Shown: positions 1-64,000 of the stretch, piece by piece
Numbering within the stretch: the stretch's first letter is position 1
Layout: each line of letters begins with the position of its first letter
NCBI RefSeq assembly: GCF_009914755.1
Contig: NC_060933.1
DNA length: 64,000 nucleotides
Reading direction: 5' to 3' (one strand)
Source: the human T2T-CHM13v2.0 reference genome, Homo sapiens
The notes under the pieces: model-generated
Databases searched by the model: none
What the model saw: the letters and a program-made list of their open reading frames with translations, nothing else
Told to the model about the DNA's origin: nothing
Made by a program: the position numbers and the translations under genes

Positions 1-3000
1 GTACAATGGAATGGAATGGAATGGAATGGAATGGAATGGAATGGAATGCCTTCAAATCGAATGGAATGGAAAGGAATGTAATCAACACGAGTGGAATGGA
101 ATGGAATGGAATGGAATGGAATGGAATGATACGGAATAGAATGGAATGCAACGAAATGGAATGGAATGGAATGGAATGGAATGGAATGGAATGGAATCGT
201 TCCGAGTGGAATAGGAGGGAATGTATTCGAGTGGAATGGAAAGGAATGGAATCAACCAGAGTGGAATGGAAGGGAATGGAATGGAATGGAATGCAATGGA
301 ATGGAATCAACCCGAGTACAATGGAATGGAATGGAATGGAATGGAATGGAATGGAATGGAATGGAATGGAATGCAATGGAATGGAATCTTCCGGAATGGA
401 ATGGAATGGAATGGAATGGAATGGAATGGAATGGAGTGGAGTGCAATGGATTCAACTCGATTGCAATGGAATGGAATAGAATGGAATGGAATGGAATGGA
501 ATGCAATGGAATTAAACCGAATAGAATGGAATGGAATGGAATGGAATGGAACAGAACGGAACGGAACAGAACGGAGTGGAAAGGAATGGAATGGAATTGT
601 ATGGAATGGAATAGAATGGTACGGAATAGAAAGGAATGGAAAGAATTGGAATGGAATGGAATGGAATGGAATGGAATGGAATGGAATGGAATCAACCCGA
701 GTGCAATGGAATGGAGTGGAATGCAATGGAATGGAATGGAATGGAACAACCCGAATGGAATGGAATGTAATGGAGAGTAAGGGAGTTGAACAGAATCTAT
801 CCGAATGTAATGGAATGGAAAGGAATGGAATGGAATGGAATGGAATGGAATGGAATGGAATGCAATGCAATGGAATGGAATCAACCCGAGTACAAAGGAA
901 CAGAATGTAATGTAATGTAATGGAATGGAATGGAATGGAATGGAATGGAATGGAATCAACCCGAGTGCAATGGAATGGAGAGGAATGGAATGCAATGGAA
1001 TGGAAACTACCCGAATGGAATGGAATGTAATGGAGTGTAAGGGAATTGAATAGAATCAATCCGAATGGAATGGAATGGAATAGAACGGAATGTAATGTAA
1101 TGGAATGGAATGGAATCAACCTGAGTGCAGGGGAATGGAATGGAATGGAATGCAATGGAATGGAATCATCCGGAATGGAATGGAATGGAATGCAATGGAA
1201 TGGAATGGAATGGAATCAACCCGAGTGCAATGGAATGGAGTGAAATGGAATGGAATGGAATGGAGACAACCAGAATGGATTGGAATATAATGGAGTGTAA
1301 GGGAATTGAATAGAATAAATCTGAATGTAATGAAATGGAATGGAACGGAATGGAATGGAATGGAATGGAATGGAATGGAATGCAATGGAATGGAATCAAC
1401 CCGAGGGCAATCGAATGGAATCGAATGGAATGGAATGCAATGGAATGGATTCAACTTGAATGGAATGGAAAGAATGGAATCAACACGAGTGGAATGGCAT
1501 GGATTGGAATGGAATGGAATGGAATCAACCCGAGTATAGGGGAATGGAATGGAATGGAATGCAATGGAATGGAATCATCCGTAATGGAATGGAAAGGAAT
1601 GGAATGGAATGGAATGGAATGGAATCAACTCGATTGCAATCGAATGGAATGGAATGGAATTAACCCGAATAGACAGGAATGGAATGGAATGGAACGGAAC
1701 GGAATGGAATGGAATGGAACGGAAAGGAAGGGAATGGAATGGAATAGAATGGAATGGAATGGAATCAACGCGAGTGCAGGGGAATGGAATGGAATGGAAT
1801 GCAATGGAATGGAATCTTCCGGAATGGAATGGAATGGAATGGAATGGAATGGAATTGAATGGAATCAACCCGAGTGCAATGGAATGAAGTGGAATGGAAT
1901 GGAATGGAATGGAACAACCCGAATGGAATGGAATGTAATGGAGAGTAAGGGAGTTGAATAGAATCAATCCGAATGTAATGGAATGGAATGGAACGGAATG
2001 GAATTGAATGGAATGGAATGGAATGCAATGGAATGGAATCAACCCGAGTGCAATGGAATGGAGAGGAATGGAATGGAATGCAATGGAAACTACCCAAATG
2101 GAATGTAATGGAGTGTAAGGGAATTGAATAGAATCAATCTGAATGTAGTGGAATGGAATGGAACGGAATGGAATGGAATGGAATGGAATGGAATGGAATG
2201 GAATGCAATGGAATGGAATCAACCCGAGTGCAATCAAATGGAATCGAATGGAATGGAATGCAATGGAATGGATTCAACTTGAATGGAATGGAAAGAATGG
2301 AATCAACACGAGTGGAATGGCATGGATTGGAATGGAATGGAATGGAATGGAATGGAATGGAATGGAATGGAATCAACCCGAGTGCAGGGGAATGTAATGG
2401 AACGGAATGCAATGGAATGGAATCATCAGGAATGGAATGGAATGGAATTGAATGGAATGGAATGGAATGGAATCAACCCGAGTGCAATGGAATGGAGTGG
2501 AATGGAATGGAATGGAATGGAACAACGCGAATGGAATGGAATGTAATGGAGAGTTATGGAGTTGAATAGAATCAATCCGAATGTAATGGAATGGAACGGA
2601 ATGGAATGGAATGGAATGAAATGGAATGGAATGGAATGGAATGGAATGCAATGGAATGGAATCAACCCGAGTACAATGGAACGGAATGGAATGGAATGGA
2701 ATGGCATGGAATGCAATGGAATGGAATGGAATGGAATGGAATGGAATCAACCCGAGAGCAATGGAATGGAGAGGAATGGAATGGAATGGAATGGAAACTA
2801 CCCGAATGGAATGGAATGTAATGGAGTGTCAGGGAATTGAGTAGAATCAATCCGAATGGAATGGAATGGAATGGAACGGAATGTAATGGAATGGAATGGA
2901 ATGGAATGGAATCAACACGAGTGCAGGGGAATGGAATGGAAAGGAATGCAATGGAATGGAATCATCCGGAATGGAATGGAATGGAATGCAATGGAATGGA

Positions 3001-6000
3001 ATGGAATGGAATCAACCCGAGTGCAATGGAATGGAGTGAAATGGAATGGAATGGAATGGAAACAACCAGAATGGATTGGAATATAATGGAGTGTAAGGGA
3101 ATTGAATAGAATCGATGTGAATGTAATGAAAGGGAAAGGAACGGAATGGAATGGAATGGAATGGAATGGAATGGAATGGAATGGAATGCAATGGAATGGA
3201 ATCAACCCGAGTGCAATCGAATGGAATCGAATGGAATGGAATGCAATGGAATGGATCCAACTTGAATGGAATGGAAAGAATGGAATCAACACGAGTGGAA
3301 TGGCATGGATTGGAATGGAATGGAATGGAATCAACCCGAGTACAGGGGAATGGAATGGAATGGAATGCAATGGAATGGAATCATCCGTAATGGAATGGAA
3401 AGGAATGGAATGGAATGGAATGGAATGGAATGGAATGGAATCAACTCGATTGCAATCGAATGGAATGGAATGGAATTAACCCGAATAGAATGGAATGGAA
3501 TGGAATGGAACGGAACGGAATGGAATGGAATGGAACGGAACGGAACGGAATTGAATGGAATGGAATGGAATGGAATGGAATAAACGCGAGTGCAGGGGAA
3601 TGGAATGGAATGGAATGCAATGGAATGGAATCTTCCGGAATGGAATGGAATGGAATGGAATGAAATGCAATGGATTCAACTCGATTGCAATGGAATGGAA
3701 TAGAATGGAATGGAATGGAATGGAATGGAATTAACCCGAATAGAATGGAATGGAATGGAACGGAATGGAATGGAATGGAATGGAATGGAATGGAATGGAA
3801 TGGAATGGAATGGTATGAAATGGAATGGAATGGTACGGAATAGAATGGAATGGAACGAATTGTAATGGAATGGAATTGAATAGAATGGAATGGAATGGAA
3901 TGGAATCAACGCGAGTGCAGGGGAATGTAATGGAACGGAATGCAATGGAATGGAATCATCCGGAATGGAATGGAATGGAATGGAATGGAATGGAATGGAA
4001 TGGAATCAACCCGAGTGCAATGGAATGGAGTGGAATGGAATGGAATGGAATGGAACAACCCGAATGGAATGGAATGTAATGGACAGTAAGGGAGTTGAAT
4101 AGAATCAATCTGAATGTAATGGAATGGAATGCAACGGAATGGAATGGAATGGAATGGAATGGAATGCAATGGAATGGAATCAACCCGAGTACAATGGAAT
4201 GGAATGGAATGGAATGGAATGGAATGAAATGGAATGGAATGGAATGGAATGATACGGAAAAGAATGGAATGGAACGAAATGGAATGGAATGGAATGGAAT
4301 GGAATGGAATGGAATCGTTCCGAGTGGAATAGGAGGGAATGTATTCGAGTGGAATGGAAAGGAATAGAATCAACCAGAGTGGAATGGAACGGAATGGAAT
4401 GGAATAGAAACTAATAGAATGAAATCAACCCGAGTGGAATGGAATGGAAAGGACTGGAATGGAATGGAATGGAATGGAATCAACTCAATTGTAATGGAAT
4501 GGAATGGAATGGAATGGAATTAACCTGAATACAATGCAATGGAATGGAATGGAACGGAATGGAGAGGAATGGAATGGAATCAACCCGAGTGCAGGGGAAT
4601 GGAATGGAATGGAAAGCAATGGAATGGAATCATCCGGAATGGAATGGAATGGAATGGAATGCAAAGCAATGGAATCAACTCGATTGCAATGGAATGGAAT
4701 GGAATGGAAAGGAATACATTGGAATCAACCCGAGTGGAATGGAATGGAAAGGACTGGAATGGAGTGGAATGGAATGGAATGCAATGGAATGGAATCAACT
4801 CGATTGGAATGGAATGGAATGGAATTGAATGGAATTAACCCGAATAGAATGCAATGGAATGGAATGGAACGGAACGGAATGGAATGGAATGGAATGGAAT
4901 GGAATGGAATGGAAACAACCCGACTGCAGGGGAATGGAATGGAATGGAATGGAATGCAATGGAATGGATTCAACTTGAATGGAATGGAAAGAATGGAATC
5001 AACACGAGTGGAATGGCATGGATTGGAATGGAATGGAATGGAATCAACCCGAGTACAGGGGAATGGAATGGAATGGAATGCAATGGAATGGAATCATCCG
5101 TAATGGAATGGAAAGGAATGGAATGGAATGGAGTGGAATGGAATGGAATGGAATCAACTCGTTGGCAATCGAATGGAATGGAATGGAATTAACCCGAATA
5201 GAATGGAATGGAATGGAATGGAACGGAACGGAACGGAACGGAACGGAAAGGAATGGAATAGAATGGAATGGAATGGAATGGAATGTAATCAACGCGAATG
5301 CAGGGGAATGGAATGGAATGGAATGCAATGGAATGGAATCTTCCGGAATGGAATGGAATGGAATGGAATGGAATGGAATGGAATAAACCCGAGTGCAATG
5401 GAATGGAGTGGAATGGAATGGAATGGAATGGAACAACCCGAATGGAATGGAATGTAATGGAGAGTAAGGGAGTTGAATAGAATCAATCCGAATGTAATGG
5501 AATGGAATGGAACGGAATGGAATTGAATGGTATGGAATGGAATGCAATGGAATGGAATCAACCCGAGTGCAATGGAATGGAGAGGAATGGAATGGAGTGG
5601 AATGGAAACTACCCGAATGGAATGGAATGAAGTGGAGTGTAAGGGAATTGAATAGAATCAATCCGAATGTAATGGAATGGAATGGAACGGAATGGAATGG
5701 AATGGAATGGAATGGAATGGAATGGAATGGAATGCAATGGAATGGAATCAACCCGAGTGCAATCGAATGGAATCGAATGGAATGGAATGCAATGGAATGG
5801 ATTCAACTTGAATGGAATGGAAAGAATGGAATCAACACGAGTGGAATGGCATGGATTGGAATGGAATGGAATGGAATCAACCCGAGTACAGGGGAATGGA
5901 ATGGAATGGAATGCAATGGAATGGAATCATCCGTAATGGAATGGAAAGGAAAGGAATGGAATGGAATGGAATGGAATGGAATGGAATCAACTCGATTGCA

Positions 6001-6410
6001 ATCGAATGGAATGGAATGGAATTAACCGGAATAGAATGGAATGCAATGGAATGGAACGGAATGGAATGGAATGGAAGGGAATGGAATCAACACGAGTGCA
6101 GGGAAATGGAATGGAATGGAATGCAATGGAATGGAATCATCCGGAATGGAATGGAATGGAATGGAACGGAATGCAATGGAATGGAATCATCCAGAATGGA
6201 ATGGAATGGAATGGAATGGAATCAAACCGAGTGCAATGGAATGGAGTGAAATGGAATGGAATGGAATGGAAACAACCAGAATGGATTGGAATATAATGGA
6301 GTGTAAGGGAATTGAATAGAATCAATCTGAATGTAATGAAATGGAATGGAATGGAATGGAAAGGAATGGAATCGAATGGAATGGAATGGAATGGAATCAA
6401 CCCGAGTGCA
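1..6410 (+). repeat. HSat3 sub-domain, A-type modules (first block)
   Basis: Seen: markers GAGAGTAAGGGAGTTGAA, AAACTACCCGAA, TTCAACTTGAATGGAATGGAAAGAATGG, ATCTTCCGG, and ACAACCAGAATGGATTGGAATATAA (~1266, ~3062, ~6272). Confidence 0.75.
383..397. promoter_or_regulatory. Perfect three-unit heat shock element (representative of ~13 left-arm copies)
   Basis: Seen: GGAATCTTCCGGAAT matches nGAAnnTTCnnGAAn, the established HSF1 trimer consensus. Binding here is not shown. Confidence 0.55.
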
Positions 6411-9400
6411 ATGGAATGGTTTCGAATGGAATGGAATGGAGTGGAATGGATTCAACCCGAATGGAATGGAAAGGAATGGAATCAACCCGAGTGGAATCGC
6501 ATGGAATGCAATGGAATGGAATGGAATGGAATGGAATGGAATGGAATGGAATGGAATCAAGTAGATTGCAATGGAATGGAATGGAATGGAATGGAACGGA
6601 TTGGAATGGAATGGAATGGAATGGAATGGAATTAAATGGAATGGAATGGAATGGAAGAAACCCGAGTGCAGGGGAATGGAATGGAATGGAATGCAATGGA
6701 ATGGAATGGAATGGAATGGAATGGAATGGAATGGAATGGAATGGAATGGAATCAACCCGAGTGGAATGGCATGGAATGGAATGCAATGGAATGGCATGGA
6801 ATGGAATCAACTCGAGTGGAAAGGAATGGAATGGAATGGAATGGAATGGAATGAAATCAACTCGAGTGGAATGGAATGGAACGGAATGGATTGGAATGGA
6901 TTGCAATGGAATGAAATGCAATGGAATGGAATGGCATCAATCATTCCGAGTGGAATGGAACGGAATGTAACGGAGTGGAAAGAAGGGAATGGAATCAACC
7001 CGAGTGGAATGCAAGGCAATGGAATGGAATGGAAAGGAATGGAATGGAATCAACTCAATTGCAATGGAATGGAATGGAATGGAATGGAATGGAACGGAAC
7101 GGAATGGAATGGAATGGAATGGAATGGAATGGAATGGAATGGAATGGAATCAACGCGAATGCAGGGGAATGGAATGGAATGGAATGCAATGGAATGGGAT
7201 CATCCGGAATGGAATGGAATGGAATGGAATGGAATCAACTCGATTTCAATGGAATGGAATGGAATAGACTGGAATGGAATTAACACGAATAGAATGGAAT
7301 GGAATGGAATGGAATGGAATTAAACCGAATAGAATGGAATGGATTGGAATTGAACGGAATGTAACGGAATGGAATGGAATGGAATGGAATGGAATGGTAT
7401 GGAATGGAATGGAATGGAATCATCTCGATTGTAATGGAATGGAATGGAATGGAATGGAGTGCAATGGAATGGAATGGAATGGAATGGAGTGCAATGGAAT
7501 GGAATGGAATGGAATGGAATTAACCCGAATACAATGGAATGGAATGGAATGGAGTGGAATGGAATGGAATCAACCCAAGTGCACAGGAATGGAATGGAAT
7601 GGAATGCAATGGAATGGAATCATCCGGAATGGAATGGAACGGAATGGAATGCAAAACAATTCAATCAACTCGATTGCAATGGAATGGAATGGAATGTATA
7701 TGAATAGAATGGAATCAACCCGAGCGGAATGGAATGGAAAGGACTGGAATGGAGTGGAATGGAATGGAACGGAATGGAATGGAATCAACTCGATTGGAAT
7801 GGAGTGCAATGGAATTTGAATGGAATGGAATGGAATGGAATGGAATGGAATTTACCCGAATAGAATGGAATGGAATGGAAAGGAATGGAACGGAATGGAA
7901 TGGAATGGAATGGAATGGAATGGAATGGAATGGAATGGAATCAACCCGACTGCACGGGAATGGAATGGAATGCAATGCAATGGAATGGAATCATCCGGAA
8001 CGGAATGGAATGGAATGGAATGGAATCAACTCGATTGCAATGGAATGGAATGGAATGGAATGGAATGGAATGGAATGGAATGGAGTGGAATGGAATGGAA
8101 TTAACACGAATAGAATGGAATGGAATGGAATGGAAAGGAATGGAAGGGAATGGAATGGAATGTAATCAACCCGAGTGCAGGGGAATGGAATGGAATTGAA
8201 TGCAATGGAATGGAATCATCCGGAATGCAATGGAATGGAATGGAATGGAATGGAATGGAATCAACTCGATTTCAATGGAATGGAATGTAATAGAATGGAA
8301 TGGAATTAACACGAATAGAATGGAATGGAATGGAATGGAATGGAACGGAAAGGAATGGAATGGAATGGAATGGAATCAACCCAAGTGCAGGGGAATGGAA
8401 TGGAATGTAATTCAATGGAATGGAATCATCCGGAATGGAATGGAATGGAATGGAATGGAACGGAATGGAACGGAATGGAATGGAATGGAATGGAATGGAA
8501 TGGAATGGAATGGAATGGAATGGTATGGAATGGAATGGAATGGAATCAACTCGATTGTAATGGAATGGAATGGAATGGAATGGAATGGAATGGAATTAAC
8601 CCAAATACAATGGAATGGAATGGAATGGAACGGAATGGAGTGGAATGGAATGGAATCAACCCGAGTGCAGGGGAATGGAATGGAATGGAATGCAATGGAA
8701 TGGAATCATCCGGAATGGAATGGAATGGAATGGAATGCAAAACAATGGAATCAACTCGATTGCAATGGAATGGAATGGAATGGAAATGAATAAAATGGAA
8801 TCAACCCGAGTGGAATGGAATGGAAAGGACTGGAATGGAGTGGAATGGAATGGAAAGGAATGGAATGGAATCAACTCGATTGGAATGGAGTGGAATGGAA
8901 TTTGAATGGAATGGAATGGAATGGAGTTGACCTGAATAGAATGGAATGGAATGGAATGGAATGGAACGGAATGGAATGGAATGGAATGGAATGGAATGGA
9001 ATGGAATGGAATGGAATGGAATGGAATGGAATCAACCCGACTGCACGGGAATGGAATGGAATGGAATGCAATGGAATGGAATCATCCGGAATGGAATAGA
9101 ATGGAATGGAATGGAATGGAATGCAATGGAATGGAATCATCCGGAATGGAATAGAATGGAATGGAATGGAATGGAATGGAAACATCCCGAATGGAATGGA
9201 ATGTATTGGAGTGTAAGGGAATTGAATAGAATCAGTCTCAATGTAATGGAAGGGAATGGAATGAAATGGAATGGAATGGAATGCAATGGAATGGAATCAA
9301 ACCGAGTGCAATGGAATGGATTCGAATGGAATGGAATGGAATGGAATGGATTCAACAAGAATGGAATGGAAAGGAATGGAATCAACCCGAGTGTAATGGC

Positions 9401-12400
9401 GTGGAATGGAATGGAATGGAATGGGATGGAATGGAATGGTACGGAATAGAATGGAATGGAATGAAATGGAATGGAATGGAATGGAATGGAATGGAATGGA
9501 ATGGAATGGTATCAACTCGATTGCAATGGAATGGAATGGAATGGAAAGGAATAGAATGGAATCAACCCCACTGGAATGGAATGGAAAGGACTGGAATGGA
9601 CTGGAATGGAATGGAATGGAATGGAATCAAATCGATTGGAATGCAATGGAATGGAATGGAATGGAGTCGAATCAACTAGATTGCAATGGAATGGAATGGA
9701 ACGGAATGGAATGGAATGGAATGGAATGGAATAGAATTTACCCGAATAGAATGGAATGGAATGGAATGGAACGGAATGTAATGGAATGAAATGGAATGGA
9801 ATCAACCCGAGTGCAGGGGAATGGAATGGAATGGAATGTCATGGAATGCAATCATCCGGAATGGAATGGAATGGAATGGAATGGAGTGGAATGGAATGGA
9901 ATGGAATCAACTCGATTGCAATGGAGTGGAATGGAATGGAAAGGAATGGAAGGGAATGGAATGGAATGTAATCAACCCGAGTGCAGGGGAATGGAATGGA
10001 ATGGAATGCAATGGAATGGAATCATCCAGAATGGAATGGAATGGAATGGAATGGAATGCAATCAACCCGATGCAATGGAATGGAGTGGAATGGAATGGAA
10101 TGGAATGGAAACATCCCGAATGGAATGTAATGTAATGGAGTGTAAGGGAATTGAATAGAATAAATCCGAATGTAATGGAATGGAATGGAATGAAATGGAA
10201 TGGAATGGAATGGAATGGAATCAACACGAGTGCAATGGAATGGAATGGAATGGAAAGGAATGGAATGGAATGGATTCAACAAGAATGGAATGGAAAGGAA
10301 TGGAATCAACCCGAGTGTAATGGCATGGAATGGAATGGAATGGAATGGAATGGGATGGAATGGAATGGTACGGAATAGAATGGAATGGAATGAAATGGAA
10401 TGGAATGGAATTTAATGGAATGGAATGGAATGAACCCGTGTGCAATGGAATGGAATGGAATGGAATGGAATGTATTCAACTCGAATGGAATCAACTCGAT
10501 TGCAATGGAAAGGAATGGAATGGAAAGGAATAGAATGGAATCAACCCAAGTGGAATGGAAAGGAAAGGACTGGAATGGAGTGGAATGGAATGGAATGGAA
10601 TGGAATCAAATCGATTGGAATGGAATGGAAAGGAATGGAATGGAATGGAATGGAATGGAATCAACTCGATTGGAATGGAATGGAATGGAATGGAATGGAA
10701 TGGAATTAACCTGAATAGAATGGAATGGAATGGAATGGAACGGAATGTAATGGAATGAAATGGAATGGAATCAATACGAGTGCAGGGGAATGGAATGGAA
10801 TGGAATGCAATGGAATGCAATCATCCGGAATGGAATGGAATGGAATGGAATGGAATGGAATGGAATGGAATGGAATGGAATGGAATCAACTCGATTGCAA
10901 TGGAGTGGAATGGAATGGAAAGGAATGGAAGGGAATGGAATGGAATGTAATCAATCCGAATGCAGGGGAATGGAATGGAATGGAATGCAATGGAATGGAA
11001 TCATCCGGAATGGAATGGATTGGAATGGAATGCAATCAACCCGATGCAATGGAATGGAGTGGAATGGAATGGAATGGAATGGAATGGAAACATCCCGAAT
11101 GGAATGGAATGTAATGGAGTGTAAGGGAATTGAATAGAATCAATCCGAATGTAATGGAATGGAAAGGAATGAAATGGAATGGAATGGAATGGAATGGAAT
11201 CAACCCGAGTGCAATGGAATGGATTCGAATGGAATGGAATGGAATGGAATGGATTCAACAAGAATGGAATGCAAAGGAATGGAATCAACCCGAGTGTAAT
11301 GGCATGGAATGGAATGGAATCGAATGCAATGGGATGGAATGGAATGGAATGGAATGGAATGGGATGGAATGGAATGGTACGGAATAGAATGGAATGGAAT
11401 GAAATGGAATGGAATGGAATTTAATGGAATGGAATGGAATGAACCCGTGTGCAATGTAATAGAATGAAATGGAATGGAATGGATTCAACTCGAATGGAAT
11501 CAACTCGATTGCAATGGAATGGATTGGAATGGAAAGGAATAGAATGGAATCAACCAGAGTGGAATGGAATGCAAAGGACTGGAATGGAGTGGAATGGAAT
11601 GGAATGGAATGGAATGGAATCAACTCGATTGGAATGGAATGGAATGGAATGGAATGGAATTAACCAGAATACAATGGAATGGAATGGAATGGAATGGAAT
11701 GGAACGGAACGGAATGGAGTGGAATGGAATGGAATGGAATGGAATCAACCCGACTGCACGGGAATGGAATGGAATGGAATGCAATGGAATGGAATCATCC
11801 GGAACGGAATGGAATGGAATGGAATGGAATCAACTCGATTGCAATGGAATGGAATGAAATGGAATGGAATGGAATGGAATGGAGTTGAATGGAATGGAAT
11901 TAACCCGAATAGAATGGAATGGAATGGAATGGTAAGGAATGGAAGGGAATGGAATGGAATATAATCAACCCGAGTGCAGGGGAATGGAATGGAATTGAAT
12001 GCAATGGAACGGAATCATACGGAATGGAATGGAATGGAATGGAATGGAATGGAATGATCCCGATGCAATGGAATGGAATGGAATGGAATGGAATGGAATG
12101 GAATGGAATGGAAACATCCCGAATGGAATGGAATGTAATGGAGTGTAAGGCAATTGAATAGAATCAGTCCGAATGAAATGGAAGGGAATGGAATGAAATG
12201 GAATGGAATGGAATGGAATCGATCAAACCGAGTGCAATGGAATGGATTCGAATGGAATGGAATGGATTCGAATATAATGGAATGGAATGGAATGGATTCA
12301 ACAAGAATGGAATGGAAAGGAATGGAATCAACCCGAGTGTAATGGCATGGAATGGAATGGAATGGAACGGGATGGAATGGAATGGTACGGAATAGAATGG

Positions 12401-13975
12401 AATGGAATGAAATGGAATGGAATGGAATGGAATGGAATGGAATGGAATGAACCCGTGTGCAATGGAATGGAATGGAATGGAATGGAATGGATTCAACTCG
12501 AAAGGAATCAACTCGATTGCAATGGAATGGAATGGAATGGAAAGGAATAGACTGGAATCAACCCGAGTGGAATGGAATGGAAAGGACTGGAATGGAGTGG
12601 AATGGAATGGAATGGAATGGAATCAAATCGATTGGAATGGAATGGAATGGAATGGAATGGAATGGAATCAACTCGATTGCAATGGAATGGAATGGAATGG
12701 AATTTTAATGGAATGGAATGGAATTAACTCGAATAGAATGGAATGGAATGGAATGGAACGGAATGTAATGGAATGAAATGGAATGGAATCAACCCGAGTG
12801 CAGGGGAATGGAATGGAATGGAATGCAATGGAATGCAATCATCCGGAATGGAATGGAATGGAATGGAATGGAATGGAATGGAATGGAATCAACTCGATTG
12901 CAATGGAGTGGAATGGAATGGAAACGAATGGAAGGGAATGGAATGGAATTTAATCAACCCGAGTGCAGGGGAATGGAATGGAATGGAATGCAATGGAATG
13001 GAATCATCCGGAATGGAATGGAATGGAATGGAATGCAATCAACCCAATGCAATGGAATGGAGTGGAATGGAATGGAATGGAATGGAATGGAAACATCCCG
13101 AATGGAATGGAATGTAATGGAGTGTAAGGGAATTGAATAGAATCAATCCGAATGTAATGGAATGGAATGGAATGAAATGGAATGGAGTGGAATGGAATGG
13201 AATCAACCCGAGTGCAATGGAATGGATTCGAATGGAATGGAATGGAATGGAATGGATTCAACAAGAATGGAATGGAAAGGAATGGAATCAACCCGAGTGT
13301 AATGGCATGGAATGGAATGGAATGGAATGGAATGGGATGGAATGGAATGGTACGGAATAGAATGGAATGGAATGGAATGGAATGAAATGGAGTGGAATGG
13401 AATTTAATGGAATGGAATGGAATGAACCTGTGTGCAATGTAATGGAATGGAATGGAATGGAATGGATTCAACTCGAATGGAATCAACCCGATTGCAATGG
13501 AATGGAATGGAATGGAAAGGAATAGAAAGGAATAAACCCGAGTGGAATGGAATGGAAAAGACTGGAATGGAGTGGAATGGAATGGAATGGAATTAACCCG
13601 AATAGAATGGAATGGAACGGAATGGAACGGAATGGAATGGAATGGAATGGAATGGATTCAACCCGAGTGCAGGGGAATGGAATGGAATGGAATGCAATGG
13701 AATGGAATCATCCGGAATGGAATGGAATTGAATGGAATGGAATGGAATGCAATGGAATCAACTCGATTTCAATGGAATGGAATGGAATAGAATGGAATGG
13801 AATTAACACGAATAGAATGGAATGGAATTGAATGGAATGGAATGGAACGGAAAGGAATGGAATGGAATGGAATGGAATCAACCCAAGTGCAGGGGAATGG
13901 AATGGAATGGAATTCAATGGAATGGAATCATCCGGAATGGAATAGAATGGAATGGAATGGAATGGAATGGAATGG
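6411..13975 (+). repeat. HSat3 sub-domain, B-type modules with ~1 kb periodicity
   Basis: Seen: AAACATCCCGAA at ~9180, 10109, 11088, 12112, 13090; TTCAACAAGAA at ~9351, 10275, 11254, 12297, 13257; GAACCCGTGTGCA-type at ~10432, 11441, 12449, 13424. The A markers listed for 1-6410 were not seen here. Confidence 0.8.
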
Positions 13976-16900
13976 AATCAACCCGAGTGCAATGGAATGG
14001 AGAGGAATGGAATGGAATGGAATGGAAACTACCCGAATGGAATGGAATGTAATTGAGTGTAAGGGAATTGAATAGAATCAATCCGAAAGTAATGGAATGG
14101 AACGGAACGGAATGGAATGCAATGGAATGGAATCAACCCGAGTGCAATCGAATGGAATCGAATGGAATGGAATGCAATGGAATGGATTCAACTTGAATGG
14201 AATGGAAAGAATGGAATCAACAGGAGTGGAATGGCATGGAATGGAATGGAATGGAATAAAATCAAACCGATAACAGGGGAATGGAATGGAATGGAATGCC
14301 ATGGAATGGAATCATCCGTAATGTAATGGAAAGGAATGGAATGGAATGGAATGGAATGGAATGGAATGGAATGGAATGGAATGGAATCAACTCGATTGCA
14401 ATCGAATGGAATGGAATGGAATTAACCCGAATAGAATGGAATGGAATGCAACGGAACGGAACGGAACGGAATGGAATGGAATGGAATGGAACGGAACGGA
14501 ACGGAATGGAATGGAATGCAATGGAATGGAATCAACGCGAGTGCAGGGGAATGGAATGGAATGGATTGCAATGGAATGGAATCAACCGGAATGGAATGGA
14601 ATGGAATGGAATGGAATGGAATGGAATGGAATGGAATTAACCCGAATACAATGGATTGGAATGGAATGGAATGCAATGGAATGGAATCATCCGTAATGGA
14701 ATGGAAAGGAATGGAATGGAATGGAACGGAATGGAATAGAATGGAATGGAATGGAATCAACTCGATTGCATTCGAATGGAATGGAATGGAATTAACCCGA
14801 ATAGAATGGAATGGAATGGAATGGAACGGAACGGAACGGAACGGAACGGAATGGAATGGAATGGAATGGAATGGAATGGAATGGAACGGAAAGGAATGGA
14901 ATGGAACGGAATGGAATGGAATGGAATGGAACGGAACGGAATGGAATGGAATGGAATGGAATTGAATGGAATGGAATGGAATCAACCCAACTGCAGGGGA
15001 ATGGAATGGAATGCAATGCAATGGAATGGAATCATGCGGAACGGAATGCAATGGAATGGAATGGAATTGAATGGAATGGAATGGAATCAACCCAACTGCA
15101 GGGGAATGGAATGGAATGCAATGCAATGGAATGGAATCATGCGGAAGGGAATGCAATGGAATGGAATGGAATCAACACGAGTGCAATGGAATGGATTGGA
15201 ATGGAATGGAATGGAATGGAATGGAACTACCCGAATGGAATGGAATGTAATGGAGAGTAAGGGAGTTGAATAGAATCAATCCAAATGTAATGGAAAGGAA
15301 TGGAAAGGAATGGAATGGAATGGAATGGAATGCAATGGAATGGAATCAAACCGAGTACAATGGATTGGAATGGAATGGAATGGAATGGAATGGAATGGAA
15401 TCAACACGAGTGCAATGGAATGGAATGGAATGGAACAACGCGAATGGAATGGAATGTAATGGAGAGTAAGGGAGTTGAATAGAAACAATCCGAATGTAAT
15501 GGAATGGAACGGAATGGAATGGAATGGAATGGAATGGAATGGAATGGAATTAACCCGAGTACAGGGTAATGGAATGGAATGGAATGCAATGGAATGGAAT
15601 CATCCGTAATGGAATGGAAATGAATGGAATGGAATGGAATGGAATGGAATGGAATGGAATGGAATCAACTCGATTGCAATGGAATGGAATGGAATGGAAT
15701 TAACCCGAATAGAATGGAATGGAATGGAATGGAACGGAACGGAACGGAATGCAATGGAATGGAATGGAATGGAACGGAAAGGAATGGAATGGAATGGAAT
15801 GGAATGGAATGGAATGGAATGGAATCAACGCGAGTGCAGGGGAATGGAATGGAATCGAATGGAATGGAATGGAATGGAATGGAATCAACCCGAGTGCAGG
15901 GGAATGTAATGGAACGGAATGCAATGGAATGGAATCATCCGTAATGGAATGGAATGGAATGGAATGGAATGGAATCAACCGAGTGCAATGGAATGGAGTG
16001 GAATGTAATAGAATGGAATGGAACAACCCGAATGGAATGGAATGTAATGGAGAGTAAGGGAGTTGAAAAGAATCAATCCGAAAGTAATGGAATGGAATGG
16101 AATGGAATGGAATGGAATGGAATGGAATGGAATGGAATGGAATCAACCCGAGTGCAATGGAATGGAGAGGAATGGAATGGAATGGAATGGAAACTACCCG
16201 AATGGAATGGAATGTAATAGAGTGTAAGGGAATTGAATAGAATCAATCCGAATGTAATGGAATGGAATGGAACGGAATGGAATGGAATGGAATGTAATGG
16301 AATGGAATGGAATGCAATGGAATGGAATAAACCCGAGTGCAATGGAATGGAATCGAATGGAATGGAATGCAATGGAATGGATTCAACTTGAATGGAATGG
16401 AAAGAATGGAATCAACACGAGTGGAATCGCATGGAATGGAATGGAATTGAATGGAATCAACCCGAGTACAGGGGAATGGAATGGAATGGAATGGAATGGA
16501 ATGGAATCATCCGTAATGGAATGGAAAGGAATGGAATGGAATGGAATGGAATGGAATGGAATGGAATGGAATCAACTCGGTTCCAATCGAATGGAATGGA
16601 ATGGAAATAACCCAAATAGAATGGAATGGAATGGAGTGGAACGGAACGGAACGAAACGGAACGGAATGGAATGGAATGGAATGGAATGGAATGGAATGGA
16701 ACGGAAAGGAATGGAATGGAATAGAATGGAATGTAATGGAATGGAATGGAATGCAATGGAATGGAATGGAATGGAATGGAATGAAATGCAATGGATTCAA
16801 CTCGATTGAAATGGAATGGAATAAAATGGAATGGAATGGAATGGAATGGAATGGAATTAACCCGAATAGAATGGAATGGAATGGAATGGAATGTAACGGA

Positions 16901-18249
16901 ATGGAACGGAATGGAATGGAATGGAATGGAATGGAATGGTATGGAATGGAATGGAATGGTACGGAATAGAATGGAATGGAAGGAATTGTAATGGAATGGA
17001 ATGGAATGGAATGGAATGGAATGGAACGGAACGGAATGGAATGGAATGGAATGGATTGGAACTGAAAAGAATAAAAGCGAGTGCAGGGGAATGGAATGGA
17101 ATGGAATGCAATGGAATGGAATCTTCCGGAATGGAATGGAATGGAATGGAATGGAATGGAATGGAATGCAATGGATTCAACTCGATTGCAATGGAATGGA
17201 ATAGAATGGAATGGAATGGAATGGAATGGAATGGAATTAACCCGAATAGAATGGAATGGAATGGAATGGAAAGGAACGGAACGGAACGGAACGGAATGGA
17301 ATGGAATGGAATGGAATGGAATGGAATGGAATGGAATGGAATTGTATGGAATGGAATGGAATGGTACGGAATAGAATGGAATGGAAAGAATTGGAATGGA
17401 ATGGAAACGAATGGAATGGAATGGAATGGAATGGAATCAACACGAGTGTAGGGGAATGTAATGGAACGGAATGCAATGGAATGGAATCATCCGGAATGGA
17501 ATGGAATGGATTGGAATGGATGGAATGGAATGGAATGGAATGGAATGGAATCAACCCGAGTGCAATGGAATGGAGTGGAATGGAATGGAATGGAATGGAA
17601 CAACCCGAATGGAATGGAATGTAATGGAGAGTAAGGGAGTTGAATAGAAACAATCCGAATGTAATGGAATGGAACGGAATGGAATGGAATGGAATGGAAT
17701 GGAATGGAATGCAATGGAATGGAATGCAACGGAATGGAATCAACCCGAGTTCAATCGAATGGAATCGAATGGAATGGAATGCAATGGAATGGATTCAACT
17801 TGAATGGAATGGAAAGAATGGAATCAACACGAGTGGAATGGCATGGATTGGAATGGAATGGAATGGAATCAACCCAAGTACAGGGGAATGGAATGGAATG
17901 GAATGCAATGGAATGGAATAATCCGTAATGGAATGGAAAGGAATGATATGGAATGGAATGGAATGGAATGGAATCAACTCGATTGCAATCGAATGGAATG
18001 GAATGGAATTAACCCGAATAGAATGGAATGGAATGGAATGGAACGGAACGGAATGGAATGGAATGGAATGGAATGGAACGGAACGGATAGTAATGGAATG
18101 GAATGGAATGGAATGGAATGGAATGGAATGGAATCAACACGAGTGCACGGGAATGGAATGGAGTGGAATGGAATGGAATGCAGTGGAATGGAATGGAATG
18201 GAATGGAACAACCCGAATGGAATGGAATGTAATGGAGAGTAAGAGAGTT

Positions 18250-20780
18250 GAATAGAATCAATCCGAATGTAATGGAATGGAATGGAAAGGAATGGAATAG
18301 AATGGAATGGAATGGAATGCAATGGAATGGAATCAACCCGAGTGCAATGGAATGGAGAGGAATGGAATGGAATGGAATGGAAACTACCCGAATGGAATGG
18401 AATGTAATGGAGTGTAAGGGAATTGAATAGAATCAATCCGAATGTAATGGAATGGAATGGAACGGAATGGAATGGAATGGAATGGAATGGAATGGAATGC
18501 AATGGAATGGAATCAACCCGAGTGCAATCGAATGGAATCGAATGGAATGGAATGCAATGGAATGGATTAAACTTGAATGGAATGGAAAGAATGGAATCAA
18601 CACGAGTGGAATGGCATGGATTGGAATGGAATGGAATGGAATCAACCTGAGTACAGGGGAATGGAATGGAATGGAATGCAATGGAATGGAATCATCCGAA
18701 ATGGAATGGAAAGGAATGGAATGGAATGGAATGGAATGGAATGGAATGGAATGGAATGGAATCAACTCGATTGCAATCGAATGGAATGGAATGGAATTAA
18801 CCCGAATAGAATGGAATGGAATGGAATGGAACGGAACGGAATGGAATGGAATGGAATGGAATGGAATGGAACGGAACGGAATGGAATGGAATGGAATGGA
18901 ATGGAATCAACGCGAGTGCAGGGGAATGCAATGGAATGGAATGCAATGGAATGGAAACTTCTGGAATGGAATGGAATGGAATGGAATGGAATGAAATGCA
19001 ATGGATTCAACTCGATTGCAATGGAATGGAATAGAATGGAATGGAATGGAATGGAATGGAATTATTCCGAATAGAATGGAATGGAATGGAATGGAACGGA
19101 ATGGAACGGAATGGAATGGAATGGAATGGAATGGAATGGAATGGAATGGAATGGAATGGAATAAACCCGAGTGCAATGGAATGGAGTGGAATGGAATGGA
19201 ATGGAATGGAACAACCCGAATGGAATGGAATGTAATGGAGAGTAAGGGAGTTGAATAGAATCAATCCGAATGTAATGGAATGGAATGGAACGGAATGAAA
19301 TGGAATGGAATGGAATGGAATGGAATGGAATGGAATGGAATGGAATGGAATGCAATGGAATGGATTCAACTTGAATGGAATGGAAAGAATGGAATCAACA
19401 CGAGTGGAATAACATGGATTCGAATGGAATGGAATGGAATCAACCCGAGTACAGGGGAATGGAATGGAATGGAATGGAATGCAATGGAATGGAATCATCC
19501 GTAATGGAATGGAAAGGAAAGGAATGGAATGGAATGGAATGGAATGGAATGGAATCAACTCGATTGCAATCGAATGGAATGGAATGGAATTAACCCGAAT
19601 AGAATGGAATGGAATGGAATGGAATGGAATGGAACGGAACGGAATGGAATGGAATGGAATGGAATGGAATGGAACGGAAAGGAAGGGAATGGAATGGAAT
19701 AGAATGCAATGGAATGGAATCAACGCGAGTGCAGGGGAATGGAATGGAATGGAATGCAATGGAATGGAATCTTCCGGAATGGAATGGAATGGAATGGAAT
19801 GGAATGGAATGGAATGGAATGGAATCAACCCGAGTGCAATGAAATGGAGTGGAATGGAACTGAATGGAATGGAACAACCCGAATGGAATGGAATGTAATG
19901 GAGAGTAAGGGAGTTGAATAGAATCAATCCGAATGTAATGGAATGGAATGGAACGGAATGGAATTTAATGGAATGGAATGGAATGCAATGGAATGGAATC
20001 AACCCGAGTGCAATGGAATGGAGAGGAATGGAATGGAATGGAATGGAAACTACCCGAATGGAATGGAATGTAATGGAGTGTAAGGGAATTGAATAGAATC
20101 AATCCGAATGTAATGGAATGGAATGGAACGGAATGGAATGGAATGGAATGGAATGGAATGGAATGGAATGCAATGGAATGGAATCAACCCGACTGCAATC
20201 GAATGGAATCGAATGGAATGGAATGCAATGGAATGGATTAAACTTGAATGGAATGGAAAGAATGGAATCAACACGAGTGGAATGGCATGGATTGGAATGG
20301 AATGGAATGGAATCAACCTGAGTACAGGGGAATGGAATGGAATGGAATGCAATGGAATGGAATCATCCGAAATGGAATGGAAAGGAATGGAATGGAATGG
20401 AATGGAATGGAATGGAATGGAATGGAATGGAATGGAATCAAATCGATTGCAATCGAATGGAATGGAATGGAATTAACCCGAATAGAATGGAATGGAATGG
20501 AATGGAACGGAACGGAATGGAATTGAATGGAATGGAATGGAATGGAACGGAACGGAATGGAATGGAATGGAATGGAATGGAATGGAATCAACGCGAGTGC
20601 AGGGGAATGCAATGGAAAGGAATGCAATGGAATGGAAACTTCTGGAATGGAATGGAATGGAATGGAATGGAATGAAATGCAATGGATTCAACTCGATTGC
20701 AATGGAATGGAATAGAATGGAATGGAATGGAATGGAATGGAATTATTCCGAATAGAATGGAATGGAATGGAATGGAACGG
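18250..20780 (+). repeat. Direct duplication, ~18250-19100 vs ~19915-20780 (offset ~1.67 kb)
   Basis: Seen: shared rare variants GGATTAAACTTGAA (~18565/20235), GGAAACTTCTGG (18953/20634) and ATTATTCCGAAT (~19061/20742). Confidence 0.75.
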
Positions 20781-23700
20781 AATGGAACGGAATGGAATGG
20801 AATGGAATGGAATGGAATGGTATGGAATGGAATGGAATGGAATGGAATGGTACCGATTAGAATGGAATGGAACGAATTGTAATGGAATGGAATTGAATTG
20901 AATGGAATGGAATGGAATGGAATGGAATCAACGCGAGTGCAGGGGAATGTAATGGAACGGAATGCAATGGAATGGAATCATCCGGAATGGAATGGAATGG
21001 AATGGAATGGAATAGAATGGAATGGAATCAACCCGAGTGCAATGGAATGGAGTGGAATGGAATGGAATGGAATGGAATGGAACAACCCGAATGGAATGGA
21101 ATGTAATGGAGAGTAAGGGAGTTGAATAGAATCAATCCGAATGTAATGGAATGGAATGCAACAGAATGGAATGGAATGGAATGGAATGGAATGCAATGGA
21201 ATTGAATCAACCCGAGTACAATGGAATGGAATGGAATGGAATGGAATGGAATGGAATGGAATGGAATGGAATGATGCGGAATAGAATGGAATGGAACGAA
21301 ATGGAATGGAATGGAATGGAATGGAATGGAATGGAATGGAATCGTTCCGAGTGGAATAGGAGGGAATGTATTCGAGTGGAATGGAAAGGAATGGTATCAA
21401 CTAGAGTGGAATGGAATGGAAGGGAATGGAATGGAAACTAATAGAATGGAATCAACCCGAGTGGAATGGAATGGAAAGGACTGGAATGGAATGGAATGGA
21501 ATGGAATCAACTCGATTGTAATGGAATGGAATGGAATGCAATGGAATGGAATGGAATGGAATTAACCTGAATACAATGGAATGGAATGGAATGGAATGGA
21601 ATGGAATGGAATGGAATCAACTCGATTGCAATCGAATGGAATGGAATGGAATTAACCCGAATAGAATGGAATGGAATGGAATGGAACGGAACGGAACGGA
21701 ATGGAATGGATTGGAATGGAATGGAATGGAATGGAATGGAACGGAAAGGAATGGAATGGAATGGAATGGAATGGAATGGAATGGAATCAAAGCGAGTGCA
21801 GGGGAATGGAATGGAATGGAATGCAATGGAATGGAATCTTCCGGAATGGAATGGAATGGAATGGAATGGAATGGAATGGAATGGAATGGAATGGAATAAA
21901 CCCGAGTGCAATGGAATGGAGTGGAATGGAATGGAATGGAATGGAACAACCCGAATGGAATGGAATGTAATGGAGAGTAAGGGAGTTGAATAGAATCAAT
22001 CCGAATGTAATGGAATGGAATGGAACGGAATGGAATTGAATGGAATGGAATGGAATGCAATGGAATGGAATCAACCCGAGTGCAATGGAATGGAGAGGAA
22101 TGGAATGGAATGGAATGGAAACTACCCGAATGGAATGGAATGTAATGGATTGTAAGGGAATTGAATAGAATCAATCCGAATGTAATGCAATGGAATGGAA
22201 CGGAATGGAATGGAATGGAATGGAATGGAATGGAATGGAATGCAATGGAATGGAATCAACCCGAGTGCAATCGAATGGAATCGAATGGAATGGAATGCAA
22301 TGGAATGGATTCAACTTGAATGGAATGGAAAGAATGGAATCAACACGAGTGGAATGGCATGGATTCGAATGGAATGGAATGGAATCAACCCGAGTACAGG
22401 GGAATGGAATGGAATGGAATGGAATGCAATGGAATGGAATCATCCGTAATGGAATGGAAAGGAAAGGAATGGAATGGAATGGAATGGAATGGAATGGAAT
22501 CAACTCGATTGCAATCGAATGGAATGGAATGGAATTAACCCGAATAGAATGGAATGGAATGGAATGGAATGGAACGGAATGGAATGGAATGGAATGGAAT
22601 GGAATGGAACGGAAAGGAAGGGAATGGAATGGAATAGAATGCAATGGAATGGAATCAACTCGAGTGCAGGGGAATGGAATGGAATGGAATGCAATGGAAT
22701 GGAATCTTCCGGAATGGAATGGAATGGAATGGAATGGAATGGAATGGAATGGAATGGAATTGAATGGAATCAACCCGAGTGCAATGAAATGGAGTGGAAT
22801 GGAACTGAATGGAATGGAACAACCCGAATGGAATGGAATGTAATGGAGAGTAAGGGAGTTGAATAGAATCAATCCGAATGTAATGGAATGGAATGGAACG
22901 GAATGGAATTGAATGGAATGGAATGGAATGCAATGGAATGGAATCAACCCGAGTGCAATGGAATGGAGAGGAATGGAATGGAATGGAATGGAAACTACCC
23001 GAATGGAATGGAATGTAATGGAGTGTAAGGGAATTGAATAGAATCAATCCGAATGTAATGGAATGGAATGGAACGGAATGGAATGGAATGGAATGGAATG
23101 GAATGGAATGGAATGCAATGGAATGGAATCAACCCGAGTGCAATCGAATGGAATCGAATGGAATGGAATGCAATGGAATGGATTCAACTTGAATGGAATG
23201 GAAAGAATGGAATCAACACGAGTGGAATGGCATGGATTGGAATGGAATGGAATGGAATCAACCTGAGTACAGGGGAATGGAATGGAATGGAATGCAATGG
23301 AATGCAATCATCCGAAATGGAATGGAAAGGAATGGAATGGAATGGAATGGAATGGAATGGAATGGAATGGAATGGAATCAACTCGATTGCAATCGAATGG
23401 AATGGAATGGAATTAACCCGAATAGAATGGAATGGAATGGAATGGAACGGAACGGAATGGAATTGAATGGAATGCAATGGAATGGAACGGAACGGAATGG
23501 AATGGAATGGAATGGAATGGAATGGAATCAACGCGAGTGCAGGGGAATGGAATGGAATGGAATGCAATGGAATGGAATCTTCTGGAATGGAATGGAATGG
23601 AATGGAATGGAATGGAATGAAATGCAATGCATTCAACTCGATTGCAATGGAATGGAATAGAATGGAATGGAATGGAATGGAATGGAATTAATCCGAATAG

Positions 23701-24380
23701 AATGGAATGGAATGGAATGGAACGGAATGGAATGGAATGGAATGGAATGGAATGGAATGGAATGGTATGGAATGGAATGGAATGGAATGGAATGGAATGG
23801 TACGGATTAGAATGGAATGGAACGAATTGTAATGGAATGGAATTGAATTGAATGGAATGGAATGGAATGGAATGGAATCAACGCGAGTGCAGGGGAATGT
23901 AATGGAACGGAATGCAATGGAATGGAATCATCCGGAATGGAATGGAATGGAATGGAATGGAATAGAATGGAATGGAATCAACCCGAGTGCAATGGAATGG
24001 AGTGGAATGGAATGGAATGGAATGGAATGGAACAACCCGAATGGAATGGAATGTAATGGAGAGTAAGGGAGTTGAATACAATCAATCCGAATGTAATGGA
24101 ATGGAATGCAACAGAATGGAATGGAATGGAATGGAATGGAATGCAATGGAATTGAATCAACCCGAGTACAATGGAATGAAATGGAATGGAATGGAATGGA
24201 ATGGAATGGAACGGAATGGAATGATACGGAATAGAATGGAATGGAACGAAATGGAATGGAATGGAATGGAATGGAATGGAATGGAATGGAATGGAATGGA
24301 ATGGAATCGTTCCGAGTGGAATAGGAGGGAATGTATTCGAGTGGAATGGAAAGGAATGGAATCAACCAGAGTGGAATGGA
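19340..24380 (+). repeat. Direct duplication, ~19340-21410 vs ~22290-24380 (offset ~2.95 kb)
   Basis: Seen: GGAACTGAATGG at 19856/22801, GATTAGAATGG at ~20856/23806, AATTGAATTGAA at ~20891/23841. ORF pairs 19375/22320 and 20912/23862 are near-identical. Confidence 0.8.
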
Positions 24381-25880
24381 AGGGAATGGAATGGAATGGA
24401 ATGGAATGGAATGGAATGCAATGGAATGGAATCAACCCGAGTGCAATCGAATGGAATCAAATGGAATGGAATGCAATGGAATGGATTCAACTTGAATGGA
24501 AAGGAAAGAATGGAATCAACACGAGTGGAATGGCATGGATTGGAATGGAATGGAATGGAATCAACCCGAGTACAGGGGAATGGAATGGAATGGAATGCAA
24601 TGGAATGGAATCATCAGTAATGGAATGGAAAGGAATGGAAAGGACTGGAATGGAATGGAATGGAATGGAATGGAATCAACTCGATTGCAATCGAATGGAA
24701 TGGAATGGAATTAACCCGAATAGAATGGAATGGAATGGAATGGAACGGAACGCAATGGAATGGAATGGAACGGAAAGGAATGGAATGGAATGCATTGGAA
24801 CGGAATGGAATGGAATGGAATCAAGGCGAGTGCAGGGGAATGGAATGGAATCGAATGGAATGGAAAGGAATGGAATGGAATCAACCCGAGTGCAGGTAAA
24901 CGTAATGGAACAGAATGCAACGGAATGGAATCATCCGGAATGGCATGGAATGGAATGGAATGGAATCAACCCGAGTGCAATGGAATGGAGTGGAATGGAA
25001 AGGAATGGAATGGAACAACCCGAATGGAATGGAATGTAATGGAGAGTAAGGGAGTTGAAAAGAATCAATCCGAATGTAATGGAATGGAATGGAACGGAAT
25101 TGAATGGAATGGAATGGAATGGAATGCAATGGAATGGAATCAACCCGAGTACAATGGAATGGAAAGGAATGGAATGTAATGGAATGGAATGGAATGGAAT
25201 GCAATGGAATGGAATCTTCCGGAATTGAATGAAATGGAATGGAATGGAATAGAATGGAATGCAATGGATTCAACTCGATTGCAATGGAATGGAAAAGAAT
25301 GGAATGGAATGGAATGGAATGGAATGGAATGGAATTAAACCGAATAGAATGGAATGGAATGGAATGGAACGGAACAGAACGGAACGGAACGGAACGGAGT
25401 GGAATGGAATGGAATGGAATTGTATGGAATGGAATGGAATGGTACGGAATAGAATGGAATGGAAAGAATTGGAATGGAATGGAATCGAATGGAATGGAAT
25501 GGAATGGAATGGAATCAACCCGAGTGCAGGGGAATGTAATGGAACGGAATGCAATGGAATGGAATCATCCGGAATGGAATGGAATGGAATGGAATGGAAT
25601 GGAATGGAATGGAATGGAATCAACCCGAGTGCAATGGAATGGAGAGGAATGGAATGGAATGGAATGGAAACTACCCGAATGGAATGGAATGTAATGGAGT
25701 GTAAGGGAATTGAATAGAATCAATCCGAATGGAATGGAATGGAATGGAACGGAATGTAATGGAATGGAATGGAATGGAATCAACCCGAGTGCAGGGGAAT
25801 GGAATGGAATGGAATGCAATGGAATGGAATCATCTGGAATGGAATGGAATGGAATGCAATGGAATGGAATGGAATGGAAT

Positions 25881-26270
25881 CAACCCGAGTGCAATGGAAT
25901 GGAGTGAAATGGAATGGAATGGAATGGAGACAACCAGAATGGATTGGAATATAATGGAGTGTAAGGGAATTGAATAGAATCAATCTGAATGTAATGAAAT
26001 GGAATGGAACGGAACGGAACGGAATGGAATGGAATGGAATGGAATGGAATGGAATGGAATGGAATGCAATGGAATGGAATCAACCCGAGTGCAATGGAAT
26101 GGAGTGAAATTGAATGGAATGGAATGGAGACAACCAGAATGGATTGGAATATAATGGAGTGTAAGGGAATTGAATAGAATCAATCTGAATGTAATGAAAT
26201 GGAATGGAACGGAATGGAATGGAATGGAATGGAATGGAATGCCATGGAATGGAATCAACCCGAGTGCAAT
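25881..26270 (+). repeat. Tandem duplication, 200-bp offset
   Basis: Seen: CAACCCGAGTGCAATGGAATGGAGTGAAAT...GGAGACAACCAGAAT...CAATCTGAATGTAATGAAAT starts at both 25881 and 26081. Confidence 0.85.
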
Positions 26271-28413
26271 AGAATGGAATCGAATGGAATGGAATGTAAT
26301 GGAATGGATTCAACTTGAATGGAATGGAAAGAATGGAATCAACACGAGTGGAATGGCATGGATTTGAATGGAATGGAATGGAATCAACCCGAGTATAGGG
26401 GAATGGAATGGAATGGAATGCAATGGAATGGAAACATCCGTAATGGAATGGAATGGAATGGAATGGAATGGAATGGAATGGAATGGAATGGAATGCAATG
26501 GAATGGAATCAACCCGAGTGCAATGGAATGGAGAGGAATGGAATGGAATGGAATGGAAACTACCCGAATGGAATGGAATGTAATGGAGTGTAAAGGAATT
26601 GAATAGAACCAATCCGAATGTAATGGAATGGAATGGAACGGAATGGAATGGAATGCAATGGAATGGAATGGAATGGATTGCAATGGAATTTAATCAACCC
26701 GAGTGCAATCGAATGGAATCGAATGGAATGGAATGCAATGGAATGGATTCAACTTGAATGGAATGGAAAGAATGGAATCAACATGAGTGGAATGGCATGG
26801 ATTGGAATAGGAATGGAATGGAATCAACCCGAGTACAGGGGAATGGAATTGAATGGAATGCAATGGAATGGAATCATCCGTAATGGAATGGAAAGGAATG
26901 GAATGGAATGGAATGGAATGGAATGGAATGTTAGGGAATGGAATCAACTCGATTGCAATCGAATGGAATGGAATGGAATTAACCCGAATAGAATGGAATG
27001 GAATGGAATGGAACGGAACGGAATGGAATGGAATGGAATGGAATGGAATGGAACGGAACGGAATGGAATGGAATGGAATGGAATGGAATGGAATGGAATG
27101 GAATCAACGCGAGTGCAGGGGAATGGAATGGAATGGAATGCAATGGAATGGAATCTTCCGGATTGGAATGGAGTGGAATGGAATGGAATGGAATGAAATG
27201 CAATGGATTCAACTCGATTGCAATGGAATGGAATAGAATGGAATTGAATGGAATGGAATGGAATTAATTCGAATAGAATGGAATGGAATGGAATGGAACG
27301 GAATGGAACGGAATGGAATGGAATGGAATGGAATGGTATGGAATGGAATGGAATGGTACGGAATAGAATGGAATGGAACGAATTGTAATGGAATGGAATT
27401 GAATGGAATGGAATGGAATAAACGCGAGTGCAGGGGAATGTAATGGAACGGAATGCAATGGAATGGAATCATCCGGAATGGAATGGAATGGAATGGAATG
27501 GAATGGAATGGAATGGAATGGAATGGAATCAACCCGAGTGCAATGGAATGGAGTGGAATGGAATGGAATGGAATGGAACAACCCGAATGGAATGGAATGT
27601 AATGGAGAGTAAGGGAGTTGAATAGAATCAATCCGAATGTAATGGAATGGAATGCAACGGAATGGAATGGAATAGAATGGAATGGAATGCAATGGAATTG
27701 AATCAACCCGAGTACAATGGAATGGAATGGAATGGAATAGAATGGAATGGAATGGAATGGAATGATACGGAATAGAATGGAATGGAACGAAATGGAATGG
27801 AATGGAATGGAATGGAATGGAATGGAATGGTTCCGAGTGGAATAGGAGGGAATGTATTCGAGTGGAATGGAAAGGAATGGAATCAACCAGAGTGGAATGG
27901 AAGGGAATGGAATGGAATGGAAACTAATAGAATGGAATCAACCCGAGTGGAATGGAATGGAAAGGACTGGAATGGAATGGAATGGAATGGAATCAACTCG
28001 ATTGTAATGGAATGGAATGGAATGGAATGGAATGGAATGGAATTAACCCGAATACAATGGAATGGAATGGAATGGAACGGAATGGAGTGGAATGGAATGG
28101 AATCAACCCGAGTGCAGGGGAATGGAATGGAATGGAATGCAATGGAATGCAATCATCCGGAATGGAATGGAATGGAGTGGAATGCAAAGCAATGGAATCA
28201 ACTCGATTGCAATGGAATGGAATGGAATGGAAAGGAATACATTGGAATCAACCCGAGTGGAATGGAATGGAATGGACTGGAATGGAGTGGAATGGAATGG
28301 AATGGACTGGAATGGAATGGAATGGAATCAACTCGATTGGAATGGAATGGAATGGAATGGAATGGAATGGAATGGAATGGAATTAACCCGAATAGAATGG
28401 AATGGAATGGAAT

Positions 28414-28443
28414 GGAACGGAACGGAACGGAACGGAACGGAAC
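28414..28443 (+). repeat. (GGAAC)6 variant pentamer run
   Basis: Seen: six tandem GGAAC just downstream of a TAACCCGAATAG module. Similar (GGAAC)5 runs lie at 5220-5244 and 14823-14847. Confidence 0.85.
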
Positions 28444-29683
28444 GGAATGGAATGGAATGGAATGGAATGGAATGGAACGGAACGGAACGGAATGGAATGG
28501 AAAGGAATGGAATGGAAAGGAATCAACGTGAGTGCAGGGGAATGGAATGGAATGGAATGAAATGGAATGGAATCTTCCGGAATGGAATGGAATGGAATGG
28601 ATTAGAATGGAATGGAATGGAATGGAATGGAATCAACCCGAGTACAGGGGAATGGAATGGAATGTAATGCAATGGAATGGAATCATCCGTAATGGAATGT
28701 AAAGGAATGGAATGGAATGGAATGGAATGGAATGGAATGGAATGCAATGGATTCAACTCGATTGCAATGAAATGGAATAGAATGGAATGGAATGGAATGG
28801 AATGGAATGGAATGGAATTAACCCGAATAGAATGGAATGGAATGGTATGGAACGGAACGGAACGGAACGGAACCGAATGGAATGGAATGGAATGGAATGG
28901 AATGGAATGGAATGGAATTGTATGGAATGGAATGGAATGGTATAGAATAGAATGGAATGGAAAGAATTGGAATGGAATGGAATCGAATGGAATGGAATCG
29001 AATGGAATGGAATGGAATGGAATGGAACCAACCCGAGTGCCATGGAATGGATTGGAATGGAATGGAATGGAATGGAACAACCCGAATGGAATGGAATGTA
29101 ATGGAGAGTAAGGGAGTTGAATAGAATCAATCCGAATGTAATGGAATGGAATGGAACGGAATGGAATGGAATGGACTGCAATGGAATGGAATCAACCCGA
29201 GTACAATGGAATGGAATGGAATGGAATGGAATGGAATGGAATGGAATGGAATGGAATGGAATGGAATCAACCCGAGTGCAATGGAATAGAGAGGAAAGGA
29301 ATGGAATGGAATGGAAACTACCCGAATGGAATGGAATGTAATGAAGTGTAAGGGAATTGAATAGAATCAATCCGAATGGAATGGAATGTAATGGAACGGA
29401 AAGTAATGTAATGGACTGGAATGGAATCAACCCGAGTGCAGGGGAATGGAATGGAATGGAATGCAATGGAATGGAATCATCCGGAATGGAATGGAATGGA
29501 ATGGAATGGAATCAACCCGAGTGCAAAGGAATGGAGTGAAATGGAATGGAATGGAATGGAAACAACCAGAATGGATTGGAATATAATGGAGTGTAAGGGA
29601 ATTGAATAGAATCAATCTGAATGTAATGAAATGGAATGGAACGGAAAGGAATGGAATGGAATGGAATGGAATGGAATGGAATG

Positions 29684-29728
29684 GAATGCAATGGAATGGA
29701 ATCAACCCGAGTGCATTCCATTGCATTC
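29684..29728. other. Strand-inversion breakpoint with 15-bp perfect inverted repeat and 15-nt loop
   Basis: Seen: GAATGCAATGGAATG (29684-29698), then GAATCAACCCGAGTG (29699-29713), then CATTCCATTGCATTC (29714-29728). The palindromic TGCA at 29712-29715 can be read as part of either arm. Confidence 0.93.
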
Positions 29729-32700
29729 TGGTTGTTTCCATTCCATTCCATTCCATTTCAGTCCATTCCATTGCACTCGGGTTGATTCCATTCCATTCCA
29801 TTCCATTGCATTCCATTCCATTCCATTCCGGATGATTCCATTCCATTGCATTCCATTCCATTCCATTCCCCTGCACTCGGGTTGATTCCATTCCATTCCA
29901 TTACATAACATTCCGTTCCATTCCATTCCATTCCTTACGGATTGATTCTCTTCAATTCCCTTACACTCCATTCCATTCCATTCCATTCGGGTAGTTTCCA
30001 TTCCATTCCATTCCATTCCTTTCCATTCCATTGCACTCGGGTTGATTCCATTCCATTCCATTCCATTCCATTCCATCCCATTACATTACATTACATTCCG
30101 TTCCATTGTACTCGGGTTGATTCCATTCCATTGCATTCCATTCCATTCCATTCCATTCCATTCCGTTCCATTCCATTACATTCGGATTGATTCTATTGAA
30201 CTCCCTTACTCTCCATTACATTCCATTCCATTCGGGTTGTTCTATTCCATTCCATTCCGTTCCACTCCATTCCATTGCACGCGGGTTGATTCCATTCCAT
30301 TCCATTCCATTCCATTCCATTCCAGTCCATTCCATTCCGGATGATTCCATTCCATTGCATTCCGTTCCATTACATTCCCCTGCACTCGGGTTGATTCCAT
30401 TCCATTCCATTCCATTCCATTCCAATTCTTTCCATTCCATTCTATTCCGTACCATGCCATTCCATTCCATACAATTCCATTCCATTCCATTCCACTCCGT
30501 TCCGTTCCGTTCCGTTCCGTTCGGTTCCATTCCATTCCATTCCATTCTATTCGGTTTAATTCCATTCCATTCCATTCCATTCCATTCTATTCTATTCCAT
30601 AGCAATCGAGTTGAATCCATTGCATTCCATTCCATTCCATTCCATTCCATTCAATTCCGGAAGATTCCATTCCATTGCATTCCATTCCATTCCATTCCAT
30701 TCCATTCCATTCCATTCCATTCCATTCCATTGTACTCGGGTTGATTCCATTCCATTGCATTCCTTTCAATTCCATTCCATTCCATTCCGTTCCATTCCAT
30801 TCCATTACATTCGGATTGATTCTTTTCAACTCCCTTACTCTCCATTACATTCCATTCCATTCGGGTTGTTCCATTCCATTCCATTCCATTCCACTCCATT
30901 CCATTGCACTCGGGTTGATTCCATTCCATTCCATTCCATTCCATTCCGGATAATTCCATTCCATTGCATTCCGTTCCATTACATTCCCCTGCACTCGGGT
31001 TGATTCCATTCCATTCCATTCCATTCCATTCCATTCCATTCCATTCCCCTGCACTCGCGTTGATTACATTCCATTCCATTCCATTCCATTCCTTTCCATT
31101 CCAGTCCTTTCCATTCCATTCCGTTAGGGTTGATTCCATTCTATTAGTTTCCATTCCATTCCATTCCCTTCCATTCTACTCTGGATGATTCCATTCCTTT
31201 CAATTCCACTCGAATACATTCCCTCCTATTCCACTCGGAACGATTCCATTCCATTCCATTCCATTCCATTCCATTCCATTCCATTCCATTCCATTCCATT
31301 TCGTTCCATTCCATTCTATTCCGTATCATTCCATTCCATTCCATTCCATTCCATTCCATTCCATTCCATTCGTGTTGATTCCATTTCTTTCCATTCCATT
31401 CGGTTTGAAGGCATTCCAATCCATTCCATTCCCTTCCATTCCATTCCATTCCATTCCATTCCATTGTACTCGGGTTGATTCCATTCCATTGCATTCCATT
31501 CCATTCCATTCCATTCCATTCCATTCCGTTGCATTTTATTCCATTACATTCAGATTGATTCTATTCAACTCCCTTACTCTCCATTACATTCCATTCCATT
31601 CGGGTTGTTCCATTCCATTCCATTCCATTCCACTCCATTCCATTGCACTCGGGTTGATTCCATTCCATTCCATTCCATTCCATTCCATTCCATTCCATTC
31701 CATTCCGGATGATTCCATTCCATTGCATTCCGTTCCATTACATTCCCCTGCACTCGCGTTGATTCCATTCCATTCCATTCCATTCTATTCCATTCCATTA
31801 CAATTCGTTCCATTCCATTCTATTCCGTTCCATTCCATTCCATTCCATTCCATTCCATTCCGTTCCGTTCCATTCCATTGCATTCCATTCTATTCGCGTT
31901 AATTCCATTCCATTCCATTCGATTGCAATCGAGTTGATTCCATTCCATTCCATTCCATTCCATTCCATTCCATTCCATTCCTTTCCATTCCGTTACGGAT
32001 GATTCCATTCCATTGCATTCCATTCCATTCCATTCCCCTGTACTCGGGTTGATTCCATTCCATTCAAGTTGAATCCATTCCATTGCATTCCATTCCATTC
32101 GATTCCATTCGATTGCACTCGGGTTGATTCCATTCCATTGCATTCCATTCCATTCCATTCAATTCCATTCCGTTCCATTCCATTCCATTACATTCGGATT
32201 GATTCTATTCAACTCCCTTACTCTCCATTACATTCCATTCCATTCGCGTTGTTCCATTCCATTCCATTCCATTCCACTCCATTCCATTGCACTCGGGTTT
32301 ATTCCATTCCATTCCATTCCATTCCATTCCATTCCATTCCATTCCATTCTATTCCGGAAGATTCCATTCCATTGCGTTCCATTCCATTCCATTCCCCTGC
32401 ACTCGCGTTGATTCCATTCCATTCCATTCCATTCCATTCCATTCCATTCCGTTCCGTTCCATTCCATTCCATTCCATTCCATTCCATTCCGTTTCGTTCC
32501 GTTCCGTTCCATTCCATTCTATTCCATTCTATTCGGGTTAATTCCATTCCATTCCATTCGACTGTAATGGAGTTGATTCCATTCCATTCCATTCCTTTCC
32601 ATTCCATTCCATTCCATTCCATTCTTTTCCATTCCTTTACGGATGATTCCATTCCATTGCATTCCATTCCATTCCATTCCACTGTACTCGGGTTGATTCC

Positions 32701-35700
32701 ATTCCATTCCATTCGAATCCACGCCATTCCACTCGTGTTGATTCCATTCTTTCCATTCCATTCAAGTTGAATCCATTCCATTGCATTCCATTCCATTCCA
32801 TTCCCCTGCAGTCAGGTTGATTCCATTCCATTCCATTCCATTCCATTGCATTCCGTTCCGTTCCGTTGCGTTCCATTCCATTCCATTCCATTCCATTCTA
32901 TTCGGGTTAATTCCATTCCATTGCATTCCATTCCATTCCATTCCATTCCAATCGAGTTGATTCCATTCCATTCCATTCCATTCCATTCCACTCCATTCCA
33001 GTCTTTTCCATTCCATTCCACTCGGGTTGATTCCAATGTATTCCTTTCCATTCCATTCCATTCCATTGCAATCGAGTTGATTCCATTGCTTTGCATGCCA
33101 TTCCATTCCATTCCATTCCGGATGATTCCATTCCATTGCATTCCATTCCATTCCATTCCCCTGCACTCGGGTTGATTCCATTCCTTTCCACTCCATTCCG
33201 TTCCATTCCATTCCATTCCATTGTATTCGGGTTAATTCCATTCCATTCCATTCCATTCCATTCCATTCCATCACAATCGAGTTGGTTCCATTCCATTCCA
33301 TTCCATTCCATTCCATTCCATTCCATTCCGGATGATTCCATTCCATTACATTCCGTTCCATTACATTCCCCTGCACTCGGGTTGATTCCATTCCATTCCA
33401 TTCCATTCCATTCGATTCCATTCCATTCCAATTCTTTCCATTCCATTCTATTCCGTACCATTCCATTCCATTCCATACCATTCCATTCCACTCCATTCCA
33501 TTCCATTCCGTTCCGTTCCGTTCCGTTCCGTTCCATTCCATTCCATTCCATTTTATTCGGGTTAATTCCATTCCATTCCATTCCATTCCATTCCATTCCA
33601 TTCTATTCCATTCCATTGCAATCGAGTTGAATCCATTGCATTCCATTCCATTCCATTCCGGAAGATTCCAGTCCATTGCATTCCATTCCATTCCAGTTCC
33701 CTGCACTCGCGTTGATTCCATTCCATTCCATTCCATTCCATTCCATTCCATTCCGTTCCGTTCCATTCCATTCCATTCCATTCCGTTCCGTTCCCTTCCG
33801 TTCCATTCCATTCCATTCTATTCCGGTTAATTCCATTCCATTCCATTCGATGGCAATCCAGTTGATTCCATTCCATTCCATTCCATTCCATTCCTTTCCA
33901 TTCCATTACGGATGATTCCATTCCATTACATTACATTCCATTCCATTCCCCTGTACTCGGGTTGATTCCATTCCATTCCATTCCATTCCATTCTATTCCA
34001 TTCCATTCCATTCCATTCCGGAAGATTCCATTCCATTGCATTCCATTCCATTGCATTCCATTCCATTCCATTCCATTCCATTCCGTTCCATTCCATTCCA
34101 TTACATTCGGATTGATTCTATTCAATTCCCTTACACTCCATTATATTCCATTCCATTCGGGTAGTTTCCATTCCATTCCATTCCATTCCTCTCCATTCCA
34201 TTGCACTCGGGTTGATTCCATTCCATTGCATTGCATTCCAATCCATTCCCCTGTACTCGGGTTGATTCCATTCCATTCCATTCCAATCCATGCCATTCCA
34301 CTCGTGTTGATTCCATTCTTTCCATTCCATTCAAGTTGAATCCATTCCATTGCATTCCATTCCATTCCATTCCCCTGCAGTCGGGTTGATTCCATTGCAT
34401 TCCATTCCATTCCAATCCATTCCATTCCACTCCGTTCCGTTCCATTCCATTCTATTCCATTCCATTATATTCGGGTTAATTCCATTCCATTCCATTCCAT
34501 TCCAATCGAGTTGATTCCATTCCATTCCATTCCATTCCATTCCACTCCATTCTAGTCCTTTCCATTCCATTCCACTCGGGTTGATTCCAATGTATTCCTT
34601 TCCATTCCATTCCATTCCATTGCAATCGAGTTGATTCCATTGCTTTGCATTCCACTCCATTCCATTCCATTCCGGATGATTCCATTCCATTGCATTCCAT
34701 TCCATTCCATTCCCCTGCACTCGGGTTGATTCCATTCCATTCCACTCCATTCCGTTCCATTCCATTCCATTGCATTGTATTCGGGTTAATTCCATTCCAT
34801 TCCATTCCATTCCATTCCATTCCATCACAATCGGGTTGGTTCCATTCCATTCCATTCCATTCCGTTCCATTCCATTCCGGATGATTCCATTCCATTACAT
34901 TCCGTTCCATTACATTCCCCTGCACTCGGGTTGATTCCATTCCATTCCATTCCTTTCCATTCCATTCGATTCCATTCCATTCCAATTCTTTCCATTCCAT
35001 TCTCTTCCGTACCATTCCATTCCATTCCATACCATTCCATTCCATTCCATTCCATTCCATTCCTTTCCGTTCCATTCCATTCCATTCCATTCTATTCGGG
35101 TTAATTCCATTCCATTCCATTCCATTCCATTCTATTCCATTCCATTGCAATCGAGTTGAATCCATTGCATTCCATTCCATTCCATTCCATTCCATTCTGG
35201 AAGATTCCATTCCATTGCATTCCATTCCATTCCATTCCCCTGCACTCGCGTTGATTCCATTCCATTCCATTCCATTCCATTCCGTTCCGTTCCGTTCCGT
35301 TCCATTCCATTCCATTCCTTTTATTCGGTTTAATTCCACTCCATTCCATTCCATTCCATTCCATTCCAATCAAGTTGATTCCATTCCATTCCATTCCATT
35401 CCATTCCATTCCATTCCACTCCATTCCAGTCCTTTCCATTCCATTCCACTCGGGTTGATTCCAATGTATTCCTTTCCATTCCATTCCATTCCATTGCAAT
35501 CGAGTTGATTCCATTGCTTTGCATTCCATTCCATTCCATTCCATTCCGGATGATTCCATTCCATTGCATTGCATTCCATTCCATTCCCCTGCACTCGGGT
35601 TGATTCCATTCCATTCCACTCCATTCCGTTCCATTCCATTCCATTCCATTGTATTCGGGTTAATTCCATTCCATTCCATTCCATTCCATTCCATTCCATT

Positions 35701-38489
35701 CCATTGCATTACAATCGAGTTTATTACATTCCATTCCATTCCATTCCAGTCCTTTCCATTCCATTCCACTCGGGTTGATTCCATTCTATTAGTTTCCATT
35801 CCATTCCATTCCCTTCCATTCCACTCTGGTTGATTCCATTCCTTTCCATTCCACTCGAATACATTCCCTCCTATTCCACTCGGAACGATTCCATTCCATT
35901 CCATTCCATTCCATTCCATTCCATTCCATTCCATTCCATTCCATTCCATTTCGTTCCATTCCATTCCATTCCGTATCATTCCATTCCATTCCATTCCATT
36001 CCATTCCATTCCATTCCATTCCATTCCATTCCATTGTACTCGGGTTGATTCAATTCCATTGCGTTCCATTCCATTCCATTCCATTCCATTCCGTTCCATT
36101 CCATTCCATTACATTCGGATTGATTCTATTCAACACCCTTACTCTCCATTACATTCCATTCCATTCGGGTTGTTCCATTCCATTCCATTACATTCCACTC
36201 CATTCCATTGCACTCGGGTTGATTCCGTTCCATTCCATTCCATTCCATTCCATTCCATTCCATTCCATTCCGGATGATTCCATTCCATTGCATTCCGTTC
36301 CATTACATTCCCCTGGTCTCGCGTTGATTCCATTCCATTCCATTCAATTCCATTCCATTACAATTCGTTCCATTCCATTCTATTCCGTACCATTCCATTC
36401 CATTCCATACCATTCCATTCCATTCCTTTCCATTCCGTTCCATTCCGTTCCATTCCATTCCATTCCATTCTATTCGAATTAATTTCATTGCATTCCATTC
36501 CATTCCATTCTATTCCATCCCATTGCAATCGAGTTGAATCCATTGCATTTCATTCCATTCCATTCCATTCCATTCCATTCCGGAAGATTCCATTCCATTG
36601 CATTCCATTCAATTCCATTCCCCTGCACTCGCGTTGATTCCATTCCATTCCATTCCATTCCATTGCATTCCGTTCCGTTCCATTCCATTCCATTCCATTC
36701 CATTCCGTTCTGTTCCATTTCATTCCATTCCATTCTATTCGGGTTAATTCCATTCCATTCCATTCGATTGCAATCGAGTTGATTCCATTCCATTCCATTC
36801 CATTCCATTCCATTCCATTCCATTCCATTCCTTTCCATTCCATTATGGATGATTCCATTCCATTGCATTCCATTCCATTCCATTCCCCTGTACTGCGGTT
36901 GATTCCATTCCATTCCATTCCAATCCATGCCATTCCACTCGTGTTGATTCCATTCTTTCCATTCCATTCAAGTTGAATCCATTCCATTGCATTCCATTCC
37001 TTTCGATTTCATTCTATTGCACTCGGGTTGATTCAATTCCATTGCATTCCATTCCATTCCATTCCATTCCATTCCGTGGCATTCCATTCCATTACATTCG
37101 GATTGATTCTATTCAACTCCCTTACTCTCCATTACATTCCATTCCATTCGGGTTGTTCCATTCCATTCCATTCCATTCCACTCCATTCCATTGCACTCGG
37201 GTTGATTCCATTCCATTCCATTCCATTCCATTCCATTCCATTCCGGATGATTCCATTCCATTGCATTCCGTTCCATTACATTCCCCTGCACTCGCGTTGA
37301 TTCCATTCCATTCCATTCCATTCCATTCAATTCCATTCCATTACAATTCGTTCCATTCCATTCTTTTCCGTACCATTCCATTCCATTCCATACCATTCCA
37401 TTCCATTCCATTCCATTCCATTCAATTCCATTCCATTACAATTCGTTCCATTCCATTCTATTCCGTACCATTCCATTCCATTCCATACCATTCCGTTCCA
37501 TTCCATTCCATTTCATTCCGTTCCATTCCATTCCATTCCATTCCATTCCATTCCATTCTATTTCATTCCATTGCAATCGAGTTGAATCCATTTCATTCCA
37601 TTCCATTCCATTCCATTCTGGAAGATTCCATTCCATTGCATTCCACTCCATTCCATTCCCCTGCACTCGCGTTGATTCCATTCCATTCCATTCCATTCCA
37701 TCCATTCCGTTCCGTTCCGTTCCATTCCATTCCATTCCATTCCATTCCATTCCATTCCGTTCCATTCCATTCCATTCCATTCCATTCTATTCGGGTTAAT
37801 TCCATTCCATTCCATTCGATTGCAATCGAGTTGATTCCATTCCATTCCATTCCATTCCATTCCATTCCATTCCTTTCCATTCCATTACGGATGATTCCAT
37901 TCCATTGCATTCCATTCCATTCCATTCCCCTGTACTCGGGTTGATTCCATTCCATTCCATTCCAATCCATGCCATTCCACTCGTGTTGATTCCATACTTT
38001 CCATTCCATTCAAGTTGAATCCATTCCATTGCATTCCATTCCATTCGATTCCATTCGATTGCACTCGGGTTGATTCCATTCCATTGCATTCCATTCCATT
38101 CCATTCCATTCCATTCCATTCCATTCCGTTCCATTCCATTCCATTACATTCGGATTGATTCTATTCAATTCCCTTACACTCCATTACATTCCATTCCATT
38201 CGGGTAGTTTCCATTCCATTCCATTCCATTCCATTCCATTCCATTCCATTCCATTCCATTTCGTTCCATTCCATTCTATTCCGTATCATTCCATTCCATT
38301 CCATTCCATTCCATTCCATTCCATTCCATTCCATTCCATTGTACTCAGGTTGATTCAATTCCATTGCATTCCATTCCATTCCATTCCATTCCATTCCATT
38401 CCGTTCTATTCCATTCCATTACATTCGGATTGATTCTATTCAACTCCCTTACTCTCCATTACATTCCATTCCATTCGGGTTGTTCCATT

Positions 38490-38670
38490 CCATTCCATTC
38501 CATTCCACTCCATTCCATTGCACTCGGGTTGATTCCATTCCATTCCATTCCATTCCATTCCATTCCACTCCATTCCTTTGCACTCGGGTTGATTCCATAC
38601 CATTCCATTCCCTTCCATTCCATTCCACTCCATTCCTTTGCACTCGGGTTGATTCCATTCCATTCCATTC
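38490..38670 (-). repeat. Three tandem copies of a 60-bp unit
   Basis: Seen: CACTCGGGTTGATT at 38521, 38581 and 38641, each preceded by CCACTCCATTCC(A/T)TTG. Confidence 0.85.
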
Positions 38671-41600
38671 CATTCCATTCCATTCCATTCCATTCCGGAT
38701 GATTCCATTCCATTGCATTCCGTTCCATTACATTCCCCTGCACTCGCATTGATTCCATTCCATTCCATTCAATTCTGTTCCATTACAATTCGTTCCATTC
38801 CATTCTATTCCGTACCATTCTATTCCTTTCCATACCATTCCATTCCATTCCATTCCATTCCATTCCGTTCCATTCCGTTCCATTCCATTCCATTCCATTC
38901 TACTCGGATTAATTTCATTCCATTCCATTCCATTCCATTCCATTCCATTCTATTCCATTCCATTGCAATCGAGTTGAATCCATTGCATTCCATTCCATTC
39001 CATTCCATTCCATTCCATTCCGGAAGATTCCATTCCATTGCATTCCATTCCATTCCATTCCCCTGCACTCGCGTTGATTCCATTCCATTCCATTCCATTC
39101 CATTTCATTCCATTCCATTCCGTTCCGTTCCATTCCATTCCATTCCATTCCATTCTATTCGGGTTAATTCCATTCCATTCCATTCGATTGCAATCGAGTT
39201 GATTCCATTCCATTCCATTCCATTCCATTCCTTTCCATTCCATTACGGATGATTCCATTCCATTGCATTCCATTCCTTTCCATTCCCCTGTACTCGGGTT
39301 GATTCCATTGCATTCCATTCCAATCCATGCCATTCCACTCGTGTTGATTCCATTCTTTCCATTCCATTCAAGTTGAATCCATTCCATTGCATTCCATTCC
39401 ATTCCATTCCTCTGCAGTCGGGTTGATTCCATTCCCTTCCATTCCATTCCATTGCATTCCATTCCAATCGAATTGATTCCATTCCATTCCATTCCATTCC
39501 ATTCCATTCCACTCCATTCCAGTCTTTTCCATTCCATTCCACTCGGGTTGATTCCAATGTATTCCTTTCCATTCCATTCCATTCCATTGCATTCCGTTCC
39601 ATTACATTCCCCTGCACTCGCTTTGATTCCATTCCATTCCATTCCATTCCATTCAATTCCATTCCATTACAATTCGTTCCATTCCATTCTATTCCGTACC
39701 ATTCCATTCCATTCCATTCCAATCGAGTTGATTCCTTTCCATTCCATTCCATTCCATTCCACTCCATTCCAGTCCTTTCCATTCCATTCCACTCGGGGTG
39801 ATTCCAATGTATTCCTTTCCATTCCATTCCATTCCATTGCAATCGAGTTGATTCCATTGCTTTGCATTCCATTCCATTCCATTCCATTCCGGATGATTCC
39901 ATTCCATTGCATTCCATTCCATTCCATTCCCCTGCACTCGGGTTGATTCCATTCCATTCCACTCCATTCCGTTCCATTCCATTCCATTCCATTGTATTCG
40001 GGTTAATTCCACTCCATTCCATTCCATTCCATTCCATTCCATTCCATTACAATCGAGTTGATTCCATTCCATTCCATTCCATTCCAGTCCTTTCCATTCC
40101 ATTCCACTCGGGTTGATTCCATTCTATTAGTTTCCATTCCATTCCATTCCCTTCCATTCCACTCTGGTTGCTACAATTCCTTTCCATTCCACTCGAATAC
40201 ATTCCCTCCTATTCCACTCGGAACGATTCCATTCCATTCCATTCCATTCCATTCCATTCCATTCCATTCCATTTCGTTCCATTCCATTCTATTCAGTATC
40301 ATTCCATTCCATTCCATTCCATTCCATTCCATTCCATTCCATTCCATTGTACTCGGGTTGATTCAATTCCATTGCATTCCATTCCATTCCATTCCATTCC
40401 ATTCCATTCCATTCCATTCCATTCCATTACAATTCGTTCCATTCCATTCTATTCGGTACCATTCCATTCCATTCCATACCATTCCATTCCATTCCATTCC
40501 ATTCCATTCCGTTCCATTCCGTTCCATTGCATTCCATTCCATTCTATTCGGATTAATTCCATTCCATTCCATTCCATTCCATTCCATTCCATTCCGATCC
40601 ATTCCGTTCTGTTCCATTCCATTCCATTACATTCCATTCAATTCCATTCCATTCTGTTCCGTTCCATTCCATTCCATTCCATTCTATTCGGGTTAATTCC
40701 ATTCCATTCCATTCGATTGCAATCGAGTTGATTCCATTCCATTCCATTGCTTTCCATTCCATTACGGATGATTCCATTCCATTGCATTCCATTCCATTCC
40801 ATTCCCCTGTACTCGGGTTGATTCCATTCCATTCCAATCCAATCCATGCCATTCCACTCGTGTTGATTCCATTCTTTCCATTCCATTCAAGTTGAATCCA
40901 TTCCATTGCATTCCATTCCATTCGATTCCATTCGATTGCACTCGGGTTGATTCCATTCCATTACATTCCATTGCATTCCATTCCATTCCATTCCATTCCG
41001 TTCCATTCCATTCCATTACATTCGGATTGATTCTATTCAATTCCCTTACACTCCATTACATTCCATTCCATTTGGGTAGTTTCCATTCCATTCCATTCCA
41101 TTCCTCTCCATTCCATTGCACTTGGGTTGATTCGATTCCATTGCATTCCATTCCATTCCATTCAATTCCATTCCGTTCCATTCCATTCCATTACATTCGG
41201 ATTGATTCTATTCAACTCCCTTACTCTCCATTACATTCCATTCCATTCGGGTTGTTCTATTCCATTCCATTCCATTCCACTCCATTCCATTGCACTCGGG
41301 TTGATTCCATTCCATTCCATTCCAATCCATGCCATTCCACTCGTGTTGATTCCATTCTTTCCATTCCATTCAAGTTGAATCCATTCCATTGCATTCCATT
41401 GCATTCCATTCCCCTGCAGTCGGGTTGTTTCCATTCCATTCCATTGCATTCCATTCCATTCCATTCCATTCCGTACCGTTCCGTTCCATTCCATTCCATT
41501 CCATTCTATTCGGGTTAATTCCATTTCATTCCATTCCATTCCATTCCATTCCATTACAATTCGTTCCATTCCATTCTATTCCGTACCATTCCATTCCATT

Positions 41601-42059
41601 CCATTCCAATCGAGTTGATTCCTTTCCATTCCATTCCATTCCATTCCACTACATTCCAGTCCTTTCCATTCCATTCCACTCGGGGTGATTCCAATGTATT
41701 CCTTTCCATTCCATTCCATTCCAATGCAATCGAGTTGATTCCATTGCTTTGCATTCCATTCCATTCCATTCCATTCCGGATGATTCCATTCCATTGCATT
41801 CCATTCCATTCCATTCCCCTGCACTCGGGTTGATTCCATTCCATTCCACTCCATTCCGTACCATTCCATTCCATTCCATTCCATTGTGTTCGGGTTAATT
41901 CCATTCCATTCCATTCCATTCCATTCCATTCCATTGCAATCGAGTTGATTCCATTCCATTTCATTCCATTCCATTCCATTACATTCCATTCCAATCGAGT
42001 TGATTCCATTCCATTTCATTCCATTCCATTCCATTCCATTCCATTCCATTCCATTCCAT

Positions 42060-45000
42060 TCCTTTCCATTCCATTCCACTCGGGTTGATTCCATTCTATT
42101 AGTTTCCATTCCATTCCATTCTCTTCCATTCCACTCTGGGTGATTCCATTCCTTTCCATTCCACTCGAATACATTCCCTCCTATTCTACTCGGAACGATT
42201 CCATTCCATTCAATTCCATTCCATTCCATTCCATTCCATTTCATTCCATTCCATTCTGTTCCGTATCATTCTATTCCATTCCATTCCATTCCCTTCCATT
42301 CCATTCCATTACATTCCACTCGTGTTGATTCCATTCCTTTCCATTCCATTCGGTTTGAAGGCATTCCATTCCATTCCATTCCATTCCATTCCATTCCATT
42401 GTACTCGGGTTGATTCCATTCCATTGCATTCCATTCCATTCCAATCCGTTGCATTCCATTCCATTACATTCGGATTGATTCTATTCAACTCCCTTACTCT
42501 CCATTACATTCCATTCCATTCTGGTTGTTCCATTCCATTCCATTCCATTCCACTCCATTCCATTGCACTCGGGTTGATTCCATTCCATTCCATTCCATTC
42601 CATTCCATTCCGGATGATTCCGTTCCATTGCATTCCGTTCCATTACATTCCCCTGCACTCGCGTTGATTCCATTCCATTCCATTCCATTCCATTCCATTC
42701 AATTCCATTCCATTACAATTCGTTCCATTCCATTCTATTCCGTAGCATTCCATTCCATTCCATACCATTCCATTCCATTCCATTCCATTCCATTCCATTC
42801 CGTTCCGTTCCATTCCGTTCCATTCCATTCCATTCCATTCTATTCGGGTTAATTCCATTCCATTCCATTCCAATCTATTCCATTCCATTGCAATCGGGTT
42901 GAATCCATTGCATTTCAATCCATTCCATTCCATTCCATTCCATTCCATTGCAATCGAGTTGAATCCATTGCATTTCATTCCATTCCATTCCATTCCATTC
43001 CATTCCGGAAGATTCCATTCCACTGCATTCCATTCCATTCCATTCCCCTGCACTCGCGTTGATTCCATTCCATTCCATTCCATTCCATTCCGTTCCGTTC
43101 CGTTCCATTTCATTCCATTCCTTTCCATTCCATTCAGTTCCGTTCCATTCCATTCCATTCCATTCTATTCGGGTTAATTCCATTCCATTCCATTCGAATG
43201 CAATCGAGATGTTTCCATTCCATTCCATTCCATTCCGTTCCGGATGATTCCATTCTATTGCATTCCATTCCATTCCATTCCCCTGCAGTCGGGTTGATTC
43301 CATTCCATTCCATTCCATTCCATTCCATTCCATTCCATTCCATTCCATTCCGTTCCATTCCATTCCATTCCATTCTATTCGGGTTAATTCCATTCCATTC
43401 CTTTCCATTCCATTCCATTCCATTCCAATCGAGTTGATTCCATTCCATTCCATTCCATTCCATTCCACTCCATTCCAGTCCTTTCCATTCCATTCCACTC
43501 GGGTTGATTCCATTCTATTCCTTTCCATTCCATTCCATTCCATTGCAATCGAGTTGATTCCATTGCTTTGCATTCTATTCCATTCCATTCCATTCCGGAT
43601 GATTCCATTCCATTGCATTCCATTCCATTCCATTCCCCTGCACTCGGGTTGATTCCATTCCATTCCACTGCATTCCGTTCCATTCTAGTCCATTCCATTG
43701 TATTCGGGTTAATTCCATTCCATTCCATTCCATTCCATTCCATTCCATTCCATTCCATTACAATGTAGTTGATTCCATTCCATTCCATTCCATTGCATTC
43801 CATTCCATTCCAGTCCTTTCCATTCCATTCCACTCGGGTTGATTCCATTCTATTAGTTTCCATTCCATTCCATTCCCTTCCATTCCAATCTGGTTGATTC
43901 CATTCCTTTCCATTCCACTCGAATACATTCCCTCCTATTCCACTCAGAACGATTCCATTCCATTCCATTCCATTCCATTCCATTCCATTCCATTCCATTC
44001 CAATTCGTTCCATTCCATTCTAATCCGTACCATTCTATTCCATTCCATTCCTTTCCATTCCATTCCATTCCACTCGTGGTGATTCCATTCCTTTCCATTC
44101 CATTCGGTTTGAAGGCATTCCATTCCATTCCATTCCATTCCATTCCATTCCATTCCATTCCATTCCATTGTACTCGAGTTGATTCCATTCCATTGCATTC
44201 AATTCCATTCCATTCCATTCCATTGTACTCGAGTTGATTCCATTCCATTGCATTCCATTCCATTCCATTCCATTCCATTCCGTTGCATTCTATTCCATTA
44301 CATACGGATTGATTCTATTCAACTCCCTTACTCTCCATTACATTCCATTCCATTCGGGTTGTTCCATTCCATTCCATTCCATTCCACTCCATTCCATTGC
44401 ACTCGGGTTGATTCCATTCCATTCCATTCCATTCCATTCCATTCCGGATGATTCCATTCCATTGCATTCCGTTCCATTACATTCCCCTGCACTCGCGTTG
44501 ATTCCATTCCATTCCATTCCATTCCATTCAATGCCATTCCATTGCAATTCGTTCCATTCCATTCTATTCCGTACCATTCCATTCCATTCCATACCATTCC
44601 ATTCCATTCCATTCCATTCCGTTCCATTGTGTTCCTTTCCATTCCATTCCATTCTATTCGGATTAATTCCATTCCATTCCATTCCATTCCATTCTATTCC
44701 ATTCCATTGCAATCGAGTTGAATCCATTGCATTTCATTCCATTCCATTCCATTCCATTCCATTCCATTCCGGAAGATTCCATTCCATTGCATTCCATTCC
44801 ATTCCATTCCCCTGCACTCGCGTTGATTCCATTCCATTCCATTCCATTCCATTCCATTCCGTTCCGTTCAATTCCATTCCATTCCATTCCATTCCATTCC
44901 ATTCCATTCCCTTCCGTTCCGTTCCATTCCATTCCATTCCATTCTATTCGGGTTAATTCCTTTCCATTCCATTCGATTGCAATCGAGTTGATTCCATTCC

Positions 45001-48000
45001 ATTCCATTCCATTCCTTTCCATTCCATTACGGATGATTCCATTCCATTGCATTCCATTCCATTCCATTTCCCTGTACTCGGGTTGATTCCATTCCATTCC
45101 ATTCCAATCCATACTATTCCACTCGTGTTGATTCCATTCTTTCCATTCCATTCAAGTTGAATCCATTCCATTGCATTCCATTCCATTTGATTCCATTCGA
45201 TTGCACTCGGGTTGATTCCATTACAATGCATTCCATTCCATTCCATTCCATTCCATTCCATTCCATTCCATTCCGTTCCATTCCATTCCATTACATTCGG
45301 ATTGATTCTATTCAATTCCCTTACACTCCATTACATTCCATTCCATTCGGGTAGTTTCCATTCCATTCCATCCATTCCTCTCCATTCCATTGCACTCGGG
45401 TTGATTCCATTCCATTGCATTCCATTCCATTCCATTCCATTCAATTCCGTTCCATTCCATTCCATTACATTCGGATTGATTCTATTCAACTCCCTTACTC
45501 TCCATTACATTCCATTCCATTCGGGTTGTTCCATTCCATTCCATTCCATTCCACTCCATTCCACTGCACTCGGGTTGATTCCATTCCATTCCATTCCATT
45601 CCATTCCATTCCATTCCGGAAGATTCCATTCCATTGCATTCCATTCCATTCCATTCCCCTCCACTCGCGTTGATTCCATTCCATTCCATTCTATTCCATT
45701 CCATTCCCTTCCTTTCCGTTCCATTCCATTCCATTCCATTCCATTCCGTTCCGTTCCGTTCCATTCCATTCCATTCCATTCTATTTGGGTTAATTCCATT
45801 CCATTCCATTCGATTGCAATCGAGTTGATTCTATTCCATTCCATTCCATTCCATTCCATTCCATTCCATTCCATTCCGGAAGATTCCATTCCATTGCATT
45901 CCATTCCATTCCATTCCCCTGTACTCGGGTTGACTCCATTCCATTCCATTCCAATCCATGCCATTCCATTCGTGTTGATTCCATTCTTTCCATTCCATTC
46001 AAGTTGAATCCATTCCATTGCATTCTATTCCATTCCATTCCCCTGCAGTCTGGTTGATTCCATTCCATTCCATTCCATTCCATTCCATTCCAGTCCTTTC
46101 CATTCCATTCCACTCGGGTTGATTCCATTCTATTAGTTTCCATTCCATTCCATTCTCTTCCATTCCACTCTGGGTGATTCCATTCCTTTCCATTCCACTC
46201 GAATACATTCCCTCCTATTCTACTCGGAACGATTCCATTCCATTCCATTCCATTCCATTCCATTCCATTCCATTTCGTTCCATTCCATTCTGTTCCGTAT
46301 CATTCCATTCCATTCCATTCCATTCCATTCCCTTCCATTCCATTCCATTACATTCCACTCGTGTTGATTCCATTCCTTTCCATTCCATTCGTTTTGAAGG
46401 CATTCCATTCCATTCCATTCCATTCCATTCCATTCCATTCCATTGTACTCGGGTTGATTCCATTCCATTGCATTCCATTCCATTCCAATCCGTTGCATTC
46501 CATTCCATTACATTCGGATTGATTCTATTCAACTCCCTTACTCTCCATTACATTCCGTTCCATTCTGGTTGTTCCATTCCATTCCATTCCATTCCACTCC
46601 ATTCCATTGCACTCGGGTTGATTCCATTCCTTTCCATTCCATTCCATTCCATTCCGGATGATTCCGTTCCATTGCATTCCGTTCCATTACATTCCCCTGC
46701 ACTCGCGTTGATTCCATTCCATTCCATTCCATTCCATTCCATTCAATTCCATTCCATTACAATTCGTTCCATTCCATTCTATTCCGTAGCATTCCATTCC
46801 ATTCCATACCATTCCATTCCATTCCATTCCATTCCGTTCCGTTCCATTCCGTTCCATTCCATTCCATTCCATTCCCTTCTATTCGGGTTAATTCCATTCC
46901 ATTCCATTCCTATCTATTCCATTCCATTGCAATCGGGTTGAATCCATTGCATTTCAATCCATTCCATTCCATTCCATTCCATTCCATTGCAATCGAGTTG
47001 AATCCATTGCATTTCATTCCATTCCATTCCATTCCATTCCATTCCGGAAGATTCCATTCCATTGCATTCCATTCCATTCCATTCCCCTGCACTCGCGTTG
47101 ATTCCATTCCATTCCATTCCATTCCATTCCGTTCCGTTCCGTTCCATTTCATTCCATTCCTTTCCATTCCATTCAGTTCCATTCCATTCCATTCCATTCC
47201 ATTCTATTCGGGTTAATTCCATTCCATTCTATTCGAATGCAATCGAGTTGATTCCATTCCATTCCATTCCATTCCGTTCCGGATGATTCCATTCTATTGC
47301 ATTCCATTCCATTCCATTCCCCTGCAGTCGGGTTGATTCCATTCCATTCCATTCCATTCCATTCCATTCCATTCCATTCCATTCCGTTCCATTCCATTCC
47401 ATTCCATTCTATTCGGGTTAATTCCATTCCATTCCTTTCCATTCCATTCCATTCCATTCCAATCGAGTTGATTCCATTCCATTCCATTCCATTCCATTCC
47501 ACTCCATTCCAGTCCTTTCCATTCCATTCCACTCGGGTTGATTCCATTCTATTCCTTTCCATTCCATTCCATTCCATTGCAATCGAGTTGATTCCATTGC
47601 TTTGCATTCTATTCCATTCCATTCCATTCCGGATGATTCCATTCCATTGCATTCCATTCCATTCCATTCCCCTGCACTCGGGTTGATTCCATTCCATTCC
47701 ACTCCATTCCGTTCCATTCTAGTCCATTCCATTGTATTCGGGTTAATTCCATTCCATTCCATTCCATTCCATTCCATTCCATTACAATGTAGTTGATTCC
47801 ATTCCATTCCATTCCATTCCATTCCATTCCAGTCCTTTCCATTCCGTTCCACTCGGGTTGATTCCATTCTATTAGTTTCCATTCCATTCCATTCCCTTCC
47901 ATTCCAATCTGGTTGATTCCATTCCTTTCCATTCCACTCGAATACATTCCCTCCTGTTCCACTCAGAACGATTCCATTCCATTCCATTCCATTCCATTCC

Positions 48001-48620
48001 ATTCCATTCCATTCCAGTTCGTTCCATTCCATTCTATTCCGTAGCATTCTATTCCATTCCATTCCTTTCCATTCCATTCCATTCCACTCGTGGTGATTCC
48101 ATTCCTTTCCATTCCATTCGGTTTGAAGGCATTCCATTCCATTCCATTCCATTCCATTCCATTCCATTCCATTCCACTCGTGTTGATTCCATTCCTTTCC
48201 ATTCCATTCGGTTTGAAGGCATTCCATTCCATTCCATTCCATTCCATTGTACTCGGGTTGATTCCATTCCATTGCATTCCATCCCATTCCATTCCGTTCC
48301 AATCCGTTGCATTCCATTCCATTACATTCGGATTGATTCTATTCAACTCCCTTACTCTCCATTACATTCCATTCCATTCGGGTTGTTCCATTCCATTCCA
48401 TTCCATTCCACTCCATTCCATGGCACTCGGGTTGATTCCATTCCTTTCCATTCCATTCCATTCCATTCCGGATGATTCCATTCCATTGCATTCCGTTCCA
48501 TTATTTTCCCCTGCACTCGCGTTGATTCCATTCCATTCCATTCCATTCCATTCCATTCCATTCAATTCCATTCCATTACAATTCGTTCCATTCCATTCTA
48601 TTCCGTACCATTCCATTCCA
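42060..48620 (-). repeat. Direct duplication, ~42060-44600 vs ~46090-48620 (offset ~4.03 kb)
   Basis: Seen: shared rare variants ACTCTGGGTGATT, CCGTAGCATT, CTAGTCCATT (~43685/47719), ACAATGTAGTTG (~43760/47784) and ACTCAGAACG (~43942/47961). ORF pairs are offset 4034-4044. Confidence 0.85.
47041..47055. promoter_or_regulatory. Perfect three-unit heat shock element (representative of ~14 right-arm copies)
   Basis: Seen: ATTCCGGAAGATTCC matches nTTCnnGAAnnTTCn. Binding here is not shown. Confidence 0.55.
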
Positions 48621-49843
48621 TTCCATACCATTCAATTCTTTCCATTCCATTCCATTCCATTCCATTCCATTCCATTTCGTTCCATTCCGTTCCATTCCAA
48701 TCCATTCCATTCTATTCGGGTTAATTCCATTCCATTCCATTCCATTCCATTCCATTCCATTCCATTCCAATCTATTCCATTCCATTGCAATCGAGTTGAA
48801 TCCATTGCATTTCATTCCATTCCATTCCATTCCATTCCATTGCAATCGAGTTGAATCCATTGCATTTCATTCCATTCCATTCCATTCCATTCCATTCCGG
48901 AAGATTCCATTCCATTGCATTCCATTCCATTCCATTCCCCTGCACTCGAGTTGATTCCATTCCATTCCATTCCATTCCATTCCATTCCGTTCCGTTCCGT
49001 TCCGTTCCATTTCATTCCATTCCATTCCATTCCATTCCGTTCCGTTCCATTCCATTCCATTCCATTCCATTCCATTCCATTTCCTTCCATTCCATTCCAT
49101 TCCATTCCATTCCATTCCATACCATTCCATTCCATTCCATTTCCTTCCATTCCATTCCATTCCATTCCATTCCATTCCATTCCATTCCATTCTATTAGGG
49201 TTAATTCCATTCCATTCCATTCCATTCCATTCCATTCCATGCCATTCCACTCGGGTTGATTCCATTCCTTTCCATTCCATTCGAGTTGAATCCATTCCAT
49301 TCCATTCTATTCCATTCCATTCCTTTCCATTCCATTCAATTCCATTCTATTCCGGTTAATTCCATTCCATTCCATTCCATTCCATTCCATTCCATTTCAT
49401 TGCAATCGAGTTGATTCCATTGCATTCCATTCCATTCCATTCCAGTCCTTTCCATTCCATTCCACTCGGGTTGATTCCATTCTATTCCTTTCCATTCCAT
49501 TCGATTGCATTCCATTCCACTCGATTCCATTCCATCCCACTATGGTTGATTCCATTCCTTTTCATTCCACTCGAAAACATTCCCTTCTATTCCACTCGGA
49601 ATGATTCCATTCCATTCCATTCCATTCCATTCCATTTCGTTCCATTACATTCTATTCTGTACCATTCCACTCCATTCCCTTCCATTCCATTCCATTCCAT
49701 TGCACTCGGGTTGATTCCATTCCATTCCATTGCGTTCCATTCCGGATGACTCCATTCCATTGCATTCCATTCCATTCCATTCCCCTGCACTCGGTTTCAT
49801 TACATTCCATTCCATTCACTTCCATTCCATTCCATTCTATTCC

Positions 49844-50062
49844 ATTCCATTCCATTCCATTCCATTCCATTCCATTCCATTCCATTCCATTTCAATCGAG
49901 TTGATTCCATTCCATTCCATTCCATTCCATTCCATTCCATTCCATTCCATTTCAATCGAGTTGATTCCATTCCATTCCATTCCATTCCATTCCATTCCAT
50001 TCCATTCCATTTCAATCGAGTTGATTCCATTCCATTCCATTCCATTCCATTCCATTCCATTC
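49844..50062 (-). repeat. Three identical tandem copies of a 60-bp unit
   Basis: Seen: the 60-mers starting at 49861, 49921 and 49981 are identical, with TTCAATCGAGTTGA at 49891, 49951 and 50011. Confidence 0.92.
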
Positions 50063-50269
50063 AATTCCGAATGGTGTCATTCCATTGCCTTCCATTCCAT
50101 TCCATTCCCCTGCACTCGGGTTGATTCCATTCCATTCCATTCCATTCCATTCCATTCCATTCCATTCCATTCCATTTCGTTCCATTCCATTCTATTCCGT
50201 ACCATTCCATTCCATTCCGTTCCATTCCATTCCATTCCATTCCATTCCATTTCCTTCCATTTCTTTCCA

Positions 50270-53200
50270 TTCCATTCCATTCCATTCCATTCCATTCCAT
50301 TCTATTAGGGTTAATTCCATTCCATTCCATTCCATTCCATTCCATGCCATTCCACTCGGGTTGATTCCATTCCTTTCCATTCCATTCGAGTTGAATCCAT
50401 TCCATTCCATTCCATTCCATTCCATTCCATTGCACACGGGTTCATTTCATTCCATTCCATTCCATTCCATTTCGTTCCATTCCATTCTATTCCATACCAT
50501 TCCATTCCATTCCATTCCATTAGACTCCATTCCATGCCATTCCACTCGGTTTTATTCCATTCGTTTCCATTCCATTCGGGTTGAATCCATTGCATTCCAT
50601 TCCATTCGATTCCATTACATTGCACTCGTGTTGTTTCCATTCCATTCCATTCCATTCCATTCCATTCCATTCCATTCCATGCCATTCCACTCGGGTTGAT
50701 TTCATTCCATTCCGTTCCATTCGAGTCGAACCCATTCCATTCCATTCCATTCCATTCCATTCCATTCCAATCCATTGCACACGGGTTCATTCCATTCCAT
50801 TCCATTCCATTCCATTCCATTTCGTTCCATTCCATTCTATTCGGTACCATTCCATTCCATTCCATTCGGTACCATTCCATTCCATTCCATTCCAATCCAT
50901 TCCATTCCATGCCATTCCACTTGGGTTGATTCCCTTAATTTCCATTCCATTCGGGTTGAATCCATTCCATTCCATTCCATTCCATTCCATTCCATTCCTT
51001 TAAATTCCATTGCACACGGGTTGGTTCCATTCCATTCCTTTCCGTTCCATTCCGGATGACTCCAGTCCATTGCATTCCATTCCATTCCATTCCCCTGCAC
51101 TCGGGTTCACTACCTTCCGTTCCATTTACTTCCATTCCATTCCATTCCATTCTATTCGGGTTAATTCCATTCCATTCCATTCCATTCCATTCCATTCCAT
51201 TACATTCCATTCCATTCCATTCCATTCCATTGCAATCGAGTTGATTCCATTCCATTCCATTCAATTCCGGATGATTCCATTCCATTGCCTTCAATTCCAT
51301 TCCATTCCCCTGCACTCGGGTTGATTCCATTCCATTCCATTCCATTCCACTCCATTCCATTCCATTTCATTCCATTCCATTTCGTTCCTTTCCATTCTAT
51401 TCCGTACCATTCCATTCCATTCCATTCCATTCCATTCCATTCCATGCCATTCCACTCGGGTTGATTCCATTCCTTTCCATTCCATTCGAGTTGAATCCAT
51501 TCCAATCCATTCCATTCCATTCGATTCCATTCCATTGCACACGGGTTCATTCCATTCCATTCCATTCCATTCCATTCCATTCCATTCCATTCCATTCCAT
51601 TCCATTTCGTTCCATTCCATTATATTCCGTACCATTCCATTCCATTCCATTCCATTCCATTCCACTCCACTCCATGCCATTCCACTCGGGTTTATTCCAT
51701 TCCTTTCCATTCCATTCGGGTTGAATCCATTCCATTCCATTCCATTCCATTCGATTCCATTACATTGCACTCGGAATGATTCCATTCCATTCCATTCAAT
51801 TCCATTCCACTCCATTCCATGGCATTCCACGCTGGTTTATTCCATTCCTTTCCATTCCATTCGTGTTGAATCCATTCCATTCCATTCCATTCCATTCGAT
51901 TCCATTACACTGCACTCGGGTTGATTCCATTCCATTCCATTCCATTCCATTTCATTCCATTCCATTCCATTCTATTCCATTACACTGCACTCGGGTTGAT
52001 TCCATTCCATTCCATTCCATTCCATTTCATTCCATTCCATTCCATTCCATTCCATTCCATGCCATTCCACTCGTGTTGATTCCATTCCTTTGCATTCCAT
52101 TCGTGTTGAACCCATTCCATTCCATTCCATTCCATTGCACGCGGGTTCATTCCATTCCATTCCATTCCATTCCATTCCATTCCGTTCCATTCCATTCCAT
52201 TCCATTCCACTCCATTCCATTTCGTTCCATTCCATTCTATTCTGTACCATTCCATTCCATTCCATTCCACTCCATTCCATGCCATTCCACTCGGGTTTAT
52301 TCCATTCCTTTTCATTCCCTTTGGGTTGAATCCATTCCATTCCATTCCATTCCTTTCGATTCCATTATATTGCACACGGGTTGATTCCATTCCATTCCAT
52401 TCCGTTCCATTCAGGATGACTCCATTCCATTGCATTCCATTCCATTCCATTCCCCTGCACTCGGGTTCATTACATTCCATTCCATTCCCATCCACTCCAT
52501 TCCATTCCATTCCATTCCATTTCAATCGAGTTGATTCCATTCCATTCCATTCCATTCCATTCCATTCAATTCCGGATGATTCCATTCCATTGCCTTCCAT
52601 TCCACTCCATTCCCCTGCACTCGGGTTGATTCCATTCCATTCCATTCCATTCCATTCCATTCCATTCCATTCCATTTCGTTCCATTCCATTCTATTCCGT
52701 ACCATTCCATTCCATTCCATTCCATTCCATTCCATTCCATTCCATTCCATTTCCTTCCATTCCATTCCATTCCATTCCATTCCATTCCATTCCATTCCAT
52801 TCTATTAGGGTTAATTCCATTCCATTCCATTCCATTCCATTCCATGCCATTCCACTCGGGTTGATTCCATTCCTTTCCATTCCATTCGAGTTGAATCCAT
52901 TCCATTCCATTCCATTCCATTCCATTCCATTCCATTGCACACGGGTTCATTTCATTGCATTCCATTCCATTCCATTTCGTTCCATTCCATTCTATTCCAT
53001 ACCATTCCATTCCATTCCATTCCATTAGACTCCATTCCATGCCATTCCACTCGGTTTTATTCCATTCGTTTCCATTCCATTCGGGTTGAATCCATTGCAT
53101 TCCATTCCATTCGATTCCATTACATTGCACTCGTGTTGTTTCCATTCCATTCCATTCCATTCCATTCCATTCCATTCCATGCCATTCCACTCGTGTTGAT

Positions 53201-55100
53201 TTCATTCCATTCCATTCCATTCGAGTCGAACCCATTCCATTCCATTCCATTCCATTCCATTCCATTCCAATCCATTGCACACGGGTTCATTACATTCCAT
53301 TCGATTCCATTCCATTCCATTCCATTTCGTTCCATTCCATTCTATTCGGTACCATTCCATTCCATTCCATTCGGTACCATTCCATTCCATTCCATTCCAA
53401 TCCATTCCATTCCATGCCATTCCACTTGGGTTGATTCCCTTCCTTTCCATTCCATTCGTATTGAATCCATTCCATTCCATTCCATTCCATTCCATTCCAT
53501 TCCATTCCATTCCTTTCAATTCCATTGCACACGGGTTGGTTCCATTCCATTCCTTTCCGTTCCATTGCGGATGACTCCATTCCATTGCATTCCATTCCAT
53601 TCCATTCCCCTGCACTCGGGTTCATTACCTTCCGTTCCATTTACTTCCATTCCATTCCATTCCATTCTATTCGGGTTAATTCCATTCCATTCCATTCCAT
53701 TCCATTCCATTCCATTCCATTCCATTCCATTCCATTGCAATCGAGTTGATTCCATTCCATTCCATTCAATTCCGGATGATTCCATTCCATTGCCTTCAAT
53801 TCCATTCCATTCCCCTGCACTCGGGTTGATTCCATTCCATTCCATTCCATTCCACTCCATTCCATTCCATTTCATTCCATTCCATTTCGTTCCTTTCCAT
53901 TCTATTCCGTACCATTCCATTCCATTCCATTCCATTCCATTCCATTCCATGCCATTCCACTCGGGTTGATTCCATTCCTTTCCATTCCATTCGAGTTGAA
54001 TCCATTCCAATCCATTCCATTCCATTCGATTCCATTCCATTGCACACGGGTTCATTCCATTCCATTCCATTCCTTTCCATTCCATTCCATTCCATTTCGT
54101 TCCATTCCATTATATTCCATACCATTCCATTCCGTTCCATTCCATTCCATTCCACTCCACTCCATACCATTCCACTCGGGTTTATTCCATTCCTTTCCAT
54201 TCCATTCGGGTTGAATCCATTCCATTCCATTCCATTCCATTCGATTCCATTACATTGCACTCGGGTTGATTCCATTCCATTCCATTCCATTCCATTCCAC
54301 TCCATTCCATGCCATTCCACGCGGGTTTATTCCATTCCTTTCCATTCCATTCGTGTTGAATCCATTCCATTCCATTCCATTCCATTCGATTCCATTACAC
54401 TGCACTCGGGTTGATTCCATTCCATTCCATTCCATTCCATTTCATTCCATTCCATTCCATTCCATTCCATTCCATTCCATGCCATTCCACTCGTGTTGAT
54501 TCCATTCCTTTGCATTCCATTCGTGTTGAACCCATTCCATTCCATTCCATTCCATTGCACACGGGTTCATTCCATTCCATTCCATTCCATTCCATTCCAT
54601 TCCATTCCATTCCGTTCCATTCCATTCCATTCCATTCCATTCCATTCCATTTCGTTCCATTCCATTCTATTCTGTACCATTCCATTCCATTCCATTCCAC
54701 TCCATTCCATGCCATTCCACTCGGGTTTATTCCATTCCTTTTCATTCCATTTGGGTTGAATCCATTCCATTCCATTCCATTCCTTTCGATTCCATTATAT
54801 TGCACACGGGTTGATTCCATTCCATTCCATTCCATTCCATTCAGGATGACTCCATTCCATTGCATTCCATTCCATTCCATTCCCCTGCACTCGGGTTCAT
54901 TACATTCCATTCCATTCCCATCCACTCCATTCCATTCCATTCCATTCCATTTCAATCGAGTTGATTCCATTCCATTCCATTCCATTCCATTCAATTCCGG
55001 ATGATTCCATTCCATTGACTTCCATTCCACTCCATTCCCCTGCACTCGGGTTGATTCCATTCCATTCCATTCCATTCCATTCCATTCCATTCCATTCCAT
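50270..55100 (-). repeat. Tandem duplication of a ~2.5 kb unit
   Basis: Seen: TCTATTAGGGTTAAT at 50301/52801, TAGACTCC at 50521/53026, TCAGGATGACTCC at 52411/54841, TTCCCATCCACTCC at ~52485/54915. Confidence 0.85.
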
Positions 55101-55539
55101 TCCATTCCATTACGTTCCATTCCACTCTATTCCGTACCATTCCATTCCATTCCTTTCCATTCCAATCCATGCTATTCCACTCGGGTTGATTCCATTCCTT
55201 TCCATTCCATTCGAGTTGAATCCATTCCATTCCATTCCATTCCATTCGATTCCATTCCATTGCACACGGGTTCATTCCATTCCATTCCATTCCATTCCAT
55301 TCCATTCCATTCCATTCCATTTAGTTCCATTCCATTCTATTCCATACCATTCCATTCCATTCCATTCCATTCCACTCCATTCCATGCTATTCCTCTCGGG
55401 TTTATTCCATTCCTTTCCATTCCATTCGGATTGAATCCATTCCTTTCCATTCAATTCCATTCCACTCGATTCCATTACATTGCACTCGTGTTGTTTCCAT
55501 TCCATTCCATTCCATTCCATTTCATTCCATTCCATTCCA

Positions 55540-56630
55540 TTCCATTCCATTCCATTCCATTCCATTCCATTCCATGCCATTCCACTCGGGTTGATTCCAT
55601 TCCTTTCCATTCCATTCGAGTTGAAACCATTCCATTCCATTCCATTCCATTCTATTCCATTCCATTCCATTCCATTCCAATCCATTGCACACGGGTTCAT
55701 TCCATTCCATTCCATTCCATTCCATTCCATTCCATTCCATTCCATTTTGTTCCATTCCATTCTATTCCGTACCATTCCATTCCATTCCATTCCATTCCAT
55801 TCCATGCCATTCCACTCGGTTTTTTCCATTCCTTTCCATTCCATTCGGGTTGAATCCATTCCTTTCCATTCCATTCCGTTCAATTCCATTCCATTGCACT
55901 CGGGTTGATTCCATTCCATTCCATGCCATTCCATTTCATTCCGTTCCATTCCATTCCATTACATTCGGATTGATTCTTTTCAATTCCCTTACACTCCATT
56001 ACATTCCATTCCATTCGGGTAGTTTCCGTTCCATTCCATTCCATTCCACTCCATTTCATTGCACTCGGGTTGATAGATTCCATTCCATTGCATTCCATTC
56101 CATTCCATTCCATTCCATTCCATTCCATTCCATTCCATGCCATTCCACTCGGGTTGATTCCATTCCTTTCCATTCCATTCGAGTTGAAACCATTCCATTC
56201 CATTCCATTCCATTCTATTCCATTCCATTCCAATCCATTGCACACGGGTTCATTCCATTCCTTTCCATTCCATTCCATTCCATTCCATTTCGTTCCATTC
56301 CATTCTATTCCGTACCATTCCATTCCATTCCATTCCATTCCATTCCATGCCATTCCACTCGGTTTTTTCCATTCCTTTCCATTCCATTCGGGTTGAATCC
56401 ATTCCTTTCCATTCCATTCCGTTCAATTCCATTCCATTGCACTCGGGTTGATTCCATTCCATTCCATGCCATTCCATTTCATTCCGTTCCATTCCATTCC
56501 ATTACATTCGGATTGATTCTTTTCAATTCCCTTACACTCCATTACATTCCATTCCATTCGGGTAGTTTCCGTTCCATTCCATTCCATTCCACTCCATTGC
56601 ATTGCACTCGGGTTGATAGATTCCATTCCA
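55540..56630 (-). repeat. Tandem duplication, ~543-bp offset
   Basis: Seen: ACTCGGTTTTTTCC at ~55814/56357, GAGTTGAAACC at ~55618/56181, GGGTTGATAGATT at ~56067/56610. Confidence 0.8.
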
Positions 56631-59600
56631 TTGCATTCCATTCCATTCCATTCCATTCCGGATGAATCCATTCCATTGCATTCCATTCCATTCCATTCCC
56701 CTGCACTCGGGTTGATTCCATTCCATTGCATTCCATTCCATTCCGTTCCATTCCATTCCATTCCATTCCATTCTGTTCAGGTTAATTCCATTCCATTCCA
56801 TTCCATTCCATTCCAGTCCAGTCCATTCCATTCCATTCCATTGCAATCGAGTTGTTTCCATTGCATTCCATTCCATTCCATTCCATTCCATTGCATTCCA
56901 TTGCATTCCATTCCCCTGCACTCAGGTTGATTCCATTCCATTCCATTCCATTCCATTCCATTCCATTCCGGATGATTCCATTCCATTGCCTTCCATTCCA
57001 CTCCATTCCCCTGCACTCGGGTTGATTCCATTCCATTCCATTCTATTCCATTCCATTCCATTCCATTCCATTCCATTTCGTTCCATTCCACTCTATTGCG
57101 TACCATTCCATTCCATTCCTTTCCATTCCAATCCATGCTATTCCACTCGGGTTGATTCCATTCCTTTCCATTCCATTCGAGTTGAATCCATTCCATTCCA
57201 TTCCATTCCATTCGATTCCATTCCATTGCACACGTGTTCATTCCATTCCATTCCATTCCATTCAATTCCATTTAGTTCCATTCCATTCTATTCCATACCA
57301 TTCCATTCCATTCCATTCCATTCCACTCCATTCCATGCTATTCCTCTCGGGTTTATTCCATTCCTTTCCATTCCATTCGGGTTGAATCCATTCCATTCCA
57401 TTTAATTCCATTCCACTCGATTCCATTACTTTGCACTCGTGTTGTTTCCATTCCATTCCATTCCATTCCATTTCATTCTATTCCATTCCATTCCATTCCA
57501 TTCCATTCCATTCCATGCCATTCCACTCGGGTTGATTCCATTCCTTTCCATTCCATTCGAGTTGAAACCATTCCATTCCATTCCATTCCATTCCATTCCA
57601 TTCCATTCCAATCCATTGCACACGGGTTCATTCCATTCCATTCCATTCCATTCCATTCCATTCCATTCCATTCCATTTCTTTCCATTCCATTCTATTCCT
57701 TACCATTCCATTCCATTCCATTCCATTCCATGCCATTCCACTCGGGTTTATTCCATTCCTTTCCATTCCATTCGGGTTGAATCCATTCCTTTCCATTCCA
57801 TTCCGTTCAATTCCAATCCATTGCACTCGGGTTGATTCCATTCCATTCCATGCCATTCCATTTCATTCCGTTCCATTCCATTCCATTACATTCGGATTGA
57901 TTCTTTTCAATTCCCTTACACTTCATTACATTCCATTCCATTCGGGTAGTTTCCGTTCCATTCCATTCCATTCCACTCCATTGCATTGCACTCGGGTTGA
58001 TTGATTCCATTCCATTGCATTCCATTCCATTCCATTCCATTCCGGATGAATCCATTCCATTGCATTCCATTCCATTCCATTCCCCTGCACTCGGGTTGAT
58101 TCCATTCCATTCCATTCCATTCCATTCCGTTCCATTCCATTCCATTCCATTCCATTCTGTTCAGGTTAATTCCATTCCATTCCATTCCATTCCATTCCAT
58201 TGCAATCGAGTTGTTTCCATTGCATTCCATTCCATTCCATTCCATTGCATTCCATTGCATTCCATTCCCCTGCACTCAGGTTGATTCCATTCCATTCCAT
58301 TCCATTCCATTCCATTCCATTCCATTCTATTCGCGTTAATTCCATTCCATTCCATTCCATTACATTCCATTGCAATCGACTTGATTCCATTCCATTCCAT
58401 TCCATTCCATTCCATTCAATTCAAGTCCTTTCCATTCCATTCCACTCGTGTTTATTCCATTTTATTAGTTTCCATTCCAATCCTTTCCCTTCCATTCCAC
58501 TCTGGTTGATTCCATTCCTTTCCATTCCACTCGAATTCATTCCCTTCTATTCCACTCGGAATGATTCCATTCCATTCCGTTCCATTCCATTCCATTCGAT
58601 TCCATTTCCTACCATTGCATTCTATTCCGTACCATTCCATTCCATTCCATTCCATGCCATTCCACTCTGGTTGATTCCATTGCTTTCCATTCCATTTGGG
58701 TTGAATCCATTCCATTCCATTCCATTCCATTCCATTCCATTCCGTTCCATTCAGTTCCATTACATTCGGATTGATTCTTTTTAATTCCCTCAGACTCCAT
58801 TACATTCCATTCCATTTGGGTACTTTCCATTCCATTCCATTCCACTGCATTATATTGCACTCGGGTTTATTGATTCCATTCCATTGCATTCCATTCCATT
58901 CCATTCCATTCCGGATGATTCCATTCCATTGCATTCCATTCTATTCCATTCCCCTGCACTCGGGTTGATTCCATTCCATTCCATTCCATTCCATTCCATT
59001 CCGTTCCGTTCCATTCCATTCCATTCCTTTCTGTTCAGGTTAATTCCATTCCATTCCATTCCCTTCCATTCCATTCCATTCCATTCCATTGCAATCGAAT
59101 TGATTCCATTGCATTCCATTTCATTCCATTCCATTGCATTCCATTCCATTCCTATCTCCTGCCCTCAGGTTGATTCCATTCCATTCCATTCCATTCGATT
59201 CCATTCTATTCCATTCCATTCTATTCGCGGTAATTCCATTCCATTCCATTCCATTACCTTCCATTGCAATCGAGTTGATTCCATTCCATTCCGTTCCTTT
59301 CCATTCCATTCCATTCAAGTCCTTTCCATTCCATTCCAGTCGTGTTGATTCCATTTTATTAGTTTCCATTCCATTCCATTCCCTTCCATTCCAATCTGGT
59401 TGATTCCATTCCTTTCCATTCCACTCGAATACATTCCCTTCTATTCCACTCGGAATGATTCCATTCCATTCCGTTCCATTCCATTCCATTCCATTCCATT
59501 TCTTTCCATTCCATTCTATTCCGTACCATTCCATTCCATTCCATTCCATTCCATTCCATTCCATTCCATTCCATTCCATTCCATGCCATTCCACTCGGGT

Positions 59601-59809
59601 TGTTTCCATTGCTTTCCATTCCATTTGGGTTGAATCCATTCCATTCCATTCCATTCCATTCCATTCCATTCCATTCCATTCAATTGCACTAGGTTTGATT
59701 CCATTCCACTGCATTCCATTCCATTCCATTTCATTCCATTCCACTCCATTCCATTCCATTCCCCCGCACTCGGGTTCATTCCATTCCATTGCATTTACTT
59801 CCATTCCAT

Positions 59810-62800
59810 TCCATTCCATTCCATTCCATTCCATTAGACTCCATTCCATGCCATTCCACTCGGTTTTATTCCATTCGTTTCCATTCCATTCGGGTTGAAT
59901 CCATTGCATTCCATTCCATTCGATTCCATTACATTGCACTCGTGTTGTTTCCATTCCATTCCATTCCATTCCATTCCATTCCATTCCATTCCATGCCATT
60001 CCACTCGGGTTGATTTCATTCCATTCCGTTCCATTCGAGTCGAACCCATTCCATTCCATTCCATTCCATTCCATTCCATTCCATTCCAATCCATTGCACA
60101 CGGGTTCATTCCATTCCATTCCATTCCATTCCATTCCATTCCATTTCGTTCCATTCCATTCTATTCGGTACCATTCCATTCCATTCCATTCGGTACCATT
60201 CCATTCCATTCCATTCCAATCCATTCCATTCCATGCCATTCCACTTGGGTTGATTCCCTTCCTTTCCATTCCATTCGGGTTGAATCCATTCCATTCCATT
60301 CCATTCCATTCCATTCCATTCCATTCCATTCCATTCCTTTCAATTCCATTGCACACGGGTTGGTTCCATTCCATTCCTTTCCGTTCCATTCCGGATGACT
60401 CCATTCCATTGCATTCCATTCCATTCCATTCCCCTGCACTCGGGTTCATTACCTTCCATTCCATTTACTTCCATTCCATTCCATTCCATTCTATTCGGGT
60501 TAATTCCATTCCATTCCATTCTATTCAATTCCATTCCATTCCATTCCATTCCATTCCATTCCATTCCATTGCAATCGAGTTGATTCCATTCCATTCCATT
60601 CAATTCCGGATGATTCCATTCCATTGCCTTCAATTCCATTCCATTCCCCTGCACTCGGGTTGATTCCATTCCATTCCATTCCATTCCATTCCATTCCATT
60701 CCATTCCATTTCATTCCATTCCATTTCGTTCCTTTCCATTCTATTCCGTACCATTCCATTCCATTCCATTCCATTCCATTCCATTCCATTCCATTCCATG
60801 CCATTCCACTCGGGTTGATTCCATTCCTTTCCATTCCATTCGAATTGAATCCATTCCAATCCATTCCATTCCATTCGATTCCATTCCATTGCACACGGGT
60901 TCATTCCATTCCATTCCATTCCATTCCATTCCATTCCATTCCATTCCATTCCATTTCGTTCCATTCCATTATATTCCGTACCATTCCATTCCATTCCATT
61001 CCATTCCATTCCACTCCACTCCATGCCATTCCACTCGGGTTTATTCCATTCCTTTCCATTCCATTCGGGTTGAATCCATTCCATTCCATTCCATTCCATT
61101 CGATTCCATTACATTGCACTCGGGTTGATTCCATTCCATTCCATTCCATTCCATTCCACTCCATTCCATGCCATTCCACGCGGGTTTATTCCATTCCTTT
61201 CCATTCCATTCGTGTTGAATCCATTCCATTCCATTCCATTCCATTCGATTCCATTACACTGCACTCGGGTTGATTCCATTCCATTCCATTCCATTCCATT
61301 TCATTCCATTCCATTCCATTCCATTCCATTCCATTCCATTCCATTCCATTCCATGCCATTCCACTCGTGTTGATTCCATTCCTTTGCATTTCATTCGTGT
61401 TGAACCCATTCCATTCCATTCCATTCCATTGCACACGGGTTCATTCCATTCCATTCCATTCCATTCCAATCCATTCCATTCCATTCCGTTCCATTCCATT
61501 CCATTCCATTCCATTCCATTCCATTTCGTTCCATTCCATTCTATTCTGTACCATTCCATTCCATTCCATTCCACTCCATTCCATGCCATTCAACTCGGGT
61601 TTATTCCATTCCTTTTCATTCCATTTGGGTTGAATCCATTCCATTCCATTCCATTCCTTTCGATTCCATTATATTGCACAGGGGTTGATTCCATTCCATT
61701 CCATTCCGTTCCATTCAGGATGACTCCTTTCCATTGCATTCCATTCCATTCCATTCCCCTGCACTCGGGTTCATTACATTCCATTCCATTCCCATCCACT
61801 CCATTCCATTCCATTCCATTCCATTTCAATCGAGTTGATTCCATTCCATTCCATTCCATTCCATTCCATTCCATTCCGGATGATTCCATTCCATTGCCTT
61901 CCATTCCACTCCATTCCCCTGCACTCGGGTTGATTCCATTCCATTCCATTCCATTCCATTCCATTCCATTCCATTCCATTTCGTTCCATTCCACTCTATT
62001 CCGTACCATTCCATTCCATTCCTTTCCATTCCAATCCATGCTATTCCACTCGGGTTGATTCCATTCCTTTCCATTCCATTCGAGTTGAATCCATTCCATT
62101 CCATTCCATTCCATTCGATTCCATTCCATTGCACACGGGTTCATTTCATTCCATTCCATTCCATTCCATTCCATTCCATTCCATTCCATTTAGTTCCATT
62201 CCATTCTATTCCATACCATTCCATTCCATTCCATTCCATTCCACTCCATTCCATGCTATTCCTCTCGGGTTTATTCCATTCCTTTCCATTCCATTCGGAT
62301 TGAATCCATTCCTTTCCATTCAATTCCATTCCACTCGATTCCATTACATTGCACTCGTGTTGTTTCCATTCCATTCCATTCCATTCCATATCATTCTATT
62401 CCATTCCATTCCATTCCATTCCATTTCATTCTATTCCATTCCATTCCATTCCATTCCATTCCATTCCATTCCATGCCATTACACTCGGGTTGATTCCATT
62501 CCTTTCCATTCCATTGGAGTTGAAACCATTCCATTCCATTCCATTCCATTCTATTCCATTCCATTCCAATCCATTGCACACGGGTTTATTCCATTCCATT
62601 CCATTCCATTCCATTCCATTCCATTCCATTCCATTCCATTTCGTTCCATTCCATTCTATTCCGTACCATTCCATTCCATTCCATTCCATTCCATTCCATT
62701 CCATTCCATGCCATTCCACTCGGTTTTTTCCATTCCTTTCCATTCCATTCGGGTTGAATCCATTCCTTTCCATTCCATTCCGTTCAATTCCATTCCATTG

Positions 62801-63370
62801 CACTCGGGTTGATTCCATTCCATTCCATGCCATTCCATTTCATTCCGTTCCATTCCATTCCATTACATTCGGATTGATTCTTTTCAATTCCCTTACACTC
62901 CATTACATTCCATTCCATTCGGGTAGTTTCCGTTCCATTCCATTCCATTCCACTCCATTGCATTGCACTTGGGTTGATAGATTCCATTCCATTCCATTCC
63001 ATTCCATTCCATTCCATTCCGGATGAATCCCTTCCATTGCATTCCATTCCATTCCATTCCCCTGCACTCGGGTTGATTCCATTCCATTCCATTCCATTCC
63101 ATTCCGTTCCATTCCATTCCATTCCATTCCATTCTGTTCAGGTTAATTCCATTCCATTCCATTCCATTCCATTCCATTCCATTCCATTCCATTCCATTCC
63201 ATTGCAATCGAGTTGTTTCCATTGCATTCCATTCCATTCCATTCCATTGCATTCCATTGCATTCCATTCCCATGCACTCAGGTTGATTCCATTCCATTCC
63301 ATTCCATTCCATTCCATTCCGGATGATTCCATTCCATTGCCTTCCATTCCACTCCATTCCCCTGCACTCG
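59810..63370 (-). repeat. Paralog of ~53000-57020, lacking the 543-bp internal duplication
   Basis: Seen: the same ordered markers TAGACTCC, TCGAGTCGAACCC, paired CGGTACC, ACTTGGGTTG, TTTACTTCC, CACGCGGGTTT, TCAGGATGAC, TTTAGTTCC, CCTCTCGGG, GGTTTTTT, GATAGATT, CTGTTCAGGTT. A further copy starts at ~63568. Confidence 0.8.
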
Positions 63371-64000
63371 GGTTGATTCCATTCCATTCCATTCCATTCC
63401 ATTCCATTCAATTGCACTAGGTTTGATTCCATTCCACTTCATTCCATTCCATTCCATTCCATTCCATTCCACTCCATTCCATTCCATTCCCCCGCACTCG
63501 GGTTCATTCCATTCCATTGCATTTACTTCCATTCCATTCCATTCCATTCCATTCCATTCCATTCCATTAGACTCCATTCCATGCCATTCCACTCGGTTTT
63601 ATTCCGTTCGTTTCCATTCCATTCGGGTTGAATCCATTGCATTCCATTCCATTCGATTCCATTACATTGCACTCGTGTTGTTTCCATTCCATTCCATTCC
63701 ATTCCATTCCATTCCATTCCATGCCATTCCACTCGGGTTGATTTCATTCCATTCCGTTCCATTCGAGTCGAACCCATTCCATTCCATTCCATTCCATTCC
63801 ATTCCATTCCATTCCAATCCATTGCACACGGGTTCATTCCATTCCATTCCATTCCATTCCATTCCATTCCATTCCATTTCGTTCCATTCCATTCTATTCG
63901 GTACCATTCCATTCCATTCCATTCGGTACCATTCCATTCCATTCCATTCCAATCCAATCCATTCCATGCCATTCCACTTGGGTTGATTCCCTTCCTTTCC

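What the first reader, a model, noticed from the sequence alone, without database searches (positions are those of the whole stretch)
383..48908. About 27 perfect heat shock elements made by one spacer variant, confined to A-type domains
Seen (manual count): GGAA(T/A)CTTC(C/T)GGAAT, matching nGAAnnTTCnnGAAn, starts at 383, 1811, 3627, 5335, 17118, 18953, 19766, 20634, 21833, 22701, 23574, 25211 and 28569. Its reverse complement starts at 30654, 32351, 33655, 34015, 35194, 36577, 37615, 39017, 43002, 44766, 45613, 45873, 47041 and 48894. None was seen in ~5.4-17.1 kb or after 48.9 kb, where the one-base-different CATCCGG form occurs. The variants AACTTCTGG and ATCTTCTGG change only n positions; one copy (~27150) is broken. 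Established: plain (GGAAT)n gives only head-to-tail nGAAn units, whereas HSF1 prefers alternating units. Inference: this single-base variant could set which HSat3 sub-domains nucleate HSF1.
Basis: partly seen in the sequence, partly recalled or inferred. Interest (0 to 1): 0.7.

Follow-up and report, generated by a model that had tools for sequence, protein, structure and literature searches.

The report
Single-base heat-shock sites on chromosome 9
One changed base in a repeat of the giant chromosome 9 satellite creates about 14,000 perfect heat-shock-factor sites; these are likely why this satellite and the Y satellite (which has its own sites), rather than the other satellite arrays sampled, are the main places where nuclear stress bodies start.

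Summary
All 27 canonical heat shock elements (HSEs) lie at the stated coordinates, 22 of them as GGAATCTTCCGGAAT, and all 27 fall in one sequence type of the chr9 HSat3B5 array. It is not a local oddity. The family has 14,277 matches genome-wide, nearly all in the 9q12 array at about 0.5 per kb. It looks like one derived sub-lineage of the CATCC spacer that was amplified. The Yq12 satellite carries about 14,100 HSEs of three unrelated sequences. Seven of seven samples from other HSat2/3 arrays that were not centred on a hit had none. So the two known primary stress-body loci are the two HSE-rich arrays. Already in print: HSF1 binding to 9q12, HSF1 motifs in HSat3 sub-regions that track ChIP signal, and HSEs on Yq12. 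I did not find the base-level identity or the census in print. Binding of this exact 15-mer is inferred, not shown, and selection is not shown. Interest is moderate.

The parts
383..397 (+). 3-unit HSE, GGAATCTTCCGGAAT
1811..1825 (+). 3-unit HSE, main form
3627..3641 (+). 3-unit HSE, main form
5335..5349 (+). 3-unit HSE, main form
17118..17132 (+). 3-unit HSE, main form
18953..18967 (+). 3-unit HSE, GGAAACTTCTGGAAT form
19766..19780 (+). 3-unit HSE, main form
20634..20648 (+). 3-unit HSE, GGAAACTTCTGGAAT form
21833..21847 (+). 3-unit HSE, main form
22701..22715 (+). 3-unit HSE, main form
23574..23588 (+). 3-unit HSE, CpG-to-TG form
25211..25225 (+). 3-unit HSE, main form; the one copy without an in-register GAA two units downstream
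27150..27164 (+). broken copy (third unit GAT)
28569..28583 (+). 3-unit HSE, main form
29703..29736 (.). inversion junction: (GGAAT)n on + switches to (ATTCC)n at about 29,715
30654..30668 (-). 3-unit HSE, main form
32351..32365 (-). 3-unit HSE, main form
33655..33669 (-). 3-unit HSE, main form
34015..34029 (-). 3-unit HSE, main form
35194..35208 (-). 3-unit HSE, CpG-to-CA form
36577..36591 (-). 3-unit HSE, main form
37615..37629 (-). 3-unit HSE, CpG-to-CA form
39017..39031 (-). 3-unit HSE, main form
43002..43016 (-). 3-unit HSE, main form
44766..44780 (-). 3-unit HSE, main form
45613..45627 (-). 3-unit HSE, main form
45873..45887 (-). 3-unit HSE, main form
47041..47055 (-). 3-unit HSE, main form
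48894..48908 (-). 3-unit HSE, main form
1..6000 (+). A-type HSat3B5 block, 4 HSEs
   Evidence: 8-mer PC1 with CATC/CTTC masked
6001..14000 (+). B-type block, 0 HSEs
14001..49000 (.). A-type block spanning the inversion, 23 HSEs
49001..64000 (-). B-type block, 0 HSEs

Best explanation
The sites are copies of one CTTCC spacer variant that turns a head-to-tail GGAAT run into a canonical three-unit heat shock element, present about 14,000 times in the chromosome 9 satellite, and these are likely the high-affinity HSF1 sites that seed the 9q12 nuclear stress body. Shown: sequence, register, count, confinement to chr9 and A-type blocks. Inferred origin: an A-to-T change in a CATCC spacer of the CAACGCGA-marked module, spread by array amplification, inversion and a multi-megabase duplication. 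Inferred action: a stress-activated HSF1 trimer binds GAA-TTC-GAA; an in-register GAA two units downstream (26 of 27 copies) and the surrounding step-type GGAAT run add weaker sites; about 0.5 sites per kb over 27 Mb concentrate HSF1 enough to condense and recruit Pol II. Yq12 reached a similar count with three unrelated HSE sequences, which would explain why 9q12 and Yq12 are the primary loci and HSE-poor arrays are only secondary.
For: Exact match to nGAAnnTTCnnGAAn with G before each GAA and a C-G step in the tail-to-tail spacer; both features are favoured in HSF1/2 trimer structures and ChIP motifs (PMC8379338 section 11). Census: 12,700 exact 15-mers, none on chr1-8; 14,277 family matches, 63 on chr1-8; two rare derived variants 18 of 18 and 50 of 50 on chr9; sampled density 4.9 per 10 kb extrapolates to about 13,000 plus or minus 2,300 for chr9 alone. 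chrY: 4,777 of 4,780 and 9,307 of 9,342 matches of its own HSEs. Other arrays: 0 HSEs in 7 of 7 samples not centred on a hit (22.8 kb; chr15 x3, chr20, chr5, chr1, chr16); chr1 pericentromere at background level. Literature: HSF1 binds 9q12 DNA directly and needs its DNA-binding and trimerisation domains (PMC2173303); 9q12 and Yq12 are the primary targets (PMC7889540); HSF1 ChIP follows motif density in HSat3 (bioRxiv 2024.10.22.616524).
Against: No binding measurement for this 15-mer was found. HSF1 also shifts the pHuR98 probe, whose nGAAn units the authors call non-canonical, at about 4-fold more protein (over 12.5 ng against over 3 ng). An HSF1 DBD structure on head-to-tail SatIII DNA exists (cited in PMC8379338). 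Secondary stress bodies form on other SatII/III arrays, and most of 13-19 SatIII loci, mainly acrocentric, are reported to be transcribed under stress (highlight PMC12500981). HT1080 cells form bodies on Y only although 9q12 is present. Arrays other than chr9 and Y were sampled thinly, and chr10-X cannot be excluded directly. CATCC differs by one base, is commoner (20,563), also sits almost wholly on chr9 among chr1-9, and may bind moderately.
Confidence: 0.7

Rival explanations
1. HSF1 is recruited mainly by avidity on the bulk head-to-tail GGAAT repeats and near-matches such as CATCC; CTTCC copies add little. Chr9 wins because it is the largest and purest array.
For: pHuR98 binds HSF1 despite non-canonical organisation; an HSF1 structure on head-to-tail SatIII exists; plain (GGAAT)n fits the step-type HSE layout, described as functional but weak (PMC4552642); CATCC is also chr9-enriched; chr9 samples have about 110-115 GGAAT per kb against about 70 on chr15 and Y.
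Against: Yq12 has no more GGAAT per kb than chr15 (67 against 71) yet is a primary target, and it carries HSEs while the chr15 samples carry none; ChIP signal is reported to follow motif-dense sub-regions rather than being even; HSF1 is said to prefer canonical HSEs.
Confidence: 0.17
2. Chromatin state, methylation or SatIII RNA feedback, not site sequence, decides which array or sub-domain nucleates HSF1.
For: HT1080 cells use Y and not chr9 unless HSF1 is overexpressed; many SatIII loci are transcribed under stress; 22 of 27 sites carry a CpG in the spacer.
Against: Recombinant HSF1 picks chr9 on protein-stripped, even protease-treated, metaphase spreads, which points to DNA sequence.
Confidence: 0.13
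3. On origin (a separate question from binding): the variant is a neutral passenger of satellite amplification, and the stress body is a by-product.
For: CTTC copies are one homogeneous sub-lineage, 86 of 130 with upstream CAACGCGA against 42 of 390 CATC copies. Within 130 CTTC copies, core and non-CpG spacer positions vary alike (7 of 910 against 7 of 520, p=0.40).
Against: Genome-wide, a spacer T has 580 variant copies against 35 for a core T, but most of the 580 are one T-to-A sub-lineage and no CATCC control was run. Two unrelated arrays each reached about 14,000 HSEs.
Confidence: 0.65

Closest known systems
HSF1 nuclear stress bodies on 9q12 satellite III / HSat3B5 (PMC2173303; review PMC9032817)
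   Same: Same locus and factor; direct DNA binding that needs the DBD and trimerisation domains. The review mentions putative HSEs at 9q12 as an unpublished observation.
   Different: The 2002 paper judged its probe's nGAAn units non-canonical, and the review says the number of sites is unknown. Here the site is named to the base and counted (about 14,100).
HSF1 motif sub-regions in HSat3 (bioRxiv 10.1101/2024.10.22.616524, Fig. 2b)
   Same: HSF1 motifs are uneven within HSat3 arrays and ChIP-seq follows their density.
   Different: The text read does not name the variant, its CATCC origin or a chr9/chrY census. Figures and supplements were not seen and may hold per-array enrichment.
Canonical HSEs in DYZ1, Yq12 (PMC7889540)
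   Same: Four perfect HSEs per 3,564-bp unit, and Yq12 is a primary HSF1 target. I find 2 and 3 per 3.6-kb sample.
   Different: The Y HSEs are three other sequences, so the two arrays did not share the site. The authors asked whether Yq12 has more HSEs than 9q12; in this assembly the totals are about equal (14,084 against about 14,150).
Canonical three-site HSE of HSP promoters (PMC8379338)
   Same: Three contiguous alternating nGAAn units, purine before each GAA, pyrimidine-purine step in the tail-to-tail spacer.
   Different: Only three units (one trimer), embedded in GGAAT runs, CpG in the spacer, about 14,000 dispersed copies in heterochromatin, no annotated gene nearby.

Membership tests
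Canonical (3P) heat shock element | Three contiguous inverted nGAAn units, GAA/TTC/GAA at 5-bp register | tested here: met
   27 of 27 sites
Canonical (3P) heat shock element | Purine before GAA; pyrimidine-purine step between TTC and GAA | tested here: met
   All 27 have G before the first GAA and a CG, TG or CA step; criterion from PMC8379338
Canonical (3P) heat shock element | Four or more contiguous units for cooperative multi-trimer binding (criterion recalled) | tested here: not met
   No site matches both GAAnnTTCnnGAA and an overlapping TTCnnGAAnnTTC; only a gap-type extension, in 26 of 27. Not required for membership.
Canonical (3P) heat shock element | Bound by HSF1 trimer in vitro and in vivo | not testable with these tools
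   Indirect only: ChIP follows motif density in HSat3; no data found for this 15-mer
Canonical (3P) heat shock element | Confers heat-inducible transcription | not testable with these tools
   The chr9 array is upregulated along its length after heat shock (PMC11622622); not tied to these sites
HSat3B5 (chr9 pericentromeric satellite) | (GGAAT)n-derived array in the large chr9 block with many inversions | tested here: met
   Period-5 arrays across the window; position chr9:57.04-57.10 Mb inside the hSat3_9_3(B5) region; inversion at about 29,715; many breakpoints reported
HSat3B5 (chr9 pericentromeric satellite) | Subfamily k-mer classification | not tested
   The published k-mer sets were not available; assignment rests on location

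The most novel reading that the evidence does not exclude
Primary nuclear stress body sites arose twice by convergence: one A-to-T change in HSat3B5 and three other changes in DYZ1 each gave about 14,000 perfect HSEs, together about 37% of all three-unit HSEs in this assembly. CTTCC copy number, which should vary between people and apes, would then be a heritable dial on how much HSF1 is sequestered in stress. CpG methylation in the spacer would mimic the preferred thymine and let HSF1 bind methylated heterochromatin.
Probability: 0.3. Interest if true: 0.75.

Novelty: new member of a known kind. Interest (0 to 1): 0.52.

Why it matters
Why HSF1 picks 9q12 among many GGAAT arrays has been open since 2002, when the probe tested looked non-canonical; a 2022 review says the number of sites is unknown. 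A named 15-mer and its one-base control (CATCC, same context, same array) make the question testable with existing ChIP or CUT&RUN reads by k-mer counting, without mapping. The chr9 family is about 19% of all three-unit HSEs in this assembly, or about 23% without the Y set, so it could act as a sizeable HSF1 sink. The counts also bear on a question raised in PMC7889540: Yq12 does not have clearly more HSEs than 9q12 here, but has them denser per repeat unit.

Tried and rejected
Hairpin or cruciform at the TTCCGGAA palindrome: a 60-nt strand folds no better than shuffles (z 0.26); rejected. Mirror-image duplication across the inversion: shared 60-mers show no single anti-diagonal; rejected. Purifying selection on the core: local test null (p=0.40); genome-wide T comparison 35 against 580 is dominated by one sub-lineage and lacks a CATCC control; inconclusive. 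My first selection count mixed in the CAACC and CTACC spacer families and was redone. Four of 18 small genome samples missed the satellite because the coordinates were recalled (L029, L035, L040, L042); three (chr10, 14, 22) were centred on a known hit, hold one HSE each, and are not used as unbiased samples. A full-text search for the 10-mers returned only unrelated listings; a search on CpG methylation and HSF1 binding gave nothing relevant. The 2016 HSF1-SatIII structure paper was not held, so its affinities are unseen. Earlier scan findings were not available.

Full report
The observation. The window is HSat3 from end to end: two period-5 arrays meeting at an inversion near 29,715. Spacing is irregular, median about 1.4 kb, with one 11.8-kb gap. 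Markov nulls of order 2 to 5 give 0.75 to 10.8 sites. With CATC/CTTC masked, the first 8-mer principal component splits the window into A blocks (1-6 kb, 14-49 kb) and B blocks (6-14 kb, 49-64 kb) and correlates with HSE count (rho -0.55). None of the 27 sites is in B, against 30 of 66 CATC sites. These p-values overstate the case because copies are related and the boundaries were read by eye.

What it is. The CTTC spacer is one base from the commoner CATC spacer and sits in the same module. In 244 kb of chr9 sequence (window plus 18 samples) there are 130 CTTC and 390 CATC copies. An upstream CAACGCGA marker precedes 86 of 130 CTTC copies but 42 of 390 CATC copies, whose main marker is CAACCCGA (216); 36 and 107 copies had no marker called. 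CTTC copies are also less diverged. The simplest reading (inference) is one A-to-T change in the CAACGCGA sub-lineage, then amplification. Seven of the 130 have a broken core, so variation is not limited to n positions.

Genome census (T2T-CHM13v2.0 with a Y). The exact 15-mer occurs 12,700 times, split evenly by strand, none on chr1-8, first at chr9:49.756 Mb. The wider family gives 14,277, with 63 on chr1-8. Only the first 100 places are listed, so chr10-Y could not be read directly. Three indirect checks agree. All 18 of 18 10-kb samples from 50.0 to 75.5 Mb hold 2-9 exact copies, mean 4.9, which extrapolates to about 13,000 plus or minus 2,300 for chr9 alone; the two other samples of that call, at 48.5 and 49.2 Mb, hold none. 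Two rare derived variants, listed in full, lie 18 of 18 and 50 of 50 on chr9, though many are paired by an internal duplication. No exact copy was seen in the 12 satellite samples from other chromosomes. All three-unit HSEs number 76,189 against 43,994 for the reversed control, so the chr9 family is about 19% of them.

Other arrays. Two DYZ1 samples carry 2 and 3 HSEs per 3.6 kb, of three other sequences; 4,777 of 4,780 and 9,307 of 9,342 genome matches are on Y. Seven samples of other HSat2/3 arrays not centred on a hit (chr15 three times, chr20, chr5, chr1, chr16; 22.8 kb) have none; three samples centred on a known hit (chr10, 14, 22) have one each; four samples missed the satellite. A budget check: the satellite-context pattern has 31,880 matches, with a background of about 0.6 per Mb on chr1, including only 7 between 120 and 147 Mb. 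Subtracting chr9, Y and background leaves roughly 1,800, about 500 of them on the minus strand, where the three chr15 samples lie (my arithmetic; the patterns are not exact subsets). The two arrays rich in canonical HSEs are the two reported primary stress-body loci (PMC7889540, passages).

How it most likely works. An HSF trimer binds three alternating nGAAn units; a purine before GAA and a pyrimidine-purine step between TTC and GAA are preferred, and thymine methyls in TTC are contacted (PMC8379338, passages and section 11). The chr9 site meets these; CATCC loses one TTC thymine. In 26 of 27 copies a GAA lies in register two units downstream, the gap-type layout, and plain GGAAT runs fit the weak step-type layout (PMC4552642, passages). 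I infer that HSF1 binds CTTCC first, spreads onto weaker neighbours, and at 0.5 sites per kb over 27.6 Mb (array size) condenses and recruits Pol II. Twenty-two of 27 sites have a CpG in the spacer. Its decay to TG or CA keeps the HSE; such forms add 744 matches to the 12,700, some of them background. That 5-methyl-C would mimic the thymine usual at this place is my inference; no data were found.

Against. HSF1 shifts pHuR98, described as non-canonical, at about four times more protein than a consensus HSE (PMC2173303, parts 1-2 of 4 read, figure not seen). A DBD structure on head-to-tail SatIII exists (known only through; the paper was not held). Secondary bodies form on other arrays, HT1080 cells use Y only, and a highlight of a 2025 Cell paper says most SatIII loci are transcribed (PMC12500981, passages; the Cell paper was not read). 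So the sites can explain primacy, not exclusivity. Selection is not shown.

What is known. HSF1 binding to 9q12 dates from 2002. A 2022 review mentions putative 9q12 HSEs as unpublished and says the number is unknown (PMC9032817, passages); a 2023 review speaks of scattered HSE-like sequences (PMC10505914, passages). A preprint shows HSF1 motifs in HSat3 sub-regions with matching ChIP signal (bioRxiv 2024.10.22.616524, passages and section 5); its figures and supplements were not seen and may already give per-array values. Passages of five further papers (PMC13634412, PMC13340490, PMC13705371, PMC11622622, PMC12918812) gave no base-level map. Searches found no paper naming the CTTCC variant; most subscription papers are outside the library.

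Verdict. A real feature and a new member of a known kind. The general claim is in print; the named base, its likely single origin, the chr9/chrY census and the built-in one-base control were not found in print and make the mechanism cheaply testable. Interest 0.52.

Noticed in passing
G000:C9 about 54.6-61.3 Mb versus 65.2-72.0 Mb; L047 (C9:67,684,001-67,693,000) versus window 27,913-36,936: Rare-variant hits pair on the same strand at an offset of about 10.6 Mb, showing a multi-megabase direct duplication inside the chr9 HSat3 array. The twin has the same inversion junction and all 7 HSEs of that stretch in order. A large chr9 HSat3 duplication is recalled from the T2T literature, not checked.
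   Followed up: partly
window 29,703-29,736: Clean inversion junction inside an A-type block, with no insertion; the two sides are not mirror copies. Over 200 such breakpoints are reported for chr9 HSat3B5 and beta satellite arrays together.
   Followed up: partly
G000:C9 48.7-49.75 Mb (L009, L010, L046): The proximal edge of the array lacks the exact 15-mer but has a few GGAAACTTCC-type HSEs, possibly an older layer.
   Followed up: no
G000:C5 49.72-49.91 Mb: Six CTTC-type HSEs with CCG or CAG spacers cluster in a chr5 HSat3 region; a 3-kb sample there shares the CAACCCGAGT module. A related or independent small HSE set.
   Followed up: partly
G000:C10:42.50 Mb, C14:5.44 Mb, C22:8.02 Mb, C1:128.6 Mb: Single HSEs of a DYZ1-like sequence occur in autosomal satellite arrays; they may seed secondary stress bodies.
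   Followed up: partly
window 49,001-64,000: The B block is marked by GAACCCGTG, GATTCAACCC and GGCAT words and lacks the A-type module almost wholly; a chr20 HSat3 sample shows a similar CAACCCGTG word.
   Followed up: no

What the first reader, a model, noticed from the sequence alone, without database searches (positions are those of the whole stretch)
1..64000. Candidate system: convergent, HSE-loaded satellite arms able to make giant hairpin or double-stranded RNA
Seen: the G-rich strands of both arms point at the junction, the arms share sub-family modules, and both junction-proximal domains carry many perfect HSEs. Established: HSF1 drives Pol II transcription of mainly G-rich SatIII lncRNA in nuclear stress bodies. 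Inference: convergent transcription would collide here, and read-through would give RNA whose GGAAU half pairs with its AUUCC half. That makes the locus a possible stress-inducible source of long dsRNA and C-rich SatIII RNA (a substrate for ADAR, Dicer, MDA5 or PKR), or a transcription boundary. This is a hypothesis with no expression evidence in the sequence.
Basis: inference. Interest (0 to 1): 0.7.

Follow-up and report, generated by a model that had tools for sequence, protein, structure and literature searches.

The report
Old satellite inversion junction, copied 31-fold
This is a point where a huge repetitive DNA array on human chromosome 9 flips direction; the same flip point occurs at least 31 times in the array, likely copied from one old fold-back accident, and RNA crossing it would fold into a long hairpin, but no such RNA has been shown.

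Summary
The strand switch is real, at window 29714/29715. It is one of the >200 inversion breakpoints already reported for chr9 HSat3B5 and beta-satellite arrays.

It is not unique. The junction 26-mer has 30 matches, all on chr9, plus one tip-altered copy. One divergent junction has 85 copies and a second convergent one 22. So 138 of the 143 switches I mapped belong to three families; I found this in no paper searched.

The junction looks like an old fold-back: a 14-bp tip stem, a 132-nt asymmetric spacer and a ~95%-identical 500-nt mirror.

'HSE-loaded' is not special: exact-motif density near junctions is 0.44-0.55/kb against 0.50/kb in an unrelated array stretch.

Read-through RNA would form a very stable hairpin. 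Published C-rich SatIII RNA is below about 1/10,000 of G-rich, roughly 100-fold under free read-through, although that assay may miss hairpins.

Verdict: a passive, amplified structural scar. The dsRNA idea is unproven but testable with a family k-mer, not a locus-specific one.

The parts
1..29714 (+). HSat3 arm, G-rich (GGAAT)n strand on +, pointing at the junction
29715..64000 (-). HSat3 arm, G-rich strand on -, pointing at the junction; next mapped divergent switch at chr9:57127759, about 24 kb past the window end
29703..29728 (+). Junction core 26-mer ('family A'): 30 genome matches at up to 2 mismatches (28 exact; 18 +, 12 -), all chr9 52.9-76.4 Mb; reversed control 0
29684..29728 (.). 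Tip hairpin: 14-bp stem (29684-29697 with 29715-29728), 17-nt loop; perfect in 16 of 20 copies
29583..29714 (+). Asymmetric spacer of about 132 nt with no partner in the right arm (117-137 nt in 16 of 20 copies; 0-17 in the other 4)
29103..30214 (.). Junction-proximal mirror: about 29103-29582 pairs with 29715-30214 (456 matches, 24 mismatches)
28570..28582 (+). Nearest perfect three-unit HSE on the left arm (1.1 kb from the junction)
   Evidence: consensus recalled
30655..30667 (-). Nearest perfect three-unit HSE on the right arm (0.9 kb from the junction)
   Evidence: consensus recalled
17119..48907 (.). HSE-bearing sub-domain, 23 of the window's 27 perfect HSEs; density is array-average
27417..27422 (+). 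Last AATAAA before the junction on +; none follows in the 34 kb of C-rich sequence on +
31535..31540 (-). Last AATAAA before the junction on -; none follows in the C-rich sequence on -

Best explanation
This is a strand-switch junction of the chr9 HSat3 array that occurs in at least 31 near-identical copies; it likely arose once as a fold-back (inverted duplication with a short loop and a ~120-nt one-sided deletion) and was likely spread passively by the duplications that expanded the array, with no dedicated function. SHOWN: the switch, the copy number and both orientations; one divergent junction with 85 copies and a second convergent one with 22; near-strict alternation of divergent and convergent junctions; 10 of the 30 core copies pair up at ~8.7 or ~10.6 Mb offsets; flanks stay collinear for only ~0.3-3 kb; HSE density is array-average. 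INFERRED: single origin, fold-back mechanism, turnover of the flanks by unequal exchange, and that under heat shock G-rich transcripts mostly end or are degraded before making stable junction-spanning RNA.
For: Copy number. Other families and alternation: (138 of 143 mapped switches fall in three families). Megabase offsets fit in kind the multi-megabase HSat3 duplication of CHM13 9qh+ (10.1101/2021.05.26.445798, passages). Fold-back signature: the right arm's first 400 nt match the left arm just upstream of the spacer better than all but 7-9 of 357 control windows in each of 6 copies tested; junctions B, C and D show no such mirror. Flank turnover: left arm collinear to ~2 kb in about 15 of 19 copies, right arm in about 7-8 of 19. 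No HSE excess. Switch number scales with array length across assemblies (r=0.90) and is called a by-product of expansion (10.64898/2026.07.22.740206, passages). C-rich SatIII RNA in stressed HeLa cells is below the G-rich level of unstressed cells while G-rich rises about 10^4-fold (PMC2241877, passages).
Against: Paralogous units elsewhere match the right-arm tip better than the mirror does (500-nt score 407 and 378 vs 363), so recombination with a nearby sister unit is not excluded. The arms differ by ~5% while copies differ by ~1-2%, which needs an old event before amplification. The control pool came only from junction flanks and the window (194 kb), not the whole array. Lack of function is not shown: the tip is almost invariant among copies, no AATAAA lies within 1.8 kb upstream of the junction or on either C-rich strand, and heat-shock reads map across the whole array (PMC11622622, passages).
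Confidence: 0.72

Rival explanations
1. Passive DNA scar, but with a real by-product: HSF1-driven G-rich transcripts run through the 58 or more convergent junctions and form long hairpin RNA in nuclear stress bodies, supplying the small stress-coupled C-rich SatIII fraction.
For: Predicted hairpin of -666 kcal/mol per 920 nt with helices of 84, 52, 41 and 34 bp. HSEs lie about 1 kb from the junction on both arms. No AATAAA on the C-rich strands. C-rich RNA rises about 10-fold in parallel with G-rich, with no known direct HSF1 control. HSATII gives nuclear dsRNA foci with ADAR1 (reviews, passages).
Against: Free read-through would involve 0.8-4.3% of the array, against a measured C/G ratio below about 1e-4. 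No C-rich FISH signal. Reviews call HSat3 transcription unidirectional. No paper was returned. Caveat (my inference): RT priming and FISH on a strand locked in a hairpin could under-report it.
Confidence: 0.17
2. The junction formed by ectopic recombination or template switching between two neighbouring sister units of the same rare module cassette rather than by literal fold-back, and that cassette is a recurrent break site.
For: Sister units at window ~600-1400 and ~2400-3300 match the right-arm tip better than the mirror. The C-rich arms of junctions B and C end in the same cassette (5 of 357 and 24 of 357 control windows score as high).
Against: The matching unit sits exactly at the mirror position, which about 2% of control windows would give. 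One deletion brings both the 14-bp tip stem and the 500-nt mirror into register. B and C may simply be deletion derivatives of A.
Confidence: 0.25
3. The junctions are a selected element, a transcription boundary or regulated dsRNA source kept for function.
For: Near-invariant tip across 20 copies and high copy number.
Against: No HSE enrichment. About 4-5% uncompensated arm mismatch near the tip in most copies. Several copies have lost the mirror or tip (L022, L023, L027, L028). The non-palindromic divergent junction is even more amplified (85 copies). The array varies 0.76-20.69 Mb among people.
Confidence: 0.05
4. Assembly artefact (chimeric fold-back reads).
For: Fold-back chimeras are a known long-read artefact (recalled), and HSat arrays show coverage biases.
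Against: 31 copies with private variants and a 132-nt asymmetric spacer; hundreds of switches in chr9 HSat3 across independent assemblies.
Confidence: 0.01

Closest known systems
Inversion breakpoints (strand switches) of the chr9 HSat3B5 array (Altemose et al., 10.1101/2021.07.12.452052; 10.64898/2026.07.22.740206)
   Same: A G-rich to C-rich switch inside the chr9 9q12 HSat3 array; one of >200 reported for this array and beta-satellite arrays together; number scales with array size.
   Different: The passages I saw count switches but do not group them by sequence. Here 138 of 143 mapped switches are copies of three junctions, and this one has fold-back anatomy. The supplements (Tables S6-7 of the first preprint) and the Science and review versions could not be read.
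HSF1-induced SatIII (HSat3) lncRNA of nuclear stress bodies (PMC2241877, PMC9032817, PMC10505914)
   Same: Same repeat, same array, scattered perfect HSEs.
   Different: Reported RNA is overwhelmingly G-rich, 2 to more than 5 kb; junction-spanning or hairpin forms are not described in what I read.
DUX4-induced bidirectional HSATII dsRNA foci with ADAR1 and EIF4A3 (Shadle et al. 2019; seen only through two reviews)
   Same: Pericentric satellite RNA able to form long nuclear duplexes; what the read-through RNA would work like.
   Different: Different satellite and activator; duplex attributed to bidirectional transcription, not read-through of an inversion; dsRNA was shown there and is only predicted here.
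Fold-back inverted duplications stabilised by a central asymmetric deletion (recalled general mechanism, no call)
   Same: Inverted arms in register, short loop, one-sided deletion near the tip.
   Different: Here inside a simple satellite, mirror eroded beyond ~0.5-0.8 kb, and amplified 31-fold.

Membership tests
chr9 HSat3B5 strand switch | (GGAAT)n/(ATTCC)n HSat3 sequence on both sides with opposite polarity | tested here: met
chr9 HSat3B5 strand switch | Lies in the chr9 9q12 HSat3 array | tested here: met
   Window is G000:C9:57040001-57104000; the hsat3_9_3(B5) view spans 52.7-73.0 Mb in PMC11622622
chr9 HSat3B5 strand switch | Subfamily B5 by the published k-mer classifier | not testable with these tools
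   Classifier not available; assigned by position only
Fold-back inverted duplication | Arms are inverted copies in register from the tip | tested here: met
   456 of 480 aligned positions match over 500 nt; top 7-9 of 357 control windows
Fold-back inverted duplication | Mirror partner is the closest relative of the inverted arm | tested here: not met
   Sister units score 407 and 378 against 363 for the mirror
Fold-back inverted duplication | Short loop or spacer with microhomology | tested here: inconclusive
   14-bp stem, 17-nt loop and 132-nt spacer, but short matches are cheap in a pentamer repeat
Fold-back inverted duplication | Long-range (multi-kb) mirror symmetry | tested here: not met
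   No mirror diagonal among 102 clusters of uniquely shared 18-mers; mirror not best beyond the tip except at about 2 kb and a tie at 20 kb, of 10 distances
HSF1-driven SatIII transcription unit | Perfect HSEs present | tested here: met
   27 in the window
HSF1-driven SatIII transcription unit | HSEs enriched at the junction over the array background | tested here: not met
   0.44-0.55/kb against 0.50/kb
HSF1-driven SatIII transcription unit | HSF1 binding and transcription at this locus | not testable with these tools
   No expression data; array-wide only
Satellite dsRNA source (HSATII-like) | RNA can form duplexes of 30 bp or more | tested here: met
   Predicted fold only
Satellite dsRNA source (HSATII-like) | Both strands or read-through RNA detected; J2 or ADAR association | not testable with these tools
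   Literature read points to very little C-rich RNA

The most novel reading that the evidence does not exclude
The chr9 HSat3 array is built from a few ancestral inversion junctions amplified into about 90 or more convergent head-to-head points, and heat shock reads through them to make kilobase hairpin SatIII RNA that strand-specific RT-PCR and FISH have missed because it is self-paired: a built-in, copy-number-variable dsRNA source inside nuclear stress bodies.
Probability: 0.15. Interest if true: 0.75.

Novelty: new member of a known kind. Interest (0 to 1): 0.38.

Why it matters
The '>200 inversions' of chr9 HSat3 need not be hundreds of events: most mapped ones are copies of three junctions. 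These give rare, chr9-only sequence landmarks inside a 27.6-Mb array that is otherwise hard to align, usable to date its expansion and compare haplotypes. One 26-mer reports on 30 convergent junctions at once, so the open question of where stress-induced C-rich SatIII RNA comes from, and whether SatIII makes dsRNA, becomes a simple read search. If read-through is found, 9qh size variation would scale an endogenous dsRNA load.

Tried and rejected
Giant palindrome across the window: rejected. HSE enrichment at junctions: rejected against the array baseline; the in-window p=0.008 is post hoc and reflects HSE-poor sub-domains. Locus-specific k-mers: impossible. A third large convergent family: junction C has 1 copy; 30 other divergent-divergent gaps were not examined. 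A generic gapped pattern for further divergent junctions gave 10 matches, none on chr9. Mirror symmetry at junctions B, C and D: absent. An evenly spaced 200-kb sample of the array was not obtained, so the HSE baseline rests on pattern counts and one 202-kb stretch, and the chromosome split of the 12,415 matches is unknown. L028 was left out of the 20-copy tallies because it lacks the core 26-mer. Earlier scan findings were not available. Not held: the 'classical revival' review, the Science version of Altemose 2022 and Shadle 2019. Searches for prior description listed no paper whose title, abstract start or passages read described junction families or junction-derived SatIII hairpins; most subscription papers and bioRxiv supplements are not searched.
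Full report
1. Observation. The window is pure HSat3. GGAAT runs at 100-127 per kb up to 29.7 kb and ATTCC at 105-123 per kb after it, with a single switch at 29714/29715. The arms share sub-family modules to the same degree as two halves of one arm (24-mers shared 64-69% between arms, 59-74% within); the longest exact inter-arm match is 236 nt. There are 27 perfect three-unit HSEs (consensus recalled), 23 of them in 17119-48907.

2. The HSE claim. In-window enrichment is seen at 10 kb (15 vs 8.4, p=0.008) and weakly at 15 kb (p=0.03), not at 2 or 5 kb. The commonest HSE 16-mer has 12,415 exact matches genome-wide, almost equally on both strands; the first 100 listed span 202 kb of chr9 (0.50/kb on + only). 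The same motif shifted one base gives 22 in the window, 11 within 10 kb of the junction and 87 in 200 kb around 20 junction copies; perfect HSEs there number 101, with only 1 in the last kb of the left arm. HSF1 motifs are known to occupy sub-regions of HSat3 arrays (10.1101/2024.10.22.616524, passages). The junction is therefore ordinary in HSE load; the window simply contains two HSE-poor sub-domains.

3. The junction is a family. A 301-nt junction query gave 31 near-full-length chr9 matches with only 40 of 1764 candidates scored. The 26-nt core has 30 matches at up to 2 mismatches, 28 exact, 18 + and 12 -, all on chr9 between 52.9 and 76.4 Mb, control 0; a 31st copy has an altered tip (L028). 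The copy at 67.69 Mb is identical over 3296 aligned nt apart from one 5-nt indel. Ten of the 30 core copies pair with another at about 8.72-8.77 Mb (six) or 10.62-10.65 Mb (four) (positions), leaving about 21 distinct copies; a multi-megabase HSat3 duplication is described for CHM13 (10.1101/2021.05.26.445798, passages). I fetched 10 kb around 20 copies other than the window's, avoiding the 10 duplicates. Flanks stay collinear with the window for about 2 kb on the left in about 15 of 19, and on the right in about 7-8 of 19.

4. The rest of the array. A divergent junction found in L010 has 85 matches, 80 exact, all chr9. A second convergent junction found between two such copies has 22 matches, 20 exact. 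A generic gapped pattern recovered family A and 5 further convergent sites within the mapped span, plus sites at 48.7 and 76.55-76.57 Mb and on other chromosomes that I left out of the map. Ordering the 143 junctions shows alternation, with 31 divergent-divergent neighbours (untyped convergent junctions must lie between) and 4 convergent-convergent ones. The one gap I opened held a single-copy junction. So 138 of 143 mapped switches descend from three sequences (single origin inferred). Print: over 200 breakpoints in chr9 HSat3B5 and beta-satellite arrays (10.1101/2021.07.12.452052, passages); switch number correlates with array length, r=0.90, read as a by-product of expansion (10.64898/2026.07.22.740206, passages). 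Neither set of passages groups switches by sequence; their supplements were not visible and may bear on this.

5. Origin. The first 500 nt of the right arm are the reverse complement of 29103-29582 (456 matches, 24 mismatches), leaving a 132-nt unpaired spacer (117-137 nt in 16 of 20 copies). At the tip is a 14-bp stem with a 17-nt loop, perfect in 16 of 20 copies. One deletion of about 120 nt from the right arm puts both in register, which is what a fold-back with a stabilising central deletion would leave (inference; mechanism recalled). Only 7-9 of 357 control windows score as well as the mirror in each of six copies tested, and junctions B, C and D have no mirror. Against this, sister units elsewhere in the window match the right tip better (407 and 378 vs 363), and no long-range mirror survives. 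I put fold-back at about 0.6-0.65 and exchange between neighbouring sister units at about 0.25.

6. The RNA hypothesis. A read-through RNA would fold strongly: -666 kcal/mol over 920 nt, helices of 84, 52, 41 and 34 bp, against -95 and -72 for single-arm RNA and -489 to -593 for 8 random sense/antisense chimeras (1301 nt gives -994). Most of that stability is thus generic to any HSat3 sense/antisense pair. AATAAA recurs about every 2 kb on the G-rich strands, the last ones 2.3 and 1.8 kb before the junction, and never on the C-rich strands, so an HSE-proximal start would meet no canonical poly(A) hexamer (function of the hexamers untested). With 58-118 convergent junctions (58 typed, 89 with the gaps, 118 an assumed upper figure) and 2-5 kb transcripts, 0.8-4.3% of the 27.6-Mb array lies within reach of a junction. 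In HeLa cells, C-rich RNA after stress stays below the G-rich level of unstressed cells while G-rich rises about 10^4-fold, and C-rich probes gave no FISH signal; the authors note their primers may see only a subset (PMC2241877, passages). That is about 100-fold below free read-through. A self-paired strand could escape RT priming and FISH (my inference), so the bound is not airtight. Reviews report no evidence of RNAi on SatIII or of direct HSF1 control of antisense SatIII (PMC9032817, passages) and call transcription unidirectional (PMC10505914, passages). Heat-shock reads cover the whole chr9 array, with no strand result in the passages seen (PMC11622622). The dsRNA precedent is HSATII under DUX4 (reviews only). 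Searches listed no paper showing SatIII hairpin RNA.

7. Verdict. Real, but a known kind of feature, and not a special locus. What is added here is that the switches are a few amplified junctions, that this one has fold-back anatomy, and that a single chr9-only k-mer can test read-through at 30 sites. Interest 0.38; the hairpin-RNA reading has probability about 0.15 and would deserve about 0.75.

Noticed in passing
L010:1611-1638 (G000:C9:52954492) and 84 other chr9 sites: One divergent (C-rich to G-rich) junction is present in 85 copies, 80 exact, non-palindromic; it accounts for all the divergent switches I mapped.
   Followed up: partly
L029:~1335 (G000:C9:70855020): Second convergent junction family, 22 matches on chr9, with an AATAAA right at the end of its G-rich arm.
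   Followed up: partly
L029:1335-1665 and L030:7085-7415: The C-rich arms of junctions B and C end in the module cassette that flanks junction A (5 and 24 of 357 control windows score as high). They may be deletion derivatives of the palindromic junction A, which would mean one ancestral inversion for much of the array.
   Followed up: partly
G000:C9 52.9-76.4 Mb: Junction copies recur at offsets of about 8.7 Mb and 10.6 Mb, suggesting two megabase-scale duplicated blocks rather than one.
   Followed up: no
window 5349-17118 and 48908-64000: Two sub-domains with no perfect HSE; the distal right one has its own long periods (about 2.5 and 6.9 kb) and dense AATAAA on the G-rich strand beyond about 50 kb.
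   Followed up: no
L010 (G000:C9:52954492-52957895) and L029 (70853884-70855049): Very short inverted domains: 3.4 kb and 1.1 kb between a divergent and a convergent junction.
   Followed up: no
G000:C7:58746816-59010684; C13, C14, C15, C21, C22 short arms: Repeated strand-switch junction sequences also occur in satellite on chr7 (convergent) and shared across the five acrocentrics (divergent).
   Followed up: no

What the first reader, a model, noticed from the sequence alone, without database searches (positions are those of the whole stretch)
29561..29740. Base-resolved strand inversion with a fold-back / template-switch signature
Seen: the array flips orientation once, at CAACCCGAG-TGCA-TTCC. 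Bases 29714-29728 are the exact reverse complement of 29684-29698 (15-nt loop). From 29724 the right arm reads as the reverse complement of the AACAACCAGAATG module, whose nearest left copy is 29561-29573, leaving a 150-bp asymmetric centre. In the six left-arm copies ACAACCAGAATG is followed by GATTGGAATATAA, but the inverted copy is followed by CAATGGAATGCA, so this short stretch is junction-specific. Established: strand inversions within HSat3 arrays are known from T2T assemblies, so the class is not new. Inference: a broken end snapped back, copied ~15 nt locally, then switched template at a GAATG microhomology (MMBIR or polymerase-theta-like).
Basis: partly seen in the sequence, partly recalled or inferred. 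Interest (0 to 1): 0.85.

Follow-up and report, generated by a model that had tools for sequence, protein, structure and literature searches.

The report
Old, many-times-copied HSat3 inversion scar
The strand flip is real, but it is one of about thirty near-identical copies of a single old inversion junction spread through the chromosome 9 satellite block, so it records how the block grew and not a fresh local repair event.

Summary
The window flips strand once, at CAACCCGAGTGCA|TTCC. 29714-29728 is the exact reverse complement of 29684-29698. The inverted AACAACCAGAATG module is followed by junction-specific bases.

The 15-nt "stem" is not evidence of snap-back. That 15-mer occurs 123 times in the left arm, and 16.5% of 20,000 simulated random joins give a stem at least as long. 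Only 8 nt (29716-29723) are unaccounted for.

The junction is not private to this window. Its 34-mer occurs 27 times exactly and 29 times with up to 2 mismatches, plus one variant with a different left arm. All lie on chr9 between 52.9 and 76.4 Mb, in both orientations. All 20 other copies I fetched are true flips sharing about 2 kb (left) and 0.5-2 kb (right) of flank.

Two further junction families exist: a tail-to-tail one with 85 copies and a head-to-head one with 20. Together the three families give 135 of at least 180 flips.

Best reading: one old non-homologous join with a short filler, later carried along by segmental duplication. How it first formed (fold-back or two-break inversion) stays unresolved. 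The class is known.

The parts
1..29715 (+). GGAAT-sense arm of the HSat3 array (left arm, called P in the report)
   Evidence: GC skew about +0.6; 3323 GGAAT against 3 ATTCC
29716..64000 (-). Inverted (ATTCC) arm, called Q. The first 18-20 kb is of the same sub-type as the left arm; the rest is another sub-type.
   Evidence: GC skew about -0.6; 3882 ATTCC against 4 GGAAT; 40-mer sharing with the left arm is about 0.5 up to 18 kb and 0.13-0.21 beyond 20 kb
29561..29573 (+). Left-arm copy of the AACAACCAGAATG module word
   Evidence: present in all 21 aligned junction copies at 135-155 nt from the join, the distance varying with GGAAT copy number
29684..29698 (+). GAATGCAATGGAATG, the proposed snap-back template
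   Evidence: Exact reverse complement of 29714-29728, but 123 copies in the left arm
29703..29715 (+). CAACCCGAGTGCA motif; last bases that read as ordinary left arm
   Evidence: ordinary copies continue ATGG
29712..29715 (.). TGCA palindrome at the join; CA (29714-29715) could belong to either arm
   Evidence: comparison with module copies
29716..29723 (.). TTCCATTG, the 8 nt explained by neither arm's ordinary continuation (filler)
   Evidence: identical in all 21 aligned copies
29724..29736 (-). Inverted AACAACCAGAATG module; first bases that read as ordinary right arm
   Evidence: the 150 nt beyond it match left-type module copies at 148 of 150
29706..29739 (+). Junction word (34-mer) that defines junction family J1
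   Evidence: 27 exact genome hits, 17 forward and 10 reverse, all chr9; 29 hits with up to 2 mismatches

Best explanation
The feature is a genuine head-to-head strand-switch junction (family J1) inside the large chromosome 9 HSat3 array. It was made once, by a non-homologous join. A left arm broken just after CAACCCGAGTGCA was joined to an inverted arm broken inside a rare AACAACCAGAATG module. Between them lie 8 nt of filler (TTCCATTG), flanked by 2-4 nt (CA or TGCA) and 5 nt (CATTC) of microhomology. That join was then carried passively by the segmental duplications that built the array, up to the multi-megabase duplication of this genome, so it now exists in about 30 copies in both orientations. 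Shown: the single origin and the amplification. Inferred: the joining chemistry (end joining or template switching with a short, possibly templated, filler). Also inferred: copies changed orientation by recombination between the oppositely oriented arms, which would create no new junction. The junction has no function of its own; it is a scar that marks lineage within the array.
For: Copy number: the 34-mer has 27 exact hits, all chr9 52,936,689-76,390,042, 17 forward and 10 reverse. With up to 2 mismatches there are 29, and there is one variant with the same right arm and TGCA but another left arm (L030). True flips: 20 of 20 other copies fetched show skew of about +0.6 then -0.6. Common descent: all 21 aligned copies have the identical join and filler and the same module 135-155 nt to the left. 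Flank identity to the window is 92-100% for about 2 kb on the left in all 20; on the right the first 500 bp is 97-100% in 16 of 20 and 86-93% in the other four. Core divergence is 0.0% in 8 pairs that lie 8.7 or 10.6 Mb apart, and 1.0-1.7% between the window and 11 of the other copies. The 0.0% pairs fit the 'recent multi-megabase HSat3 duplication' of this genome (PMC9186530, passages seen). Junction specificity: 29 of 31 hits of the 17-mer CATTGCATTCTGGTTGT are J1 copies; one is an ordinary module with a private single-base change; one, on chr1, was not examined. Same behaviour in other junctions: J2 has 78 exact and 85 near-exact copies, J3 has 20.
Against: For those 7 the flip is shown only by the 34-mer itself. 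Flanks differ between copies beyond 0.5-4.5 kb, and five copies (L014, L015, L016, L023, L028) diverge by 5.6-5.7%, two (L012, L021) by 4.1% and one (L025) by 10.6% from the window in the 2-kb core. The history therefore includes exchanges I did not resolve. No reads and no other human or ape genomes could be searched, so age and polymorphism are not measured. The filler could also be ordinary right-arm sequence carrying one or two substitutions.
Confidence: 0.85

Rival explanations
1. A broken end ending in ...GAGTGCA snapped back on itself and copied about 13-15 nt of 29684-29698. It then switched at the CATTC/GAATG microhomology to the module 150 bp upstream and copied the left arm backwards, giving a fold-back inverted duplication with a 150-bp spacer.
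For: The bases fit exactly. The inverted arm ends in the same rare module type as the one 150 bp left of the join: 6 of 37 left-arm modules and 3 of 40 right-arm modules are of this type. The first 150 nt of the right arm match left-type copies at 147-148 of 150, against 142-143 for the other right-arm copies. The first 18 kb or so of the right arm is of the left-arm sub-type. Human fold-back duplications show spacers, 2-8 bp inverted microhomology and short local insertions (PMC3907307, abstract and passages).
Against: A stem of this length arises in 16.5% of random joins. The adjacent left copy is not the closest relative (458 of 500, against 482 of 500 for copies 27-28 kb away). It shares no exclusive variants with the right arm. 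There is no dominant anti-diagonal of shared 32-mers and no diagonal in the matrix of unique 28-mers. The distal right-arm sub-type is absent from the left arm. The 150-bp spacer is below the 766-70,466 bp range in PMC3907307.
Confidence: 0.2
2. J1 is one end of a classical two-break inversion, and the other end is the tail-to-tail junction J2 (CCATTGCAC|ACGGAATGG). One staggered break inside CAACCCGA/GTGCA/ATGG left GTGCA on both products.
For: J1 keeps ...CCCGAGTGCA. The reverse complement of J2's minus arm starts GTGCAATGG, then has about 35 nt, then the TTCAAC... and ...GAGTGGAATGGCATGG elements. That is the order which follows 'module, then CAACCCGAGTGCA' in ordinary units. Only 16 of 91 CGAGTGCA motifs in the left arm are of that class, so I estimate the chance at about 0.4% if breaks fall at random. 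For 17 of 17 forward J1 copies the next known flip downstream is a J2, 12 of them in the same orientation. The J1-to-J2 arm of 17.8 kb in L009 runs in the same order as the window's 58-kb arm, with gaps.
Against: The second pair of ends does not abut in ordinary order. The inverted arm ends inside a CCAG-type module, whereas J2's plus arm starts about 10 nt after a GAGTGCA motif of another array sub-type (501 ordinary copies). Several unrelated junctions also break in this motif, so a hot spot would inflate the coincidence. J2 (85 copies) far outnumbers J1 (30) and also pairs with J3.
Confidence: 0.3
3. There is no filler at all. The arms were joined directly at a CA microhomology, and the 8 nt are ordinary module sequence that later took one or two substitutions before amplification.
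For: Against the right-arm module type (...CCAGAATGGAATGGAATGTA; window 42517 and 46561) the junction differs at one base once TGCA is given to the left arm. The same G-to-C change arose independently in an ordinary module (L031). GCAATGG is a very common array variant. Five other head-to-head junctions read here are direct joins without filler.
Against: The flank of the inverted module is of the left type (148 of 150). Its continuation GATTGGAA would need two changes in 8 nt. Only 1 of about 1,960 ordinary modules has the variant.
Confidence: 0.1
4. The flip is an assembly artefact.
For: No reads could be inspected here.
Against: There are 29 copies with private substitutions and different GGAAT counts next to an identical join. 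Strand switches in this array are reported across many assemblies.
Confidence: 0.01
5. The same junction formed many times independently at a sequence-specific hot spot.
For: Breaks of several junction types fall in the CAACCCGAGTGCA motif.
Against: An identical 8-nt filler and kilobases of shared flank are found in all 20 fetched copies.
Confidence: 0.02

Closest known systems
Strand switches (inversion breakpoints) in the chr9 HSat3B5 array of T2T-CHM13
   Same: Same array and same phenomenon. Preprint 10.1101/2021.07.12.452052, section 7 (read), says the chr9 HSat3B5 array and beta-satellite arrays 'contain over 200 inversion breakpoints'. PMC13684623 (passages) gives about 129 orientation switches per haplotype. 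10.64898/2026.07.22.740206 (passages) reports hundreds of switches whose number correlates with array length (r = 0.90).
   Different: Those texts, as far as I read them, count switches and call them stochastic by-products of expansion. I saw no base-resolved junctions and no statement that the switches fall into a few families by descent. Their supplements were not available to me.
Recent multi-megabase HSat3 duplication (9qh+) of CHM13
   Same: PMC9186530 (passages). It explains the 8 junction pairs with 0.0% core divergence that lie 8.7 or 10.6 Mb apart.
   Different: It accounts for only 10 of the 29 copies. The other copies differ by 0.1-1.7% or more and stem from older duplications.
Fold-back inverted duplications (Hermetz et al. 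2014, PMC3907307)
   Same: Head-to-head join, short inverted microhomology, an unduplicated spacer and occasional short local insertions.
   Different: The spacer here would be 150 bp, against 766-70,466 bp. The arms are not demonstrable copies of each other. There is no terminal deletion context.
Template switching at replication forks (ODIRA, PMC10766183; MMBIR and polymerase-theta snap-back synthesis, recalled)
   Same: Short inverted repeats or microhomology at a strand-switch point; templated filler.
   Different: For PMC10766183 I saw only the search listing; the rest is recalled. The template match here is not above chance.

Membership tests
Intra-array strand switch of chr9 HSat3 | Lies in the GGAAT-derived satellite of chr9 q12 | tested here: met
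   Hub coordinates chr9:57.04-57.10 Mb; 3323 GGAAT and 3882 ATTCC in the window. Sub-family B5 is taken from the literature and was not tested with sub-family markers.
Intra-array strand switch of chr9 HSat3 | The satellite continues on both sides in opposite orientation | tested here: met
Junction family propagated by segmental duplication | Identical join and filler in many copies | tested here: met
   27 exact and 29 near-exact copies; 21 of 21 aligned copies are identical at the join
Junction family propagated by segmental duplication | Homologous flanks beyond the join | tested here: met
   About 2 kb on the left and 0.5-2 kb on the right in 20 of 20 copies; over 10 kb in 1 of 20
Fold-back inverted duplication | The inverted arm is a copy of the adjacent non-inverted arm | tested here: not met
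   The nearest copy is not the closest; no exclusive shared variants; no mirror collinearity. Later array turnover could have erased it.
Fold-back inverted duplication | Spacer plus inverted microhomology at its edge | tested here: inconclusive
   150-bp interval and 2-5 nt microhomology are present, but the spacer is shorter than the published range and microhomology is trivial in a pentamer satellite
Templated insertion (polymerase-theta or MMBIR type) | The insertion matches nearby sequence more than chance allows | tested here: not met
   p = 0.165 in 20,000 random joins; 8 other 17-nt templates in the window
Templated insertion (polymerase-theta or MMBIR type) | The bases at the join are absent from ordinary copies of either arm | tested here: met
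   29 of 29 hits of the 24-mer are junction copies; 1 of about 1,960 ordinary modules has the first variant base, as a private change
Two-break inversion with staggered breaks | A reciprocal junction whose ends abut those of J1 in ordinary order | tested here: inconclusive
   The first pair abuts with a 5-nt overlap and the right downstream order; the second pair does not

The most novel reading that the evidence does not exclude
The 180 or more strand switches of the 9q12 HSat3 block may not be independent inversions. They may be copies of a handful of founding junctions (J1, J2, J3 and a few more), with J1 and J2 being the two ends of one small inversion (about 18 kb) made at a staggered break in the CAACCCGAGTGCA motif. 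Junction words would then serve as lineage barcodes for reconstructing how the block expanded and for typing 9qh size variants from reads.
Probability: 0.3. Interest if true: 0.55.

Novelty: new member of a known kind. Interest (0 to 1): 0.4.

Why it matters
Strand switches in this array are already on record, so the class is not new. What the tools add is that this junction, and at least two others, are multi-copy by descent. Three junction words account for 135 of at least 180 flips. That gives a concrete reason why the number of switches tracks array length in population data: the switches are duplicated along with the array. It also gives short diagnostic words that could be counted in reads to follow the growth and polymorphism of the 9q12 heterochromatin block. 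It warns against reading repair mechanisms from short stems in pentamer satellites, where inverted matches across any flip are the rule.

Tried and rejected
(1) blastn of the right arm against the left arm timed out. I replaced it with k-mer and Biopython alignments.

(2) Long palindrome. There is no dominant anti-diagonal of shared 32-mers and no diagonal of unique 28-mers. Rejected.

(3) L031 (chr9:62260209) as the ordinary precursor of the filler. It differs from two paralogues only by that one base, so it is a private recent change. Rejected.

(4) J3 as a J1 copy with its centre deleted. Its flanks map elsewhere in the arms. Rejected.

(5) A shared TGCA centre among junctions. It is seen only in J1 and its variant L030; J2 reads TGCAC|AC; J3 and four other head-to-head junctions are direct joins with no TGCA.

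(6) The hairpin energy of 29675-29740 (-20.3 kcal/mol, z = -6) is not informative, because dinucleotide shuffles destroy the flipped-satellite structure that any flip has.

I used smaller stretches instead.

PMC9233505 is not held.

(9) Literature searches for base-resolved HSat3 junctions or junction families found counts of switches only. bioRxiv supplements, which may hold breakpoint tables, could not be read.
Full report
**The observation**

The window is pentamer satellite throughout. GC skew is about +0.6 in every 1-kb bin up to 29 kb and about -0.6 from 30 kb on. GGAAT/ATTCC counts are 3323/3 left of 29715 and 4/3882 right of it, and there is a single change of sign, at about 29.7 kb.

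The join reads ...GGAATCAACCCGAGTGCA|TTCCATTGCATTCTGGTTGTTTCC.... Bases 29714-29728 are the exact reverse complement of 29684-29698, with 15 nt between them. AACAACCAGAATG lies at 29561-29573 and its reverse complement at 29724-29736, 150 bp apart. All 6 left-arm copies of ACAACCAGAATG continue GATTGGAATATAA, whereas the inverted copy continues CAATGGAATGCA.

**Is the stem more than chance?**

It is not.
- GAATGCAATGGAATG occurs 123 times in the left arm and 87 times, reversed, in the right arm.
- The 17-mer that also includes TGCA occurs at 8 other places in the window.
- Across 631 nt around the flip there are 130 inverted-repeat pairs.
- I joined 20,000 random left-arm positions to random right-arm positions. 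In 16.5% of them an exact inverted match of 15 nt or more started at the join with its template within 45 nt. The figure is 22.9% if the match may start within 3 nt.

Only 29716-29723 (TTCCATTG) is explained by neither arm. It is flanked by TGCA (or CA) on one side and CATTC on the other.

**Are the arms copies of each other?**

No dominant anti-diagonal of shared 32-mers exists. A matrix of 28-mers that are unique in both arms shows no diagonal.

The right arm's first 500 nt match the left-arm copies at 1266 and 3062 at 482 of 500, but the adjacent copy at 29562 at 458 of 500. Over 150 nt the figures are 148, 148 and 147, the last with a 15-20 nt gap. The adjacent copy shares no exclusive variants with the right arm.

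The first 18 kb or so of the right arm is of the same sub-type as the left arm: about half of its 40-mers are shared. Beyond 20 kb only 13-21% are shared.

**The junction is multi-copy**

- The 34-mer across the join has 27 exact hits in the window's own genome, all on chr9 between 52,936,689 and 76,390,042, 17 forward and 10 reverse.
- With up to 2 mismatches there are 29 hits.
- The 24-mer of the filler side has 29 hits. Two of these lack the exact 34-mer. L029 has one substitution. L030 has the same right arm and TGCA but a different left arm, and is still a flip.

I fetched 10 kb around 20 other copies.
- All 20 flip from skew of about +0.6 to about -0.6.
- All 21 aligned copies carry the identical join and filler. 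The left module lies 135-155 nt away, the distance varying only with the number of GGAAT units.
- Identity to the window, in 500-bp bins, is 92-100% for about 2 kb on the left in every copy. On the right the first 500 bp is 97-100% in 16 of the 20 copies and 86-93% in the other four (L012, L021, L025, L026), and high identity runs for 0.5-2 kb. Beyond that, copies diverge in groups.
- Only the copy at 67.69 Mb is near-identical over the whole 10 kb.

In the 2-kb core, 8 pairs that lie 8.7 or 10.6 Mb apart differ by 0.0%. The window differs from 11 of the other copies by 1.0-1.7%. From the window, one sub-group differs by about 5.6%, two copies by 4.1% and one by 10.6%, which points to exchanged flanks. 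[quoted passage not shown]

Ordinary copies do not carry the 24-mer: 29 of its 29 hits are junction copies. The shorter 17-mer CATTGCATTCTGGTTGT has 31 hits. These are the 29 junction copies, one on chr1 (not examined) and one ordinary, unflipped module at chr9:62260209. That module differs from each of two paralogues by this one base in 427 aligned, so it is a private recent change and not a precursor.

Ordinary modules number 207 (...GAATGGAATG) plus 1753 (...GAATGGATTG) genome-wide. The filler is thus specific to the junction. It could still be ordinary module sequence with one substitution (measured against the right-arm type) or two (against the left-arm type, which the flank resembles more).

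**Other junctions**

Two J1 copies have a second flip 3.4 kb to their left. This is a tail-to-tail join, CCATTGCAC|ACGGAATGG, here called J2. Its 37-mer has 78 exact hits and 85 with up to 2 mismatches, all on chr9 between 52.3 and 76.4 Mb. One lies 58 kb to the right of the window's join, outside the window.

Between two J2 copies 9.5 kb apart lies a third family, J3, head-to-head: GGAATAAACCC|ATTCCGTTCC. It has 20 copies. Its flanks do not map next to J1.

A generic head-to-head pattern found only low-copy further junctions on chr9, at 6 sites plus L030, all direct joins.

Sorting all 141 located flips gives 56 head-to-head and 85 tail-to-tail, with 39 neighbouring pairs of like polarity. 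At least 180 flips must therefore exist, and the three families supply 135 of them. [quoted passage not shown]

**How the founding join arose**

Three readings remain.

It fits the bases. It also fits the fact that the inverted arm ends in the same rare module type that lies 150 bp left of the join: 6 of 37 left-arm modules and 3 of 40 right-arm modules are of this type. But the stem is not significant, and the arms are not demonstrable copies of each other.

(b) A two-break inversion with J2 as the reciprocal end.
- J1 keeps ...CCCGAGTGCA. The reverse complement of J2's minus arm begins GTGCAATGG and continues with the TTCAAC... and ...GAGTGGAATGGCATGG elements. These are the elements that follow 'module, then CAACCCGAGTGCA' in ordinary units.
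- Only 16 of 91 CGAGTGCA motifs are of that class.
- For 17 of 17 forward J1 copies the next known flip downstream is a J2.
- The 17.8-kb arm of one unit runs in the same order as the window's 58-kb arm, with gaps.
- Against this reading, the other two ends do not abut in ordinary order, and several unrelated junctions also break in this motif.

(c) A direct join followed by point changes.

I put these at about 0.2, 0.3 and 0.1. None affects the main conclusion. That copies lie in both orientations is most simply explained by recombination between the oppositely oriented arms, which inverts the join without making a new junction. This is inference and was not tested.

**Comparison and verdict**

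The class is known: strand switches in the chr9 HSat3 array. In the sections and passages I read, and in four literature searches, I found counts of switches but no base-resolved junctions and no junction families.

The flagged feature is a real but ordinary member of this class. It is old, has a single origin, and has been amplified about thirty-fold. The mechanistic signature read into it is not distinguishable from chance.

Noticed in passing
L010 and L019, 3.4 kb left of their J1 copy (chr9:52954492 and 61694269); nearest copy to the window at chr9:57127759, 23.8 kb beyond the window's end: A tail-to-tail junction family, J2 (CCATTGCAC|ACGGAATGG), with 78 exact and 85 near-exact copies on chr9. 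It is more numerous than the flagged junction.
   Followed up: yes
L034:1236 (chr9:70855035): A second head-to-head family, J3 (GGAATAAACCC|ATTCCGTTCC), with 20 copies. It is a direct join with about 2 nt of microhomology and no filler.
   Followed up: yes
window 29703-29715; L010, L034; chr9:63825077; chr17:21960997: Break points of several unrelated junctions fall inside or within about 10 nt of the CAACCCGAGTGCA-type motif: J1 left, both J2 sides, J3 left, chr9:63825077 and chr17. This motif covers only about 4% of the array. It may be a fragile site.
   Followed up: partly
window about 47700-49700: The inverted arm changes sub-type 18-20 kb from the join: sharing of 40-mers with the left arm drops from about 0.5 to 0.13-0.21. 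In five other copies the next known flip, a J2, lies 17.8-18.0 kb from J1.
   Followed up: partly
window 1-29715 against 29716-64000: The two arms have different dominant long periods: 2945 bp on the left, 2505 and 4034 bp on the right.
   Followed up: no
window 25930 and 26130: Two copies of the ACAACCAGAATG module lie 200 bp apart, a small local duplication inside the left arm.
   Followed up: no
chr9:52.94-53.99 against 61.68-62.76 Mb, and 57.07-60.64 against 67.69-71.29 Mb: The two blocks of the recent large duplication have different offsets, 8.72-8.77 Mb and 10.62-10.65 Mb. About 1.9 Mb extra therefore lies between the second copies; it holds three further J1 copies at 64.36-64.99 Mb.
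   Followed up: no
L031 (chr9:62260209): An ordinary module carrying a private G-to-C change that recreates the first filler base. It is identical to two paralogues at 426 of 427 positions.
   Followed up: yes
chr1:30794758: A lone hit of the 17-mer CATTGCATTCTGGTTGT outside chr9. It was not examined.
   Followed up: no
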